A DNA stretch of 64,000 nucleotides from an archaeon GW2011_AR15. Lineage in GTDB: Archaea; Nanobdellota; Nanobdellia; Woesearchaeales; GW2011-AR15. Location of the stretch: contig CP010425.1 in NCBI GenBank assembly GCA_000830295.1, forward strand, positions 768,001-832,000, given 5' to 3'. A program made the translations under genes and the position numbers. Below the pieces are notes generated by a model. That model did no database searches. It saw only the letters and a program-made list of their open reading frames with translations, and had not been told where the DNA came from. This document shows positions 1 to 64,000 of this stretch, in pieces; position 1 is the stretch's first letter; each line of letters starts with the position of its first letter.

Positions 1-2
1 AC

Positions 3-152
3 TTTGAGATAAAAAATCTACAAATAGTTTGTCCTTATTGTAAAAAACCACAATCGTCTGTCTTCGAAAAAAAATCTCAGGCTGAAATTATAAGAAAATC
101 TAAAGTCACACTAAAAAAGTTTAAAACAGCATTCAAAAATTCACAGCCATAA
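3..152 (+). CDS. 3' end of a hypothetical protein with a CPYC (zinc-knuckle-like) motif, truncated by the window edge
   Basis: Frame is open from the window start: FEIKNLQIVCPYCKKPQ...KNSQP*, stop TAA at 150-152. Confidence 0.45.
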   Translation, partial: FEIKNLQIVCPYCKKPQSSVFEKKSQAEIIRKSKVTLKKFKTAFKNSQP

Positions 153-171
153 AAAAAGCGGGGCAGAGAAA

Positions 172-321
172 ATGTTATATGTTGATAATAAAGGGAAATT
201 CTTTTCAGAAGAAGAAACTGCAGCACTCTCATCCTGGGAGATTGAGCTGAGGGGAATCCATGCATATGAAGAGAATCTGGAAAAACGACTCTTCAATCAC
301 ATGGATGATATGATTATCTAA
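172..321 (+). CDS. Small hypothetical protein (49 aa)
   Basis: Manually translated MLYVDNKGKFFSEEETAALSSWEIELRGIHAYEENLEKRLFNHMDDMII*; below the ORF-track cutoff; protein-like composition. Confidence 0.55.
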   Translation: MLYVDNKGKFFSEEETAALSSWEIELRGIHAYEENLEKRLFNHMDDMII

Positions 322-503
322 TTGGCAGTTTCAGAAATTAGAGATTGTGTCAGTCCAATATAAATATTAAAAATTTTTCTTAATAGTGTGTATCTGCGTA
401 TACTACAAGGTTTCTTTGCAAGAGTATGTTAGTTCACTAGAACCTCTTTATATAGCTATAATCATTAATCTAGTATACAATAAAGAACCATGAGGTGGTT
501 TTA

Positions 504-1148
504 ATGGGAAAAAAATATGAATACCATAAACAAAATGACTATCCTGGAGAAAGGGTAGCAGAGCAAAAAAGAATCTCTGATAGAGAAGATATTACAAATA
601 AGCGATCTAATACAAAGTCACTTATTATTGTAGGGCTATTAGTAATTCTAATTGCTGGAGTTACTTGGGGTTATATGGCTTCGTCACAAGAATCTGATGA
701 GCTAAACTCAAATGATGAGGTGCTTTTTACAGCAGACACCATGAGGCCAGGCATAGTTAAAGTTTCACCAGCAAACAACGAGTTGAATGTCGAAACGCAA
801 GACGCAGTGACAGTACGATTCAGCGAACAGATGGATGCGAGTACTATCAATAAATATACTTTCACCGTAGTGCAGAGGACAACTCCAGAAAATGGGCCAA
901 CTTCGCCAGATTATCGATCAAGGCAAATTGAGGGTATAGTTACGTATAATGACTTAGGTCTTATCGCAACCTTTACACCAAAAGAGAAGTTTACACCAAA
1001 CCAAGAATACGGGAACGTGTTTACTGTATCGATAACAACAGCAGTAAAGGATCTTGCAGGCAATTCGCTTTCGCAGGATTATGTGTGGAGCTTTACTACA
1101 GGTAGCAACCCGTTTAATACCGGCACTACAACTTCACAAACAGCTTAA
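504..1148 (+). CDS. Membrane-anchored Ig-like (Big_5/SbsA-type) domain protein
   Basis: One TM helix, then VSPAN..VTVRFSEQMD..VKDLAGNSL..YVWSFTTG; SD GAGGTGG places the start at ATG 504. Confidence 0.8.
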   Translation: MGKKYEYHKQNDYPGERVAEQKRISDREDITNKRSNTKSLIIVGLLVILIAGVTWGYMASSQESDELNSNDEVLFTADTMRPGIVKVSPANNELNVETQDAVTVRFSEQMDASTINKYTFTVVQRTTPENGPTSPDYRSRQIEGIVTYNDLGLIATFTPKEKFTPNQEYGNVFTVSITTAVKDLAGNSLSQDYVWSFTTGSNPFNTGTTTSQTA

Positions 1149-1165
1149 TTTTTTTTTATTTTTTT
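1149..1165 (+). terminator. Oligo-T archaeal terminator
   Basis: T9-A-T7 immediately after the stop codon. Confidence 0.55.
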
Positions 1166-1447
1166 AATCAAACCTAAAAATCATGAGTACACTGTTTTCT
1201 GAAATATTTCATATTGTTTCACCGATATTAAATATATCTAAAATGCTACCCTGCATTTACGACTATCGGGGTGAGGAAAATGAGAAGAATAATCCTGCAT
1301 TGCAGGCAATTTGGGACATTTTCTTTGAAATAATCCCTTCTATATCAATAACATCTATAAATTAAATGCTTTTCCGATTGTCTAAAGGGACATTGGTTAA
1401 ACTTGGTTACGTTCACGGAAACCAAGTTTCCGAGAACCCGAAAAAGC

Positions 1448-1521
1448 GGGGTTGTGGTCTAGCTTGGTATGATTCGCGGTTCGGGACCGCGAGGTCGGGG
1501 GTTCGAATCCTCCCAACCCCA
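1448..1521 (+). tRNA. tRNA-Pro(CGG)
   Basis: Acceptor GGGGTTG/CAACCCC-A; anticodon arm CGCGG-TTCGGGA-CCGCG; T loop TTCGAAT. Confidence 0.95.
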
Positions 1522-1587
1522 CTTTCAGGTACGCTTGAGCAAAGCGAAACGTACCTTCTCCGTCAATGCTGAAAAGGATTGGTGCGT

Positions 1588-1603
1588 AATCCTCCCAACC
1601 CCA
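1588..1603 (+). repeat. 16-bp direct repeat of the tRNA-Pro 3' end
   Basis: AATCCTCCCAACCCCA is identical at 1506-1521 and 1588-1603; the copy is followed by a T-run. Confidence 0.9.
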
Positions 1604-1610
1604 TTTTTTC

Positions 1611-1664
1611 GAGGTATTCAAGGTTCGGGACCTTGAGGTCTGGGTTCGAATCCCAGGAACCCCA
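1611..1664 (+). pseudogene. tRNA-Pro(CGG) fragment (anticodon arm, T arm and 3' acceptor strand only)
   Basis: CAAGG-TTCGGGA-CCTTG, CTGGG-TTCGAAT-CCCAG, GAACCCC-A; no 5' acceptor strand or D arm directly upstream. Confidence 0.75.
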
Positions 1665-1668
1665 CATC

Positions 1669-1741
1669 GGGCTCGTAGCTCATCGGCCAGAGCGTTCCCC
1701 TCGCACGGGAAAGGCAGCGAGTTCAATTCTCGCCGGGTCCA
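1669..1741 (+). tRNA. tRNA-Ala(CGC)
   Basis: Acceptor GGGCTCG/CGGGTCC-A with G3:U70; anticodon arm TTCCC-CTCGCAC-GGGAA. Confidence 0.95.
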
Positions 1742-1787
1742 TCCTAGATTTTCCTAAAATTATAGTTATTAAATACACAGAATAAAG

Positions 1788-1896
1788 AGCGAGGGGGGGG
1801 ACTCGAACCCCCGATGATCGGGATCTACATGTCATAGCGTTAGCTCATCATCCCGGATGTTGCAGCCGATTGCCTTAGCCGCTTGGCGACCCCCGC
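1788..1896 (-). tRNA. tRNA-Cys(GCA) with a 37-nt intron at 37/38 (1823-1859)
   Basis: Acceptor GCGGGGG/CCCTCGC-T; ATCGG-CTGCAA[intron]C-CCGAT; CTGC pairs with intron GTAG between two 3-nt bulges (relaxed BHB). Confidence 0.92.
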
Positions 1897-1986
1897 GATT
1901 CTAGTTACCGTGAAAACAGAGTTGTTTATAAAAGTTTTTGAATGCAGAGAGAAATACTTAAATATGCGCGTAATACACTTCAGCCG

Positions 1987-2862
1987 ATGTTTGAGACGTT
2001 TTCAAGGAGTTGGGAGATAACCAAGCAGACATTCAGGGTTATTAATGCAGACAGGGAGATACTGCTCTATCCAGTTGTATCGTCAATAATCTCTATAATC
2101 TTCTTCGTGGTGATGGTTTTTCCATTTATAGCTACAGGCCTTGTCTCAGAAATTCTGTCAAGAGACGCAGGTGCCTTTCTGTTCTGGGTAACATTGTTCG
2201 GATTTTACCTGGGAGTTTCATTTGTGGCAACATTCTTCAATGTGGCAACAGTATACTGCGCAAACAAGAGGTTCCACAAAGGAAACCCAACATTCACAGA
2301 AGGGCTCAAAGAGGCATTTAAGAGGATACACCTGATTTTTCTCTGGTCGCTTGTCTCAGCTACTGTAGGGATACTGATAAACAGCCTTGAGAATTCAGCA
2401 AAAAAATCAAAAGGAATTAGCAGGGTAATAATTTCAGCAGTTGCCAGCCTTGTTGGCATGGCGTGGAGCATAGTAACGCTGTTTGTCATACCTGCCATTG
2501 TTATAGAAAATGTAGGCCCTGTTGACGCAATAAAAAGATCGGCCCAGACACTGAAAAAGACATGGGGAGAAAGCCTTATAAGACATTTTGGGCTCGGAGC
2601 TGCTCAGGGTATGTTCTCATTTGCAGGCTTTTTCTTCTTGTTGGCACCTGCAATAGTAAGCCTTGTATTTTTTCAGAGCATCCTTATGTTTGCCGTCCTG
2701 ATGGCACTCTTCATTATCTATATAGTCATAGTAAGCCTGGTGTTCTCAACAGCAAACACAGTCTTCAACACAGCCCTTTTTGTCTATGCCAAGACAGGCA
2801 AGATTCCCGGATTCTATTCCAAAGATACAATGAAGCACGCTTTCAAGGCAGAGAAGAAATAG
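1987..2862 (+). CDS. Multi-pass membrane protein (DUF6159-like)
   Basis: About 6 TM segments; N-terminal FSRSWEITKQTF, S..LKKTWGE motif; start at 1987 or 1942. Confidence 0.7.
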   Translation: MFETFSRSWEITKQTFRVINADREILLYPVVSSIISIIFFVVMVFPFIATGLVSEILSRDAGAFLFWVTLFGFYLGVSFVATFFNVATVYCANKRFHKGNPTFTEGLKEAFKRIHLIFLWSLVSATVGILINSLENSAKKSKGISRVIISAVASLVGMAWSIVTLFVIPAIVIENVGPVDAIKRSAQTLKKTWGESLIRHFGLGAAQGMFSFAGFFFLLAPAIVSLVFFQSILMFAVLMALFIIYIVIVSLVFSTANTVFNTALFVYAKTGKIPGFYSKDTMKHAFKAEKK

Positions 2863-2873
2863 TAAGAAAAAAA

Positions 2874-2888
2874 ATGAGCCTGCGAGGA
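2874..2888 (-). repeat. 15-bp direct repeat of the tRNA-Arg 3' end
   Basis: ATGAGCCTGCGAGGA (plus strand) at 2874-2888 and 2934-2948. Confidence 0.9.
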
Positions 2889-2934
2889 GAACTCACTTGC
2901 GTTCGTGCTCCTCTGGTCTCATTCGCTTCGCTTA

Positions 2935-3008
2935 TGAGCCTGCGAGGATTTGAACCCCGGTATTCAGCTTAGAAGGCTGATGTCCTATCCAGGCTGGACG
3001 ACAGGCTC
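2935..3008 (-). tRNA. tRNA-Arg(TCT)
   Basis: Acceptor GAGCCTG/CAGGCTC-A; anticodon arm TCAGC-CTTCTAA-GCTGA; T loop TTCAAAT. Confidence 0.95.
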
Positions 3009-3073
3009 GATACTCTATAGAATTCTGCAGGCATTTTAAAACGTTTTGGATATAACTAGTAAAAAGCCAAAAG

Positions 3074-4162
3074 TTAAGGCAGCCATGTCTTCGGGTTTTT
3101 CAGTTTATCCGGAAGATAATTGCTTATGACGAAATTCAGGCCGTGCTGTGCGAGTGCCTGCTGCTCCGCCCTTTTTTTCAGCTTTACCATCTCTATGAGG
3201 GATTTCTCCCATTGCTTGTAATGTTTTACAAAAGGATCATTCTTTATACCGTCCTTTATCCTCTTTATATCGACTTCCTTCAGCGGATGCGTAGGCAGCT
3301 TGTAGTCTATTATATCCTGAGTTGTAATGCCGAAGAATTTTGCATTTGGGACGCAGAAATATTTGTTTATGTGCGCGGCGTTTCCAGAGCCAACCTTAAA
3401 AGTCCTGTATATGTTCAGGAAGCCGTATGGGTCGCCGTCTGTGAATACATAGACCGGCAGTTTTCTCTCATCGCTTAATCTTCTTACAAACCGCCTGCAT
3501 GCCCTTGTCGGCACTCCTCCCATTGAAACCAGGATGCAGTTGGCTGTTTTCCAGTAAGTGTGCTTCACAAGCCTCTGGAACATACCTGCAGTCTCTATAG
3601 CGAGTATGAATTTTGCATTTGTCTCGAATTTCAGGTGCTCGACGGAGATTGGTATAGAGTACGCGCCGGAGCCGAACTTGGTGCAGTCTATCCTTATCTC
3701 TTTGCCTGTTTCAGGATCCTTGTCTATCACTACAAGCTTTCCTGCAATGTCCCCTCCTTTCTCCTCAGGAACAAAGCCCATCTGCTCCCGGTTGACCATG
3801 AACATGGCTTCTATGTCATCCATGACAGTATCTGACTCAACCTGCTCTTTGAACCTTGCATCCCCCCAGTTCTTGCTCACATAATATGTTTCCCTCTTTG
3901 TTGCGATATCATCTGTCTCAACAAGGGTTTTGGAGAGCGCCATCATCTTAAGGGTCTGGGCGAATGTCTTTACAGTTGAAGCAGTCAGAGTTCTCGATTT
4001 GAACTTATTGTCCAGCTGGAAGTAACCCTCTTTTTCGTCATATGTAACATTCTGCAGGCTCCTCAGTGGCATTGAGACTTCAGGCTTTTCCTCTTTAAGT
4101 ATTTCAGTATATATTCTCTTGGATACACTCTTTATCTTCTTTGGAACATCTTCTTCAGTCAT
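3074..4162 (-). CDS. top6A: DNA topoisomerase VI subunit A
   Basis: TKRETYY catalytic Tyr region, TOPRIM E and DGDPYG, AEQQA; adjacent to subunit B. Confidence 0.96.
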   Translation of the reverse strand: MTEEDVPKKIKSVSKRIYTEILKEEKPEVSMPLRSLQNVTYDEKEGYFQLDNKFKSRTLTASTVKTFAQTLKMMALSKTLVETDDIATKRETYYVSKNWGDARFKEQVESDTVMDDIEAMFMVNREQMGFVPEEKGGDIAGKLVVIDKDPETGKEIRIDCTKFGSGAYSIPISVEHLKFETNAKFILAIETAGMFQRLVKHTYWKTANCILVSMGGVPTRACRRFVRRLSDERKLPVYVFTDGDPYGFLNIYRTFKVGSGNAAHINKYFCVPNAKFFGITTQDIIDYKLPTHPLKEVDIKRIKDGIKNDPFVKHYKQWEKSLIEMVKLKKRAEQQALAQHGLNFVISNYLPDKLKNPKTWLP

Positions 4163-4164
4163 TT

Positions 4165-5955
4165 TTACAATTCCTCTTCTTCATTATCAGAGTAATCTCT
4201 CTCCTGATCATCTTCACTGCTTCCTTCCTCTTCTTCATCAAAATTATCAGCTTCGTTGCTCTCCCTTTTCCTTTTCGGCCCGTAATCTTTTTTCAGCTCA
4301 TCAAGCTCTTCTTTCTTTATTGACCTTGTCTTTTCAAGCACAACTCTCAGATGATCCTCCAGCCTTGCCTTCTCCCCTTCATCCAGGGTTAATATTTCCT
4401 GCAGTGCCCCGCTGACATGAGGGAGGTATTTTGAGATATAATCTACTTTTGTAAGTTCCTGATGCAGTCTTCTCTTCTTTCCAAGGTATTTCCCAAGCTC
4501 ACGCCCAAGCTCCTGCAGCGCCAGTTTTATCTCCTTTATTATTTCAGGATAATGGGCAATGGCTTCCTTTGCTTCACTTGTAAAAGGGACCCAGACAGAA
4601 GCCATGTGGACAACTATAAGGCATCCTCCTATCGGGATGCTTCCCTGGGACTGCTTTAAGCCATAAGGCCTCCAGTTTGTTGAGGTTATTGATTTTGTCA
4701 CAGCACATGCGCCCTGCTGGTATAATAGGGGGACTCTGTTTGCGAATCTCATTATCTCTATTGGCTTGTCTTCGGGCATGTTGCCGCCATATGCTATTGC
4801 AGCCTCGATAATGAAAGGGTTTCCCCTGTAAACAGAAGGGGATCTTGATATTGAATGATAGAATTCAGCATTGAGCTCTTTTTTCAGCCCTTTTTCTATA
4901 AGCTCCTTTCCGAGAGGAGAAATAGAGTCTGTTGGGGGAGCCATTATCTTTGTTTTCTTTATCCCTTCGAGGAGCTTCTCAGCCATTTCCCTGCTTATGT
5001 TTCTCGGGGAAGTTGAAGGAAGAAGAAAAGACTGCTCGCATATCTCTTTTGCAGTTCCAGCTCCGACTCTGCTGAATTCATTTGTGAGAAAGGCATTCAA
5101 AGTCCTGTATTCAGTGTTCTCCAGCATCTTCATAAGTATGCCGAGCTCCACTCCATATGGATGCGGTTTTATCTCCTTAGGCTCTTTTGGCAGTTCTTCT
5201 GTTGCCCTTACGAACATAATCTGGGAATCCTGGGGCGGCTGGTAAATTATTGTGACATGCGGGTTTATTATTGCAGTCTCCCTCAGATACTCGTCAACAG
5301 ACTGCGCACCTTTCATATAGTCGCCTTCAAGGTCAATCTCGACCCTTGTTCCATGATCCCTATGCCATTCAACTTCTTTTTCTGAAACTATAAGGGGCTT
5401 GTTTTTTGATGTGTCAAGCTTCAGTTCTATCTCATGTGCGGGGTATTCAGGCCCTATTTTAGAAATTATTTTGGCAGGCCGTCCTGTTGTAAGCTGGCCA
5501 TACATGACAGATGCGGAGATACCTATACCCTGCTGGCCTCTGGACTGCTTTAGCCTGTGAAACTTGCTTCCATACAGCAGCTTTGCGAAGATATTTGGGA
5601 TCTGCTTTCTCACAATTCCAGGGCCATTGTCCTCCACGGCAATCCTGTACCTGTTCTCGCCCATATTAGTTATTTCCACTACTAATTCGGGAAGTACTTT
5701 TGCCTCCTCGCAGGCATCAAGAGAATTGTCGACCGCCTCTTTTACAGTTGTAAGAAGAGCCTTTTTCCTGTTGTCAAATCCGAGAAGGTGCCTGTTCTTT
5801 TCAAAGAATTCTGCTACAGAAATCTCCCGTTGTTTTTTTGCAAGCTCAACTGCAACAGGAGCGGCTTTCTCTTTTTGTGCGTTTGCAGCAGCCCGGGATT
5901 CTGCTTTGTCGACTCCATTTAGGTCAGAAGAGCCAAAATCAAGCGTCTTTTGCAT
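4165..5955 (-). CDS. top6B: DNA topoisomerase VI subunit B
   Basis: GHKL motifs [26 protein letters not shown]; RFANRVPL; acidic tail. Confidence 0.97.
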
Positions 5956-6035
5956 GGATTAATCAAAACGAGCAGTGTTTTTAAAGATTTTGATAATGAA
6001 TAGAAATATAAATCCGGCAAGACTACCTCCTGCAA

Positions 6036-6443
6036 ATGAAAAAGATAATACTTGACACCAATTTTGTGTTCCTTCCTTTTACACTGAAGATAGACATATT
6101 TTCAGAGATAGACAGGATAATGCATGAGCCGTATAATCTTTTTGTTATGGAAGATACAATTGATGAACTTGACAGGATAATGCAGGAACAGAAAGGAAGA
6201 GACAGGGAAACAGCCAAAATGGCCCTCCAGCTCCTCGAGAAAAAGGGAGTGGGAAAACAAAAAAGCTTATATATGACTGGCAATTCCAAAAAACCTATTG
6301 TAGACGATATTATCCTTGCTCTTGCAGACAAAAACCATATAGTTGCGACACAGGACAGGGAGCTCAGGAAGAAACTTACGGAAAAGGGCATAAGGACAAT
6401 ATATGCAAGAAAAAAATCACTGGAGATAAAAGATGTTCTATAA
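6036..6443 (+). CDS. PIN-domain protein (Fcf1/Utp24-like)
   Basis: ILDTNF, VDDIIL, VATQDRELR; conserved position upstream of rpoE1. Confidence 0.85.
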   Translation: MKKIILDTNFVFLPFTLKIDIFSEIDRIMHEPYNLFVMEDTIDELDRIMQEQKGRDRETAKMALQLLEKKGVGKQKSLYMTGNSKKPIVDDIILALADKNHIVATQDRELRKKLTEKGIRTIYARKKSLEIKDVL

Positions 6444-6984
6444 GACAATAGTTAAGGACCATATAAGGGTGCCTCCAAGCCTTTTCGGGGAACCATTGGA
6501 AAAAGCACTGCTTAAGCAGATCAAAGAGAATTATGACGGCTTCATATCGAAAGACATGGGCATTGTAATTGATGTTGCTTCAATAGAGGATGTCAAAGAA
6601 GGAAAGATAGTCCCTGGAGACGGGGCTGCTTTCTACGAGACAACATTCAGCCTGCTTGCATTCAAGCCTGAGCTTCAGGAAGTGTTTCCCGGCCAGATAA
6701 AGGACATGGCTGATTTCGGGGCATTCATTAACCTTGGACCTATAGAAGGCATGATCCACATTTCACAGACCATGGATGATTTTGTGTCATTCAGCAAAGA
6801 CAAGGCCCTTCTTGGAAAAGAAAGCAAGAAGAACCTTAAAGTAGGGGATAAGTGCAGGGCAAGGATTATCGCAATAAGCTACAAAGACATAACAAACCCC
6901 AAGTTCGGGCTTACAATGAGGCAGAAAGGCCTGGGAAGGCTTGACTGGATACCTGAAGACCTGAACCCAAAACCAAAGAAGTAA
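6433..6984 (+). CDS. rpoE1: RNA polymerase subunit E' (Rpo7)
   Basis: IVPGDGAAF, S1 domain FGAFINLGPIEGMIHISQ, GLTMRQKGLG. Confidence 0.95.
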   Translation: MFYKTIVKDHIRVPPSLFGEPLEKALLKQIKENYDGFISKDMGIVIDVASIEDVKEGKIVPGDGAAFYETTFSLLAFKPELQEVFPGQIKDMADFGAFINLGPIEGMIHISQTMDDFVSFSKDKALLGKESKKNLKVGDKCRARIIAISYKDITNPKFGLTMRQKGLGRLDWIPEDLNPKPKK

Positions 6985-6985
6985 G

Positions 6986-7174
6986 ATGGCAAAAGAAAAA
7001 GTATGCAAGAACTGCAAGGTATTTGTAGAAGGCGTTACATGCCCGCAGTGCAAGGGCAACCAGTTTACGACAATATACCAGGGAAAGCTGAATATTCTTG
7101 ATTCAAACAAATCCTTTATAGCAAAGCAGATAGGGATAGCACAAAAAGGAAGATACGCTATTAAAGTAAGGTGA
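6986..7174 (+). CDS. spt4: Transcription elongation factor Spt4 (RpoE'')
   Basis: CKNC...CPQC zinc finger, C-terminal GRYAIKVR. Confidence 0.93.
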   Translation: MAKEKVCKNCKVFVEGVTCPQCKGNQFTTIYQGKLNILDSNKSFIAKQIGIAQKGRYAIKVR

Positions 7175-7178
7175 TTAC

Positions 7179-7535
7179 ATGCAGGTCCTAAAAGAAAACG
7201 AAATGAAGCTCCTTTCAAGGAAGAGAGTTACACTAGTGATGGAGAATAAGGGAGCAACCCCTTCAAGAGCAGAGCTCATTAAGGAGATTGCAAAGAAATT
7301 CAAGACAAAAGAGGACCTTGTCATAATAAAGCATATCTATCAGCAGTTCGGCAGCAACAGGACCAAGCTTATAGTACACCTTTATGAAGACAAAGAGAAA
7401 ATGAAGATATTTGAGCATAAGGACCTTCTTAAGAAGCACTCTAAGAAAGAGGAGAAGCAGGAAGGTGCTGAAGCGCCAGCTGAACAGGCAGAGTCTGCCG
7501 CAGCCAAAAAAGAGAGCGAAGAGAGTGAAGGCTGA
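7179..7535 (+). CDS. rps24e: 30S ribosomal protein S24e
   Basis: [22 protein letters not shown]; operon context. Confidence 0.9.
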
Positions 7536-7699
7536 TGGCAGACAGGAAAAACAGGAGAGTATCAAAGATGAGCGGGATTTTTGAAGGCGGGAAACCAGCA
7601 AGGAAGCACTGCCCTAAATGCGGTCCTGGCGTTTTTATGGGTAAGCACGGCAACAGGCAGTCATGCGGAAAATGCGGATATACAGAATTTAACAAATAA
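7535..7699 (+). CDS. rps27ae: 30S ribosomal protein S27ae
   Basis: Manually translated 54 aa with [22 protein letters not shown]; missed by the ORF track. Confidence 0.95.
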
Positions 7700-7710
7700 T
7701 TCTATTGATT

Positions 7711-8634
7711 CTATCTAGATTTTTTATTACTGCTTTCTTCAGAACTCTCTTTTTCAGCAGTCTTCTGGAACACCAGCAGATCCTCAGTTGTAAGCTTCTT
7801 TCCTGTCTTTATTTTCTCATCAACTTCCCTGCTTTTTTCCTTGAGGCTTTTCTTTTCTTCCCTTCTCTTCTCTTCTCTTGTCTTTATCTTATGCTCTTTC
7901 AGCTGGTCATTTATTTTGTTGAGTTTCACAAGAAGCTCTTTCAGCTGCTCATTTACCTTGTTGAACTCGTCCTTTTCAGTGCTGAATTTTGAAAAGAATT
8001 CTTTTTCCTTCTCTTTTAGGGTATCTATCTCTTTTGATAGTTCAAGTATCTTTTCATGCCTTGTCTGGCTCTCTTTTGCATTTTCCTGGACCTGCCTGTG
8101 TGCAGCATTTGCTTTTTTCCTTGCCTCTCTAAGCTCTTTTCTTGCATCGTTCAGCTTCCTGCTTGCTTCTATGGCTCCTTTAGCGCCTTCAAGAGTTTTT
8201 CTGAGCTCATTTATCTTCAGCATGACCTTTTTCTCCTTTTCAAAAGACATGCCCTCTGTTTCTATTTTAAACTCAAGGGAGTCTATCTCCCTCCTTACCT
8301 TATCAGGGTCTATCCTTGTGTCGCTTTTATCTTTTATATTATCACGGGCCTCAAACTGCTCTTTCAGTACAGCAGAGAATTTCTTGATTTTCTCATTATT
8401 CTCTTCTCTTTCTTTTTTCAGCTCTTTTACCTTCCTGGTGAATGCATCCCTTTCTTTTTTGAGCTCTTTTATCTGCGATATAAGGCCGATAATCTGCTCA
8501 GAATACTTGTCTTTCTCCTTGAACACGCCCTCTTTCTTATCGTTAAGAGTGTTAAGTTTAGACCTTAGTTCAGAAATCTGGCTCTTTATCTGAGAGTGCT
8601 CATTCATTAGTTCCTTTGCATCTGTTGATGGCAT
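7711..8634 (-). CDS. Archaeal coiled-coil protein (COG1340-like)
   Basis: Long coiled coil, LEFKIETEGMSFEKEK, C-terminal GKKLTTEDLL. Confidence 0.8.
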   Translation of the reverse strand: MPSTDAKELMNEHSQIKSQISELRSKLNTLNDKKEGVFKEKDKYSEQIIGLISQIKELKKERDAFTRKVKELKKEREENNEKIKKFSAVLKEQFEARDNIKDKSDTRIDPDKVRREIDSLEFKIETEGMSFEKEKKVMLKINELRKTLEGAKGAIEASRKLNDARKELREARKKANAAHRQVQENAKESQTRHEKILELSKEIDTLKEKEKEFFSKFSTEKDEFNKVNEQLKELLVKLNKINDQLKEHKIKTREEKRREEKKSLKEKSREVDEKIKTGKKLTTEDLLVFQKTAEKESSEESSNKKSR

Positions 8635-8680
8635 ATTTGTTCCACTTCATTGTAAAAATCAATAAAAAAATATAATTGAT

Positions 8681-8986
8681 TTAGCCGAAAAGTGCGCCTA
8701 GCCCGGCTGCAGCTTCATCTTCGCTTTTCTTTTCTTCCTGCTTCTTCTCTTCAGCTTTTGGCTTATCTGAGCCTGCTGCTGCGTGAGCTGCCGGAGCTGC
8801 TTGAGCTACTGGGGTGGCCTGTTTAACAGCCTCATCAATGTTTACATTTGCCAGGGCTGCAACCAGTGCCTTGATTCTTGAAGCGTCTGCTTCAACACCT
8901 GCTGCTTCCAGCACTTTCTTAAGGCTGGCTTCATCTACTTTCTTCCCTGCTTTGTGTAAAAGCATTGCTGCGTAAACGTATTCCAT
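8681..8986 (-). CDS. rpl12: 50S ribosomal protein L12 (aP1)
   Basis: [11 protein letters not shown]...[10 protein letters not shown]; SD GGAGGT before ATG 8986. Confidence 0.97.
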
Positions 8987-9030
8987 TTTTGTTACCTCCG
9001 ATTGTTTATTTGGCACAAGAGTACCATAAT

Positions 9031-9933
9031 CTATGAATCTGATTTGTTTTCAGGATTTCCTTCTTTGCTTTCTGCCTTTTCCAGAGCTTCTTTCGGAAGG
9101 CTTCCTGATAGAGACAGGTTTTCAGCATGGGCCTTTCTTAATATGTCTGCAGTTGTCTCATCTGTAAGTATATTAGCGGACAATGCAAGTGCCCTTGCTT
9201 CCCTGCCTGCCTTGCCAAGCAATAGTTTGACGGATTCCTCTGTCGGATATCCTGTAAATACTGCAAGGTTTAGTGATTCCATATATGCTTTCTGGATCTT
9301 ATTCTTGTATTCTGATTCATCGATATGCAGAACTTCTGCGGTGAATATCTCACTTTCTTCATATACTGCCCTTAAATCAAGTCCTATTTCCATAGGCTCT
9401 ATCCCAAGCCTGGTAAGTATTGATGCAAGGTCTCCATCTATCCTGCTTCCGCTCTTTGCAACAACAGCATCCTGTTTTATTACAAGCTTTCCTGCCTCTA
9501 CTCCGGTCTTGATACCGTATTTTGCAAGCTGGCTTATAATCGGGCCAGGCGCAAAGGAGGTAGGTCCTGCCTTTACAGTTATGTCCTTAGGAGCTTCCTG
9601 CCCTGCCTTTGCAGGAGCATTTGACTTTGTTTTCTCAAGCTCGGCATATAGTGTGAAAGGATTGTCTTTTGTGAAAATCAGTGCAGGAAGGCCCCTGAAG
9701 TGCTTTTGAAGCTCTGCTATGTCTTTTCTTTTGGCCTGGGCAAAGGCAAGTTTCATCAGCCTTTTCTTAGTCATCTTCAGGACAGTGTTCTTATCTCTCA
9801 GCTTTGCTCTCATCTGCTGGACTGTCTTTGTAGGCAGATTGCTCATATTCACAACCCCTATGACAGGGTATGAATCCAGGAGTTCAACGAATTCCTTTAC
9901 AGTGTCCTTCTTTGCCTCTGAGACGCTTGCCAT
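9031..9933 (-). CDS. rpl10: 50S ribosomal protein L10 (aP0)
   Basis: [22 protein letters not shown]; lies between L1 and L12. Confidence 0.96.
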
Positions 9934-9934
9934 T

Positions 9935-10585
9935 TTAGATTATCCTCACTGGCTTGCCCATTGTGTATTTTATGAAGCCGGACTTTATATTGTATTCAGC
10001 ATTTGGAAGATTATGCGAAAGGTTGTTGTATATCACTTTTATGTTCTCTATAAGGTCCTCGTCGCTTGATTCCTGGTTTCCGATTATGGTCTGTATTAAA
10101 GCTGCTTTCTTACCGGATATTTTCACAGTTTTCTGAAGTTTGTCATACAGGGTCTTCAGGTTTGCGTTCGGAGGCACAATGCAGCCTGCCTTTGGGTTTG
10201 GCATCTTTCCCTTTGGACCAAGCACCCTACCGAATGATGTAGCAACCTTTGGCATTATATTTGCCTGTGCAACAAAGAAATCATGCTCTCCTGCCAGCTT
10301 TTTTGCCAGTTTCTTGTTTTCTTCATAATTGGCAAACTGGTTCTGGAGCACAACAGCGTCCATTACTTTGCCTGCCTGGTCTGCCAGCTCAGGGCCTACA
10401 AGGGCGCATACCTTTGTTTTCCTTCCCTTGCCTTTTGGAAGCTCAAGGAAGAATTCAACCTGGTGCTCAGGCTTTTTCAGGTCAAGTCCCCTTAAATTGA
10501 TTATAAGGTCAACAGTCTGCTTAAAATTCTTCTTCTCAGACTTTCTAAGTTCAGATACAGCGTTCTTTAATGTTTTATCATCCAT
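9935..10585 (-). CDS. rpl1: 50S ribosomal protein L1
   Basis: FKQTVDLIINL, GRVLGPKGKMP, TMGKPV. Confidence 0.97.
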   Translation of the reverse strand: MDDKTLKNAVSELRKSEKKNFKQTVDLIINLRGLDLKKPEHQVEFFLELPKGKGRKTKVCALVGPELADQAGKVMDAVVLQNQFANYEENKKLAKKLAGEHDFFVAQANIMPKVATSFGRVLGPKGKMPNPKAGCIVPPNANLKTLYDKLQKTVKISGKKAALIQTIIGNQESSDEDLIENIKVIYNNLSHNLPNAEYNIKSGFIKYTMGKPVRII

Positions 10586-10592
10586 CTTCTCT

Positions 10593-10620
10593 ACCCTCCT
10601 ACCGAAGTAGTATCAGGGAT
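10593..10620 (-). promoter_or_regulatory. Putative L1-binding autoregulatory RNA overlapping the rpl1 SD
   Basis: AUCC-CUGAUA-CUAC-UUCG-GUAG-GA-GGGU: two helices, an asymmetric 6/2 internal loop and a UUCG tetraloop; contains SD GGAGGGU. Confidence 0.65.
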
Positions 10621-10706
10621 CTCTATACTCTTGGAAAAACCAGGCATTTATAAAGATTTCTAAAGGAAATTAATGAGAAATAGAAAAAATCCTTTATCCA
10701 ACCCAT

Positions 10707-11384
10707 CTATTTTTTATAACTCATAAATTCTATTCCCGGGTATCTTCTTGCCCACCCTCCTTCCCCGCTGCCTTCGCCAAGATCAAAAGAAAACTCCTCA
10801 GCATATTTCTGCAGATTTATTTCTTTTTCAAACCCGTTTTTCATCGCAAAATAAGTGCATAGCTTAAACTCCGGGCTTTTTGGGTTAAGCATGTCCTCTT
10901 CCAGGTATATTACTTTCATCATCTTTTTTTCTGACTTCAGAGTGAGGCTATTATCACCACTGCCTGTTTCAAACGTGGCAGCTACTTTTGAGGCGCTTTT
11001 CTGCAGATTTACAAATCTGTTCATTCTCTCTATAAGCTTGCTCACTTCACTGACTGTTGTTATGAGATAGATCTCAAGCCTGCACTGGATGCCATCCACA
11101 ATAAATTCCAGTATTATGTCCCTGTATTTTCTGTTCCAGTCATTGATGAAAATCCTGAATTTTTTTATGTCGTTGTCCAGCCTTCTTCCTTTTCCTTTCC
11201 CGTAGATATAATCAAGCCTTCTGAGTATATTGAAAGAAAGAAAAAAGTCATACACAAATGTCTTTATATCTTCATGCGAATATGATTTCAGTATATCGTC
11301 CGTCTCTATTACAAACCAGTTCTCCAGATCTTCCCTTACAATATCTCTTTCTGGATTGAAAAACGGATCTTCGTTTTCACTCAT
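10707..11384 (-). CDS. Hypothetical protein
   Basis: 225-aa ORF with no motif recognised. Confidence 0.7.
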   Translation of the reverse strand: MSENEDPFFNPERDIVREDLENWFVIETDDILKSYSHEDIKTFVYDFFLSFNILRRLDYIYGKGKGRRLDNDIKKFRIFINDWNRKYRDIILEFIVDGIQCRLEIYLITTVSEVSKLIERMNRFVNLQKSASKVAATFETGSGDNSLTLKSEKKMMKVIYLEEDMLNPKSPEFKLCTYFAMKNGFEKEINLQKYAEEFSFDLGEGSGEGGWARRYPGIEFMSYKK

Positions 11385-11449
11385 TTTTTTCGTATTTTTA
11401 CCTTAAAAACTATAAAGCAGCAAAGGCTAGAGAACTATTTAAACTTTTT

Positions 11450-11932
11450 CTATATATCCAGCTCGCAAACAAAAAAGTTTTCGCCTGTATTTTCCCAGTT
11501 TTTTGCAACAGACACCTCAGTGCCCCCATGTTTCTGGATAATCCTTCTTGAACTTGAATTGAAATGGCCAACCACTTTCCTGAATCCTCTCTCTTTTACT
11601 GCTTTTATGAATTCCTCAAGCAATGCAGAGCCATAGCCCTTTCCCTGATAGGGTTTGTCTATTACAATATTGAAGAGATAGATAAAATCGTTTGTCTTGT
11701 TCTTAAGCCCGTGCCAGCCAAGATCATTTTTTGGCGGCCTATATCCTGCAGCCAGGCCTATGTAGACAGAATCAAGGAGAGCTACTTTGAAGATGTATGT
11801 CCTTGATTTCAGTATGTGTATGTACTCTTCTTTTGGAGTCCTTATCTCTTCCTTGAATTCAAGCTCAGAATTCAGGATGCTTTGCTCGTATTTTGCCCAG
11901 TTTTTCAGGGTAATATCAACAAATGTCAGCAT
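11450..11932 (-). CDS. GNAT family N-acetyltransferase
   Basis: Motif A IVIDKPYQGKGYGSALL. Confidence 0.88.
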   Translation of the reverse strand: MLTFVDITLKNWAKYEQSILNSELEFKEEIRTPKEEYIHILKSRTYIFKVALLDSVYIGLAAGYRPPKNDLGWHGLKNKTNDFIYLFNIVIDKPYQGKGYGSALLEEFIKAVKERGFRKVVGHFNSSSRRIIQKHGGTEVSVAKNWENTGENFFVCELDI

Positions 11933-11939
11933 ATAAGAA

Positions 11940-13268
11940 TTAAACCTCTCTCAGGTATCCCCATGAGTGGAGCTTATCAGAGTCTTCATACCACCTATCG
12001 CCTATATCTGTTCTGTAATACATGTGCGGGATATTGATGTTTTTTATCCTGGTGTATGCCTGGTTCTGGGCCTGCTTCATTGTGCTGCCTGTGCCGCAGA
12101 CAATGAGCACGACTCCTGAAGTTCCGGTGACAAGCCATTCGTCATTAACAAGTTTTACGTCTTCAATATGGACGCCTTCCGTGTGGCCGTTATTTGATTT
12201 CTTGAAATAGATGACTGAATCTTTTGACTTAACTTCAAATGTCTCGTCGTCTGTATACGGGAAAGGCGGGACTACAATCCTCACGCCAATCTGGAATCCG
12301 GACTTAACTTTTATCTTGTCAGCAACTCCGTTTGCCAGATTATAAAAGAAGTCGCTTATTGGCTCCAGCATCCCCTCCTGCTGGATGGAGATTGTAGGAT
12401 AGCCGAATCTCGTTGTCCATTCAAGGGGATATATTCCGTGGCTGTTGACTATACAGTTCAGGTCGATGTATCCGACATATCCCTCTTCAGCAAGCTTTGT
12501 CTCAAATTTTTTTAGTGTTGCATTAAACAACCTGTTTGGGCCTGACCAAAACATTGCTGTTCCCATTTCACCGGTGCTCGGCCCCAGATTCCCAGGAAAT
12601 AGTTTTTTATGCTCAAAATTTACATTGATAGGATAAATAAATTCCTTGCCGTTGAAAAATGCGCCGACAGCAACTTCAACGCCTGACAGCCTTTTCTGGA
12701 GCTGGAACTGGAGTATTTTTTCTGACCATGCCTTGCTGTAATCGCTCAATACCTGTATTACATCCCTTCCGTCATCTTCCTCACCTATGAACAGAAGACC
12801 TTTTATGTTAGCTGCCTGCCCGCTGGGCTTTATTACATATTTCCCGGGGTTTTGCTTTACGAATTCAATTGCATCTTCAAAATTTGTGAAATCCCTGTAC
12901 GGCGCTATTGTGATGCCTGCTTTTTTCAGTTCTTCCTGGCCAAATGCCCTATCATCCTCAAGCCTGTCTGTATAGGGGCTGCCGCCAATGACTTTTTTCC
13001 CTTTTTCCCTGAGTTTCTGGGCTTTTTCACCCTGGCCGAGAACGTCGTCAAAAATAATTACGTCGGCCCACTCAACTTCTTTCTCCCAGTCATCTACTTT
13101 CGGGATGAATCCGTCGCCGACTTCCTTTTCCTCTTCTTCCTCAGTATAGAATTTGACTTCATGGCCCTCTTTAATGCACTGCCATGCTATATCTGTAATT
13201 AATGCGTCTATCGTTACAAAAAGAAATTTTTTCTTCTCCATATATTTTCTATTATTTTCAGATAACAT
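11940..13268 (-). CDS. PurD-like ATP-grasp ligase (atypical phosphoribosylamine-glycine ligase family)
   Basis: YVIKPSG, EHKKLFPGNLGPSTGEMG, EWTTRFGYP, YRTDIG resemble PurD motifs with substitutions. Confidence 0.8.
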   Translation of the reverse strand: MLSENNRKYMEKKKFLFVTIDALITDIAWQCIKEGHEVKFYTEEEEEKEVGDGFIPKVDDWEKEVEWADVIIFDDVLGQGEKAQKLREKGKKVIGGSPYTDRLEDDRAFGQEELKKAGITIAPYRDFTNFEDAIEFVKQNPGKYVIKPSGQAANIKGLLFIGEEDDGRDVIQVLSDYSKAWSEKILQFQLQKRLSGVEVAVGAFFNGKEFIYPINVNFEHKKLFPGNLGPSTGEMGTAMFWSGPNRLFNATLKKFETKLAEEGYVGYIDLNCIVNSHGIYPLEWTTRFGYPTISIQQEGMLEPISDFFYNLANGVADKIKVKSGFQIGVRIVVPPFPYTDDETFEVKSKDSVIYFKKSNNGHTEGVHIEDVKLVNDEWLVTGTSGVVLIVCGTGSTMKQAQNQAYTRIKNINIPHMYYRTDIGDRWYEDSDKLHSWGYLREV

Positions 13269-13303
13269 AATATATTTAAATAACTTTTCATCTGTGATTT
13301 CAA

Positions 13304-13876
13304 ATGATTAAATGGCTGCTGAAAAAAATTGCGGGAAAAATTCTTGCAAGTGTTGTAATTTTTGCAGTGGTTGCAGGGGCACTATTCTTTCTCGGAAATA
13401 ATCTCAGCCAGGCATCTCTCGACAGGCTTGATCTCCGTGACATAAAAGAGATTTCAACAGACTCATTTACGGTTGAGGGAGACTTTTTTGTGAATAACCC
13501 GAGCAAATTATCAATTCCTGTAAAATCCATAGACTATGAAATAATACTTAAAGAGACAGAAGAAGTCCTTTCTTCAGGCAGCATACCTTCTTTTATCCTT
13601 GAAGTTGGAGAATCACAGATCCCTTTTGAGCAGAAAGTCAGGTGGGTTCCTACAGCAGAGCTTGCCCTCCAGCTGGCTACAGAAGAGCATGTTTATGCTG
13701 TTGTTGAAGGGAAGATAATAATTGATCTGCCAAAACTTGAATCATATGAGCTGCCTTTCAGCGAAGAGGTTGATATTAAGGATTATGTAAAGCAGTTTGT
13801 GACTGATAAGCTGCCAGTCGGCCCAGATATTCCGGGAGCAGGCAACGGGACTATTTTACCTGTTCCTGTTGTTTAG
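13304..13876 (+). CDS. LEA type 2/WHy-like membrane-anchored protein
   Basis: N-terminal TM; VNNPSKLSIPVKSIDYEI signature. Confidence 0.7.
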   Translation: MIKWLLKKIAGKILASVVIFAVVAGALFFLGNNLSQASLDRLDLRDIKEISTDSFTVEGDFFVNNPSKLSIPVKSIDYEIILKETEEVLSSGSIPSFILEVGESQIPFEQKVRWVPTAELALQLATEEHVYAVVEGKIIIDLPKLESYELPFSEEVDIKDYVKQFVTDKLPVGPDIPGAGNGTILPVPVV

Positions 13877-14324
13877 GTCCTGATTTTGTTTTGAGATAAA
13901 GAATAACAAGAAATTTTACAAGAATATAACTTAATATTGAAAGCGGTATTGCAACAACAATGCCCCCTGCAAAAAAGTTTCTGATAAACTCGTATGCATA
14001 ATTAAGCAGCATGGCTTCAAACTCGATTATGGGCGAATTCCCAAAAAGGAAATTGCCTACAGCATAATTCATAGCATATATCGGGATTAAAGTCAGCGGA
14101 TTCCATAAAAGCAGTGCCGCAAAAAGCGAATACTTGTTAATCTGCTTGAAGAATATTATGAGGGCTATCGCTATCCAGAAATTGATAAACGGTGCAACAA
14201 CACTCAGAAAAGTGCCTATGGCAAATCCAAGAGCAATTGAATGTGGCTTTATTTCTGCTTTTTTCAGCTCATTTATGTGATTATCAATATGCTTTTTAAC
14301 GTGTTTTCTGACTTTGCCTATCAT
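13851..14324 (-). CDS. DUF2062-family membrane protein
   Basis: PHSIALGFAIGTF, WNPLTLIPIY...VG. Confidence 0.8.
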   Translation of the reverse strand: MIGKVRKHVKKHIDNHINELKKAEIKPHSIALGFAIGTFLSVVAPFINFWIAIALIIFFKQINKYSLFAALLLWNPLTLIPIYAMNYAVGNFLFGNSPIIEFEAMLLNYAYEFIRNFFAGGIVVAIPLSILSYILVKFLVILYLKTKSGPKQQEQVK

Positions 14325-14364
14325 TATTATAAGAACAGGGGAGTTGCTTAAATAGTTTTATGAA

Positions 14365-14502
14365 TCAATCTTCTTCTATTTCAATATCTCCCATTGTGCA
14401 TCTCTGGCAGAGGTAATCAGATTTAGAGTCAGACTCCTCCAGCACAACAACACTGAATTCCCTGTCGCATCCAATGCATTTAACCTTTTTTTCAACGTAG
14501 AT
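14365..14502 (-). CDS. Small zinc-ribbon protein (45 aa), probable ATC start
   Basis: (I)YVEKKVKCIGCDREF..x..YLCQRCTMGDIEIEED*; SD AGGGTGG 5 nt upstream of ATC; in-frame TAA immediately before it. Confidence 0.6.
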   Translation of the reverse strand: MYVEKKVKCIGCDREFSVVVLEESDSKSDYLCQRCTMGDIEIEED

Positions 14503-14519
14503 TTAAACCACCCTTATAG

Positions 14520-14543
14520 AAAAACCAGGGAGGCTCTCCCTGG
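14520..14543 (-). terminator. Hairpin plus T-tract terminator-like element
   Basis: Perfect 8-bp stem CCAGGGAG/CTCCCTGG followed by T5 on the minus strand, just after the acidic peptide stop. Confidence 0.55.
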
Positions 14544-14551
14544 ATAAAAAT

Positions 14552-14647
14552 CTACCATTCATCATCGTCGTTATCATTATCATCATCGTCGTCATCATCA
14601 TAATCGTCATCATCGTCATAATCATCGTCTTCATACCCCATATGCAT
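14552..14647 (-). CDS. Extremely acidic micropeptide (29-31 aa)
   Basis: MHMGYEDDDYDDDDDYDDDDDDDNDNDDDEW*; SD GGAGGT at 14651-14656; TATA-like TTTAAAT upstream. Confidence 0.7.
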   Translation of the reverse strand: MHMGYEDDDYDDDDDYDDDDDDDNDNDDDEW

Positions 14648-14741
14648 TCGACCTCCGTTATTTTTGCTGTTTGGTTGTATAGTGCATTTAAAAATCTTTC
14701 GTAGCAAGACCCAGAGTATCTCCTATCCCATCTTTTGACCA

Positions 14742-14867
14742 CTAGCTCCTCGCAACACTTTTTTTGCATTTTTTACAGTAGAAAATATGGTATATATCCC
14801 CGCCTATTTCCCTCGTGGATTTTTCCTCCATTTCTGAGTTGCACGTGCTGCATTTTTTGTCCGGCAT
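14742..14867 (-). CDS. Small zinc-ribbon protein (41 aa)
   Basis: MPDKKCSTCNSEMEEK...YHIFYCKKCKKSVARS*; two CxxC pairs. Confidence 0.7.
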   Translation of the reverse strand: MPDKKCSTCNSEMEEKSTREIGGDIYHIFYCKKCKKSVARS

Positions 14868-14967
14868 ATAAACATGGAATTAAGCTGACTAAGTATAAAA
14901 AGATTGCTACTCTCTATCTTGGATAGATTTAAATTGTTAATCAAATTTAATTATTGGAGCCGGAACT

Positions 14968-16140
14968 ATGAAAGCAGATGATTTTCTTGGGAAAGAAGTA
15001 GAGAGATTGAAGAAAGAGAGCCTGAACTGGAAACTGAGGGAGTTACAGTCCGCATCAAGGCCGCATGCAAAAGTTGATGGCAGGGATGTGCTTATGATGT
15101 GCACAAATAATTACCTTGGACTTTCTACACACCCAAAACTGATTAAGGCAATGACAGATGCAACAAAAGAATGGGGCGTGGGCGCAGGGGCAGTTCCTGT
15201 CTTATCAGGAAATACTACCCTGCAGAGAAAGTTTGAGAAAAAATTTGCAAAATTCAAGGGTGCTGAAGCTGCTCTGCTGTGCCAGACAGGTTTTGCAGTG
15301 AATTCAGGGTTAATTCCGCAGCTTGTAGGAGAGGGAGATATTGCCATTTCTGACCAGCTGAACCACGGGAGCATAATAGACGGCGTAAGGCTGTCAAAGG
15401 CAGACAAGGCTGTCTACAGGCATAAGGATGTCAATGAGCTTGAAACAGTTCTTAAAAACTCGAAAGAGCACAAGACAAAGCTCATCATAACAGATGGCGT
15501 TTTCTCAATGGACGGAGATATTGCGCCTCTGAAGGAAATAGTTGAGGTTGCTGAAAAGTATGATGCATTGGTATATGTTGATGATTGCCACGGAGAAGGT
15601 GTTCTTGGTCAGGGGAAGGGGATTGTGAGTCATTTTAACCTGCACGGCAGGGTCCATGTTGAGGGAGGTTCCCTGGGAAAAGCTTTCGGAGTCATCGGGG
15701 GGACAATTGCAGGCTCAAAAGAGCTTGTGGAATTTGCATACAATAAATCAAGGACATGGCTGCTGAGCACAGCCCACCCTCCCGGGGTTATAGCAGCGTG
15801 CATTGCAGCTATTGATGTTATTGAAACAGAGCCGCAGCATGTTGAAAATTTGTGGAAGAACACAGAGTATTTCAAGAAGCAGCTTGACGGGATGGGATTT
15901 AATACAGGGGAGAGTGAAACTCCTATAATCCCGATAATAACCGGAGACCCTAAATCAGCGCAGGAATTCGGGAAAAGGCTTATGGATGAGAATATCTTTG
16001 TAACCCCTATTGTATATCCGATGGTCGCAAAAGAGCTCTCAAGGCTGAGGACTCAGATGTCTGCTTTAATGACTAAAGAAGATCTGGACAGGGCGCTTGA
16101 GGCTATTGGAAGAATAGGAAAAGAGCTTAAAATTGTTTGA
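14968..16140 (+). CDS. PLP-dependent alpha-oxoamine synthase (glycine C-acetyltransferase Kbl/BioF family)
   Basis: NNYLGL, SDQLNHGSIIDG, DGVFSMDGD, DDCHG, SLGKAFG (PLP Lys). Confidence 0.92.
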   Translation: MKADDFLGKEVERLKKESLNWKLRELQSASRPHAKVDGRDVLMMCTNNYLGLSTHPKLIKAMTDATKEWGVGAGAVPVLSGNTTLQRKFEKKFAKFKGAEAALLCQTGFAVNSGLIPQLVGEGDIAISDQLNHGSIIDGVRLSKADKAVYRHKDVNELETVLKNSKEHKTKLIITDGVFSMDGDIAPLKEIVEVAEKYDALVYVDDCHGEGVLGQGKGIVSHFNLHGRVHVEGGSLGKAFGVIGGTIAGSKELVEFAYNKSRTWLLSTAHPPGVIAACIAAIDVIETEPQHVENLWKNTEYFKKQLDGMGFNTGESETPIIPIITGDPKSAQEFGKRLMDENIFVTPIVYPMVAKELSRLRTQMSALMTKEDLDRALEAIGRIGKELKIV

Positions 16141-16188
16141 TTTCAGATTATATCATATAGGTTTAAATATAAATTTCTGCCACTTTCT

Positions 16189-17277
16189 TTGATGGGATTC
16201 AGAACAACACTGGCAACTCTTGTTGCACTAGTTACTTTAGGAGCTACTGCGTGCGGAGCAACTCCACAAACTTCACCAACAATAGATAATCTAGTTACAA
16301 ATACACCAACAGTTTCTGCTACATACACGCCAACTGCTGTTCCTACAGCCACGCCCGAGCCTGTTTATCAGGAAGTACAGGGTGTCAGAGTGCCTACGAA
16401 CATATATTTAGAAGGAGATTCTTGTATTCCAATGGAATTACAAGGTCAAGAGAAGTGTGTCAATATGTTTGTATATGGGACCTCTCCTGTAGTTCCAGAT
16501 AACTGGGAAGGTATTGTTAATGTCATTGGTGATATTGAAATAAGAAATTTAACAATAGAACCTGGAACAGAAGTTTATGTGACTGCGCATAACGATATAA
16601 ATAATTTGTTTACATACCCAGGAAATATGTTGCAAGGAATTAATGAAACACATGAAAACATTGAGGGAGTTCATTATGGTGAATATTTTTATGATGAAGG
16701 GAATCACATCACTATTAATGTTACAGGTGAATTATATGCTGTAGGTACTGAAGAAGAGCCAATACTGATAACATCAGATGCTGCTGAGCCAACGAGGTGG
16801 GATTGGAATGAATTGATATTTAGAAGTGGTATTATGGAATATAATATAGTAGAATATAGCAGACCAGTGCATATGGGTGGAGAACATGATGCAGGAGTAC
16901 CGCCCGAGACAATAATAAAAAATTCTATTATAAGACATACAGGAGGCGCAGGACTTTTTGTGCTGTATACAAATATAGTGATAGATGGGATTCAAATATA
17001 TGATCCCGCACATGAAGGGATAGGGGGCTTAGGTGTTAGTGATGGAGTAGATTACCAAATTATAAGGAATAGTACAATTGGACCTATCTTGGGATATATA
17101 TGCATAGGTGGAGACGGGAAAGGCACACCACCAGAAATATATGATAATATTATACAAGGTTGTGAACATGGTATCTATTTTCTTCCTCAACCAGAACAAG
17201 AGTTTCCAGTAGAAGATTATCTTAATAATAATGAATTTATTAATGTAAGAGTTAAATTTAGCGATACAGGTGATTAA
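16189..17277 (+). CDS. Lipoprotein-like secreted protein with a Thr/Pro linker and right-handed beta-helix repeats
   Basis: Lipobox-like LGATAC, TPTVSATYTPTAVPTATPEP, LTIEPGT..GELYAVGTEEEPILITS, I.NS.I repeats. Confidence 0.75.
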   Translation: MMGFRTTLATLVALVTLGATACGATPQTSPTIDNLVTNTPTVSATYTPTAVPTATPEPVYQEVQGVRVPTNIYLEGDSCIPMELQGQEKCVNMFVYGTSPVVPDNWEGIVNVIGDIEIRNLTIEPGTEVYVTAHNDINNLFTYPGNMLQGINETHENIEGVHYGEYFYDEGNHITINVTGELYAVGTEEEPILITSDAAEPTRWDWNELIFRSGIMEYNIVEYSRPVHMGGEHDAGVPPETIIKNSIIRHTGGAGLFVLYTNIVIDGIQIYDPAHEGIGGLGVSDGVDYQIIRNSTIGPILGYICIGGDGKGTPPEIYDNIIQGCEHGIYFLPQPEQEFPVEDYLNNNEFINVRVKFSDTGD

Positions 17278-17545
17278 AATCCTGTTTACCTTTTTTTATT
17301 CAATTAAGGAATATAAATATACAAGAAAAAATACTATCCTCTTCTAATTCTTTCTAATTATTAGAAAACATTTAAAACTGGGAGATACTCTAATAGGATT
17401 AATGTTTTACAAAGAAGAAGATAAAAAATATTACATTTTTTTATTAATTACTCCAGGCATAAACTCATCTTTTTCATGATTAGTCCGACAAATTTATAAA
17501 GCAGGATTATCTTAAAATCTTAATTGCATTTTTGGAGGGAAATTT

Positions 17546-18481
17546 ATGATTGAAGTGAAACAAAAGCTGGATTCTGTTACTAAGGAATTAAAGAAAGTCA
17601 TTGTCGGCCAGGATGAGGTTATGAAGCATATCCTCGTGGCTATATTATGCGATGCAAACGCACTGCTTGAAAGCTATCCCGGATTGGGAAAAACTACTAT
17701 GGTTAAGACAATGGCAGATGTCATGGACCTTAAATTCTCCAGGATCCAGAGCACTCCTGACCTGATGCCTACAGATATTATCGGGACCTACGTGCTTGAG
17801 GAATCAGAGGGGAAGAGAGGATTTAATTTTCATAAAGGCCCGATTTTTGCTAATATAATACTTGCAGACGAAATCAACAGGGCGACTCCAAAAACACAAT
17901 CAGCATTGCTTGAAGCAATGCAGGAGAAGCAGGTCACTGCAGGAAAAAATACATTCCAGCTTGACAGGCCGTTTTTCGTGCTTGCAACACAGAATCCTAT
18001 AGAGCAGGAAGGGACCTATCCCCTGCCCGAAGCCCAAACTGACAGGTTCCTTTTGAAAATAAAAATAGGCTATCCTACTGAAGAAGAAGAGGATATGATT
18101 ATTGACAGGTTTACAGGAAAAACGCATGTTGAGAATGTAAAAAAAGTTTTTGACAAATCAGTAGTTGAAAAGTTCCAGCAGTATACACGGGAAGTTCCTA
18201 TTGCAAATGATCTGAAAAAAAGGGTGCTTAATATAGTCAGGCTCACGAGGGCTGAAAAGTCCATGATTGAATATGGCGCATCACCGAGGGCATCTCTTGG
18301 CCTGGTTATGGCAAGCAAGGCAAATGCGCTTCTTGAAGGAAGGAATTTTGTAAGCAAGAAGGATATTGATGAGATGGCATACCCTGTTCTGAGGCACAGG
18401 CTGATACTAAATTTTGAGGCTGAGAGAAGCGGCATGACAACCGATGATGCCATAAAGAAAATTCTTGATAAGGCAAAGTAA
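17546..18481 (+). CDS. moxR: MoxR-family AAA+ ATPase
   Basis: PGLGKT, LADEINRATPKTQSALLEAMQE, ATQNPIEQEGTYPLPEAQTDRF. Confidence 0.96.
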   Translation: MIEVKQKLDSVTKELKKVIVGQDEVMKHILVAILCDANALLESYPGLGKTTMVKTMADVMDLKFSRIQSTPDLMPTDIIGTYVLEESEGKRGFNFHKGPIFANIILADEINRATPKTQSALLEAMQEKQVTAGKNTFQLDRPFFVLATQNPIEQEGTYPLPEAQTDRFLLKIKIGYPTEEEEDMIIDRFTGKTHVENVKKVFDKSVVEKFQQYTREVPIANDLKKRVLNIVRLTRAEKSMIEYGASPRASLGLVMASKANALLEGRNFVSKKDIDEMAYPVLRHRLILNFEAERSGMTTDDAIKKILDKAK

Positions 18482-19336
18482 ATGATAGATACAGCATTCC
18501 TGTCGCAGCTGAAAAGGTTCCATATAATAGTAAATAAGAAAGTTACAAGCAGCTTTACAGGGAGCAGGAGAAGCCATTCTGCAGGGCAGGGAATAGTCAT
18601 AAGCGATTTTAGGCCGTATACGCCAGGAGACGATTTCAGGGCTATTGACTGGAAAGTATACGCAAGGACAGACGAGTTCTTCATTAAGAGATATGAAGAG
18701 GAGAAAAACCTGACAACGCATGTACTTCTTGATGCAAGCAAGAGCATGGACTACGGGACTGCGAAGAGGACTAAATTTGAATATGCCTCTATGCTGGCGC
18801 TGGGCTTTGCCTACCTGAGCATGAGGGATAATGAAAGGTATACGCTCTCTCTTATATCCGACAAGACGGATTATCTTAGGGCAAAAAGGAGCTCCAACCA
18901 GATACTTGGTTTTCTCAACCATCTGAATAAGATCAAATGCAAAGGAGTCATACGGTTTGAAGAAGAGGTGAAGAAGTACAGGAAATCAATAAAATCAAAA
19001 TCCCTTGTTGTCATAATCTCCGATTTCCTTTTTGACGTCGAGCAGATAAAGAGCACGCTGCACCTTTTCAAGCATCACGAGGTGAAAGTAATACAGATAC
19101 TGGACCAGTCAGAGACTAATTTCAAGGTTTATGGCTCTGTAATCCTTGAGGACGCTGAGACAGGAAAAGAGCTTGAGACATATGTAACAGAGCAAAAAAG
19201 GCAGGAGTTTAGGGAAAGGCTGTACAAGCACATCACAGAAATAGAGCATGAAACCAAGAGCATAGGCGGGAAATTTTTCCTTTTCTCGACAGAAGAGCCG
19301 TTATTTGATGCTTTTTACAGGATTGTCAACACATAA
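18482..19336 (+). CDS. DUF58-domain protein (MoxR partner)
   Basis: RPYTPGDDFRAIDWKVYAR, LLDASKSM, IISDF. Confidence 0.93.
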   Translation: MIDTAFLSQLKRFHIIVNKKVTSSFTGSRRSHSAGQGIVISDFRPYTPGDDFRAIDWKVYARTDEFFIKRYEEEKNLTTHVLLDASKSMDYGTAKRTKFEYASMLALGFAYLSMRDNERYTLSLISDKTDYLRAKRSSNQILGFLNHLNKIKCKGVIRFEEEVKKYRKSIKSKSLVVIISDFLFDVEQIKSTLHLFKHHEVKVIQILDQSETNFKVYGSVILEDAETGKELETYVTEQKRQEFRERLYKHITEIEHETKSIGGKFFLFSTEEPLFDAFYRIVNT

Positions 19337-19338
19337 AC

Positions 19339-20007
19339 TCACTTCTTCTCCGCAACCACCTCGAGATAAGAGGAGCCGTTGTCTATATTCCTTTCCTCAC
19401 ACATTATTATATTAAAATCTTTGAATAGCTCCTCGACATATTCTGAACTGAAAAAATGCCTCACATAGCCTGTCTCGTCTTGATACATGTCCTTTTCAAG
19501 CTCTTTTCCCTTGCCGTAATTTCTGTCATTTACTGATTTCACCTGGAACATGAACAGACCCTCACTTTTCAGCACTCTTTTTATCTCTGAAACTATCTTC
19601 CTAAGCTCCTTGTCAGTAAAATAATGCAGCCCAAGCCTGGAATAGGCAAATTCAAACGAATCATCCTCAAAAGGCAGGCCTTCTGAAATCTCTTTGACGA
19701 GGGCAGAAATGAACAGGCTGTATTTTTTCTGAAGTTCATTAAATTGTTTCATAGCTTCAGGAGAATAGTCCAGAGCGCTCACTTTTAGGCCTTTATTATG
19801 GAAGAATATGCTGTCAGCACCTTTTCCGCAGCACAGATCCAGCAACCTGCCGCTTTTTCTCTTAATAAAATTAGCATAGCACAGCTTTGCAAAACCCGTA
19901 ACCTGATTGTATTTTCCTGCAGATTCCCTGTGCTTTTCATCCCATATTTTCTTATCGAACATCTGATACTCACTTTTCTTATGTATTCTTATATTTTTCC
20001 CATTCAA
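19339..20007 (-). CDS. Class I SAM-dependent methyltransferase
   Basis: LLDLCCGKG, LPFEDDSFE, RVLKSEG; true start may be the internal MFDKK. Confidence 0.9.
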   Translation of the reverse strand: MNGKNIRIHKKSEYQMFDKKIWDEKHRESAGKYNQVTGFAKLCYANFIKRKSGRLLDLCCGKGADSIFFHNKGLKVSALDYSPEAMKQFNELQKKYSLFISALVKEISEGLPFEDDSFEFAYSRLGLHYFTDKELRKIVSEIKRVLKSEGLFMFQVKSVNDRNYGKGKELEKDMYQDETGYVRHFFSSEYVEELFKDFNIIMCEERNIDNGSSYLEVVAEKK

Positions 20008-20241
20008 ACTTTCTTTTATTTATTATCTATATTGAAATAAATATTCTATTTGTCGATATTATTCAATATTATAGTTTATATAATGACTTTTTGATAAAAT
20101 ATCGAATAAATATGTTATTATATAAAATACCGAAAAAATTCGTTAAAATTATAAAATAGTAAAAACTTCAATTTTCTAAAATCATTAAAGATTCTTAAGA
20201 ATAATTAAATATTTTAATCAAAAATTAAAATAAATAATAAT

Positions 20242-20757
20242 CTAATTTTCATCAGGAGAATTGGAATGGGATTCCTTCTGTCTCATAGTCTCAGATATCT
20301 TTTCTTTTTTTATTGAATTCTGCAGCTCCCTTACATATTTCAGTGTCAATTCCAGATTATTTTTTATTTTCACAGCCGCTTTTTCAAATGCATTCTCAAG
20401 AGTAGCTCCGTTGAGCTTATATCCTATGATAACCTTGCCCTCAAATATATAGCTTGTCTTGATGATAAGGTCAAGATCAATCCACCGCTTTATGTAGTCA
20501 TACATTGTCTGCCGTGTTATGCCTGCGACATTTCCCATTTCCTCAACTGTGAGGACTGCCAACTCAGGCTTTTTCTCTTTGGCAGAGAGTTTTATCCTTT
20601 CATATAGCTCTATCAGGACCCGATACATCTGCTCAGTTGAGCCGACTTTTCTGGGAGAAAGGCCCATCCTACTTATCACTATGGTCGCCAGTTCTTTAGA
20701 ATCCGGGTTCATAGAGGAGGGTTCTTTCTGCGTGAGATAAAATGCTCTTCTGGCCAT
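20242..20757 (-). CDS. Winged helix-turn-helix DNA-binding protein
   Basis: LTVEEMGNVAGITRQTMYDYIKRWIDLDLI HTH followed by a beta-wing and a C-terminal helix. Confidence 0.75.
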   Translation of the reverse strand: MARRAFYLTQKEPSSMNPDSKELATIVISRMGLSPRKVGSTEQMYRVLIELYERIKLSAKEKKPELAVLTVEEMGNVAGITRQTMYDYIKRWIDLDLIIKTSYIFEGKVIIGYKLNGATLENAFEKAAVKIKNNLELTLKYVRELQNSIKKEKISETMRQKESHSNSPDEN

Positions 20758-21019
20758 AAGTGAGATTATTGTATAATTGCCTTATATATTTTTGTATTTT
20801 GCCGACAGGCCAGGCAGTTCATGTATAGCCGGTTATACACAAAGCTAAAACATAGAATTACTTACTAATTTACTTCTGAAGTAGAGATATATGATTAAAA
20901 TCTGTTATCAAACCTAAAATAAGCCGTTTTTTCATTTTATTGGCAGCTTAAGGCACAGAAATGCAGGCTAAAAAAGCCTGTTTTTTGCATTTTCTCAGCT
21001 GAAAATCAAGTTTCAGAAA

Positions 21020-21228
21020 TATTCGGGATAATACCATATTACCCATAAGACACAAAAATGGCAGATTTGGAGATTATGCCATCGCAGTCAAAATAATCCC
21101 GACAGGTTTGGCATAATTCCGACAAAATAGTTCAACCCTGTTTGAGGCTATAGGCCCCCCTAATGAATGGAAGTATGGCAATCTAAGGGTAGTTAGGTAA
21201 GTTCTATGGGACTTGTCGGGATATTGCC
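21020..21228. repeat. Cluster of imperfect (GGCA)WWATYCCGACA repeats in both orientations
   Basis: ATAATCCCGACAG 21093-21105; GGCATAATTCCGACAA 21110-21125; inverted GGCAATATCCCGACAA 21213-21228; partial inverted copies near 21021-21033 and 21067-21080. Confidence 0.6.
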
Positions 21229-21313
21229 GTTTGGCTAGTCCAGTATACTTTTTTGGTAATTTTCGAAGATAAGTTTTTATATCGGGTTTTTACATAAAAT
21301 TAGGGTGATGTTT

Positions 21314-21499
21314 ATGCCAATTGTCAGAATTGACCTGTGGGCCGGAAGGACTCCGGAAATAAAGGAGAAGCTAATACAGAATGTTTCAAAGGCAGTAGCA
21401 GAGACTATAGGCAAGCCTGTTGATCATGTAACCGTAATCATCAATGATGTGCCGAAAGAGAACTGGGGAGCAAAAGGGATACAGGCTTCTAAACTATAG
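21314..21499 (+). CDS. 4-oxalocrotonate tautomerase family protein
   Basis: MPIVRIDLWAGRTPEIK with catalytic Pro1, VPKENWG; SD GGGTGA. Confidence 0.92.
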   Translation: MPIVRIDLWAGRTPEIKEKLIQNVSKAVAETIGKPVDHVTVIINDVPKENWGAKGIQASKL

Positions 21500-21504
21500 C
21501 TTCA

Positions 21505-21720
21505 AAACATTATTTTTAATTATCTATCTCTTAACCTATCTAATATAAAATATATTTTATAAATATATTTTTCAATATTGTAATTAAATTTATTTTAATT
21601 TTATAAAATATTATAATTTTTGATTAAATATTTTAGTTAATTTTTAATATTAAATATTTTTATAAATAATTAAATATTTTAATCAGTATTTTTCGCCTCT
21701 TTTTCGAAAAGATTTATAAC
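21505..21720. other. Extremely AT-rich non-coding tract
   Basis: About 200 bp almost devoid of G/C; a similar tract lies at about 20010-20240. Confidence 0.7.
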
Positions 21721-21741
21721 CATATAAAGCATTTTAATCTT

Positions 21742-21909
21742 ATGGCTGACTTACGGGACAGGGAGTTAAATAAGAAGCTGAGGGAACTCAAAAAACAGGA
21801 TATACCTTCTGCTGAAGATATTAAGAAAAAAAGTGAGAGATTGGAAGAAAAAGAAGAGTCTTTCCTGAAAAAATTCTTTAAAAGAATTAGCAGTAAAAAA
21901 AGGAAATAG
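21742..21909 (+). CDS. Small charged hypothetical protein (55 aa)
   Basis: MADLRDRELNKKLREL...FLKKFFKRISSKKRK*; TATA-like TTTATAA upstream; 7 nt before the next gene. Confidence 0.6.
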   Translation: MADLRDRELNKKLRELKKQDIPSAEDIKKKSERLEEKEESFLKKFFKRISSKKRK

Positions 21910-21916
21910 TTGCCAT

Positions 21917-22537
21917 ATGCCAAAAACTCCTGCAAATAGTGTGGTTCTGGAATTTGTAAACAAGATTTTCTTAGAGTATAGTCCGCAATATCACAGCATC
22001 AAGAAGATAGCTGAGCGTGATCTTGGTCAGGAACTGATAGATAAGATACATGAATTCCTTAAGGACAGAGAAAAATTAAAGCCGATCCAGAGCCTCAAAA
22101 AAATCATATTTGAGGACCCCTCCAATGTAGGTGAAGAGGATATAAATGACATTGTAGATGCCTTCATAAAGATGAGGTCTCAGGGGACGCTTGCTGAAAT
22201 TGATAAAAAGAGTATAGATGATATACTGATATTGTTCAACCAGTGGATAATGATAGGCAAAGAGCACGGGCATAGTGTATTGCCGGGGAACGTATATATC
22301 CCGCCGTCAAATAGTGAGGCAAGCCAGAACCTTGAGCAGCAGATAATGCAGATGGAGCCAAGCTTCAGGAACCAGGAGCTTTATCCGGACTTCAGGACAA
22401 AGAGCCTTTATTCAAATGCGAACACAGAGTTCTATGAATCTCTAAAAGACCAGGGAGAATTCCGCTTCGGTGAGGATGATGGCAAGAGCATTTATGAGTC
22501 AAAGGCCACCTACAAGGCGCAGAAAGGGACTTTTTAG
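21917..22537 (+). CDS. Hypothetical protein
   Basis: 206-aa ORF with no motif recognised. Confidence 0.7.
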   Translation: MPKTPANSVVLEFVNKIFLEYSPQYHSIKKIAERDLGQELIDKIHEFLKDREKLKPIQSLKKIIFEDPSNVGEEDINDIVDAFIKMRSQGTLAEIDKKSIDDILILFNQWIMIGKEHGHSVLPGNVYIPPSNSEASQNLEQQIMQMEPSFRNQELYPDFRTKSLYSNANTEFYESLKDQGEFRFGEDDGKSIYESKATYKAQKGTF

Positions 22538-22572
22538 CAAATTATATAAAATCACTAACTAAATTAGTTTCT

Positions 22573-23199
22573 ATGGCATCTGATGACCTGCAGAATATGT
22601 CCTCCAGCGAGATTCTGGAGCTACAGAAAAAGAACTGTATATTCTGCAAAATAATAAGCAAAGAAATACCTTCTAATGAGATATATTCTGATGACAGGGT
22701 TATGGTTATCCTTGATATAAATCCAGCAGCAGAAGGGCACTGTATTATCCTGCCGAAACAGCATTATCAGATACTGCCACAGATACCTGATGAGCTCGTC
22801 GGGTATTTATTCAAGACAGCCAAGAAAATATCAAAATCGCTCCTGAAATCCCTTGCTGTGCAGGGTACTACAATATTTGTGGCAAACGGCGGCCTTGCCG
22901 GCCAGAAAGCACCCCATTTTATGCTTCATGTCATCCCACGAAAACCAGGCGATTTGCTGTTCCGGCTGCCAAAAAACAACATGGATGAGAAAGAGCTTGA
23001 TGCTGTCCAGGGATTGCTATCACTGATGAAAAAGCCGGAAAAAAAACAGCAGGCAAAAGAACAGAAAGAGAAGGCTGAGGAGAAGCCGAAAAAGAAGCCA
23101 GTAAAAAAAGAAAGAGAGGCCAAGCCAAAACCAGACAAGTCTGCAAAAGTAAACATTGATGATATTGCCGGCCTTTTCCTTGGAGGGAAAAATGGCTGA
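22573..23199 (+). CDS. HIT-family protein with a degenerate triad (HFMLH)
   Basis: CIFCKI, LDINPAAEGH, NG..AGQKAPHFMLHVIPR. Confidence 0.88.
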   Translation: MASDDLQNMSSSEILELQKKNCIFCKIISKEIPSNEIYSDDRVMVILDINPAAEGHCIILPKQHYQILPQIPDELVGYLFKTAKKISKSLLKSLAVQGTTIFVANGGLAGQKAPHFMLHVIPRKPGDLLFRLPKNNMDEKELDAVQGLLSLMKKPEKKQQAKEQKEKAEEKPKKKPVKKEREAKPKPDKSAKVNIDDIAGLFLGGKNG

Positions 23200-23737
23200 A
23201 TGCGACATCTGCGCCATCCTGAAGAATAAGGAAGAGTTCAGGTTTATCTACGAGGATGAGAAGTGTTTTGCACTCCTTCACGAAAGCCCCGCAGTCCTTG
23301 GTCATACACTTGTAATTCCGAAGCAGCATGCAGCTATACTTGAGGAGCTTGAGGAAGAGATAGTGGAGCATCTTTTTGTTGTCTGCAACAAGATGTCCAC
23401 GCTGCTCTTTGAAAGGCTGAAAGTCCATGGTACGAATATCATTTTAAATAACGGGCATGCTGCAGGCCAGGAGCTTAACCATGTTACTATAAGCGTGCTT
23501 CCAAGAAAAGAAAATGATAAGCTGGATCTGGAATGGGAGCCGAAAAAAGCAACAGAGCAGGAATTAAAGGCAGTTGCCTCAATAATAAAATCAGCCTCGG
23601 ATATAGTTTTTGCAGCAAAAGGGAGTTCTCATAGCACAAAAACTGCAGAACATAATTCTCATGAAACTGAATATCATAATGAAGAAGAAAAAATAGAAGA
23701 AAATTATATGGCTAAAGCATTCAGAAGAACGCCTTAG
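23192..23737 (+). CDS. HIT-family protein with a degenerate triad (HVTIS)
   Basis: CDIC, PAVLGHTLVIPKQH, NNG.AAGQELNHVTISVLPR; SD GGAGGG; overlaps the upstream stop. Confidence 0.85.
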   Translation: MAECDICAILKNKEEFRFIYEDEKCFALLHESPAVLGHTLVIPKQHAAILEELEEEIVEHLFVVCNKMSTLLFERLKVHGTNIILNNGHAAGQELNHVTISVLPRKENDKLDLEWEPKKATEQELKAVASIIKSASDIVFAAKGSSHSTKTAEHNSHETEYHNEEEKIEENYMAKAFRRTP

Positions 23738-24288
23738 GATGTAGCTGCAATACCATTATCCCATGTAACAGCTGAACAGTCATCAAAGGTATCAACTGTT
23801 TCCTCATCAAACTCAAGTTCTGGCTTTGTGCATGTTATTGTTGTGGCTGCTGCAATCTGAGGGCTTATTGAGATAAATGATACTTCACCATTGTTATCTC
23901 CTGTACCGCCGAATCGGAAGCTGAACTCGCCCAGTGTGCCTGTTGTAAGGTCAGTGGTATATGTTGTTGAGTTGGCACCATCATCTCCCAGTACAGTAAC
24001 CTGCCATCCTGTGATGTCCTTTGTTCCTGTATTTTTCATGTATAATGTGACATTACCAATTGTTGAGTTTGTGACGTTGAGGCACATCCTGTACTTGCTG
24101 GATACAGTGATCAGGTCGACATCGACATCAACACCGCATTCCAGAAGGTCACTCTGCTGCTCAACGGACTGGGTCTGCTCACTTACCAGTCCCTGGATAA
24201 CAACCATAATAGCTGCGCCTATGGACACTGTAATCATGACCAACAGAACAGTAGCTATCAAAGGGGAAACTGCATTTTTGTTCATCAT
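23734..24288 (-). CDS. Archaeal type IV pilin (class III signal peptide)
   Basis: NKNA|VSPLIATVLLVMITV; SD AGGTGA puts the start at ATG 24288. Confidence 0.88.
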   Translation of the reverse strand: MMNKNAVSPLIATVLLVMITVSIGAAIMVVIQGLVSEQTQSVEQQSDLLECGVDVDVDLITVSSKYRMCLNVTNSTIGNVTLYMKNTGTKDITGWQVTVLGDDGANSTTYTTDLTTGTLGEFSFRFGGTGDNNGEVSFISISPQIAAATTITCTKPELEFDEETVDTFDDCSAVTWDNGIAATS

Positions 24289-24433
24289 TTTTATACTCAC
24301 CTTATTTTATATCCTTGGTTCTTAATTAAGTTCTTCCCTATTTACTATTTAAATCTTTCTGTGTTCGCATATCAAAAGAAAGGAATAAGAGGTTCCACAA
24401 GATTTTTAAAGCATGTAGATTTCCACAGCACCA

Positions 24434-24697
24434 ATGGAAGGAGTAATAGTCAGTTTCAGAAGGGGAAGAAGAACCCAGAATATGCACCAGATGATAATTG
24501 AGGTTGTTGGTGTAGATACAAAAGAGAAAGCTGAGAAGCTGGTTGGCAAGACGGTTACATGGGAAACTCCAGGAAAGGCCAAAAAAGTTCTTAAAGGAAA
24601 GATAACAGCTGCCCATGGCGGAAAAGGCGCCGTGAGGTCATTATGGGAAACAGGTGTTCCGGGCCAGGCAGTCGGTACAAAAGTTAAAGTTGAATAA
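24434..24697 (+). CDS. rpl35ae: 50S ribosomal protein L35Ae
   Basis: SFRRGRRTQN, GKITAAHGGKGAVR, GVPGQAVG. Confidence 0.93.
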   Translation: MEGVIVSFRRGRRTQNMHQMIIEVVGVDTKEKAEKLVGKTVTWETPGKAKKVLKGKITAAHGGKGAVRSLWETGVPGQAVGTKVKVE

Positions 24698-25430
24698 GTT
24701 CTGTCATTTCTCTCTGGTTTGTCAGAATTCTGTTGAGCCTCATGCGCCTTGTCAGCTCTGTAAATGTATTGAGGGCAAGCTCATGCGTGTTATTATTTTG
24801 GCTTATATGCGCCAGAAAAACGGTCTTTAGCCTGCTTGAGGCATTTTCATTTACGAGAAGACCGGCATCAACATTTGAAAGATGTCCGGTATCACCCAAT
24901 ATCCTCTGTTTTAGGTGATATGGATAAGGCCCGTCAAGCACCATGTCAATATCATGGTTTGTTTCAATGACAAGCGCATCAGCATTGTTCGCTATCCTTT
25001 CCACAGCACCATCGTATTTTCCTAAATCAGTAAATACCCCGAGTGATTTTATTTTGTTCTTTATATGGAATCCGACAGGGTCAGCAGCATCATGGCTTAC
25101 AGAAACAGGTGTTATAGCCATCTCCCTGAATTTAAATTCGCTATTCCCAAAAAAATTTGCACGGATGCTTAAGGGAAGCGCACCATGAGTCTTCTTATTC
25201 ATGAAGACAGGAATGCCAAGCCTGTCCAGCCGTTCAAGCCCACTTATATGGTCTGCATGCTCATGGGTTACGAAAACCCCGTGTATGTCAGAAATATCTT
25301 TCCCGATTTCTTTAAGGGAGTTTATAATTTGTCTTGCCGAGATGCCTGCATCAATAAGGATAGAAGTCTCATCGGTCTCAACATAAGTGCAGTTGCCTGA
25401 GCTGCCTGATGCAAAAACAGATGTTCTCAT
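24684..25430 (-). CDS. MBL-fold metallo-hydrolase (YycJ/WalJ-like)
   Basis: ASGSSGN, THEHADH, SHDAADP, ETNHD, GHLSN, LAHISQNNN. Confidence 0.9.
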   Translation of the reverse strand: MRTSVFASGSSGNCTYVETDETSILIDAGISARQIINSLKEIGKDISDIHGVFVTHEHADHISGLERLDRLGIPVFMNKKTHGALPLSIRANFFGNSEFKFREMAITPVSVSHDAADPVGFHIKNKIKSLGVFTDLGKYDGAVERIANNADALVIETNHDIDMVLDGPYPYHLKQRILGDTGHLSNVDAGLLVNENASSRLKTVFLAHISQNNNTHELALNTFTELTRRMRLNRILTNQREMTELIQL

Positions 25431-25493
25431 GCATTAACCTGTTTAAAACTCACTATAAATAGTTTTTGGTGGATAAGCAGCTATATTTTTGAA

Positions 25494-27950
25494 TTAGCTG
25501 ATAACCCTGCTGACATTATCAATCTTGTTTATCCTGAGGATACTATCTACATAACTTTCCATCTTTGGCTCATGGCTGACTATTATTGTCTGTTTCATAT
25601 CAAGTGCCCTGAGCACATCCCTTACTTTGTCAAGCTGCTCTGTTGAAAATCCATCTGTGGGCTCATCCAGTATTATTAACTCCTTGGTTCTTATCCTTGG
25701 TATAAGGTCATTTATAACCCTGTTCAGGGCAAGCCTGTAGGCAAGCGCGACAGAAGTCTTCTCTCCGCCTGAAAGACCTTCAACAGAAGCCTCATATCCG
25801 TCCTGAATTACTCTGACAGAAAACTCCTCATCCAGCTCAATGTCAATATCATCTATCAGAATCGAGAACCATTCTTTGACAAGAGAATTGAACTCCCTGT
25901 GTATTGAGACCATGATGTGTTTTTCCATTGTAGACATTAGATTCAGGAAGAATGATTCAAACCAGTTGAGTATAAGATTCAATTCTTTTATTTTCTCCTT
26001 TACCTTGTCCATTTCCCTTATCCTCTTCCTTATATCTTCAATATTTTCCCGCAGGTATTTCCTTTCCTGAGTGAGAGAAACAATATCTATCTCAGCGGCT
26101 TTCTGCTTTTCCAGAGCCTCCTCAAGCTTTTTCTTCTGTTTTTCATGAAGATCGGAGATTGCGGAATATGCATTAATGCCTTTTTCCAATTCCTTAATCT
26201 CTTTTAGCGCAACTTCAAGCTCTTTTTTAGCTTTTTCAAGGTCTTCCCTTAGCTTATCTGATTCTTCCTTTTCCTGCTTTTCCAGTTCAGCGATATTTTT
26301 CTTTTCTCTGTATCTAAGATTATTGTCTCTTGCAGCAGAGAGCTCTTTTTTTACGGAATCTATCTGCTGCTTTAGTGCAGTTTCATCTTCAAGCTTCTTT
26401 TCACCAATCTCTATTTTCTTTTCATAGAGCCTGCTGAGCTCTTTCTGCTTCTTTACTATCTGTGAGGCAGCGGATTCCATCTCTGCCAGCTTCTGCTTCA
26501 GCTCGCTTCTTGACTCCTGAAGACCTGCTATTTTTCCAATATTTTTCCTCAGCTTTTCCATATTTTTGGAAATTTTCTCTGCAATCCCATTTATTTTTTT
26601 CCACTCTTCCTGATTCTGCCTGATTGAGTCTTCTTCCTTTTCTGCGACTTCCCGCCTGTGTTTCTCATCCAGGCTGCGCCTGCATGTAGGGCAGATCTCT
26701 GCAGTTTTTATCTGCTCTATAATCTTTTCAGAGTTTCTTATCTTTATCTCGCACTTCTGGAGCGCAAAGTTGGCTTTTTTATCTTTTTCAAGAAGGTCCT
26801 CCAGCATCTTTTCCTGCTCTGCTTTTTTTGCGATGCTCTTCTCAAGCCCTTCTATCTTATCCTTTAGTATGATTGACTCTCTTGATTTCTTGGACATCTC
26901 TTTTACCTCATCTTCAAGAGACTTAATCTGCTCTGCATATATCCCAAGCTTTTCCCTGACAGAAAATTTTTCTTTTACAACTTCAGAATGTTTTTCCTGC
27001 AGCCCTGAAAGAGTCTCTTCAAGTTCTTTCTCATGCTTCAGCTCTCTTATCTCAGCATAACCTCTAAGCTTTTTTCCAAGAGTCTCTATTTTCTTTTTTG
27101 ATTCCTCTGCTTTGCTGTCCAGAGTGTCAATGACAGATTTTTTTGCCCCTGCCTGCGCTTTCTTCACTTCAAGGTTTTTCTTCAGCTCATTGTACTTTTC
27201 TATATCCTTCTCATGTTCCCTTAAAACAGTTTTTTCCCTGTTTACAATTTCTCCCAAGACTACAAGATATTTATCTTTTTTTGATATCTCCTGCTCTACT
27301 AGACTTTCTTTTTTTTCTTTTTCCTCCAGCTCCCCAGAAATCTCGCCATAACCTTCCAGCCTGACATTCAGTTCAGAAATTCTCCTTTTTACTTCTCTTA
27401 CAAAGATTACAGAATTCTCCTTTACTGACTTATACCTGTCTATACCAAACACCTTTCTTAAGGTGTCAAGCCTGAGGTCTTTATCTTCAAAGATTATTTC
27501 TTTCATCTCTTCCTGGGCAGTATAAACAGTAAACCTGTATATCAGGGATTTTGACTTTGTAATAAGCTCTTCAGGATAGCCAAGTATTTCTATTATTTTT
27601 GCCTTAAGCTCAACAGGAGTCGCCTCCAGCTTCTTCCCGTTTACAAGAAGATAGCCGCTGTCCTGAGTTACAGAAGCCTTTCCCCTCCTGAGAGTCCTTT
27701 TTATTACATACTCTGTCTTGTCTATCTCAAACTTTAATTCAACAGAGCCTTTGCTTGCGCTGTGCCTGAGCAATGCTGCGCCGCTCAGTCCTGAACGCAA
27801 TATCCCAAAAAGGGCAAACTCGACAGCCAGAAGAACAGTTGATTTTCCGGACCCAATGTCCCCGCTGAGCAGCACAGAGCCGCTGGGAAAATCTATTTTC
27901 TCACTTATGTAGGTTCTTATGTTTTCAAGCTTTAATGAGCGGAGAATCAT
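25494..27950 (-). CDS. rad50: Rad50/SbcC SMC-family ATPase
   Basis: Walker A GDIGSGKST, coiled coil with CPTC zinc hook, LSGGE, ILDEPT, IVSH. Confidence 0.9.
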   Translation of the reverse strand: MILRSLKLENIRTYISEKIDFPSGSVLLSGDIGSGKSTVLLAVEFALFGILRSGLSGAALLRHSASKGSVELKFEIDKTEYVIKRTLRRGKASVTQDSGYLLVNGKKLEATPVELKAKIIEILGYPEELITKSKSLIYRFTVYTAQEEMKEIIFEDKDLRLDTLRKVFGIDRYKSVKENSVIFVREVKRRISELNVRLEGYGEISGELEEKEKKESLVEQEISKKDKYLVVLGEIVNREKTVLREHEKDIEKYNELKKNLEVKKAQAGAKKSVIDTLDSKAEESKKKIETLGKKLRGYAEIRELKHEKELEETLSGLQEKHSEVVKEKFSVREKLGIYAEQIKSLEDEVKEMSKKSRESIILKDKIEGLEKSIAKKAEQEKMLEDLLEKDKKANFALQKCEIKIRNSEKIIEQIKTAEICPTCRRSLDEKHRREVAEKEEDSIRQNQEEWKKINGIAEKISKNMEKLRKNIGKIAGLQESRSELKQKLAEMESAASQIVKKQKELSRLYEKKIEIGEKKLEDETALKQQIDSVKKELSAARDNNLRYREKKNIAELEKQEKEESDKLREDLEKAKKELEVALKEIKELEKGINAYSAISDLHEKQKKKLEEALEKQKAAEIDIVSLTQERKYLRENIEDIRKRIREMDKVKEKIKELNLILNWFESFFLNLMSTMEKHIMVSIHREFNSLVKEWFSILIDDIDIELDEEFSVRVIQDGYEASVEGLSGGEKTSVALAYRLALNRVINDLIPRIRTKELIILDEPTDGFSTEQLDKVRDVLRALDMKQTIIVSHEPKMESYVDSILRINKIDNVSRVIS

Positions 27951-27988
27951 AGGCTAATGATATTTTGTTTATATAAAAAGATTGTGCA

Positions 27989-28612
27989 CTAGAAGCTCAG
28001 GACATCCATTGCACCGGCAAGGTCTTTTTCATCTACTATTATCATCAGGTCAGTCCAGCAGCTCATCTCCTCCAGGATATTTATCCCTTTTTCTGCAAGA
28101 AGGCCATAAACATGATTCACAACTCCGGGAGTGCTCTCTATTTCTGGGTCAAAAAGTATGGCAATCTGGACAAGGTTTTCGCTGCATTTGATAAGCCAGC
28201 TCTTAAAGCTCTCTTTCACCTCCTCTGCATATTTGGAATTAGTTACAAGAGTTAGTGTATCTTCCCCTTCTATAAGATTAAAGTCTCCCTTCTCTCTTTT
28301 CACTTTCTTCTGAAATACATAGACCCTTTCCATGTCCTTTGGCTTGTCCATTATAGCCACAAGTATCCTGTTCCTGATCCTGATTTTTACGTTTTTCAGA
28401 AGCCGAAGTATATCTTTCTCCTGGGTTTCACTCTCCTTAAGTTTTAAGAAATGCCTTCTTATTGCAATCAGTACGGCATCAAACCTGTCTATTTTATGTT
28501 CCCTGCATATCTGCCTTGCAAGGGCAGAATAGTTGACCAGGCCTTTGGCTACACAATCTCTTATACTCGGATGGCCCGATATATATTCTTCTGTCAGCTT
28601 AGTTATGTTCAT
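27989..28612 (-). CDS. ACT-domain protein with a putative N-terminal DNA-binding domain
   Basis: GLVNYSALARQI; C-terminal ACT PGVVNHVYGLLAEKGINILE; divergent from argGH. Confidence 0.8.
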   Translation of the reverse strand: MNITKLTEEYISGHPSIRDCVAKGLVNYSALARQICREHKIDRFDAVLIAIRRHFLKLKESETQEKDILRLLKNVKIRIRNRILVAIMDKPKDMERVYVFQKKVKREKGDFNLIEGEDTLTLVTNSKYAEEVKESFKSWLIKCSENLVQIAILFDPEIESTPGVVNHVYGLLAEKGINILEEMSCWTDLMIIVDEKDLAGAMDVLSF

Positions 28613-28741
28613 AAGGGAATGCCTCTACCTTAAACCTTTTCAGGATATTGAGAATACTGGTTTCAAATACAAACGGCCGTATGTCAAAATATCTTTTTAG
28701 TTCTGTCTGCTTCTCCATGGAGCAGGGGTAGTAAATACTTA

Positions 28742-28791
28742 TATTTAAAATTTGTCCTATTTTAGACATAAATGTTCTAAATTGTTACATT
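28742..28791 (+). promoter_or_regulatory. argGH promoter TATA with two tandem dyads (putative operator)
   Basis: TATTTAAA followed by TGTC-N8-GACA (28753-28768) and AATGT-N11-ACATT (28771-28791). Confidence 0.5.
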
Positions 28792-28833
28792 CTGGACGAT
28801 ACTTTCTTAAATACTTCCAGCACACCAGGGCTT

Positions 28834-30084
28834 ATGAAAAACGGCTATATGAAAGTATCCTCATACGAAGGCAAAGAAGGAAAGGTAAAGAAAGTAGTGC
28901 TTCTTTATTCAGGAGGACTCGATACAAGCTGTATACTGAAGTGGATACAGGATAAATACAGGGTAGAAGTGATTGCCGTCTGCATGGACCTTGGACAGCA
29001 GGCAGATGACCTTCAGAAAATCAAAGAAAAAGCCCTGAAGCTTGGCGCAGTAAAAGTATATGTTCTCGATGTCAAGGATGAATTTGCGGAGCAATATATC
29101 TCCAAGCTTATCAAGGCAAATGGCTCATATCAGGGAGATTACCATATAAGTACAATTTCAAGGTATATAATGGCAAAAAAAGCAATAGAGATTGCCGGAA
29201 AGGAAGGCGCAGATGCTATTGCACACGGCTGCACAGGGAAGGGCAACGATCAGGTCAGAATAGAGGCAACAGCGCTTGCCTTAAAACCGGATATAAAGAT
29301 AATTGCACCTGTAAGGGAATGGGCAATGGGCCGTGACGAGGAGATTGAATATGCAAAAAAGCATGGCATAGAGGTACTGCAGACAGAAGAGTTTCCATAT
29401 TCCTCTGATGATAATATGTGGGGAGTCACGTGGGAAGGGGGAGAGATAGAGGATAATTATGCAGTGCCGAAAATCAGCAAATTCCTTAATATAACTCTTC
29501 CGGAAAACGCCCCTGACAAGCCTGAGTATATAGAGATTGGATTTGAGGAGGGGATTCCTGTTTCGATTAAAGGGAAAAAAATGAAGCTTGCTGAGCTTAT
29601 AATAGAACTGAATAAAATCGGGAAAAAACACGGGATTGGCCTAGTTTACATGGTGGAAGACAGGCTTGTCGGGCTGAAAGTCCGCGGAGTGTATGAGCAT
29701 CCTGGAGCCCACATAATCATTGAGGCTCATAAAAAACTGGAGCTTTTTGTATGCACAAGAGCAGAAAATGAATTCAAACAGCAGGTAGACAGCAAGTGGT
29801 CATACATGTGCTATGCTGCGCAATGGATGGATCCCCTGATGGAGGACCTTAATGCTTTTTGTGACAGTATAAACAAGAGAGTCACCGGGAAAGTCAAGGT
29901 AAAACTCTATAAAGGAAAAGCCGAAATTGTTGCGCTGGACTCAAAGAATGCGCTCTATGACAGGAAACTTGCAACATTCATGAAAGATTACAGCTTCAAC
30001 CAGAACTGCAGCCCGGGATTCATTGAAATATACAGCCTGCAGATGAAACTGGCAAATCAGGTGAACAGCAAAAATGAAACATAG
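28834..30084 (+). CDS. argG: Argininosuccinate synthase
   Basis: YSGGLDTS, AHGCTGKGNDQVR, EDRLVGLKVRGVYE. Confidence 0.96.
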   Translation: MKNGYMKVSSYEGKEGKVKKVVLLYSGGLDTSCILKWIQDKYRVEVIAVCMDLGQQADDLQKIKEKALKLGAVKVYVLDVKDEFAEQYISKLIKANGSYQGDYHISTISRYIMAKKAIEIAGKEGADAIAHGCTGKGNDQVRIEATALALKPDIKIIAPVREWAMGRDEEIEYAKKHGIEVLQTEEFPYSSDDNMWGVTWEGGEIEDNYAVPKISKFLNITLPENAPDKPEYIEIGFEEGIPVSIKGKKMKLAELIIELNKIGKKHGIGLVYMVEDRLVGLKVRGVYEHPGAHIIIEAHKKLELFVCTRAENEFKQQVDSKWSYMCYAAQWMDPLMEDLNAFCDSINKRVTGKVKVKLYKGKAEIVALDSKNALYDRKLATFMKDYSFNQNCSPGFIEIYSLQMKLANQVNSKNET

Positions 30085-31438
30085 AAACAAAGTTTTTTCA
30101 GGTTTAGAGAACCATGGATTTTCTAAACTCTGGGATAAAGGGCATGACCTAAATAAGAAGGCAGAGAAATTTACAGTAGGAGATGACTGTCTATTGGATC
30201 AGAAACTCCTGTACTGGGACTGTGTTGCCAGCATTGCCCATGCCAGCATGCTGAAAAAAATCGGGATTTTGACAGAGAAAGAATTTTATGAAATAAAAAA
30301 AAGATTGCTGGAGATAATTGAACTTGACAAGAAAGGCAAATTCCAGATAAAGCAGGAGCAGGAAGACAGCCATACAGCAATAGAAAACTATCTCACGGGA
30401 AAATTAGGGGAGACAGGACAAAAAATCCATACAGCCCGTTCAAGAAATGACCAGTCTTTTGTAAATATTAAATTATATATGAAAAACGAGATGCTGGGAA
30501 CACAGGAAGCAATCTTGGAGCTGTGCAAAGCACTTCTTTTGTTCAGCAGGAAAAACAATGTTGTTTTTCCTGGCTATACACATATGCAGAAAGCAATGCC
30601 CTCTAATGTATCACTCTGGGCAGCCTCTTTTATTGACTCTATGATTGATAACCTGATGTATATAGATTCCCTCTATAAAATAATTGACAGTTGCCCTCTC
30701 GGAAGCGCTGCCGGCTATGGTGTGCCGCTTGAGATAGACAGGAAGTATGTTTCTGATCTGCTGGGGTTTTCAGAAGTGCAGGATAATGCTATCTACGTGC
30801 AGAGCTCAAGGGGAAAAACAGAAGCCATGCTGCTGTCCTCTCTGGCGAACATAATGCAGGACCTGAATAAGCTGGCTACTGACCTTATTTTGTTCTCGAT
30901 GCCTGAATTCGGCTATTTTGAACTGCCTCAGGAATTCTGCACAGGAAGCTCTATAATGCCGCAGAAAAAGAACCCAGATGTGCTTGAATTACTGAGGGCA
31001 AAATCAAGCGTGGTGCTCTCATTATATCTTCAGGCCATGAGCCTCATCCAGAATCTCCCGACAGGCTATAACAGGGATTTTCAGCTGGCCAAAAAGCCAT
31101 TGATTGAAGGGATTGATATAACAAAGGAATCACTTAGCATAGCTGCAGAGATACTAGGGAAATTGAAGATAGATAAAGAGAAGTGCAGAGCTGCAATGTC
31201 CAAAGAATTGTTTGCTACTGATCTTGCATATGAATATGTCAAAAAAGGCATGCCGTTCAGGAAGGCCTATAAGACGGCAGCAGAAAATATTGATGAAATC
31301 AAGACTGAATCATTTATCGGAAGATACAATATGAAATTAGATTTAGATGCAGCTGAAAAAGAGATTAAGGATATTGAGGATAAACTAACAGAAAAGAAGA
31401 AATTTCTGATAGGGAAGATTGCTTCGCTTCTTAATTAA
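30074..31438 (+). CDS. argH: Argininosuccinate lyase
   Basis: HTARSRNDQ, PGYTHMQKA, GSSIMPQKKNPDVLEL, GYNRDFQ. Confidence 0.96.
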   Translation: MKHRNKVFSGLENHGFSKLWDKGHDLNKKAEKFTVGDDCLLDQKLLYWDCVASIAHASMLKKIGILTEKEFYEIKKRLLEIIELDKKGKFQIKQEQEDSHTAIENYLTGKLGETGQKIHTARSRNDQSFVNIKLYMKNEMLGTQEAILELCKALLLFSRKNNVVFPGYTHMQKAMPSNVSLWAASFIDSMIDNLMYIDSLYKIIDSCPLGSAAGYGVPLEIDRKYVSDLLGFSEVQDNAIYVQSSRGKTEAMLLSSLANIMQDLNKLATDLILFSMPEFGYFELPQEFCTGSSIMPQKKNPDVLELLRAKSSVVLSLYLQAMSLIQNLPTGYNRDFQLAKKPLIEGIDITKESLSIAAEILGKLKIDKEKCRAAMSKELFATDLAYEYVKKGMPFRKAYKTAAENIDEIKTESFIGRYNMKLDLDAAEKEIKDIEDKLTEKKKFLIGKIASLLN

Positions 31439-31532
31439 TCCATAAAATCAACACCAACAAAATTTATAAACAAAGGAAATTTAGTAGCTTCCTTAGGATG
31501 GGGGCAGCAGCAGGGTTCTTGGAGGAATTAGT

Positions 31533-31943
31533 TTGACAATTTCTTTTGATACTTTCATGAAGCTCATCAGAAAAAGCGTTGAGCTTGATCCCTGGATAAA
31601 AGAAACAGGGATTGACGGATACGGGGAGTTTATGATTGAGGAGACTAATGAAGTTATAGAGGCCCTGAAGAGCAGTGATACTGAAAACCTGAAGGAGGAG
31701 CTTGGTGACCTGCTGAGCCTCTGGGCAATTGTCTGCATGCTTGCTGAAGAAGAGAAGCTATTTGATACTGAGGAAGTCATAAAGAGAGCGATAGAAAAGA
31801 TAAAGAGCAGAAGGCCTTATGTTTTTGAGGATAGGGAAGTTTCAATTGAAGAGGCAGTCAGGATATGGTATGCTGCAAAAGATAAAGAAAAAGCGCAGAA
31901 AAATGGAATTTCAGAGCGCAATCAATCTGGTTTTCAAAAGTAA
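31533..31943 (+). CDS. MazG-like nucleotide pyrophosphohydrolase
   Basis: DPW, EETNEVIEA, EELGDLL, KIKSRRPYVF; TTG start with SD GGAGG. Confidence 0.88.
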   Translation: MTISFDTFMKLIRKSVELDPWIKETGIDGYGEFMIEETNEVIEALKSSDTENLKEELGDLLSLWAIVCMLAEEEKLFDTEEVIKRAIEKIKSRRPYVFEDREVSIEEAVRIWYAAKDKEKAQKNGISERNQSGFQK

Positions 31944-31991
31944 TTTAAGCATTATGTTATTCTCTCTTTTAATTGCTGGAGATGATAAAGC

Positions 31992-32570
31992 ATGACGCTG
32001 TTTAGGAAAACGAAATCAGAGTATTCAAAAGCCAGGCAGATTAAAATTAATTCGCCATTAGCCACCAGGATAATTATAGTCCTGATTGTCCTTCTCCTGC
32101 TCTCCTTTATAATCAATGTAAAGCTGCTGCTTTTTCTTGTAATAATAACAGGATTCAATGCCTGGCTGGCAGGCTTTCAGCTTAGGAGAGGGTTTCCCAC
32201 AGACCTTGAATTGTCAACATTCGCGACAGTGCTCACAACAATAGCATTTGGTATCCAATGGGGATTATTTATAGCAGTATTTTCAAAGCTGTTTGCCAGC
32301 ATATCAACAGGCAACCTTGTAGCTGACCATTTCTTTATGATTATTACTTACCTCAATGCCGCAGTCATAACTGCAGTGTTTGGCGGAATGAATGTTTTTA
32401 CCTTAGGTTTGATTATCATAACCATAAACGCAGTGATAATGTTTTTAGTGTCAAAGGAGATACTTGGTCTGGATCCGACGTCCAATCTTTCCTATACAGG
32501 AACCAATCTTGTTTTTAATTTCCTTGTCTTCTCTATATTCAGTGAGACAGTACTATCTATCCTTAGGTAA
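31992..32570 (+). CDS. Multi-pass membrane protein of unknown function
   Basis: About 6 hydrophobic segments. Confidence 0.7.
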   Translation: MTLFRKTKSEYSKARQIKINSPLATRIIIVLIVLLLLSFIINVKLLLFLVIITGFNAWLAGFQLRRGFPTDLELSTFATVLTTIAFGIQWGLFIAVFSKLFASISTGNLVADHFFMIITYLNAAVITAVFGGMNVFTLGLIIITINAVIMFLVSKEILGLDPTSNLSYTGTNLVFNFLVFSIFSETVLSILR

Positions 32571-32584
32571 TTTAGATGTAACTA

Positions 32585-33691
32585 TCATATCTTGTCAAAA
32601 ATCTTTTTTAGAAAACTCTGGCTTGGCTTCTCGCTCATCTCCCCAAATTCTTTGAGAAGGTCTGCCTGTTTTTTTGTAAGCTTTTTTGGCGTTTCAATTA
32701 TGACCCTGACTTTTTCGTCTCCCCTTCCGCTTCCATGGATATGGGGAATTCCCCTGTTTTTTATCCTGAAAACTGTATGTGTCTCTGTGCCTGAGGGAAT
32801 CTTAAGCTTTGCCTTCCCATCCAGAGTTGCAACTTCTATTGTATCTCCCAAAGCTGCCTGGGAAAAAGAGATAGGAACTTCAATATACAGGTCGTCTCCC
32901 TCCCTTGCAAAAACATTATGCTCATTCACATGGATTATTACATAAAGGTCTCCTGCAGGCCCTCCCTTAATTCCTGCTTCTCCCTGTCCGCCTATTCTTA
33001 ATCTGGTCCCGTCTTCAACTCCGGGAGGGATTTCTATCTTTACCTTTGCCCTGTTTTCAACCCTTCCAGAGCCATGGCATTTCCTGCAGGGCTTCTTTAT
33101 TTCCTTTCCGCGGCCATGGCATACATTGCATGTGGAAGTTGTCTGGAATACCCCGAAAGGCGTTCTCCTCGTCATTGTAACCCTTCCTGAGCCATGGCAC
33201 TGCGAGCATGTAACTATGTCTTTTTCTGATTCTGCCCCTGAGCCTTTGCACTCCGGGCATGTCTCCAGCCTAGGGATGACTATATTTTTCTCAACACCAT
33301 TTGCAACATCTTCCAGTTCTATTGTTATGTCAAATCTTAAGTCGCTTCCTCTGTTATCCCTCTGAGGTCCCCTGAAACTACCGGCTCCGCCAAAAAACAT
33401 GTCAAAAATATCTCCGAAATCAAACTCTCCTCCTGTAAACCCGAAATCCCTGAAATCATATCCTGAAAATCCGGAAGTGTCTGCCTTCCCGAACCGGTCA
33501 TACTGCTCTCTTTTCTGGTCATCTCCCAGCACAGACGCAGCTTCGTTTATTTCCTTGAACTTTTCAGCAGCATCTGATTCCTTGTTTAAGTCCGGGTGGT
33601 ATTTCTTAGCGAGCGTCTTGTAGGCTTTTTTAATCTCTTCTTTGGAAGCCCCTTTTTTCACACCCAGGATATCATAATAATCTTTTGCCAT
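32585..33691 (-). CDS. dnaJ: Chaperone DnaJ
   Basis: J domain HPD, G/F-rich region, four CxxCxGxG repeats. Confidence 0.97.
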
Positions 33692-33730
33692 GTGGCTAAT
33701 GGAAACACGTTGGTTTTAAAAAACTAACTC

Positions 33731-34936
33731 TTATAGAATTAAATAGAGGATAACAGGCAGAATAAGGCACCCCATGGCATGGCTTCTGGCAATTCCCTTC
33801 ATTGGAGCAATAAGGCCGATAGCGGAGCTTGCTATAAGAATGATGATTCCGAGCCAGCCATTAAGCAGCAAGCCCATTGCAAAAATCATCAAAGTTACAG
33901 TGGTTACAAGAATCCTGTAGTTTATTTTCACAACAAGCTTTGAAAACAATTTGGAGAACCAGAGGGTTAAAGGCACAGCCAGCGAGCCGGAAAACAGGAA
34001 GACGAGCACAAGCAGGAGAAAGCCGCTGAAATTGATTTCCACAAGCTTCGATATCGCAACAATCGCGCCGTCTTTTGCCTTTCCAAGAACATAAAACGTC
34101 ACAAGAGAGAAGACAACAGACATTGTTCCCATGGCTCCTACAAGAGCCAGGTAGCCCTCATCTTTTATATCCCTTATGATCTGTCCTGAAATTACGGCAC
34201 CCTGCGCAGGCCCGAGGCCCGGAAAAAACTGAATGAGGAAAACACCGATTGAACTTCCAAGCAGGGACTTGGCAAGGCTTTTCGGCTTAAGTGTTATGTC
34301 ATCTGTGATAGTCTGTTTTGGGATACAAGTGTTCTCGAAATAGCTTATTATCAATCCTGAAACCCCAAACAGCCCGGACAGCAGGGGGAAAAGAGGTTCT
34401 CTCATATTCGGGATTGAGAACACTACAATACCAAGGCTTCCGGATAAAAGGAACAGGAAAAGGCTCCAGATCCACTCTTTTTCCTTTATAATCATATAAA
34501 CAGCAATAAGAATGAGGAGATAGGCAAGATAAGGCTTCAGAAAGGCAAAAACCTGCTGTGCTGTGAATATAAAAAGGGGAATAAGTAATATGGCTACAAT
34601 CATGCCCGTATAAGTTCCGAAAATAGTTATTTTGACGGCCTGATAGCCCTCTCCTCTCAGCAGCATCTTCTGGCCGGGAAGCACAGACAGGGCATTCTCA
34701 TTTTCAGGAGCACCAAGATAAACAGAGGGGATTGTATCCAGGAAAGAGTGGACAATTGACAGGGAGATTATAAAAACTGCCAGGGATAGCGGCTCCAGAT
34801 AGGTCAGCAAAACAGGAGAAAGGGCCAGAAGTGTAGTTGCAACCAGATTTACATGTATTCCAGGTGTAAGGCCTGTGAAAACACCTATTAATATGCCTGC
34901 AAATACAAGCAAAATAACTTCAAAAAACATACGCAA
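33731..34936 (-). CDS. TctA-like (DUF112) tripartite tricarboxylate transporter permease
   Basis: TGLTPGIHVN, IPSVYLGAP, SVLPG, PLLSGLFG. Confidence 0.85.
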   Translation of the reverse strand: MRMFFEVILLVFAGILIGVFTGLTPGIHVNLVATTLLALSPVLLTYLEPLSLAVFIISLSIVHSFLDTIPSVYLGAPENENALSVLPGQKMLLRGEGYQAVKITIFGTYTGMIVAILLIPLFIFTAQQVFAFLKPYLAYLLILIAVYMIIKEKEWIWSLFLFLLSGSLGIVVFSIPNMREPLFPLLSGLFGVSGLIISYFENTCIPKQTITDDITLKPKSLAKSLLGSSIGVFLIQFFPGLGPAQGAVISGQIIRDIKDEGYLALVGAMGTMSVVFSLVTFYVLGKAKDGAIVAISKLVEINFSGFLLLVLVFLFSGSLAVPLTLWFSKLFSKLVVKINYRILVTTVTLMIFAMGLLLNGWLGIIILIASSAIGLIAPMKGIARSHAMGCLILPVILYLIL

Positions 34937-35089
34937 TAGTCAGAAGGATATATAAATAAACCTAGTCAGGGATGCACCGAAAACCTTCCGATATAAGAGA
35001 TAGAGAAGGATAATTCGATAAGTTTAAAAAAAGACAAATATTTAAATATAACAACCATACATAAATCATGAAGTGTGGAGGGTATGCAT

Positions 35090-35485
35090 ATGAAGAAATT
35101 TTTCACGTCACTCAAGGATAAAATAAAAAAATGGGGCTTCGAAGACTCTGATGATGAATTTGAAGAAGAGTATCTTGAGCTTGATACAACATCTAAAAAG
35201 CCAGTATCATCAAAAGTTATTGTCAGGCCATTTATTCTGGAAGACTTTTCGGATATCAAACCGGTTCTTGATTCATTAAGGGAAGGCGCGACAGTCTGCC
35301 TGATAAACATAAGGCCTCTTAAGGATAAAGATCTTGTGGAACTAAAAAGAGCCATCAACAAGCTGAAAAAGACCTGTGACGCATCAGGCGGCGATATAGC
35401 AGGCTTTGGCGATGACTATCTTGTTGCAACGCCAGGATTTGCTGAGATATACAGGACAAAAGAGCCTGAAAACAAAGAGCTTTAA
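35090..35485 (+). CDS. sepF: Cell division protein SepF
   Basis: LREG..CLINIRPL, GGDIAGFGDDYLVATP; start at 35090 or 35084. Confidence 0.88.
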   Translation: MKKFFTSLKDKIKKWGFEDSDDEFEEEYLELDTTSKKPVSSKVIVRPFILEDFSDIKPVLDSLREGATVCLINIRPLKDKDLVELKRAINKLKKTCDASGGDIAGFGDDYLVATPGFAEIYRTKEPENKEL

Positions 35486-35533
35486 TTTTTCTGAATCTTT
35501 TACCCCTCTTAGTTTATATTATTTCTTTTCTAG

Positions 35534-36469
35534 TTAAACAGGAATATTTGTAAGCGTCATCACGAAGAAAGATATTGTCATAAGTATAAGTGAGTGCTTC
35601 AGCCCGGCAGTTATATCACCTTCTGACATTTTCCCAATAGTTATCCCTGCAAAAAAGCCCTGAATAAGCGACAGCATGATAAACAGCCCTCTCAGGCTCG
35701 AAAGCCATTTGCTGAATGTAACCACAAAATCCCTTATGGATGTGAACTTGATTTCCACGCTTAACACAAGAGAAGGCCTGCTTGCTGAGGTTGTCAGGAT
35801 ATTTGATGCACCGGCGCCGCCTCCAATACCTGAAAAAAGTCCGGAATTATCTCCGACCAAATACGGCACGAGCATGTTCTGGACGACTATCATCACACCT
35901 ATGAATATAAAGAAGATTATGTATGACTGCATAATCTGTGACTGGATATTGGCCCTTCTCTGGTCTTTTATTTTCTTTATTTCTATGAGAGATTCTGTAA
36001 TAGAGCCAAGCACATCCTCCATGTTTCCGCCTGCTTTCTCAGCCTCTATGACAGTTGCAATTGCCCTTTTTATTATGTCGCTTCTCGTGCCATTCCCGAA
36101 ATAAAGAAGGGCCCTGTGGACCGGAATTGCCCATTCAACCTGATATCCAAGCTTCCTTACATGAGGGCTCAGAGAGCCGTAGTCCAGTGTAGATATATGC
36201 ATGATTGCCCTTGATACAGGCATGCCGGATTTTACTGCGCTTGTAAGGTTCCTGACAAAATCAACAAACCTTTCCTCAAGATCTCTCTGTTTCTGGTTTC
36301 TTGTAAAGAAATCAATCCAGAGCCGCATCCATGCTATGGTAACTGCAATTACAAGCATAGGCGTAAAGAGGGAGCTATGTAGGAAGAATACAACGTCAGC
36401 CAGGAGGATTATAAATCCAACTACGAATCCCGGCACGTACTTCTTGTCAATATTTAGAGTTAGTTTCAT
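35534..36469 (-). CDS. Type IV pilus/T2SSF platform membrane protein (TadC/ArlJ-like)
   Basis: VKSGMPV..A, YGSLS, EAEKAGG, GLKHS. Confidence 0.9.
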   Translation of the reverse strand: MKLTLNIDKKYVPGFVVGFIILLADVVFFLHSSLFTPMLVIAVTIAWMRLWIDFFTRNQKQRDLEERFVDFVRNLTSAVKSGMPVSRAIMHISTLDYGSLSPHVRKLGYQVEWAIPVHRALLYFGNGTRSDIIKRAIATVIEAEKAGGNMEDVLGSITESLIEIKKIKDQRRANIQSQIMQSYIIFFIFIGVMIVVQNMLVPYLVGDNSGLFSGIGGGAGASNILTTSASRPSLVLSVEIKFTSIRDFVVTFSKWLSSLRGLFIMLSLIQGFFAGITIGKMSEGDITAGLKHSLILMTISFFVMTLTNIPV

Positions 36470-38142
36470 ACTTCAGGCTGGTTAACCTCCAAAAATACAA
36501 GGAAAACTATGTTAAGAAGGGGGATCATAACATAGGTTCCAAGAGTTATAAGGGTGTTTACTGGTATGCCTCCCAGTGTGCCGCCAAAGGCTGATACAAG
36601 GGACAGGGCAGTCACAAAAAATAAAGGGGCTGCTATGAGTACACCGGTATATATGTCTGAATAGGTTGATAATGATTCAACATATTTCTGCCTCTCCAGC
36701 TTATAATTCAGCAGTGATTCAGATGATTTCTGTTCCAGATATTCCTTCAGATCTCCTCCTGTCTCTATTGTTGAGACAAACCCATCTATAAACTCCTTGA
36801 AATCCTGGGAAGGCGTTGTAAGTGCAATAGCTTTCAATGCTGTCAGTATATCGTATCCGAAAAACTCAATATAATTGTTCACTTTTTCAATCTCGACTGA
36901 AATTTCACCATACTCCTCAGAGTTGCTGATCAGCTTGAACATTATTGCAGGACTGACTCCGGAAGAAATTACAGAGGCCATGTGGTCTATTGCAAAAGGG
37001 AGATTGGTATTTATTGACCTCCTTCTTGCCTTCGCCTTTACATTCGGGTAATAGGAGCCCAGCCAAAAGACCGTTGCAGCTACAAGTCCTGAAAAAAACA
37101 GGGCATTCAGCAAAGCAAAGAAGAAATTTGATCCCTGGAATGCAAAGAAAGTGATCAGCACAGGGAAGGATGCTATTCCTGCCAGCAGGGTTATAAAAAA
37201 TATAATATTTATGTAAGTATTTGCCAGCACCCTTATGTTCGCATGCCTCACAGACTTATAGACACTCTTGAAAAAATCAGGGTATTTCTCTATAAAATAT
37301 ATGCCGAGCTTCCTTACGGTTACATTTGACACATAGCCGAGAGTATTGGCCCTGTATATCTCGGGCTCGTTCTTTGAGATCAGTGTTTTTAATTCCGTAA
37401 CCTGCTTGCCGAGAAGATAGGGATTGAGCACATCAGCCTTTGATACATTAAGGGATTCCTCAATCCTTTCCCTGTCTTCATAAGAGAGTATTGTGGGGGA
37501 AATCTTTGTTTCTCCAAGGAAGGTATCTTTTTTTCTTTTGGCCTCTTTTCCCTTGAATATATAATTCAGAAATTCCTTTGACAGCATTCCCTTAAGGACG
37601 ACATCATCATCTTTCTTGAGCCATGGCTTTTCCTTTGCTCTTATAGCATATATGATTCTTTTCAAAAAATTCAGCTTTACAGGCTTCGGTGCCTGGGACA
37701 TTTTTTTTTCGGTTTCTGCACCAAGAAGGGTGCTGGAAGGGATCTTTATTGTGTCTGTTATATCTTCAGGCTTTTCCTCTTTGGCAAATACTACCGGTTT
37801 GTCCTCTGATACTGTTTTTCTTTTTTCATGCTGGGGTTTGCTCTCCTGTATTGCAGGAGCAGGCTTTTTTTCAGGCAATTTTTCTTTTTTTGCAGCCTTT
37901 CTCTGGTTTAGTGCAATATATCTCCCATATTCCCTGTTTATGTGCTCTATCTCACTCTCAATTACATAAGAATAATACCTGCTGACTTTTTCTAGCTCTT
38001 CCTCAATAGTATCTACAGCCAGGCTGAACTCATTCCGCTTCCTTGCGGTATTATATTTTTGCTTTTTCAGATTGGAATATAACTTATGTAGAACTTTCAG
38101 CCTGTCTAGATTAGAGACTATATCATCTGATTCTTTTTTCAT
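36466..38142 (-). CDS. Type IV pilus/T2SSF platform membrane protein with a long soluble N-terminus (TadB/ArlJ-like)
   Basis: NLPFAIDHMASVISSG, FGYDILTAL..TPS, IETGGDL. Confidence 0.88.
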   Translation of the reverse strand: MKKESDDIVSNLDRLKVLHKLYSNLKKQKYNTARKRNEFSLAVDTIEEELEKVSRYYSYVIESEIEHINREYGRYIALNQRKAAKKEKLPEKKPAPAIQESKPQHEKRKTVSEDKPVVFAKEEKPEDITDTIKIPSSTLLGAETEKKMSQAPKPVKLNFLKRIIYAIRAKEKPWLKKDDDVVLKGMLSKEFLNYIFKGKEAKRKKDTFLGETKISPTILSYEDRERIEESLNVSKADVLNPYLLGKQVTELKTLISKNEPEIYRANTLGYVSNVTVRKLGIYFIEKYPDFFKSVYKSVRHANIRVLANTYINIIFFITLLAGIASFPVLITFFAFQGSNFFFALLNALFFSGLVAATVFWLGSYYPNVKAKARRRSINTNLPFAIDHMASVISSGVSPAIMFKLISNSEEYGEISVEIEKVNNYIEFFGYDILTALKAIALTTPSQDFKEFIDGFVSTIETGGDLKEYLEQKSSESLLNYKLERQKYVESLSTYSDIYTGVLIAAPLFFVTALSLVSAFGGTLGGIPVNTLITLGTYVMIPLLNIVFLVFLEVNQPEV

Positions 38143-39683
38143 ATTATACCAAACTCTTTCAGAACCTTATCTCTGTCAGAGTAATAATCCTGGATTACCC
38201 TATTTACTTCTTTAAATCCCTGTATTTTCTTATCAGCGAGTATCTGAAGGAGTTTTGTCCTCAGTTCAAGCTCTTTTTTAAGTTCCTGATTTGGTATTCC
38301 TGTCCTTGAAGTGATTTTCTGGAAGAGATAAAATTCTCCCTTCTGTGTTATTTTGTCAGTGGCAGGATCCCACTGGATAGGCGTATTTGAATTTATTTCC
38401 TCTCCTTTAACATCCTTTATCTCGACAAGCTCCTTCATCCTTCTGAGGTTTCTTGTAGTTCCTTTTATGTGGGTCATGACGCATACCACATCAAGGGATT
38501 CAATAAGGCTTGCAGAAAGGTTTATAGGAGGGGTTTCCAGCCTCCTGACCAGAGTCACAACACTCCCGGCGTGGAAAGTTCCGAATGAGCTGTGTCCTGA
38601 GGCCATACCCTGAAACAGCACAAACGCCTCATTGCCTCTGATTTCACCCACAATCACATAATCCGGAGCCTGCCTGAAGCTCTCCTTCAGAAGATCAAAA
38701 AGGGTTATTTCACCATATTCTTTTCCTGCAAGATTCGGAATTCCAAAGCCAGACCTTGTTACCGTAGGCATCCAGTTGTCATGGGAAAGATTCAGCTCCC
38801 TTGTATCCTCAATTGATACGACACGCGCATCAGGAGGGATAAAGCTCAGCATTGAGTTAAGGAAAGTTGTTTTTCCGGAGGCAGTTTCCCCGATTACCAT
38901 AAAATTAAATTTGTGCTCGATGCCCAGCCATAAGTAAGCAAAAGTCTGTGCAGTAGCAGTCCCGAAGTTTATAAGGTGTATAGGCGTCCATGGCTCTTTT
39001 GTGAATTTCCTTATAGTGAATGTAGGGCCTCTTGTAGTTATATCTTCTGTATACGTGGCATTGACCCTTGACCCGTCGGGAAGGGTTCCGTCAAGAAGCG
39101 GCTTGGCATAGCTGACATACCTCCCGCATTTCTGCGCCAGTTTTTCCACGAAATCAGTAAGCTCCTGAATTTCCCTGAAAATGACATTTGTCCTCAGGTT
39201 TTCATATTTCCTGTGCACAATATAGACGGGAAACTGCAGCCCGTTGCATTCTATATCCTCAATGTAATAATCATTCAGCAGAGGCTCTATCTTATTCAGG
39301 CCGACGGAATTCCTGAATATGTAATACATGATCTTTAAATAGGTCTCTCTGGATACGCTTGTGCCAAGCTCAATGAGGATGGCCTGCACATTCTTTTCAA
39401 GATACTGGAGGATCTGGTTGGCTTTCTCTATCTTGACGAGGCTGATATTTATCATTTCTTCAAGGGCAAGCATGACCAGCCTAAGGATTTCTTTTTCAGA
39501 ATCCTTGAGCTCAGGCTCCTCTACACTGTAGAGCAGTTCCTTCCTCTCATCGCTCCAGTAAATCCTTGCATAGGCATATGGCGGCAGAAGGGGGTATCTC
39601 ACATTGATTTTGGTCCTGTCTTTGCCATCAGGAAGATCATAAATTTTCAGATTGCTCTCAATTTTAAAGATGCTCTCAGCCAT
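38139..39683 (-). CDS. Type II/IV secretion ATPase (ArlI/TadA-like)
   Basis: GETASGKTT, IEDTREL, VGEIRG, GTFHA. Confidence 0.95.
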   Translation of the reverse strand: MAESIFKIESNLKIYDLPDGKDRTKINVRYPLLPPYAYARIYWSDERKELLYSVEEPELKDSEKEILRLVMLALEEMINISLVKIEKANQILQYLEKNVQAILIELGTSVSRETYLKIMYYIFRNSVGLNKIEPLLNDYYIEDIECNGLQFPVYIVHRKYENLRTNVIFREIQELTDFVEKLAQKCGRYVSYAKPLLDGTLPDGSRVNATYTEDITTRGPTFTIRKFTKEPWTPIHLINFGTATAQTFAYLWLGIEHKFNFMVIGETASGKTTFLNSMLSFIPPDARVVSIEDTRELNLSHDNWMPTVTRSGFGIPNLAGKEYGEITLFDLLKESFRQAPDYVIVGEIRGNEAFVLFQGMASGHSSFGTFHAGSVVTLVRRLETPPINLSASLIESLDVVCVMTHIKGTTRNLRRMKELVEIKDVKGEEINSNTPIQWDPATDKITQKGEFYLFQKITSRTGIPNQELKKELELRTKLLQILADKKIQGFKEVNRVIQDYYSDRDKVLKEFGII

Positions 39684-40421
39684 CTAATTTACCTCAACAT
39701 TTCTGACGTTCACTGTTAAAAAGTCCGCATAGCTGTCAAGAATGAATTCAAGGTCATACTCTACAAAGGTGGTATTAAGATGGGCAATAACCCTTGCCCT
39801 TCCTACATCTGTGTTGTTTCCGGCAGGGACCATTTCAGTATATCCGTTCCCTGTTTTTGAAGTTTCATCATTATTCATACTGAATGTAAACGTCCCGTTC
39901 ATGTTTATTCCGTTGTAGCTGACATTCTCTATTATCTGCGAAGTATTGAAGGTAACCCAGCTGTCGCTGCTTCCAAACTTGTTTATGACAGCGCGGAAAG
40001 TGTCATTCTCTATTCTTGTTTCCATTACATAATAACCAGCAGTCTCATACGTCTTTATGTTGGCATTGCTGGCGATAACAAGATTGCCCAGTTTTGTGCT
40101 TGTTTTCGGGCTTATCAGCTCGCTTTCAGTTTCAACTTCCCAGATAAATTCATTGTCCTCAAACCTGACTTTGCCATCCCTGACATCAAATGCAGCAGTT
40201 GCCTGTGATCCTTCTCCCTGACTGGCGATTTCCCTTATCTGGTTGTCAAGCTCTATTGCTATTCCTCTTACCCTCTCCAGCACTGCCCTTTCCCTCAATT
40301 CCGTAAGAAGAGGAATCCCCGTATTCAGGATTATCACAAGGGCCAGTATAGAGACCAGCGTATATATTATTGCAGATATCCATATCTGCCCCTTTTTCCG
40401 TGAGTTAAATTTTTTTTTCAT
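39684..40421 (-). CDS. Pilin-like protein (class III signal peptide)
   Basis: RKKG|QIWISAIIYTLV. Confidence 0.8.
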   Translation of the reverse strand: MKKKFNSRKKGQIWISAIIYTLVSILALVIILNTGIPLLTELRERAVLERVRGIAIELDNQIREIASQGEGSQATAAFDVRDGKVRFEDNEFIWEVETESELISPKTSTKLGNLVIASNANIKTYETAGYYVMETRIENDTFRAVINKFGSSDSWVTFNTSQIIENVSYNGINMNGTFTFSMNNDETSKTGNGYTEMVPAGNNTDVGRARVIAHLNTTFVEYDLEFILDSYADFLTVNVRNVEVN

Positions 40422-40812
40422 AGGTCAATTCCTCGCAATTGTTGATATAAAACCTGTATTTCTCATTAATTGTGATATTCTCAACCTCAGCCTTCCTTCT
40501 TTCTTTCCCTATTATCACAGGCTCAAAGACAACAGTCCGGATATCCCCTGAATCGGAAACAATGGTAAGGCTGGTTATGTTTTGGTTGTAATTCTTGCTG
40601 TCAAACTCAAACTTCAGCAGGTTATTCGTATATTGCGGATTGATTACCTCATAATTCATACTGCCGCAGTCAAACTCATCTTTTCTGGCGTTAATAGTAA
40701 GGAAGCCGGTCCTGAAAAATCCAAAGATCTGCGTAATAAACATAAAAAGGAAAAATACAAAGGCCATAGTAAGCAGCATCTTTAGTTTTGAATATTTTGC
40801 CATTTTCAGCAT
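40405..40812 (-). CDS. Membrane-anchored pilus-associated hypothetical protein
   Basis: N-terminal TM and a Cys pair; overlaps both neighbours in the operon. Confidence 0.7.
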   Translation of the reverse strand: MLKMAKYSKLKMLLTMAFVFFLFMFITQIFGFFRTGFLTINARKDEFDCGSMNYEVINPQYTNNLLKFEFDSKNYNQNITSLTIVSDSGDIRTVVFEPVIIGKERRKAEVENITINEKYRFYINNCEELTYEKKI

Positions 40813-41318
40813 TGATCTAAGTCTTCAACCTCCAGTTCGCTGTCAGAGCATATATTGACACTGTCTGCGGAATAATCAAGTATAGGCGAGATTATCACTT
40901 TTGTTGGCGGGAAAGTGAAGTTTGAGCCATCATCCAATGTCGCAATGCTTATATTGTATTTGGTCCTGTTATGGCCTCCAAGCACAGTGAGGGCATCAGC
41001 AGTTTTTATATTATTATTGAAATCAAGCAGGAATATCCTTACTCCTTCTATGTCCACGCTGCCCTGATTTTCTACCACTACCTCCAGGTTGCTGGAGCCG
41101 GTGCGGTTGTAGCATATCAGTTCTTCATTACTAACATCAACTATTTTAAGAGAGATGTCAAGAGAGCATTTTAGATTCTTGTCTATCTGCCTTGTTGCCC
41201 TCTCCTTAAACTCAAGGGTTGTTCCTTCCTGGAATCTCATCACCATAATGCCTACAGAGATTGTCATGGCTACAAGCAATACAGTTGCTATTAATGGTGA
41301 TACAGCTTTTTTTAGCAT
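40806..41318 (-). CDS. Archaeal type IV pilin
   Basis: LKKA|VSPLIATVLLVAMTI; similar to the pilin at 23734-24288. Confidence 0.88.
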   Translation of the reverse strand: MLKKAVSPLIATVLLVAMTISVGIMVMRFQEGTTLEFKERATRQIDKNLKCSLDISLKIVDVSNEELICYNRTGSSNLEVVVENQGSVDIEGVRIFLLDFNNNIKTADALTVLGGHNRTKYNISIATLDDGSNFTFPPTKVIISPILDYSADSVNICSDSELEVEDLDQC

Positions 41319-41785
41319 TGTTTCAACTCATTCACTTCTCTTACTACTGCCTGCTCTTCGCAGTATATGTATTTGCCTTTCTTTTTTGCTATTGGAATAA
41401 CAGTTATCTGGGATAAGGTGCCGTGCTTAAGCACTTTTAGCTTCTCTGTGTCTCCTGTGGTAAGCTGGTCAAATAATACCTGTGACTGAAGGTAAGTTTC
41501 TTCATCAGGATGCACACCGATGAACCTGAATGACAGGCCTTCAAGGGCAAGCTTCCCCGGATTTGTTATATTCAGGTAAAGCACACTGTATGTCTGGCAT
41601 GAGCCTTTAACAGAGAGCGCAACATCAGCGCACACAAGAGGGTCTGTTCTCTGCTCAATCTCCTGGCTCCTTAACTTTGCCTGTTCAATTGACCAGTTGT
41701 AAAGGACATAGCTGAGCACCATTACTAATCCGAATATCATAATCCAGCTGAGATATTCTGACTGTGCTTTTTTGCTGCTATTCAT
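41312..41785 (-). CDS. Pilin-like protein (class III signal peptide)
   Basis: KKA|QSEYLSWIMIFGL; Cys pairs as in the neighbouring pilin. Confidence 0.8.
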   Translation of the reverse strand: MNSSKKAQSEYLSWIMIFGLVMVLSYVLYNWSIEQAKLRSQEIEQRTDPLVCADVALSVKGSCQTYSVLYLNITNPGKLALEGLSFRFIGVHPDEETYLQSQVLFDQLTTGDTEKLKVLKHGTLSQITVIPIAKKKGKYIYCEEQAVVREVNELKQC

Positions 41786-42254
41786 TCTGGATCACCAGGG
41801 TTTTCAGTTCCACTTCCCGCTGGGATGAGAAAGTAAAGGTGTAAGAATCCTGACCGACTGTTATAGGCACAGAATCGTCAAAGTCTGTCTGATATTCATG
41901 TTCCGGCTGCAGCGTTATCCCCAGATCGCTTATAGTGGCATTTTCCTCAAGATAGTTGCCTATAAATATCTGGTCATTATATGAATAGAGATACATGACC
42001 CCAAGCCCGACACCTTTTTCCTCAGCATAATCTATAAAATACTCTGTGAAGTTTTTCAGCTCCGCAGATATGTTTTTTTCATGGTAAATTGCATTGTCTA
42101 TCACTATGGTTGCCTCATACTTGTAGTTATTAAGGTAATTCTGGGTATTGCTTACCTTTCCTGTTTTTATGCTGGACCTGTTTGAAACTATTGCGAAAAC
42201 TAACCCAAGCAATACAAGTGTTGCAAACATGTAAAACTGCGCCCTCTTTTTCAT
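41778..42254 (-). CDS. Pilin-like protein (class III signal peptide)
   Basis: KKRA|QFYMFATLVLL. Confidence 0.78.
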   Translation of the reverse strand: MKKRAQFYMFATLVLLGLVFAIVSNRSSIKTGKVSNTQNYLNNYKYEATIVIDNAIYHEKNISAELKNFTEYFIDYAEEKGVGLGVMYLYSYNDQIFIGNYLEENATISDLGITLQPEHEYQTDFDDSVPITVGQDSYTFTFSSQREVELKTLVIQNE

Positions 42255-42263
42255 TTTAATCTA

Positions 42264-45200
42264 CTAATCTACTAGTGTAACCCTTCCTGATTCAGAGCCG
42301 GGGTTTGTGAACCTTATAACCCTCTCGCCTGAACCTGATACTGTGTTCCTTATAAGCGTATTATAATCTCCTGTCTCAAGCTCTGCACCGATATCAGACG
42401 CTATTGCAAAGTCATTATATCTTAATATGTAGTTTATTATATAGACATCCTGTATGCTGTAAGCAAAGGAAGGGTTTATGTCATCAAGGAAAGTATTGTC
42501 ATCCAGCTTTCTTTCCCTTTCATTCAGGCTTTTCTGCCTTGTGTTGAAGATGAATATATTGCTTCCGACTTCTATGTCAGATACTTCCAGCCTGTTGTCA
42601 GGGTAGCCATATTCAGTAATATCTATTTCAGCGTCTGTTGCAAGTCCTACTCTTCTGCTTGCTCCAATCCCGTAATAATGTATGTGGTTTGTCTTGCCAG
42701 ATGCATCTGTGATTTCAGCATTTTCATATGTCACATTCAGGAAGAGGCGTGTTACATTCATCGTTGTATTGAATTCAAGGTCATCATTTGCGAGCCTTAA
42801 CTCATATTCGCCGCTGTCAGGATAAGTGAAGGATACATTAAATGTCCCGTCTCCCACGTCAAATATGTATGCATCAGTCTGCACTCCGTTTACATAAAGC
42901 TTAAGGTCACTTATGCCGGTTACGCTGCTGCCTGAATCTGTTAAGTTCACATTGAAGGTCTTTATAAGATCCTGATATGCCACTATGCCTGCAGGTCCGC
43001 TAAGCGTATCCGGAGTTGCAGAGGAATTAACTGCAATCCCGAAAGTAGGGTTATGGGTATTTCCGGCCAGGTCAGTACAGCTAATCACAAAAGAGTAATT
43101 GCCGTTGCTTAATCCGATTACTTTGGACTCGTGATATGTTGTGTTTGTGTATGAAAATATGACAATCTCTTCAGTAATAGGATCATTGTAATCGCATACA
43201 GCCGGCTCATTGGTCCATACTTTAAGTATAGGGCTGTTTGTCACTATAGTTACAGTCGGCTCAAATGACACTGTCGGAGGGTCAAAGTCAAGTATGACGA
43301 CATCCTGGTTGGACCATCTCCAGATGCCTGCTCCGTTAAGTGCCCCCACAGTAGCATTATATGTTTCTGAGGCCACGCCTGACACAGAATAAGACAATGA
43401 GGCAGTATCATTTACCAGCACAAGATACTGCGGCACTCCGTTTGTATCACTAAGGTTTATCATATAGTTGACAACACCGGATTCTTCATCTGTTGCTGCA
43501 GACCAGGTATATGTTACATTATCACCGGTCTTTTGCTCGCTTAATATATCGGGTTTCGATGCAGGGGAGTTGTCAATAGAGATATTGATTGAGCTTAATG
43601 CACCCCAGTTTCCTGCAGTATCCCTTGCCTTAATCTTGAAATAATATGAGCCTGACTGCAGGCCTGTGAATGTTTTATCTAATTCTCCTGCAAGGTCGCT
43701 AAGGCTGCCTTCTGGTATGCTGTCCGGCTCTGCATTGGAGGTTGTTGTAAGGACATAGCTGTATGCGTTCACTCCTGAGAGTACATCACTGCCCAGCCAT
43801 GAGAAATTCAGAAGAGCAGCATATACCCAGGTGCTGCTTCCTATGCCTTCAGTTGATTGGTATTCACTGGTTGATAGGTTCTTGAATGTCCCATACAGGC
43901 TTGAGATTGTCGGGGAGACCAAATCTACTGTAAGTCCATCAGAGGTTGAGTTTGCAGACAACCCCGCAGAGTTTATTGTGGATAGGTTCACATAAAGAGT
44001 TGAATTGTGAGCTAGGTTAAGCCCGGAAGTGGTTACAGTGGTGTTTACAGTGTGTATATCCCTTAAAGTTGTGCCGTTCTCATGGTAGAGCACATAATGA
44101 TAATCCAAAGGTATCCCAAACAGGTCAGACTCAGAGTCGCTTGCGCCTGACCAGGATATAGTTATGCTCTGGTTGTTATTAGTATAGTTCCCGTCATTGA
44201 TAGTGGCTGCAGTCGGCTCAGTGGTATCAAGCCCTGCCCCTGTTATGTTGTAGTAGATAGTGTCATTAGTTGTGGAATATACTCCTGAATAGTTTATCTG
44301 GTAAAAGACAACTTTTAAGCCGTTTCCAGTAGTCAAGTCCCAGAGCCTGTCTGAGACGCAGCTTTCCCACTGCGTCCATCCGGCATAGCCGCTGTCAGGC
44401 AGGGAGGTTGCATTTGGATAGTTTGTATATTTGCACCCTATTGCATTGTTATCAAAAGTCAAATGAAGGAAGACTGCAGTTTGTGAAGTATATTCCTGGT
44501 TGGTCTGCTCGACTCCGGTTACTCCGAGGTTCCTTATGGTTATGCTTGCACTAGGATCTACACAATTATAGGTTGCAAGTGAGCACACCAGCCCACCTGT
44601 GCAATCATCATTGGATACACAGTCTTTCCATGTTCCAGCATCGCAGTAATCATTATCCCCGTCGCCGTCAACATCTGCTGAGTGCACGCCATCATTGTAG
44701 CAGGTGCTGCTGGCTACGCAATCAGAGGTTGCCAGGCAGCAGGCATCGTCGCTTGAATTGTCAGCATATCCATTATCCATAGATAGTTCATCGACCACTC
44801 TTGTATTCTTATTTTGGCTTGAGTCATCTCCACAGCATACAGTTCCGTTGACTTCGCCGCTTATGTTCCAGTATCCTGAGCCTACTATTGCAGTACATGC
44901 AGCGCTTGAAGCATCTCCGCCATACCATGTGCTGCTTGCCCCGCAATATGCCTTGCTTGGTATTGAGGCGGAGCTAGCGCTTCCTGTTGCTACGCATGCG
45001 CCATTATAGTTGCAGTCTGTAGCGACATTACAGCATGCAGTTACAGCATTATTGTATCCGGCAGGCGCGTCAGTGCTTGAAGCTTCGGTAATGACTGCCT
45101 CTTCAGTATCATCGCCGCAGCAGGTTGTTGTTCCACAGGAGGCGTCTCCTGTACAATCTCCTGCGCCCAGGGCCCATCCAGGGCCGCCGTTGCATGTACC

Positions 45201-45452
45201 ATATGCAGTGCATGCACCCGTACTTGTATCACCGGTAACGCCTGTGCATGAATTATCGTTTACAGCACAAACAATCACTCTCTCATTTCCAGGCAAAACA
45301 GTCAGGAATATGAAATAGACAAAGAAACAAAGCACGACAAGAAAGAAAGTCCTCTGGAAAGAGGCTCTTGAACCAATATTAAGATGGAGAATACTATGTT
45401 TCCTACTATCTTCAAACCTTATTGGGCTCTTTAGCCCGCCCAGTTTACCCAT
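42264..45452 (-). CDS. Large secreted adhesin-like protein with Cys-rich repeats and FN3/Ig-like domains
   Basis: Signal/TM segment, two CCGDD repeats, DGDGDND loop, W...SDSES/DTAGNW FN3-like motifs, many NxS/T; SD GAGGTTGA suggests ATG 45452. Confidence 0.85.
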   Translation of the reverse strand: MGKLGGLKSPIRFEDSRKHSILHLNIGSRASFQRTFFLVVLCFFVYFIFLTVLPGNERVIVCAVNDNSCTGVTGDTSTGACTAYGTCNGGPGWALGAGDCTGDASCGTTTCCGDDTEEAVITEASSTDAPAGYNNAVTACCNVATDCNYNGACVATGSASSASIPSKAYCGASSTWYGGDASSAACTAIVGSGYWNISGEVNGTVCCGDDSSQNKNTRVVDELSMDNGYADNSSDDACCLATSDCVASSTCYNDGVHSADVDGDGDNDYCDAGTWKDCVSNDDCTGGLVCSLATYNCVDPSASITIRNLGVTGVEQTNQEYTSQTAVFLHLTFDNNAIGCKYTNYPNATSLPDSGYAGWTQWESCVSDRLWDLTTGNGLKVVFYQINYSGVYSTTNDTIYYNITGAGLDTTEPTAATINDGNYTNNNQSITISWSGASDSESDLFGIPLDYHYVLYHENGTTLRDIHTVNTTVTTSGLNLAHNSTLYVNLSTINSAGLSANSTSDGLTVDLVSPTISSLYGTFKNLSTSEYQSTEGIGSSTWVYAALLNFSWLGSDVLSGVNAYSYVLTTTSNAEPDSIPEGSLSDLAGELDKTFTGLQSGSYYFKIKARDTAGNWGALSSINISIDNSPASKPDILSEQKTGDNVTYTWSAATDEESGVVNYMINLSDTNGVPQYLVLVNDTASLSYSVSGVASETYNATVGALNGAGIWRWSNQDVVILDFDPPTVSFEPTVTIVTNSPILKVWTNEPAVCDYNDPITEEIVIFSYTNTTYHESKVIGLSNGNYSFVISCTDLAGNTHNPTFGIAVNSSATPDTLSGPAGIVAYQDLIKTFNVNLTDSGSSVTGISDLKLYVNGVQTDAYIFDVGDGTFNVSFTYPDSGEYELRLANDDLEFNTTMNVTRLFLNVTYENAEITDASGKTNHIHYYGIGASRRVGLATDAEIDITEYGYPDNRLEVSDIEVGSNIFIFNTRQKSLNERERKLDDNTFLDDINPSFAYSIQDVYIINYILRYNDFAIASDIGAELETGDYNTLIRNTVSGSGERVIRFTNPGSESGRVTLVD

Positions 45453-45603
45453 TATCAACCTCTTTTTCAATATACTTTGATATTATAGTATTTATTTTTG
45501 TCGATATTTTGGCATCTGTTTCTCTACATATCTCTTTAACCTTCTCATATAAATTTCTATCGATTGAGATGCTTATTTTTACCTTTGTTACATCATTTTT
45601 CAT
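45445..45603 (-). CDS. Ribbon-helix-helix (CopG/MetJ-like) transcription regulator, 52 aa
   Basis: MKNDVTKVKISISIDRNLYEKVKEICRETDAKISTKINTIISKYIEKEVDNG*; alternating beta-strand then two helices; stop overlaps the adhesin start; missed by the ORF track. Confidence 0.8.
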   Translation of the reverse strand: MKNDVTKVKISISIDRNLYEKVKEICRETDAKISTKINTIISKYIEKEVDNG

Positions 45604-45645
45604 AAAGTATTACTTTCATTACTTTTCCTACTTATATATTTTTGC
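45604..45645 (-). promoter_or_regulatory. Promoter with putative RHH operator
   Basis: AAAAATATATAAGTAGGAAAAGTAATGAAAGTAATACTTT-ATG: TATA box, three AAGTA repeats 9 nt apart, palindrome AAAGTA-A-TACTTT. Confidence 0.65.
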
Positions 45646-45749
45646 TAAACTCAAACGCAAACCAACCATATTGGTTGGCTCCTGAGCCCGAAAATAATTG
45701 GCATTTTCGAGGGGTTTATTAATGGGACAGCATCTACAATGCTGGGAGA

Positions 45750-47219
45750 ATGGAACTAAAAGGCTATCATTATCTGATTTTAGGGCTGCTGCTGGCATTT
45801 GCTTTTTTCAGCACATACAGTGAAACGCATTTGGAGTATCCCTTCCCATACCATCATGATGAATGGCAGCACCTCGGCATCTCAATGCAGGCAATGGAAG
45901 AGGGATATAATAAAGTATATAATCCATTTCTTGGGGCCCCTGGATGGCATGCAGATCTCGAGTCAGGATTCCACCTGTTTTTGGCAAACATATTCCTCAT
46001 GACAGGTCTTAATCCTGTTCTGAGCTACCAGTACCTTGCTGCTATATTTGCAGTAATTACAGGATTTGTCATTTTTCTCTGTGTTTACAGGCTTACAGGC
46101 AAATTTTATGCCGGAATTCTTGCATTAATTGTGTTTATCTCTTTAAAATCTAATGTAAATATACTTGGAAAAAGCTATTTTGTGCCTATGACAATGGCAA
46201 TGCCCTTTATCTTCCTCTTTATCCTTTTCTTCCTCACCTCCCTGAAAGAGAAAAGCCATAAGAAATTCCTTTTTTCCTTTGTCCTGCTGTTTTTGATTTT
46301 CCTGATACATCCGCCGTCTGCAATCATACTCGGGATTCCTGTGCTCGTTGAAATCCTCTTCAATATTGGCTTTATGGAGAAGATATATGAAAAATTCAGG
46401 TTTTTTTTTCTTGCGCTGCCTTTTTTTGCCCTTTTGGTATTTCTCCTGCTCTGGAAAGGGGAATGGCAGGCAACTCTTGGCTATTTTTCAGACCTGCTGG
46501 TCTTTGAGCAGGGATGGGGGAAAATTGAGATTGCATATTTCCTGCCCGCATTGTACGGATGGGCGGCGACCTTGTTTGCAGTCTACGGGTTTGTAGTGGC
46601 CAATAAAATGAAATTAAGATTCTTCATGATATTTGCATTTGTTTCAATAGGCATGACTGCTTTTTTCAATATCTTTGGGTTTGCAGTAGTGATACCTTAT
46701 TCAAGGGCAATCCATTACTCTATGCTTTCTCTTCTCCCACTGACGGCACTGGGGGTTTTAAGCGCATTACAATTAGTATACAGGAAGATTGAAAATAATG
46801 ATGCATTGCAGACCCTGGCTTGCTTTGTATTTCTCCTGATAGTTGTCAGTTCCTCTTATACTCTTGACACGCAGTATAAGACCTATGGGCAGCTTCCACT
46901 GGATAGGCAGGATTACAATGCACTTATATGGATAAAAGAAACTTATGGTTCTGATAATGTTCTTGTTACGCCGTATTTCATGACGTCTGCAGTTTATCCT
47001 GTAAGCGGAAGCAAGGCAATCTCCCTGATACCTTCGCAGATGGGTGGTGGCCTTATAGAAGAAAACCTGAACTTCTACACATATACCTGCGATAAGCAGG
47101 AAGAAATTGCAGGGCAGGCAAATGCAAGCCTTGTACTGAGCAAGCTTCCCATAGAGTGCAGTTTTCTGGAACAGGTTTATTCAAGAGGGGATTTTGTCTA
47201 TTCTGTAAGAACTATTTAA
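45750..47219 (+). CDS. GT-C-fold-like integral membrane glycosyltransferase
   Basis: More than 10 TM helices, first-loop HHDEWQH acidic motif, C-terminal soluble domain (ALIWIK). Confidence 0.65.
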   Translation: MELKGYHYLILGLLLAFAFFSTYSETHLEYPFPYHHDEWQHLGISMQAMEEGYNKVYNPFLGAPGWHADLESGFHLFLANIFLMTGLNPVLSYQYLAAIFAVITGFVIFLCVYRLTGKFYAGILALIVFISLKSNVNILGKSYFVPMTMAMPFIFLFILFFLTSLKEKSHKKFLFSFVLLFLIFLIHPPSAIILGIPVLVEILFNIGFMEKIYEKFRFFFLALPFFALLVFLLLWKGEWQATLGYFSDLLVFEQGWGKIEIAYFLPALYGWAATLFAVYGFVVANKMKLRFFMIFAFVSIGMTAFFNIFGFAVVIPYSRAIHYSMLSLLPLTALGVLSALQLVYRKIENNDALQTLACFVFLLIVVSSSYTLDTQYKTYGQLPLDRQDYNALIWIKETYGSDNVLVTPYFMTSAVYPVSGSKAISLIPSQMGGGLIEENLNFYTYTCDKQEEIAGQANASLVLSKLPIECSFLEQVYSRGDFVYSVRTI

Positions 47220-48834
47220 GAAGCTTCTGAAGCGTTTTTCCGAATTTGGTCTTCCCTATTGAATAGGTTAATTTGAAAAGTGGATATGTAACAGAATTTC
47301 TCAGTTCTCCAAGGCGTTTTTCCAGGAAATCCACTTTCTGCTTAAACGCCTTCAGCTCTTTCTCAGTACTATTCTTCTCAGCTTTCAGAGTTTCCCAGGA
47401 GGTAATAAGGCCGTTTATCTCAGCATCCCTTTCTATCAATATTTTTTCAAGCTCGTGTTGTTTTTCCTTTAAATCTGATGCTTTCATTTTTCTTGACTCT
47501 ATCTCTTCCTGAAGATTTAGGATATGCTTATCCCTCTTTTCTATCTCTTCTTCCAGCTTTTTTATGCTACCCTCCTTCCTGTCCCTTTCATCCCTCAGGC
47601 TCATGAACACCTCGCGCCTGCTGTCCAGTAGCTGGCTATGCCGGAACTCAGTTTTTGTCTTGTCAACAGACGGCTTCCAGCAGAAATTATCCAGAGGGCC
47701 GACCAGCTTATCCCATGCGTTATCAGAAACAAATTTCTCAATGTTCTTTTTCATAGCAGCCTTGTCTTTTTCACTTAATTTTAAAACCACGCTGGCAGTC
47801 TCTTCCGGAGTTTTTCCATCAATAACAACTCCTGTCTGGTATCTTTTCACCAGCTCTGCGACAGTATCCCCGCCGCTTACAATAACAGGCAGCCTGCCGT
47901 ACATTGCCTCGGAGACCCTTGTCCTGTAGGATAATTCTGTCTCCAGTATGCCCTGCGGATAAGTTGCAATGAACAAGTCAGATTCGTTATAGATGCTATC
48001 AATATCCTCATAATCAGCATAGTCAAACAAAAAGACGGACTTGTTCAGCATTTTCTTATCTTTCACGAACCTGTAGAATTTGTTATAATTATCTTCGTAA
48101 AGTTTTTTGTAGACAAACGGGCTCTGTGCCCCGACAACAGCCAGAACATACTTATCACTTTTCTTCGAGATTTCATGCATTATTCTCGCTGTCTGCATAG
48201 GGTCAAGCCAGTTGAAGAAAGTGCTCATCCACAAAATTATTTTTTTATCTCCAGGAATAGCTTTTCTCAGAATCTTTTTTTTCCCAAGGGGCTTTCCTGA
48301 TTTCACACCGAAGGGGACAATTCCAACAAGATTTCTTTTCCTATTATATGGGTTTACTCTCCCCACGGCAGCCAGCATTCCAAGATAATACCTTCTTTGC
48401 CTTTCACTCGCACAGATGAAATAATCACCGTACTGGAAGGGAATCAGGGTTGAAAGGAATATGTCATCTGTAAACCTCCAGAAATCACTTTGTGTTTTCT
48501 TATAATCGTAATGGATATGTTCAAGAAGGTAAGGGGCATAGACATCAACAACAATTGGGATTTTTACCCTGCTCAGGAATTCATGGTCATCAAACCATAT
48601 CTGTATAAAGGCGACATCGTATTTTCTTATGCCTTTAAGTATCTGTGCAGGAATGTAGCTGATGAATCTTATATTCTCCCTGGTAAGCTCCTTTCCCCTG
48701 TCCTTTTCAGCAATAGTAACCTTATGCCCTTTTTTTGTAAGGGCTTTGGCTAATTCCCATAACCTGATGCTTGGTCCAAAGGTCTTCCCGTCAGAAAAAA
48801 CCTTCTTGTGGCTGAACATGATTATCTTAGACAT
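47212..48834 (-). CDS. GT4-family glycosyltransferase with a C-terminal coiled coil
   Basis: GPSIRLWELAKAL, ETELSYRTRVSEAMYGRLPVI, about 90-aa heptad region, basic amphipathic tail. Confidence 0.82.
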   Translation of the reverse strand: MSKIIMFSHKKVFSDGKTFGPSIRLWELAKALTKKGHKVTIAEKDRGKELTRENIRFISYIPAQILKGIRKYDVAFIQIWFDDHEFLSRVKIPIVVDVYAPYLLEHIHYDYKKTQSDFWRFTDDIFLSTLIPFQYGDYFICASERQRRYYLGMLAAVGRVNPYNRKRNLVGIVPFGVKSGKPLGKKKILRKAIPGDKKIILWMSTFFNWLDPMQTARIMHEISKKSDKYVLAVVGAQSPFVYKKLYEDNYNKFYRFVKDKKMLNKSVFLFDYADYEDIDSIYNESDLFIATYPQGILETELSYRTRVSEAMYGRLPVIVSGGDTVAELVKRYQTGVVIDGKTPEETASVVLKLSEKDKAAMKKNIEKFVSDNAWDKLVGPLDNFCWKPSVDKTKTEFRHSQLLDSRREVFMSLRDERDRKEGSIKKLEEEIEKRDKHILNLQEEIESRKMKASDLKEKQHELEKILIERDAEINGLITSWETLKAEKNSTEKELKAFKQKVDFLEKRLGELRNSVTYPLFKLTYSIGKTKFGKTLQKLLK

Positions 48835-48937
48835 TTTACCCCTTTGGAATAGAAAAACTATATAAAAAGCTTGTGAATAGACAAATAGACCAGCAACAGG
48901 AAAGGTATTTGCAGTGGGGTGGACCCCTCATGCTTCC

Positions 48938-50146
48938 CTATAGCAGCTTGCTGATTTTGATTAGCTTTTTCTGCAGGGGAGTCATTTTCTCTATTTCCCT
49001 GTGGAATATGAGGTTCCAGCCAAGGTTGTCGCAGCAATACAGGCAGCCGTTGCCGGTCTGTGTCGTGTTTCCTATGTTGTTGAAATATGGGTCCTTTACG
49101 TCATAGTCAATTGTATGTTTCCTGAAAGTGCATTGTTTTTTTCCTGACCAGATTTTCTTTATACTTTTTTCATAAATATTCCCTACTGGTATTCTTCCGG
49201 ACTTAAGGCAGGAATTCACTTCCCCGGTTGCCAGTATTCTCAAAAAGTTGAAGCCGGCATAGCATGGGATTTTTCCTATTATGCTCTTGTCATATATTCC
49301 TTTTTCTGTCTCTCCTTCAAGCCTCCTTAGGAATTGCTCAGGCTGCTTGAATATTATTTTGTGGCCATATTGCTTTTCCCAGGCATGTATTTTTGGCCGG
49401 ATATTCCTCATTTTCCCAGCCAGCAAATTCCTCTGTTCCTCATTGAGCATAAGACTGTCTGTCATTCCAGGAACAATATCTGTAGGGGTGAATTCAACAG
49501 CATCTGCCCTTACTTTAAATGCAAGCTCAACCATGTTTTCGAAGTCATAATAGTTCTCTGTGGAAATTACATGATACAGAGTTAGCTTTGGCTTGTCTGT
49601 CCTGTATTTTTTCTTCAGAAAATGCAGGTAATTCAGCGTATCCACAATCCTGTGAAATGTCTTTTCTGTCTGGTTTGGGTGGGTTCTTGAATATGCTTCA
49701 GGAGAGCCTGCCCAGAGACTGCAGTTCATATGGTCTATTTTTGCTTTTACTATTCTCCTGGCTTTCTCTTTTGTTATCAGCGTCATGTTGTTGCTCATGT
49801 CCACATTCATGCCTTTCTTCTTTACATATTCCATAATATCAACAGCATTTGGGTGCATAAAAGGCTCTCCTCCGCCTGTGAAATAAATCTCCCTTGTGTT
49901 CATGTCAGCCAGGTCATCAACTAGTTTCTTTACAAGCCTGTAGGGAAGCTCTTTTTTCCTCGTCTCCTTATCCATAGTCTCAAATCCGACAAGAGGAGAA
50001 AAGGACCAGCAGGAAATGCAGTCATTGTTGCAGTGGTTGGTAAGGTCAAGGTGCACAGAATAAGGCCCGGTGATTGGCTTTTTCTCAAGTATTCCTGCTA
50101 TTATCCTGTATTTCTGGGCTTTATCCTTCAGGCTGTAGAATGGCAT
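48938..50146 (-). CDS. Radical SAM protein with a SPASM/Twitch domain
   Basis: CNNDCISC, TGGGEPF, PCYAG...GEVNSC, C-terminal CLYCCDN. Confidence 0.93.
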   Translation of the reverse strand: MPFYSLKDKAQKYRIIAGILEKKPITGPYSVHLDLTNHCNNDCISCWSFSPLVGFETMDKETRKKELPYRLVKKLVDDLADMNTREIYFTGGGEPFMHPNAVDIMEYVKKKGMNVDMSNNMTLITKEKARRIVKAKIDHMNCSLWAGSPEAYSRTHPNQTEKTFHRIVDTLNYLHFLKKKYRTDKPKLTLYHVISTENYYDFENMVELAFKVRADAVEFTPTDIVPGMTDSLMLNEEQRNLLAGKMRNIRPKIHAWEKQYGHKIIFKQPEQFLRRLEGETEKGIYDKSIIGKIPCYAGFNFLRILATGEVNSCLKSGRIPVGNIYEKSIKKIWSGKKQCTFRKHTIDYDVKDPYFNNIGNTTQTGNGCLYCCDNLGWNLIFHREIEKMTPLQKKLIKISKLL

Positions 50147-50174
50147 ATATTACATAAATAATACTCAAGTATTA

Positions 50175-51026
50175 TTATGCTTTTTGCAAAGACTTCAGGT
50201 AAAAACCGATATCATAAAACTCATTATAAAAAAAGCCAGGGAGAGTTACTATGCTTAAGCCCAGCTTTAGGCTCATGAGTTCCTTAAACAGAAAAACAAG
50301 AGTAATATAAGGGTTATATACCAAGAGACGCATCATCACTCCGGCAAAGCTGTCCGGAAGAGGATAGCCATGGAAGGTCCACTTTCTTGCGGCTCTTATC
50401 ACGCTGGAAAAAGTATCCTCTTTTAGATGATAGCAGGCTGCATCAGGCTCATAAACAATATCAAATCCGCTTTTCTTCAGCCGTCTTGAGACATCAACAT
50501 CTTCGTAATTTGTAGTGTATTTCTCATCATATCCCCCAATTTTTCTAAGAGCGGAGATTCTGAAAACAGTATTGGCTCCAAAAAGGAAATTCGGGTTAGT
50601 TATCTTTTGGTTTCCCCAGTTTTGCTTTAAATGAAAAGAGCGCCATTTGTCTGCCAATGCTTTCTTATTCTTTTCTATAAGTTTTCCGCCAACCCCGGCT
50701 ACCCCCTTTTTATCAAAATCCTTCATAATTTCTTTCAGCCAGCCTTTTTCAAGAACACAGTCAGAATCAACAGCAGCAATAAGTTCTGTCATACAGTTTC
50801 TCAGCGCAAGGTTTCTTGCAGCAGCAAGATTTTGCCGTCCTAAGTTGAGAACCCTGACTTTGAATTTTTTCGCAATCTTGACTGTATTGTCAGCTGAATT
50901 GTTATCCACTACCAGGATATTCTTCGGGGATATTTCCTGCTTCAATATGCTTTCTATGCATTTTCCTATTGTCTTTTCAGAATTCAGGGCAGGGAGGTAG
51001 AACGTGATGCTAAATGTTGTATTCAT
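50175..51026 (-). CDS. GT2-family glycosyltransferase
   Basis: PALNSE, VDNNSAD, AARN, VDSDC, YEDVD. Confidence 0.93.
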   Translation of the reverse strand: MNTTFSITFYLPALNSEKTIGKCIESILKQEISPKNILVVDNNSADNTVKIAKKFKVRVLNLGRQNLAAARNLALRNCMTELIAAVDSDCVLEKGWLKEIMKDFDKKGVAGVGGKLIEKNKKALADKWRSFHLKQNWGNQKITNPNFLFGANTVFRISALRKIGGYDEKYTTNYEDVDVSRRLKKSGFDIVYEPDAACYHLKEDTFSSVIRAARKWTFHGYPLPDSFAGVMMRLLVYNPYITLVFLFKELMSLKLGLSIVTLPGFFYNEFYDIGFYLKSLQKA

Positions 51027-52879
51027 CTTGGCTTTTCTCCCTCGATAAATATCTTATGCCAGAGTATAAAATTTGTCACAGACCAGAGCTGCCTTGAGTA
51101 ATATAAACTTGTAAGCCTGTTGAAACTCAGCAGCCTGCCTGAGAGCATCCTGTCGCTTGAGAGCAGCCTGTCAACATAGCTTTTTTTGAAGAACCTGTCT
51201 ACGATATCTTTTTTCTCGTCCAGGATATTTCTTGCATACTCGCCGAAATCCTGCTTGTACCATGTGTCTGTCGGGACCATAAAGCGCATTTTTTTCTTTT
51301 TGATTGTGCTCTTAGGCAGGAAGTCTTTCATGGCCTGCCTTATAATGTATTTTTCAGTCATGAGATTTATCTTATATTGTTCAGGGAGAGAAGCAGAGAA
51401 TTCAGCAAGAGTATGGTCACAGAATGGGACACGGCCTTCAATAGAGTTTGCCATTGTCACCTTGTCATATTTCAGGAGCATATCATCAGGCAGATATGTT
51501 TTCATATCGTGATATATCATCTTGTTAACAAGACCCTCCTGGCCTCTGAAATTTTTTCTTATCATCCCAAGCGATGACTCTTTCACATTATCCTTCAGCA
51601 GCACCTTTTTTTCGTCCTTGCTGAAAACAGAGCTGATGTTCAGGAAAGCTGCCGCATCATCAGATTCAAGAAAATCTTTTGTTTTCATGAAAAAAGGCTC
51701 TCTTGGCAGGAGATTAAGGCTAAGGCCGCCCGCTTGTTTAATGAACCTTGGAATTTTTTTCATTGCTTTCATTATCCTGTACTGCTCATACCCTGCAAAA
51801 ATCTCATCTGCACCGTCACCATTAAGGAGAACCCTGATATCCTTTGAAGCTTTCTCCGCAAGCACATAATTTGATATCACGATAGGGTCTGCAAGCGGCT
51901 CATCCATATGCCATGTTATTTTAGGAAGAAGACTTATGTAGCTAGAATCTATTGTGCACTCATGATGCTCTGTCCCGAATTTTTCAGCTATAACCCTGGC
52001 ATCTTCAAACTCATTTTTTAAGCCATCTTCAAAGCCGAGAGTGTAGGTATCTATTTTTTCATCAGTATTCTTTCTCATCATTGCAACAATTGAGCTGGAA
52101 TCTATGCCTCCAGAAAGCAAGGCTCCCACAGGAACATCGCTTATCATCCTGTATTTTACCGATTGTTCAAATAACTGCAGGAATTGCTTCTTGTAATATT
52201 CCAGGGACTTGTTTCCGGGAGAAAAAGTCACATCCCAGTATTTTTTGATAGAGATGCCTCTTGAATTATAAACAAGATAATGGCCCGGGTTTAGCTTGTA
52301 GATCTCTTTCAGCATTGTCTCCTCGCCTGAGCAATATCTGAAGCTGAAGTAGCCGTCAAGAAGATTCTCATTCAGTTTCCTGTCTATTTCCTTGTGCTCC
52401 AGTATCGCCTTTATTTCAGAGGCAAAGATGAATTTTGAACCATCGTGGAAGTAATAGAGCGGCTTTATCCCGAGTCTGTCACGGGCAATAAAAAGTTCTT
52501 TTTTTTCTGTGTCATACAGCGCAAACGCAAACATGCCGTTGAAATAATTCAGGCATTCTTTCCCATATTCTTCATAGCTGTGCACAATAACTTCAGTGTC
52601 AGTATCTGTGTAGAATCTGTGGCCTTTTTTTTCAAGCTTCTCCCTCAAATCTGAAGCGTTGTATATCTCCCCGTTAAAGAACAGGACAATGCTATGGTCT
52701 TCATTGAATATCGGCTGGTTTCCTCCCTTGATGTCTATGATGCTTAACCGGGTGTAGCCCAATGTAAACTTTTCGTCAGAATAAGTGTCAGCATGGTCTG
52801 GCCCCCTATGATTGAGAATTTTTGCCATTGCGGCAGCTAGCTTCCTATCGCTGAAATTAAAACCGAATATCCCGCACAT
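51023..52879 (-). CDS. asnB: Asparagine synthetase B-like glutamine amidotransferase
   Basis: MCGIFG (nucleophilic Cys), HRGPD, FNGEIYN, SGGIDS, GDGADE. Confidence 0.93.
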   Translation of the reverse strand: MCGIFGFNFSDRKLAAAMAKILNHRGPDHADTYSDEKFTLGYTRLSIIDIKGGNQPIFNEDHSIVLFFNGEIYNASDLREKLEKKGHRFYTDTDTEVIVHSYEEYGKECLNYFNGMFAFALYDTEKKELFIARDRLGIKPLYYFHDGSKFIFASEIKAILEHKEIDRKLNENLLDGYFSFRYCSGEETMLKEIYKLNPGHYLVYNSRGISIKKYWDVTFSPGNKSLEYYKKQFLQLFEQSVKYRMISDVPVGALLSGGIDSSSIVAMMRKNTDEKIDTYTLGFEDGLKNEFEDARVIAEKFGTEHHECTIDSSYISLLPKITWHMDEPLADPIVISNYVLAEKASKDIRVLLNGDGADEIFAGYEQYRIMKAMKKIPRFIKQAGGLSLNLLPREPFFMKTKDFLESDDAAAFLNISSVFSKDEKKVLLKDNVKESSLGMIRKNFRGQEGLVNKMIYHDMKTYLPDDMLLKYDKVTMANSIEGRVPFCDHTLAEFSASLPEQYKINLMTEKYIIRQAMKDFLPKSTIKKKKMRFMVPTDTWYKQDFGEYARNILDEKKDIVDRFFKKSYVDRLLSSDRMLSGRLLSFNRLTSLYYSRQLWSVTNFILWHKIFIEGEKPR

Positions 52880-52919
52880 TTAAAGAATAATTGTAATCAA
52901 GATATAAATAAGTTACTCC

Positions 52920-54134
52920 TCAGAGCATTCTGGCTAATTTTACAAGTTTTCTCTTCACAGGCCCCAGTTTCTGAAGCCCGCCATGGGTCGCAAGATTCAG
53001 GCCGAGATTATCACAGCATAATAAGCAGCCGTTTTCCTCACGCTGCCACATATTCCCGATGTTTCTGAAATAAGGGTCTTTCACATCATAGTCAATCGTG
53101 TGCTTCCTGAAAGTGCACTGCCTGCTCCCCATCCATATTTCTTTTATGCTTTTTTCATAGATGTTGCCTATTGGTATCCTGATTGATTTAAGACATGAGT
53201 TGACATTACCGTCTCCAAGTATCCTCAGGAAAGTCCAGCCGGCATAGCATGGGATTGTGCCTATAATTGACTGGTCATACACACCCTTTTCAGTGTTTCC
53301 CTGCAGCCTCCTGAGAAACTGGTCATAGTTCCTGAATTCAATCTTATGGTTATATTTCCTCTCCCAGTAATGGAATTTCGGCCAGATGTTCCTCACTTTG
53401 TCAGCCAGCCATTCCCTCTGCTCCTTGTTCAGCATAAGCACATCAGTTTTTCCGGGGACAATATCTGTGGGAGTGAAGTCTATTCCAGTAACCTTTACTC
53501 TGAATGCAAATTCCACCATGTTTTCGAAATCATCGTAATTGAGGGTTGAAATTACATCGTAGATGAACAAAGTCGGTTTGTTTGTCCTGTATTTCTGCTT
53601 AAGCTTATAGAAGTGCTTGAACATGTGCTCTACCCTGTAGAATGCCTCTTTTGTCTTGTTTGGGTGGACCCTGTCATATGCCTCAGGAGAGCCTGCCCAG
53701 ACACTGCAGTTCATGTTGTCAACTCCTGCTTTTACAAGCCTCTCAGCCTTTTTTTCGTTTACAAGAGTGAAGTTATTGCTCATGTCGCACCTTATGCCTT
53801 TTTTCTTCACGTATTCCATTATTTCCACAGCATTGGGATGCATGAAAGGCTCTCCGCCACCTGTAAAGTAGATATCCCTTACACCCAGGTCGTCAAGGTC
53901 GTCTATTAGTTTTTTCACAAGGGGATAAGGAAGAAACTTCTTTTTTGTCTCAGGCGTCATGGCAATCTCTCCCAGCAGAGGGGAATGGCACCAGCATCCT
54001 ACGCAGTCGCTGTTGCAGCTGTTTGTTATGTCAATCTGCACAGTAAGCGGGCCGGTGTAAATTTTCCTGTCAAGTATGCCTGCGGCTATCTTTGCTTTCT
54101 GTACATTGTCCTTTAATCTATTCATCAATTGCAT
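52920..54134 (-). CDS. Radical SAM protein with a SPASM/Twitch domain (close paralog of 48938-50146)
   Basis: CNSDCVGC, TGGGEPFMHP, PCYAGW...GNVNSC, CLLCCDN. Confidence 0.93.
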   Translation of the reverse strand: MQLMNRLKDNVQKAKIAAGILDRKIYTGPLTVQIDITNSCNSDCVGCWCHSPLLGEIAMTPETKKKFLPYPLVKKLIDDLDDLGVRDIYFTGGGEPFMHPNAVEIMEYVKKKGIRCDMSNNFTLVNEKKAERLVKAGVDNMNCSVWAGSPEAYDRVHPNKTKEAFYRVEHMFKHFYKLKQKYRTNKPTLFIYDVISTLNYDDFENMVEFAFRVKVTGIDFTPTDIVPGKTDVLMLNKEQREWLADKVRNIWPKFHYWERKYNHKIEFRNYDQFLRRLQGNTEKGVYDQSIIGTIPCYAGWTFLRILGDGNVNSCLKSIRIPIGNIYEKSIKEIWMGSRQCTFRKHTIDYDVKDPYFRNIGNMWQREENGCLLCCDNLGLNLATHGGLQKLGPVKRKLVKLARML

Positions 54135-55536
54135 TTTGCTTTAACCTGATGTCTGTCTCTATGTTCATTCCGACATTGTCACAGCTCCTGTGGCAGTTGA
54201 TAACCTTAAAGTAAGGATGGCCCTTTTTTTCAGTCTTGGCCAAAAACCTGAATTCGTTGTATTTGTTTGAATACCATATATCTTTAAAGCTTTTTTCATG
54301 GAGATTTCCCAAAGGCATCTTGTGGCCTTTGCAGCATGGCAGCACATCCCCGTTTGGAAGTATCCTTGTGAATGTCCAGCCGATATAGCACGGCATCCTG
54401 TCCACGATGTTAATATCATACTTCTGCTTTTTATTGTCTTTTATGCTGCTTATTCTCCTGTAGAGGCTGCCGAAGCCAAGAATCCTTAAAAAGCTCAGCT
54501 TGAATGGGTTTTCAGTTGAGTAGCAAATGCTTTTCCTGTCGCAGCCTATGCACATGCCCTGGGAGAAGGCAAAGTCCAGTGACGTTTTTGTTACGTTCCT
54601 TGCAGAGCTAAAATAGTCCTTAGGGCACCGTATTTTTTTGCTGTTCTCTTCCACTCTAAACCCTTCCGGTAATGTATTCCTGTAAAACCTGCCGAACTCA
54701 ATGAACTCATCATTATGCTCATTTCCGAAAGTAAAGTAATTCTCTTTTTTCTTTAATTTCCTGAACTGCTCAACCATGCTCTCCATATGCTGTTCGCTCA
54801 GCTTCAGGCTGTCTGATTTTCCCTTCACTATATCCGCAACCTGGAACTCAATAAACTCAACCTGCGTATCAAGCGCAAAATTTATCATTTCCTCAAGCTC
54901 ATGGTAGTTCTTATTGGAAATTACATTGTATATCTTAACCACTGGCAGGCCGCTATGTTCTTTTTTTAGAGAAGCAAGATGGAGAAGGTTTTCCCTTATT
55001 CTTTCAAAGGTTTTTTCTGTCTGGTTTGGATGCGTTTTTACGTAGGTTTCTGCTGTCCCTGCCCACAGGCTTAATGTAATCCTGTCAACGCCAATCTCTG
55101 CAAATTCTTTCAGGATTTCTTTTGATACAAGCGTGAAGTTGGTTATCAGATGGAGAACAAGGCCTTTCTCCTTAATTGCCCTGACAATTTCCATGAAATA
55201 TGGATACATCATAGGATCCCCGCTTCCTGAAAGCTGTATTTCTCTTGTCCCGTTTTCAGCAGCCTGCTCAATAAGAGTCAGGACAGTATCCTTCGGAAGG
55301 TGCTTCATCTTCCATTCTCCCCTGAACTTCAGCTTACCCATAAGCTCGGAATGGCACCAGCATCCTACACAGTTCAGGTTGCAGTTGTTTGTCAGGTCGA
55401 GCTGTATAATCTGGGGGAAAGAAAAGGCTTTATTTCCTGCCTCAATCCCCTTTATAATATCTCCTGAGAAATCAGTGAAAATGCTCTGGGGATAAGGATC
55501 ATAGTGCCTTACAACCTCCTGAGTATCCTGTTCCAT
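54118..55536 (-). CDS. Radical SAM protein with a SPASM/Twitch domain and a Cys-rich insertion
   Basis: CNLNCVGC, SGSGDP, insertion CPK..CIGCDRKSIC, PCYIGW...PCC, CHRSCDN. Confidence 0.92.
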   Translation of the reverse strand: MEQDTQEVVRHYDPYPQSIFTDFSGDIIKGIEAGNKAFSFPQIIQLDLTNNCNLNCVGCWCHSELMGKLKFRGEWKMKHLPKDTVLTLIEQAAENGTREIQLSGSGDPMMYPYFMEIVRAIKEKGLVLHLITNFTLVSKEILKEFAEIGVDRITLSLWAGTAETYVKTHPNQTEKTFERIRENLLHLASLKKEHSGLPVVKIYNVISNKNYHELEEMINFALDTQVEFIEFQVADIVKGKSDSLKLSEQHMESMVEQFRKLKKKENYFTFGNEHNDEFIEFGRFYRNTLPEGFRVEENSKKIRCPKDYFSSARNVTKTSLDFAFSQGMCIGCDRKSICYSTENPFKLSFLRILGFGSLYRRISSIKDNKKQKYDINIVDRMPCYIGWTFTRILPNGDVLPCCKGHKMPLGNLHEKSFKDIWYSNKYNEFRFLAKTEKKGHPYFKVINCHRSCDNVGMNIETDIRLKQNAIDE

Positions 55537-55582
55537 ATAGTCCCCCTCAGCAGAATAATCTCCACAATTAAAAAGATTTGGC

Positions 55583-57730
55583 TTATTCTATATATAGGCC
55601 GATAGTGCTTATTATTTTGCCGAACCCAAGCTTCTGGTTTTCAAAGTCATCTATTTTTACCCATACTCTGCCAGATCTCAGAATCTGGTGGTTTATGCTG
55701 AACCTGTATACAATCCACTTCTGATGCCCTGATATGGTAACTCCGCCGATATTGAACCATTCCCTATTATCATAGCTGAGGAATATCTTTATTGGCCCGG
55801 ATTTCGCCTGCCCGAAAGAGTTGTCCCAGATTTTTATTTTCAGCACAAGGTCAATTTTCTTTTCAAAACAAGTCCCGGGAGTCTTTAGCACGATGCCGGC
55901 CCACCCGAGGAATGCCCTTGCATTTTCCCCGTGCATTATATTATCTTTTCCGCCGTAGCACATGCTTTCTGCCGGAGTTTTTATTACCCATGAGCCCAAC
56001 GGCTCGTGGCTAAGCTCGCTTTTTCTAATGCCAAGATGGACAGTATCAACAGTTTTTCTTTCTTCAATAAACCTTTTGATTTTGCTGTAGATCGGATTCT
56101 GTCTTTCTGGTTTTGCCAGTAGGGGCTGGGGAGCCTGCGCTGCTGCTTCCACTGTCTTTTCCGGCATTTGTGTTGGCTCTTCTTTTTCTCCGGACAGGAT
56201 GCTTTCAGGGTTGGGATGGTATAATGTTCCGTCAATATCAGCAATCTGCTTCTTGAAAAAGTCAAATTTTTCCTCAAATGACGGCTCGCTGCCGCCCCCT
56301 TCCAATGCCAGCATGGTCGCTTCCTTGGCTTCCTTGAGGTTGGTCTCAAGCATTGGGATGTCAAGCTCTTTTAGCAGGGCCAGCATCCTTTTTGTCCTGT
56401 CCTTCCTGACCTCATATGTGTTTTCCCCGTTGTCAGAAACCCAGTGTATGTGCCTGAAGGCTTCATCCAGTATCTTTATGCCGAATTCCTCGCGCTTCTC
56501 ATAGACATCTGTATCGTCTATAAGGTGAAGCATGTTCACGGATTTGACTGCTGTGAGGTATTTCCTGTTCTTTCTTATGAAATCCAGAGTCATCTGGAAC
56601 TCTTCCTCTCCCTCTCCCGGATAGCCAATCATGGTGAAAATGAAGATAGGGATGCCCACTTCATGGGTTCTCTTTAATGTCCCCTCTATTATTTCTCTTG
56701 TGTATGGTTTCCTCATGTTCCTCAGCACTTTGTCTGAGCCGGATTCAACGCCATATTCAATCTTGTAGCACCCTGATTTCTTCATTTTTGTAAGGAGCTC
56801 TGTCGTCATCCTGTTGGAAGGTATTGCCTGGCCGAACCATTTTATTTTTAGATTTTTCTGGAGTATGAGGTCGCAGACCTTTTCGAGCTTCTTTATATCC
56901 CCATTGAAAGTCGGGTCAGTTACAGTGAACTTTGTAATCCCGTTATTCCTGACATGGTATTCAATCTCTCCCACAATGTTCTCCGGCTCCCTGTACCTGT
57001 AGCCCTCCCACAGTCCTTTTATCTTGCAGAAAGCGCAGTTGGCAGTGCATCCTCTTGACCATTCAAGAGTGAGGGATTGCGTTGTATATTGTGTTAAGTC
57101 AAATCCCCTGTAGGTCGGGAAGGGGAATTCATCAACATCTTCTTTGTGGGGCCGCGGCGAATAGCTGGAATATTTTCCGTTCTTGTGAGTGATCAACCCG
57201 GGTATGTTTTCAAGGGGCTTTCCTTTTTTGCATGCATCAAGAATATCGAGGAGGGTATCTTCCCCTTCATTTACAACATAGGCATCCACAAGATTAGGAA
57301 GCCTCTCCACAAATATCTTCCTTGAATCTTCGGTTGAGCAGGCAGGCCCGCCGAGGAGTATTATTTTTTCCGGAATCTTCTCTTTTATCCTCTTGATAAG
57401 CTCGATAGTTATCCTTTCCTTTGGGTCAACCACAGAAAAACCGACGATTGTTGCATTGCTGTCAAGAATCCTTCTGGCTGCGTAATCAATCAGCTGGTTG
57501 ATGTGCTGTTTAAGTATGTCAAAAGTATAGTCGTTCCTCCAGAAATTTTTGTTCTCGAAATGCCAGAGGTATTTCAGGGAATCATCTGTGTTGTTATGGA
57601 CATAAATATTGAAGTCAAATACCTCAACCCTGATTCCCTTTGATTCCAGGAAAGTAGACAGGTAGGCAATTCCTGTAGGAGGGTTGTCCACACCCCATGG
57701 AGGCGGGTTTACTAGGATAATATCTTTAAT
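55583..57730 (-). CDS. Cobalamin-binding radical SAM protein with a C-terminal beta-sandwich domain (probable ATT start)
   Basis: DIILVNPPPWGVDNPPTG, LGGP, NEGE, SRGCTANCAFC, GVESGS, IGYPGE; the homologous N-terminus extends 13 codons upstream of the track start. Confidence 0.9.
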   Translation of the reverse strand: MKDIILVNPPPWGVDNPPTGIAYLSTFLESKGIRVEVFDFNIYVHNNTDDSLKYLWHFENKNFWRNDYTFDILKQHINQLIDYAARRILDSNATIVGFSVVDPKERITIELIKRIKEKIPEKIILLGGPACSTEDSRKIFVERLPNLVDAYVVNEGEDTLLDILDACKKGKPLENIPGLITHKNGKYSSYSPRPHKEDVDEFPFPTYRGFDLTQYTTQSLTLEWSRGCTANCAFCKIKGLWEGYRYREPENIVGEIEYHVRNNGITKFTVTDPTFNGDIKKLEKVCDLILQKNLKIKWFGQAIPSNRMTTELLTKMKKSGCYKIEYGVESGSDKVLRNMRKPYTREIIEGTLKRTHEVGIPIFIFTMIGYPGEGEEEFQMTLDFIRKNRKYLTAVKSVNMLHLIDDTDVYEKREEFGIKILDEAFRHIHWVSDNGENTYEVRKDRTKRMLALLKELDIPMLETNLKEAKEATMLALEGGGSEPSFEEKFDFFKKQIADIDGTLYHPNPESILSGEKEEPTQMPEKTVEAAAQAPQPLLAKPERQNPIYSKIKRFIEERKTVDTVHLGIRKSELSHEPLGSWVIKTPAESMCYGGKDNIMHGENARAFLGWAGIVLKTPGTCFEKKIDLVLKIKIWDNSFGQAKSGPIKIFLSYDNREWFNIGGVTISGHQKWIVYRFSINHQILRSGRVWVKIDDFENQKLGFGKIISTIGLYIE

Positions 57731-60700
57731 TTTTTCTTCACCTCTGCTGGTTTTTTCTTTGCCTGCTCATCATAAAGATTCACGAGGGGAGTCTGCACGC
57801 CAAGTTCTTTGCAGAGTGCTGCTATCCTCTTTACCCTTTCTTTCCTTATCTCATAAGTGTTAGTCAGATCTGAAGTATGCCACTTGTAAAACCCGTCATT
57901 TTCATTAGGCACAACAATTCCTGCCTTTTCCGGCTCGGCTGTAAGATTTGTTCCTGCTATTAATAAACATGGAGTAAGGCTTGAAATCATCTTTATATAT
58001 TTGGCGTGGCTCTTTACAAAATCATAAGTTTCCATAAATTCTTTTTCGCCTTCACCAGGGTATCCGATTATAAGGTTTATGCCGATAGTTATTCCTGCAT
58101 TGTGCATCCTCGGCAGCAGGTCCTGCAGATGTTTCATCCTGTAGGGCTTGTTCATTTTCTCAAGCACGGTATCAGAGCAGCTTTCAACACCGAACACCAT
58201 CACTCTACAGCCGGCCATCCTCATTTTCCTCAAAAGCTGGTCTGACATTCTTGAGTTTACAATTCCCTGGGCAGACCAGTTTACCTCCAGGTTCCTCTTT
58301 ATTATATGGTTGCAGATCTCTTCCAGAGCCTTCAGATTCCCGTTGATGACAAGGTCCCTGAAATTAAAGCTGTTAACCCCGTAGTTTTTTATGTGCATCT
58401 CCATCTCATCCACGACATCCTTGGCAGGCCTTGCAGTGTAATTTGCCCTGTACATCCAGTCAAGGCAGAAATTGCATCTTGCGACACATCCCCTGCTGGC
58501 TATCATAGGAAGGGAATTTTCTTTGTATTTTTTCAGGTTAAATTCCATAAAAGTAGGAGATGCCAGTTCTCCAAGGTCCTTTTCAAAATGCCATGGATGC
58601 ATCTTCTCTTTTTCTTTTCTCGGGCCTAATTCCCCAGAGCTGTTGGCTTTTAACACAACCACGCCAGGCAAGTCTTCAATCGGCTGATTTTCTTTTAATC
58701 TTTGGACTATTCTCGGCATCATTAACTCCGCTTCCCCTATCACAGCGAAGTCAATATAATCCTTCATTTCAGACTGCCAGAAATAGCCATCGTCGCTGTT
58801 AGGGCCGCCTATGCATATCTTTAGCTCAGGATTGTTTTTCTTGAGGATCTTTGCCAGCATGCATGAAAAATTATAATTAGCAGCATTTACAGACAGGCCT
58901 ACAAGCACAGGCTTGTCATCCATGATCCGCTTTATCATATTGTTCATATATGGTTTATAATTCTGGAAGAGGTATTCGTGGAATTTTTCTTCAGACCATT
59001 TGAAATATTCCTCCATGTGCCATGCCCTCTTATCATTTTCAGGCGCAAGATTATAGAGGTCAATATTCATATCAAAGACTTCAGTTTTTACTCCGTGCTT
59101 TTTCAGGTTTGAAGCAAGGTATGCAATGCCGAGAGGAGGCATCAGGACATCCCACGGCGGGCACATGATGAGGAAGACGTCGGTTTTTCTCACTATCTCT
59201 TTTTCTTTATACCCGGCAAAAGCAGAGAGATTATCTTCATATACCTCAAGATTTAATTCTTTGGCAAGATTAAGTAATCTTCTTAATCTCCCTTTTCTTA
59301 TGCTGTCTGTATTAGTTCCGTCTTTTGTCCTCCACCTGACTTCAGCTACACTATTATCTTCAGGCAGGATAATCCCATATTCGTCTTTGTTTTCCATGAG
59401 TTCTGAGTTGTATACAACATTGCAGGTTTTTGCATTGCAAATTCTATCAATGTACTGCCTATTTCTTTTTATGAAATCAAGGGTCATCTGGAAATCCTCT
59501 TCTGTTTCCCCAGGATAGCCTACTATGAAGTTTGGCTGGGCATTAATCCCCATTTCATAGGAATATTTCAGAACTTTCTCTATTGTTTCAATAGTTGTGT
59601 ATTTTTTCATTGCTTTCAATATCCTATCAGATCCGGTCTCAACACCGAACATCAAAACATCACACCCGGCCCGCTTCATCTTTTCCAGCAATTTCTGTGT
59701 AAGATTTTTCATTGGTATGGCATTGGCAACCCACCCTATTTTCAACTTATGACTTATAATAAGATCACAGAATTTATTTAGTTCGGGTATATTGCCATTT
59801 ATCAGCAAATCACTAAAATTAAATTTAGTAATTCCTTTCTGGACATGATAATAAATCTCCTGGAATACCTGCTCAGCAGGCCTTACCCTGAACTTTCCCA
59901 TTATATTCACATCATTGCAGAAAGTACATTCTCCAATGCATCCTTTAGAAAAATAGAGGGCAATCCTCTCCTGGGCGATATAATCTTTATTGTAGTCTAT
60001 TTTCAGGGCTTTAGACTTGCTTAGGTCAAATGCTTCCCTTTCTTTAAACTTTCCTTCATGCCGGAAGATAAAAATACCGGGAATACCTGAAATTTCAAGA
60101 TAGGTTTTTTTTGCTTTTATAGCATCCACCAGTTCTATAATTGCTTCCTCTCCATCTCCAACCACAAAATAATCTATGGTTGACTTCCTGAATCTTTCCA
60201 GTTCTCTCTTTACAGAGCATGAAGGCCCGCCGACTACAATTTTTACATTATTATCAATATTCTTAATTAATTTAGCTAATTCTATGATCATTAATGTATT
60301 TTCCTGATAGGCGGAAAATCCGATAACTCTGGATGTCTGCACCAATTCTTTTGCAAATTCAACCAAATCCACCTTAAATCTCTTTTTTAATTCTTCAAAG
60401 AAAGGATATTCTGTCCAGTTGATTTTTAAATCCTGGTGCCAGTATTTCTGCAGGTCTTTATGGCGCCTATACAGCTTTAGATTTATATCACATATCTCCG
60501 CATTGAGTCCATGTGAAACCATATATTCTTTCAGGTAATTTACCCCAGTCGGCGGAGTATTCACTCCCCATACAGGGCAGACAACAAGTGCCAGATCCAC
60601 AGGTTCATTCTTTTTCTTGTCCTCCCCTGACTGCGATAGATTTGAGAAATACACATCATAGCCGAGCTCTTTTACAAATTCATACGCTCTTTTTGCCCTG

Positions 60701-62013
60701 TCTAACCTTACTTCATAAGTAAGCGTTCCGTCTGACCACGCTACAGGGTCAGTACTCGTTATTCCCAGCCTTCCGGAAGCAAGGCCTATAGGCGCTCTTT
60801 TGGGAAGAATGCAGGTATTGATGTTAGTTATACCTGTTATCACATCCCTGTTCCTTTTTATGAACTGGAGAGTCTCCTGGAACTCCTCTTCCGTCTCTCC
60901 AGGATAGCCGACTATAAAGTTTGGCTGCACATTGATTCCTGCCTCCCTTGTCCACTTCATTATCCTTTCTGCATCTTCTGCTGAAAACATCTCATACTTA
61001 TTCATCTTCTTGAGCACAGAGTTTGAGCCTGACTCAATCCCGAAATTAATAGTGTAGCAGCCGGCGTCCGCCATTTTGAAGAGAAGCTCTTTCGGCATGT
61101 CCTTTCTTGCAATGGCCAGGCATATCCATTTTATTTTCAGGTTGTTTCCGATTATCAGGTTGCATAATTTTTCCAGTTCTTCATAGTTTCCGTTTATTGC
61201 AAGGTCATGGAACCAAAAATGTGCAATCCTGTTTACATAGGCATGATATCTTAGTTCATTATAGACATCGACTGGGTCTCTTGTCCTGTGGTGGCCCTGG
61301 AACGGCTTGTCCTCACAGAATCCGCAGTTTGCTATGCATCCCTGTGAGAACCTCATGCCTATTGTCTTTTCAGTATATCTGGACAGGTCGAGTTCTTCAT
61401 AGGTAGGGAAGGGAAGTTTTTCCAGGTCAATAAGCTGTCTTGGAGCATATTTCTCAGGATATTTGCTTGATTTCAGACCTTTTATTTCTGATAGTTGCTC
61501 AATAGATTTTCCTCTCTTTATTCCCTGCATAAGCTCAAGAATTGTATCCTCTCCTTCCCCAACAACAAAAAAATCAGCATAATCCTTGTAATATTCCCTT
61601 TCTTCAGGCAGCCATACGCCCTTCCCGCCGAGGATTATTTTTATGTCTTTGTCTAGGAATTTTACAGATTTCATCAGCTCAAAGGAGTAGAAAATGCTTG
61701 CTGCGGATATTGAAAACCCAAGGGCAAGCGGTTTTTCATCCGCTATTCTTCTGGCGAGTTTCTCAAAATCAAACTTCAGCAGAGGCTTCAGCTTTTCAAA
61801 CCTGTCTTTCTCCATCCAGAAATGGGCTTTTTCGTTTATCCAGTATCCCTTATCCTTTGCCCGATGATATTCCTCTATATTCAGGTCCAGTATCTTTGTT
61901 GCTATGTCATTTACCCTAAGGTATCTGGAGATGGATGCCAGGCTCATCGGAGGCATGTTTATTCCCCATACAGGGCACTGAATCAGGAGTATATCCGGTT
62001 GTATGCATATCAC
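57712..62013 (-). CDS. Triple tandem cobalamin-binding/radical SAM protein (1433 aa)
   Basis: Three modules, each with CP.W...PP, GG[KP], G[ED][GA]E, GCxxxCxFC (CIANCGFC, CIGECTFC, CVARCNFC), G[IV]E[ST], GYPGE. Confidence 0.93.
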   Translation of the reverse strand: MICIQPDILLIQCPVWGINMPPMSLASISRYLRVNDIATKILDLNIEEYHRAKDKGYWINEKAHFWMEKDRFEKLKPLLKFDFEKLARRIADEKPLALGFSISAASIFYSFELMKSVKFLDKDIKIILGGKGVWLPEEREYYKDYADFFVVGEGEDTILELMQGIKRGKSIEQLSEIKGLKSSKYPEKYAPRQLIDLEKLPFPTYEELDLSRYTEKTIGMRFSQGCIANCGFCEDKPFQGHHRTRDPVDVYNELRYHAYVNRIAHFWFHDLAINGNYEELEKLCNLIIGNNLKIKWICLAIARKDMPKELLFKMADAGCYTINFGIESGSNSVLKKMNKYEMFSAEDAERIMKWTREAGINVQPNFIVGYPGETEEEFQETLQFIKRNRDVITGITNINTCILPKRAPIGLASGRLGITSTDPVAWSDGTLTYEVRLDRAKRAYEFVKELGYDVYFSNLSQSGEDKKKNEPVDLALVVCPVWGVNTPPTGVNYLKEYMVSHGLNAEICDINLKLYRRHKDLQKYWHQDLKINWTEYPFFEELKKRFKVDLVEFAKELVQTSRVIGFSAYQENTLMIIELAKLIKNIDNNVKIVVGGPSCSVKRELERFRKSTIDYFVVGDGEEAIIELVDAIKAKKTYLEISGIPGIFIFRHEGKFKEREAFDLSKSKALKIDYNKDYIAQERIALYFSKGCIGECTFCNDVNIMGKFRVRPAEQVFQEIYYHVQKGITKFNFSDLLINGNIPELNKFCDLIISHKLKIGWVANAIPMKNLTQKLLEKMKRAGCDVLMFGVETGSDRILKAMKKYTTIETIEKVLKYSYEMGINAQPNFIVGYPGETEEDFQMTLDFIKRNRQYIDRICNAKTCNVVYNSELMENKDEYGIILPEDNSVAEVRWRTKDGTNTDSIRKGRLRRLLNLAKELNLEVYEDNLSAFAGYKEKEIVRKTDVFLIMCPPWDVLMPPLGIAYLASNLKKHGVKTEVFDMNIDLYNLAPENDKRAWHMEEYFKWSEEKFHEYLFQNYKPYMNNMIKRIMDDKPVLVGLSVNAANYNFSCMLAKILKKNNPELKICIGGPNSDDGYFWQSEMKDYIDFAVIGEAELMMPRIVQRLKENQPIEDLPGVVVLKANSSGELGPRKEKEKMHPWHFEKDLGELASPTFMEFNLKKYKENSLPMIASRGCVARCNFCLDWMYRANYTARPAKDVVDEMEMHIKNYGVNSFNFRDLVINGNLKALEEICNHIIKRNLEVNWSAQGIVNSRMSDQLLRKMRMAGCRVMVFGVESCSDTVLEKMNKPYRMKHLQDLLPRMHNAGITIGINLIIGYPGEGEKEFMETYDFVKSHAKYIKMISSLTPCLLIAGTNLTAEPEKAGIVVPNENDGFYKWHTSDLTNTYEIRKERVKRIAALCKELGVQTPLVNLYDEQAKKKPAEVKKKLKILS

Positions 62014-62087
62014 CCTCAGCTACAGAATACTTAGGATTTTATATAATATACGAAAAACATAAATAAACTTAATTTAATTAAGTAGTC

Positions 62088-63953
62088 ATGGGGTTTTTTG
62101 GAGGTATTGTCTTAAAAGACAGGAATCTACCTGCCGGGCTGCTCACAAAACCGGAGAAAATCGGGGAGTTACGGTTCAGCGCCGGCAAAAAACTGGTCAA
62201 AAAGAGGAATTTGGCCGTATACTTATCAGGAAGCATAACAGACTTGTTTACAGAAGATTACAAGCTGCCGCTTAACCATCAGGAAGAGCTTATTTTGGAT
62301 ATGTATACCAGATATGGCGAGAAATTCATCAGATTCCTTGATGGTTATTTCGTAATTTTTGTTTATGATATTAAAAGAGGAGAGTTCTTTATATTTAATA
62401 ACAGGTATTCAAACACTTTTTGCTATTACTATCTCTCTGATGATTTTCTTGTTTTCTCTGATATGATTAAGCCCCTGCTTAAGCTAACCCCAAATAAAGA
62501 AGTCAATAAAGAGGTAATAAGCCTTTTCCTGAATTCAGGATTCTCTTTCTCTGAAAGAACCCCATTTAAGCATATCTACAGGATGATACCCGGCTTCTAT
62601 CTTAAATCAAAGAAAGGCAAAATAAGCCATGTCAGGTATTCAGGAATGGAGTTTAACAGGAGACCAGTTAAAGATGTGCCAAGGGCGCTGGAAGAGTACG
62701 AAAGACTATGGGTAGATGCCATAAAAAAATTTACAAAATATAATAAGACCGGGAATCTCGGAAGTGCGCTTAGCGGAGGCCTCGACACTTCATGGGTTGT
62801 GCTGGCAGCCTCAAAAGCATTTGACAAGCCGGTCCATACATACAACTGCTACTATGATTTCACTCTTTTTAATGAAATCAGACCTGCTTCTTATGTCACA
62901 AGAAAATGCAAAGGAAAATTCCACAAGATAAAGGTTTCTGAGGAGGATATAGATCTTTGGCCTGAGATAATAAGGGCTGCTGAGGAGCCAGTCATGTCAT
63001 CTTCTGTTTCCATATATAAAATGATAAGGGAAGCAGGGAAGGAAATCGATACTTTCCTCACAGGAGATGGGGGGAACAACATATATCACCACCTTTATCC
63101 GGTCGGGGAGATACATAGATATATCCACTTCCTGCCATATTTTGTCAGGAAAGCGATGTATGAAATTATTGATTTTACCGCAAATCTTACAAGCTGGGAA
63201 AGGCTATGGGAGCTGAAATATGCATTCCGCCCGTTTTCATATAAAAACCCCTATCGGAATTTCTATAAGAACCTGATATGCTACAGGCACTTCAGCCCTG
63301 AGCAGAGAGATAAGCTGCTTAACCCAGAGTTCCACGAGGAGTTTGATGAAGAAAAATCATTGGGCTATATCCCAATCAGGAAGGAAAGTTTTGATAATGA
63401 TCTTGTTGACAACAGATTCGTGCACGGGAATATGGAATATGTAAGCACATTCCAGGAGAAATTTGTAAAGAAATTCGGCATGAGGCTGTTCCCGCCATAC
63501 CAGAATAAGAAAATAATGGATTTTCTCTGCTCCCTTCCTTTTAATTTGTTATTCAGGGCCAACAGTCTTCAGAAGCTTACCAATAAAGCAAACAAGATGC
63601 ATTTCCAGAAGCTCTCTCTGTTAAGGTATTTCCCTAAGTCCTTTGTCTACAAAACAGGACAGCCCTTTGACCAGCCCTTTCACGGATGGCTGCAGAGAAG
63701 GCCTGAAGTCGTAAGATTGCTCTTCGAAAGATTGAAAAGAAGAGGATGGTATAATAATGATTATTTGGATGAACTTTACAGAGAGCATAGGAGACAGCGC
63801 CAGCATAAAAAAATACTCTGCCAGCTCCAGAACCATGGATACAGAATAATGACTCTGCTTGCTCTCGAGATATGGTGTATGGAATTCCTTGACAGGGACC
63901 CGGAAAAAGAAACCCAGAGGATGCCGCTTGAGGAGTATCTGAAAATAAGATGA
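62088..63953 (+). CDS. Asparagine-synthetase-like amide ligase lacking the glutaminase Cys
   Basis: N-terminus MGFFGG instead of MCG; SGGLDTS ATP motif; GDGGNN instead of GxGADE. Confidence 0.85.
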   Translation: MGFFGGIVLKDRNLPAGLLTKPEKIGELRFSAGKKLVKKRNLAVYLSGSITDLFTEDYKLPLNHQEELILDMYTRYGEKFIRFLDGYFVIFVYDIKRGEFFIFNNRYSNTFCYYYLSDDFLVFSDMIKPLLKLTPNKEVNKEVISLFLNSGFSFSERTPFKHIYRMIPGFYLKSKKGKISHVRYSGMEFNRRPVKDVPRALEEYERLWVDAIKKFTKYNKTGNLGSALSGGLDTSWVVLAASKAFDKPVHTYNCYYDFTLFNEIRPASYVTRKCKGKFHKIKVSEEDIDLWPEIIRAAEEPVMSSSVSIYKMIREAGKEIDTFLTGDGGNNIYHHLYPVGEIHRYIHFLPYFVRKAMYEIIDFTANLTSWERLWELKYAFRPFSYKNPYRNFYKNLICYRHFSPEQRDKLLNPEFHEEFDEEKSLGYIPIRKESFDNDLVDNRFVHGNMEYVSTFQEKFVKKFGMRLFPPYQNKKIMDFLCSLPFNLLFRANSLQKLTNKANKMHFQKLSLLRYFPKSFVYKTGQPFDQPFHGWLQRRPEVVRLLFERLKRRGWYNNDYLDELYREHRRQRQHKKILCQLQNHGYRIMTLLALEIWCMEFLDRDPEKETQRMPLEEYLKIR

Positions 63954-64000
63954 AAAAAATGAAAGTCATGTTTGTAATTTCTCCAGACAGCAACAAGGGG
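63950..64000 (+). CDS. Start of the next gene (truncated), possibly another B12/radical SAM or glycosyltransferase
   Basis: ATGA overlap with the previous stop; MKKMKVMFVISPDSNKG resembles a Rossmann-type first strand. Confidence 0.5.
   Translation, partial: MKKMKVMFVISPDSNKG

Follow-up and report, generated by a model that had tools for sequence, protein, structure and literature searches.

A radical-SAM-rich island in a small archaeal genome: a probable ABC-transporter-type pathway for an unusually decorated surface glycan

Why should a small genome devote about 4% of its DNA to what is probably a sugar-coat island, and place half of its radical-SAM domains there? The genome is that of a groundwater archaeon of DPANN/Woesearchaeota type, a single contig of 1.16 Mb that is 96.8% complete. 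The stretch of 64,000 nucleotides that was analysed (the window) holds the first part of the island, which runs for ~48 kb from window position 45750 to genome position 861,927. The preliminary description, whose open reading frames and domains in the window are as it gave them (the count of seven CX3CX2C motifs included), had noticed that the cluster continues past the window edge; this was an understatement, since a further 30 kb downstream hold six more radical-SAM domains, a PMT_2 GT-C gene, Wzm/Wzt and more genes (Table 1). The cluster is real: 13 of the genome's 25 Radical_SAM domain matches lie inside the island, within 31,972 bp or 2.8% of the genome (binomial P = 2e-14), and the island also holds 7 of the genome's 8 matches to B12-binding domains. 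The 13 radical-SAM domains are probably cytoplasmic, because predicted TM helices are absent.

Table 1. Features of the island. Positions refer to the window (w) or to the genome (g); genome position minus 768000 gives the window coordinate.
Feature	Position	Strand	Description
TM489	w 45750..47219	+	489 aa, polytopic membrane protein, at least 8 TM helices, GT-C-like (lead)
GT4cc540	w 47212..48834	-	GT4, Glycos_transf_1 54 bits; C-terminal coiled coil, ~residues 400-515
SPASM402	w 48938..50146	-	radical SAM + SPASM/Twitch-like; CX3CX2C at residue 39
GT2_283	w 50175..51026	-	GT2 glycosyltransferase, Glycos_transf_2 102 bits
AsnB618	w 51023..52879	-	Gln-dependent amidotransferase; TIGR01536 514 bits, cut-off 267
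SPASM404	w 52920..54134	-	radical SAM + SPASM/Twitch-like
SPASM472	w 54118..55536	-	radical SAM + SPASM
B12_702	w 55583..57691	-	702 aa, B12-binding radical SAM
B12x3_1433	w 57712..62013	-	1433 aa, three B12-binding + three Radical_SAM stretches
AsnBlike621	w 62088..63953	+	Asn-synthase-domain ligase; Asn_synthase 94 bits, GATase_7 only 27 bits
B12_479	g 831950-833389 (w start 63950)	+	479 aa, HpnJ/BchE-like B12-radical SAM, crosses window edge
PMT578	g 833390-835126	+	PMT_2 GT-C, at least 10 TM helices
B12_467	g 835116-836519	-	B12-radical SAM
Arylsulfotransferase	g 836749-837948	-	
CysD-like	g 837950-838756	-	
AP-superfamily "sulfatase"	g 838803-840089	-	
Phosphodiesterase	g 840086-841990	-	
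"Sulfatase"	g 842221-843498	+	
SPASM391	g 843490-844665	-	SPASM-radical SAM
Beta-helix protein	g 844766-845899	+	
B12_486	g 845922-847382	-	B12-radical SAM; AprD4 E 1.9e-32
rSAM341	g 847407-848432	-	radical SAM
rSAM565	g 848433-850130	-	radical SAM
GT4_387	g 850156-851319	-	GT4
TM547	g 851360-853003	-	GT-C-like (lead)
Carbamoyltransferase	g 853117-854793	+	NodU-type
Wzt	g 854968-856935	-	with Wzt_C, a C-terminal glycan-binding domain (89.7 bits)
Wzm	g 856932 to about 857681	-	start codon uncertain
GT2_305	g 857724-858641	-	GT2
GT4_384	g 858638-859792	-	GT4
GT2_372	g 859773-860891	-	GT2
PGI/PMI-type isomerase	g 860944-861927	-	

The island probably specifies a surface-glycan pathway of the ABC-transporter type, in which radical chemistry modifies the sugars. 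That a glycan pathway is at work, as had been proposed on first reading, is argued by the Wzm/Wzt exporter with its Wzt_C domain, by six GT2/GT4 genes and by three GT-C-like membrane proteins, one of the PMT_2 family. The GT-C-like character of the other two, TM489 and TM547, is a lead from the Atlas: TM489, without a match in the Pfam scan, has Atlas features at 0.98-0.99 to PMT_2/STT3-bearing clusters and structural TM-scores of 0.67-0.81. Its orthologue in the related cluster G002 occupies the same position and is 49% identical; orthologues of GT4cc540, whose residues 401-514 give SMC-type coiled-coil matches, are found in both G002 and G012. The nearest solved relatives AprD4, BtrN and OxsB act on sugars or sugar-like rings. 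All this points to a cell-surface glycan or glycoconjugate, heavily and unusually decorated and, to our knowledge, not described before. The window contains no NDP-sugar genes, as had been remarked, and NDP-sugar supply genes, together with a separate AglB, are encoded elsewhere in the genome.

The gene set recurs. The three annotated clusters of relatives (G002, G005 and G012) have in common Wzm/Wzt, GT2, GT4, PMT_2, AsnB and AsnB-like, B12- and SPASM-radical-SAM, CysD-like and phosphodiesterase genes; among them the carbamoyltransferase and arylsulfotransferases appear in G002 only, a PAPS-type sulfotransferase in G012 and a sulfatase-family gene in G005. Four more loci (G003, G016, G028, G033) have B12-radical-SAM genes, each with a GT2 and/or PMT_2 GT-C gene. 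B12_467 has orthologues of 65-71% identity in four relatives (loci examined); among 401 genomes of the phylum, 107 have a homologue at E<=1e-60. At six more distant loci centred on B12_467 homologues, GT2 is present in all six, PMT_2 in four (adjoining the radical-SAM gene in two), NDP-sugar enzymes in five and a carbamoyltransferase in two. Large surface proteins border the clusters in G000, G002 and G005, and LPG_synthase_TM genes are present in some related loci.

Gene fusions are more explicit about partnership. In G012, a 683-aa protein (record P0001; Pfam GT2, radical SAM and SPASM) joins counterparts of GT2_305 (57% identity) and SPASM391 (60%), a 635-aa protein joins a PMT578-like N-terminus (33%) to the radical-SAM core of module 1 (65%), and a 1426-aa protein unites rSAM341, a B12_702-like part and rSAM565. 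B12_486 is fused to B12_702 in G005 (964 aa) and B12x3 to B12_702 in G002 (2098 aa); P0022 (819 aa) is a GT4 joined to radical SAM/SPASM. All three bacterial loci examined offer independent parallels: a GT2-radical-SAM fusion (643 aa) adjoining an ABC-2 exporter (Omnitrophota, L024), a GT2-GT4-radical-SAM-SPASM fusion of 1675 aa (Omnitrophota, L025), and B12-radical-SAM genes between a carbamoyltransferase and a GT2-GT4 fusion (Nitrospirae, L023). The conserved core consists of a small GT2, a B12_467/479-type radical-SAM enzyme and a PMT_2 GT-C, which suggests that enzymes of this type may act on a lipid-linked monosaccharide before GT-C transfer.

What reactions might these enzymes carry out? 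No radical-SAM enzyme of the island scores above the curated threshold for a characterised family, so that each reaction assigned to them here is one that we infer. OxsB carries out a ring contraction, AprD4 is a diol dehydratase (and is not known to bind cobalamin), BtrN is a dehydrogenase and QCMT/MgmA a protein glutamine C-methylase. B12x3_1433 comprises three complete B12-radical-SAM modules in one polypeptide (CX3CX2C at residues 226, 692 and 1176), 31-38% identical to one another and 35-36% to B12_702, whose C-terminal extension of ~240 aa has no match in the Pfam scan. The family profile of B12x3_1433 finds OxsB (2.5e-24) and QCMT (9ccb, 1.2e-21) as top solved matches. HpnJ is the first or second NCBIfam model for B12_467, B12_479 and B12_486, which match HpnJ/BchE models over their full length at 200-262 bits (cut-offs 577.6 and 481); B12_486 scores 132 bits against the AprD4 model NF033070 (cut-off 500). 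Among the four SPASM/Twitch enzymes, SPASM402 and SPASM404 are 65% identical to one another and 30-31% to SPASM472; the top solved match of the family profile of SPASM402 and SPASM404 is BtrN (E 3.4e-12).

The proposed pathway would run as follows: 1) GTs would build the glycan on polyprenyl (dolichyl) phosphate on the cytoplasmic side of the membrane, with NDP-sugars from elsewhere in the genome; 2) radical-SAM enzymes would change unactivated carbons of nucleotide- or lipid-linked sugars, with C-methylation or ring rearrangement falling to the four OxsB/QCMT-like B12 modules, deoxygenation or ring contraction to the AprD4/HpnJ-like trio, and oxidation or epimerisation to the BtrN-like SPASM/Twitch set; 3) uronic acids would be amidated by AsnB, and carbamoyl groups added by the carbamoyltransferase; 4) the completed chain would leave via Wzm/Wzt; 5) outside, GT-C enzymes would move (modified) sugars from polyprenyl-P donors to the glycan or to surface proteins, and sulfo- and phospho-transfer enzymes would complete the decoration. 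Four N-terminally anchored enzymes (the arylsulfotransferase and three alkaline-phosphatase-superfamily proteins) are, we infer from their anchors, outside the membrane.

A C-methylated and amidated glycan had been envisaged at the outset. Its amidation is plausible: AsnB618 has the Cys nucleophile (N-terminus MCGIFG), and UDP-sugar dehydrogenase genes are present in the genome outside the island. C-methylation of sugars may occur, but this part of the claim is not borne out as such, the nearest solved relatives being OxsB, QCMT/MgmA, AprD4 and BtrN, with mixed reactions. AsnB618 could be a housekeeping enzyme, because it is the sole canonical, full-length AsnB of the genome; it is kept within the glycan clusters of relatives. 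AsnBlike621 starts MGFFGG and so lacks the nucleophile (glutaminase-dead); its orthologues in G002 and G005 are 55-56% identical.

The island resembles several known systems and departs from each. In E. coli O9a-type O-polysaccharide pathways, Wzm/Wzt has a C-terminal carbohydrate-binding domain and WbdD a coiled-coil "ruler"; the island shares Wzm, Wzt with Wzt_C, multiple GT2/GT4 genes and, in one GT4, a long coiled-coil tail, but adds 13 radical-SAM domains, three GT-C-like enzymes and anchored sulfo-/phospho-transfer enzymes; no chain terminator was identified in it, and lipid A and WaaL are absent because the host is an archaeon. Sugar tailoring by BtrN, AprD4, GenK/GenD1 and OxsB uses the same layouts (B12-like plus radical SAM, or radical SAM plus Twitch/SPASM), whereas the island's enzymes have low similarity to these, stand in a surface-polymer export context, and are multiplied and fused into 3-4-module proteins. 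HpnJ converts a hopanoid-linked glucosamine to a cyclitol ether; its lipid-linked substrate matches the idea of a polyprenyl-P-sugar passed to the PMT_2 GT-C, although scores fall under the cut-offs and hopanoid/chlorophyll genes are absent from the genome context. In three-component outer-face glycosylation (GtrA/GtrB/GtrC, ArnC/ArnT, Dol-P-Man/PMT) the parallel is a small GT2 adjoining a PMT_2-type GT-C, an arrangement kept in relatives, some of these GT2s having C-terminal TM helices. The difference is a B12-radical-SAM gene within the module and, in one relative, a radical-SAM domain fused to the N-terminal half of the GT-C; we know of no described system so arranged.

Might the substrate instead be a peptide or protein? 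A ribosomally made product, either a RiPP or some large surface protein (the 1068-aa adhesin next to the island, for instance), would then be C-methylated, epimerised or crosslinked by B12-radical-SAM and SPASM enzymes before the GTs glycosylated it. As a plain sequence, B12x3_1433 does have the protein methylase QCMT/MgmA (9ccb) as its best solved match, and TIGR03975 (RiPP C-methyltransferase) and ApyD are among the leading NCBIfam models; SPASM maturases often have peptide substrates, lasso cyclases, to which AsnBlike621 can be likened, also lack the glutaminase Cys, and the bordering surface proteins noted above count on the same side. The TIGR03975 score, however, is a 323-bit sum of which each module contributes ~1/3, well below the 282 cut-off. 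Proteusin (polytheonamide) maturation likewise brings many radical-SAM steps to bear on one polymer through several B12-radical-SAM paralogues (C-methyltransferases, with a radical-SAM epimerase), but the island has no precursor-like ORF, in agreement with the preliminary description: gaps are 0-279 bp, and the only two small ORFs encode membrane peptides of 68 and 64 aa. RiPP recognition, leader peptidase and NHLP-type genes were not seen in Pfam scans, fusion partners are GT2, GT4 and PMT_2 rather than peptide-binding domains, the other partners include a glycan exporter, and the genes are associated with NDP-sugar enzymes and exporters phylum-wide. We consider this reading unlikely.

A secreted small-molecule glycoside (an aminoglycoside-, nucleoside- or moenomycin-like antibiotic) in place of a surface polymer is quite improbable. 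BtrN, AprD4 and OxsB do belong to antibiotic pathways, and such pathways contain carbamoyltransferases and paired AsnB-like enzymes. A glycan-binding Wzt_C domain, three GT-C-like membrane transferases and four anchored decorating enzymes speak for a polymer instead; Pfam scans found no cyclitol or prenyl-phosphoglycerate genes, the moenomycin-like pathway suggested earlier finding no specific support; and the gene set is widespread in the phylum (the 107 genomes, of 0.6-2.1 Mb), close relatives differing in gene content as surface-antigen loci do.

Very doubtful, too, is lipid tailoring, in which isoprenoid membrane lipids, perhaps host-derived, would be the substrates that the radical-SAM enzymes methylate, cyclise or couple (Gmm/Grs/Tes/Mss-like). 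In its favour are the archaeal nature of the organism, weak matches to Tes (54-56 bits), to a "ladder" lipid B12-radical-SAM model (99-146 bits) and to HpnR, and the LPG_synthase_TM genes of related loci; Ger and MSL-synthase homologues are also reported from DPANN genomes (PMC13159169). All of these scores are nevertheless far under the cut-offs of 360-650 bits, glycosyltransferases and NDP-sugar enzymes are what the fusions and the conserved gene neighbourhoods contain, and Pfam scans saw no isoprenoid or ether-lipid genes in the island. Chance grouping of housekeeping genes for tRNA or cofactor enzymes is effectively refuted: generic matches to MoaA, MiaB/RimO and AhbD/NirJ models all lie under cut-off, a true MiaB-like gene (UPF0004 + TRAM) sits outside the island, and clustering probability, conserved synteny and mutual fusions in relatives argue against it. 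The preliminary description had asked whether the enzymes might fall into housekeeping families or the combination fail to recur; the answer is negative, no radical-SAM gene of the island passing any housekeeping NCBIfam cut-off, the gene set recurring in relatives, and orthologues of the window's radical-SAM enzymes being fused to GT2 or PMT_2 there.

For the surface-glycan pathway, two questions of setting arise. Attachment of the glycan to the adjacent pilins had been suggested, but a tie to that pilus operon finds no support, since the pilus ATPase orthologue (75-77% identity) adjoins the cluster in only one of the four relatives having one. As for cobalamin, a B12-binding Pfam match alone does not prove that the cofactor is bound. 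Scavenging of cobalamin for surface chemistry had also been proposed. Import would fit, because CobS was not found in the contig and a PduO adenosyltransferase gene is present; exclusive surface use is the doubtful part, for the PduO gene lies beside two ribonucleotide-reductase genes, so that cobalamin is probably required anyway.

The radical-SAM-rich island takes up 48,178 bp, or 4.2%, of a genome that is a single contig of 1,157,790 bp (96.8% complete; its SSU rRNA fits the archaeal model, with 1426 bits, better than the bacterial one, with 1088 bits); its GC content is 0.398 vs. 0.425 for the whole genome. It holds 7 of the 8 B12-binding matches of the genome, and 13 of the 25 Radical_SAM matches lie within 31,972 bp of it. 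ORF calling and Pfam/NCBIfam scans bear out every item that the preliminary description had placed in the in-window part of the island, including its count of seven CxxxCxxC domains: a 489-aa polytopic membrane protein (TM489; proteins are designated by type and length in amino acids), a GT4 with a coiled-coil tail, a GT2, an AsnB and an AsnB-like protein, three radical SAM (rSAM)/SPASM paralogues, a 702-aa B12-rSAM (B12_702), and a 1433-aa protein with three complete B12-binding and rSAM modules (B12x3). The cluster does, as had been surmised, continue past the window edge, and reading onward in the genome adds another 30 kb: two more B12-rSAMs (B12_479 and B12_467) with a PMT_2 GT-C protein (PMT578), whose gene the first abuts and the second overlaps; an arylsulfotransferase, a CysD-like PP-loop protein, two sulfatase-family proteins and a phosphodiesterase; a fourth SPASM-rSAM (SPASM391), a beta-helix protein, B12_486, rSAM341 and rSAM565; a GT4, a 10-TM protein (TM547) and a carbamoyltransferase; and Wzt (with Wzt_C), Wzm, two GT2s, a GT4 and a PGI/PMI-type isomerase. 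The genes past the end of the island are unrelated and include a true MiaB-like tRNA enzyme. The DNA datasets that contain the last 10 kb of the window are groundwater and soil metagenomes; no RNA dataset is listed.

Coordinates of the features discussed (window position = genome position minus 768000)
Feature	Sequence	Position	Strand
tRNA match	window	1788-1896	-
Ordinary tRNAs	window	1448-1521, 1669-1741, 2935-3008	
GC dip	window	20001-22000	
Presumed type IV pilus with adhesin	window	39684-45470	-
In-window part of the island	window	45750-64000	
GT4 with coiled-coil tail	window	47212-48834	-
Stretch found in DNA datasets	window	54100-64000	
thyA, PduO-type adenosyltransferase, ribonucleotide-reductase genes	genome (L120)	36956-42665 (6956-12665)	
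CysD-like gene and phosphodiesterase	genome	837950-841990	
CysD-like gene and phosphodiesterase	L102	1062-3808	
CysD-like gene and phosphodiesterase	L107	7523-10467	
CysD-like gene and phosphodiesterase	L115	31-2045	
Wzm	genome	856932-857681	
LPG_synthase_TM-family protein	L112	13722-14678	
LPG_synthase_TM-family protein	L125	3256-4146	
LPG_synthase_TM-family protein	L126	10748-11689	
Stand-alone B12-binding domain	L105 (G012)	6746-7330	-
fliS	L023	86-454	+

What might such an island make? The probable answer, in our estimate, is a surface glycan exported by a Wzm/Wzt-type pathway, whose substrate, chemistry, order of steps and acceptor we infer; gene content, clustering, recurrence and fusions are observed. 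The glycan would be assembled and its sugars tailored by radical chemistry at the cytoplasmic face, and the finished chain would then be exported; outside the membrane, the GT-C and membrane-anchored enzymes would make further glycosyl, sulfo and phospho transfers. The 467/479-type rSAMs, at least, would modify a polyprenyl-P-linked sugar before a GT-C protein transfers it, as is suggested by a conserved GT2/B12-rSAM/PMT_2 trio and by a PMT-rSAM fusion.

The export arm consists of an ABC-2 permease and an ATPase with the glycan-binding Wzt_C domain, adjoining glycosyltransferase genes, which is the arrangement that defines Wzm/Wzt systems (ABC2_membrane 45 bits, ABC_tran 85 bits, Wzt_C 89.7 bits, with GT2 and GT4 genes in the flanks). 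(A technical note: no interruption is seen in the Wzm frame over 249 aligned residues, and in-frame, stop-free homology also covers the 42 codons that precede the first ATG/GTG/TTG; an unusual start codon is therefore probable.) The three polytopic proteins TM489, PMT578 and TM547 have 8-10 TM helices each. PMT578, with at least 10 of these, combines the polytopic membrane topology and the PMT/PMT_2 profile match by which GT-C (PMT_2/GT39-like) proteins are recognized (PMT_2 36.5 bits vs. 26.1; PMT 33.9 vs. 22.7); Pfam gives no match for TM489 and TM547, and their Atlas neighbours, in PMT_2/STT3/GT39-like clusters (features 0.97-0.99, TM-score 0.54-0.81), serve as leads. The coiled coil of the in-window GT4, long and heptad-rich, spans residues about 400-515, is kept in the G002 and G012 orthologues, and is reminiscent of WbdD, a chain-length ruler with a coiled coil. 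AsnB618 starts MCGIFG and scores 514 bits on TIGR01536, as befits a Gln-dependent asparagine synthase of the AsnB/WbpS type (N-terminal Cys nucleophile, GATase and Asn_synthase domains); AsnBlike621 starts MGFFGG, has no Cys nucleophile and only a weak GATase match, and falls outside that type. Likeness to a moenomycin-type phosphoglycolipid pathway, the marks of which are a MoeO5-like prenyl-3-phosphoglycerate synthase and orthologues of MoeK5, MoeF5 and MoeH5, is limited to the glycosyltransferases, a B12-rSAM and the two AsnB-like genes; Pfam scans reveal no prenyltransferase in the island. Genes for AglB/STT3, for four sugar nucleotidyltransferases and for two UDP-sugar dehydrogenases lie elsewhere in the genome.

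A single N-terminal TM helix is predicted in each of five proteins: the arylsulfotransferase, the two of the sulfatase family, the phosphodiesterase and the beta-helix protein. Both "sulfatases" lack the C/S-x-P-x-R formylglycine motif and, with one also matching phosphoethanolamine-transferase models, look like alkaline-phosphatase-superfamily transferases or hydrolases. In every case the CysD-like protein (NF003587, 280 bits) is accompanied by a membrane-anchored nucleotide pyrophosphatase/phosphodiesterase. A canonical sulfate-activation route is rejected, as APS kinase was found neither in this genome nor in 8 others of its family (0/9), and the pair may serve to activate a compound other than sulfate.

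In class B (cobalamin-binding) rSAM enzymes, a Rossmann-type B12-binding domain at the N-terminus precedes an rSAM core that carries CX3CX2C. Joint PF02310 and PF04055 matches put B12_702, all three modules of B12x3 (motifs at residues 226, 692 and 1176), B12_479 (in which the motif is CX4CX2C), B12_467 and B12_486 in this predicted class; TM helices are predicted in none of the rSAM proteins of the island. Two paralogue groups can be told apart, one formed by the B12x3 modules and B12_702 (mutual identity 31-38%), the other by B12_479, B12_467 and B12_486 (about 30%). If the class B C-methyltransferases (GenK, GenD1, MoeK5, PoyC, TokK type) are defined by a family score that exceeds the curated cut-off, or by methyl transfer shown in experiment, these proteins would not be counted among them: TIGR03975 yields 323 bits only as a sum over the three B12x3 modules, and the KedN5, HpnR, PhpK and MgmA models all score under their own cut-offs. 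Among solved structures, the group-one profile finds OxsB, which is non-methylating, as its best match (89 bits, E 2.5e-24), then 9ccb (80 bits), with AprD4, RimO-type proteins, TsrM, CysS and TokK next. Excerpts of two papers (PMC12931638, PMC11796369) give 9ccb as the MCR glutamine C-methyltransferase QCMT/MgmA. For the second group the top NCBIfam models are HpnJ or BchE at 200-262 bits, which leaves it outside the HpnJ family (TIGR03471 cut-off 577.6); Pfam scans show no hopanoid genes in the island. B12_486 is, by its scores, a relative of the AprD4 family and not a member (NF033070, 132 bits vs. a cut-off of 500), matching the AprD4 structure 6fd2 (E 1.9e-32) over residues 212-441 only.

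SPASM/Twitch proteins add to the rSAM core a C-terminal, Cys-rich auxiliary-cluster domain (PF13186), in which a full SPASM has 7 Cys with CX2CX5CX3C. The three in-window paralogues (SPASM402, 404 and 472) and SPASM391 match PF13186 with 37-52 bits; since their C-terminal domains contain only 5-6 Cys and lack the CX2CX5CX3C string, the domain would be a reduced SPASM or a Twitch-like one. Among solved structures, the SPASM402/404/391 family profile best matches the auxiliary-cluster region of BtrN (E 3.4e-12); this profile alone reaches BtrN, a single-sequence PDB search with SPASM404 returning nothing at E<=1e-5. An anaerobic sulfatase maturase (a full SPASM domain, with partner sulfatases that carry C/S-x-P-x-R) was considered for SPASM391 and rejected: the motif is missing from both neighbouring proteins of the sulfatase family, the anSME match amounts to only 29 bits, and the G012 orthologue is fused to a GT2. 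Sugar or sugar-like rings are the substrates of BtrN, AprD4, OxsB and HpnJ alike, and only some members of this structural class are methylases; radical tailoring of sugar carbons by the island enzymes is thus supported as an analogy, and the C-methylation proposed in the preliminary description becomes one possibility among several.

Fusion proteins, detected by local BLAST of island proteins against ORFs of relatives, connect these enzymes in five ways: 1) In G012, a 683-aa protein joins GT2_305 (57% identity) to SPASM391 (60%); this protein is in the protein database as P0001, with the same Pfam set (GT2, rSAM, SPASM). 2) A 635-aa protein, also in G012, joins a PMT578-like N-terminal membrane half (33%) to the rSAM core of module 1 (65%), with 7 TM helices before the rSAM domain by a crude hydropathy scan that probably merged two. 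3) The third G012 fusion (1426 aa) strings together rSAM341 (54%), a B12_702-like segment (37%) and rSAM565 (53%). 4) B12_486 (62%) is fused to B12_702 (38%) in G005 (964 aa). 5) B12x3 (39%) is fused to B12_702 (31%) in G002 (2098 aa). Through this chain of fusions all rSAM subfamilies of the island are linked to one another, and two of the subfamilies are joined to glycosyltransferases directly. Further cases in the protein database are a GT4+rSAM/SPASM fusion (P0022), B12+SPASM fusions and 36 multi-module proteins (872-2358 aa; from Woese/Nanoarchaeota, Omnitrophica, Myxococcales, Ca. Lernaella and Ca. Alcyoniella), 14 of them named, all with generic annotation-pipeline labels such as "radical SAM protein". 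Sources name close homologues as "Candidatus Woesearchaeota archaeon" or "Nanoarchaeota archaeon"; these names and the SSU rRNA scores mark the host as a DPANN-type archaeon. G012 also has a 194-aa ORF that stands alone as a B12-binding domain and aligns at 55% identity with residues 5-182 of the 1433-aa protein; at a distance of 25 kb lies the corresponding rSAM core, fused to the PMT_2 half (that is, a split and re-fused module).

The island is not peculiar to one genome. The 1433-aa protein, searched against 40 relatives, has matches at E<=1e-20 in 17 of the 19 other same-family genomes and in 28 of 41 genomes overall, its own included, and the matching open frames in relatives run to about 2100 aa and more. 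Three clusters were annotated, two in the same genus (G002, G005) and one in another (G012); Wzm/Wzt, GT2, GT4, PMT_2, AsnB with its AsnB-like partner, B12- and SPASM-rSAMs, the CysD-like gene and the phosphodiesterase are common to all three. Carbamoyltransferase and arylsulfotransferases are confined to G002 among these; the G012 cluster has a PAPS-type sulfotransferase, the G005 cluster a sulfatase-family gene, and some of the three have NDP-sugar epimerase/dehydratase and UDP-sugar dehydrogenase genes. Loci in four further genomes (G003, G016, G028, G033) combine B12-rSAMs with GT2 and/or PMT_2, and 3 of the 4 have AsnB or sugar-nucleotide enzymes. Housekeeping enzymes in a combination found nowhere else, the outcome that the preliminary description had named as contrary to its reading, are not what emerges: no curated NCBIfam cut-off is reached by any island rSAM, and the combination recurs. 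Of the 401 genomes sampled from the phylum, 107 have homologues of B12_467 (E<=1e-60), as do 89 of the 281 genera (tallies that include the unpublished G266 and G341). At six such loci, from other families and orders, GT2 is found at all six, NDP-sugar enzymes at five, PMT_2 GT-C at four (directly adjoining the rSAM at two) and carbamoyltransferase at two. In distant relatives, LPG_synthase_TM-family membrane proteins lie beside PMT_2 and B12-rSAM genes.

The same logic appears at all three bacterial loci examined, which were kept from a search whose other matches were mostly distant rSAM genes of enterobacteria and Pasteurellaceae: the Omnitrophota locus L024 has an ABC-2 exporter, a GT2+rSAM and three B12-rSAMs; L025, also from Omnitrophota, has a GT2+GT4+rSAM+SPASM protein of 1675 aa and B12+SPASM fusions; and the Nitrospirae locus L023 has carbamoyltransferase, B12-rSAMs and a GT2+GT4 fusion. 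The last, which directly adjoins fliS in its MAG, may be a flagellin-glycosylation island. A bolder proposition, tentative and in our judgment short of probable, is that the multi-module rSAM megaenzymes (2-4 B12-rSAM modules, sometimes with SPASM-rSAM, GT2, GT4 or GT-C), arising in DPANN and independently in Omnitrophota, Nitrospirae and other uncultivated bacteria, form a tailoring assembly line on lipid-linked sugars or the growing glycan. Several C-methyl or ring-rearranged sugars per repeat would then generate hyper-modified surface polysaccharides without a characterized example, the carbohydrate counterpart of the proteusin peptides.

Could the island be making something else? Modification of a protein or RiPP, to which the QCMT and RiPP-methylase similarities of its rSAMs point, is unlikely: no precursor peptide of a proteusin/RiPP cluster is seen, the intergenic gaps being at most 279 bp and the small ORFs encoding hydrophobic membrane peptides. 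The enzyme analogies would fit a secreted glycoside antibiotic, but Wzt_C, the GT-C proteins and the phylum-wide spread do not, and we regard this product as quite improbable. The matches that point to lipid tailoring are all sub-threshold, and we give that reading very little credence. Chance clustering of rSAM genes is excluded (binomial P 2e-14).

If the surface-glycan pathway is preferred, where does its product go? The preliminary description had it attached, perhaps, to the adjacent pilins. Pilin glycosylation, though possible, is not supported: the pilus ATPase orthologue (75-77% identity) adjoins the cluster only in G002, and the two are on different contigs in G004, G005 and G012. The neighbouring locus is itself presumed to be an archaeal type IV pilus with adhesin: its T2SSE/T2SSF genes are followed by five small ORFs (135-245 aa, no Pfam match) and a 1068-aa Ig/fn3/PKD-like protein, a 1187-aa orthologue of which flanks the G002 cluster.

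CobS was not found in the 96.8% complete genome. A PduO-type cobalamin adenosyltransferase stands in a row with thyA and with genes for two large subunits of ribonucleotide reductase (673 and 682 aa), which suggests B12-dependent nucleotide reduction. Cobalamin is therefore probably imported, and serves more than the island; of the earlier proposal of scavenging for surface chemistry, import stands as probable and exclusive use by the island does not. A search for the FecCD family, the one transporter family sought in this genome, identified no B12 transporter; its match, considered as a possible BtrC, was rejected as ZnuB beside ZnuA.

B12-dependent rSAM enzymes are established in the making of antibiotics, cofactors, lipids and peptides. 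The literature searched, with most subscription journals lying outside it, holds no description of B12-rSAMs in cell-surface glycan loci or in Woese/Pacearchaeota, and does not describe B12-rSAM proteins of several modules or fusions of GT and rSAM; a locus for glycan export that has such an rSAM tailoring complement is without precedent there. In a 2026 review (PMC12931638) the words "polysaccharide", "glycan" and "fusion" are absent, and "radical SAM" occurs 0 times in the available portion of a 2026 preprint on 208 complete Nanobdellota genomes. Here a 1.16 Mb genome devotes 4% of its DNA and half its rSAM domains to one glycan locus. Should the enzymes act on sugars, they would bring a new substrate class to radical SAM chemistry, predict that ultra-small symbionts carry branched or deoxy sugars not yet known on their surfaces, and link the envelope of such cells to the cobalamin that their community supplies; were the assembly-line proposition also true, the coat of a cobalamin-importing symbiont could set host attachment and resistance to glycosidases or viruses. 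The natural GT2+SPASM-rSAM and PMT+rSAM fusions are ready-made handles on the substrates.

Two minor features lie elsewhere in the window. GC content dips locally to 0.319, vs. about 0.40-0.44 in the flanks. Near three ordinary tRNAs, a tRNA match spans 109 nt vs. the 71 positions of its model, the size expected of an intron-containing archaeal tRNA.
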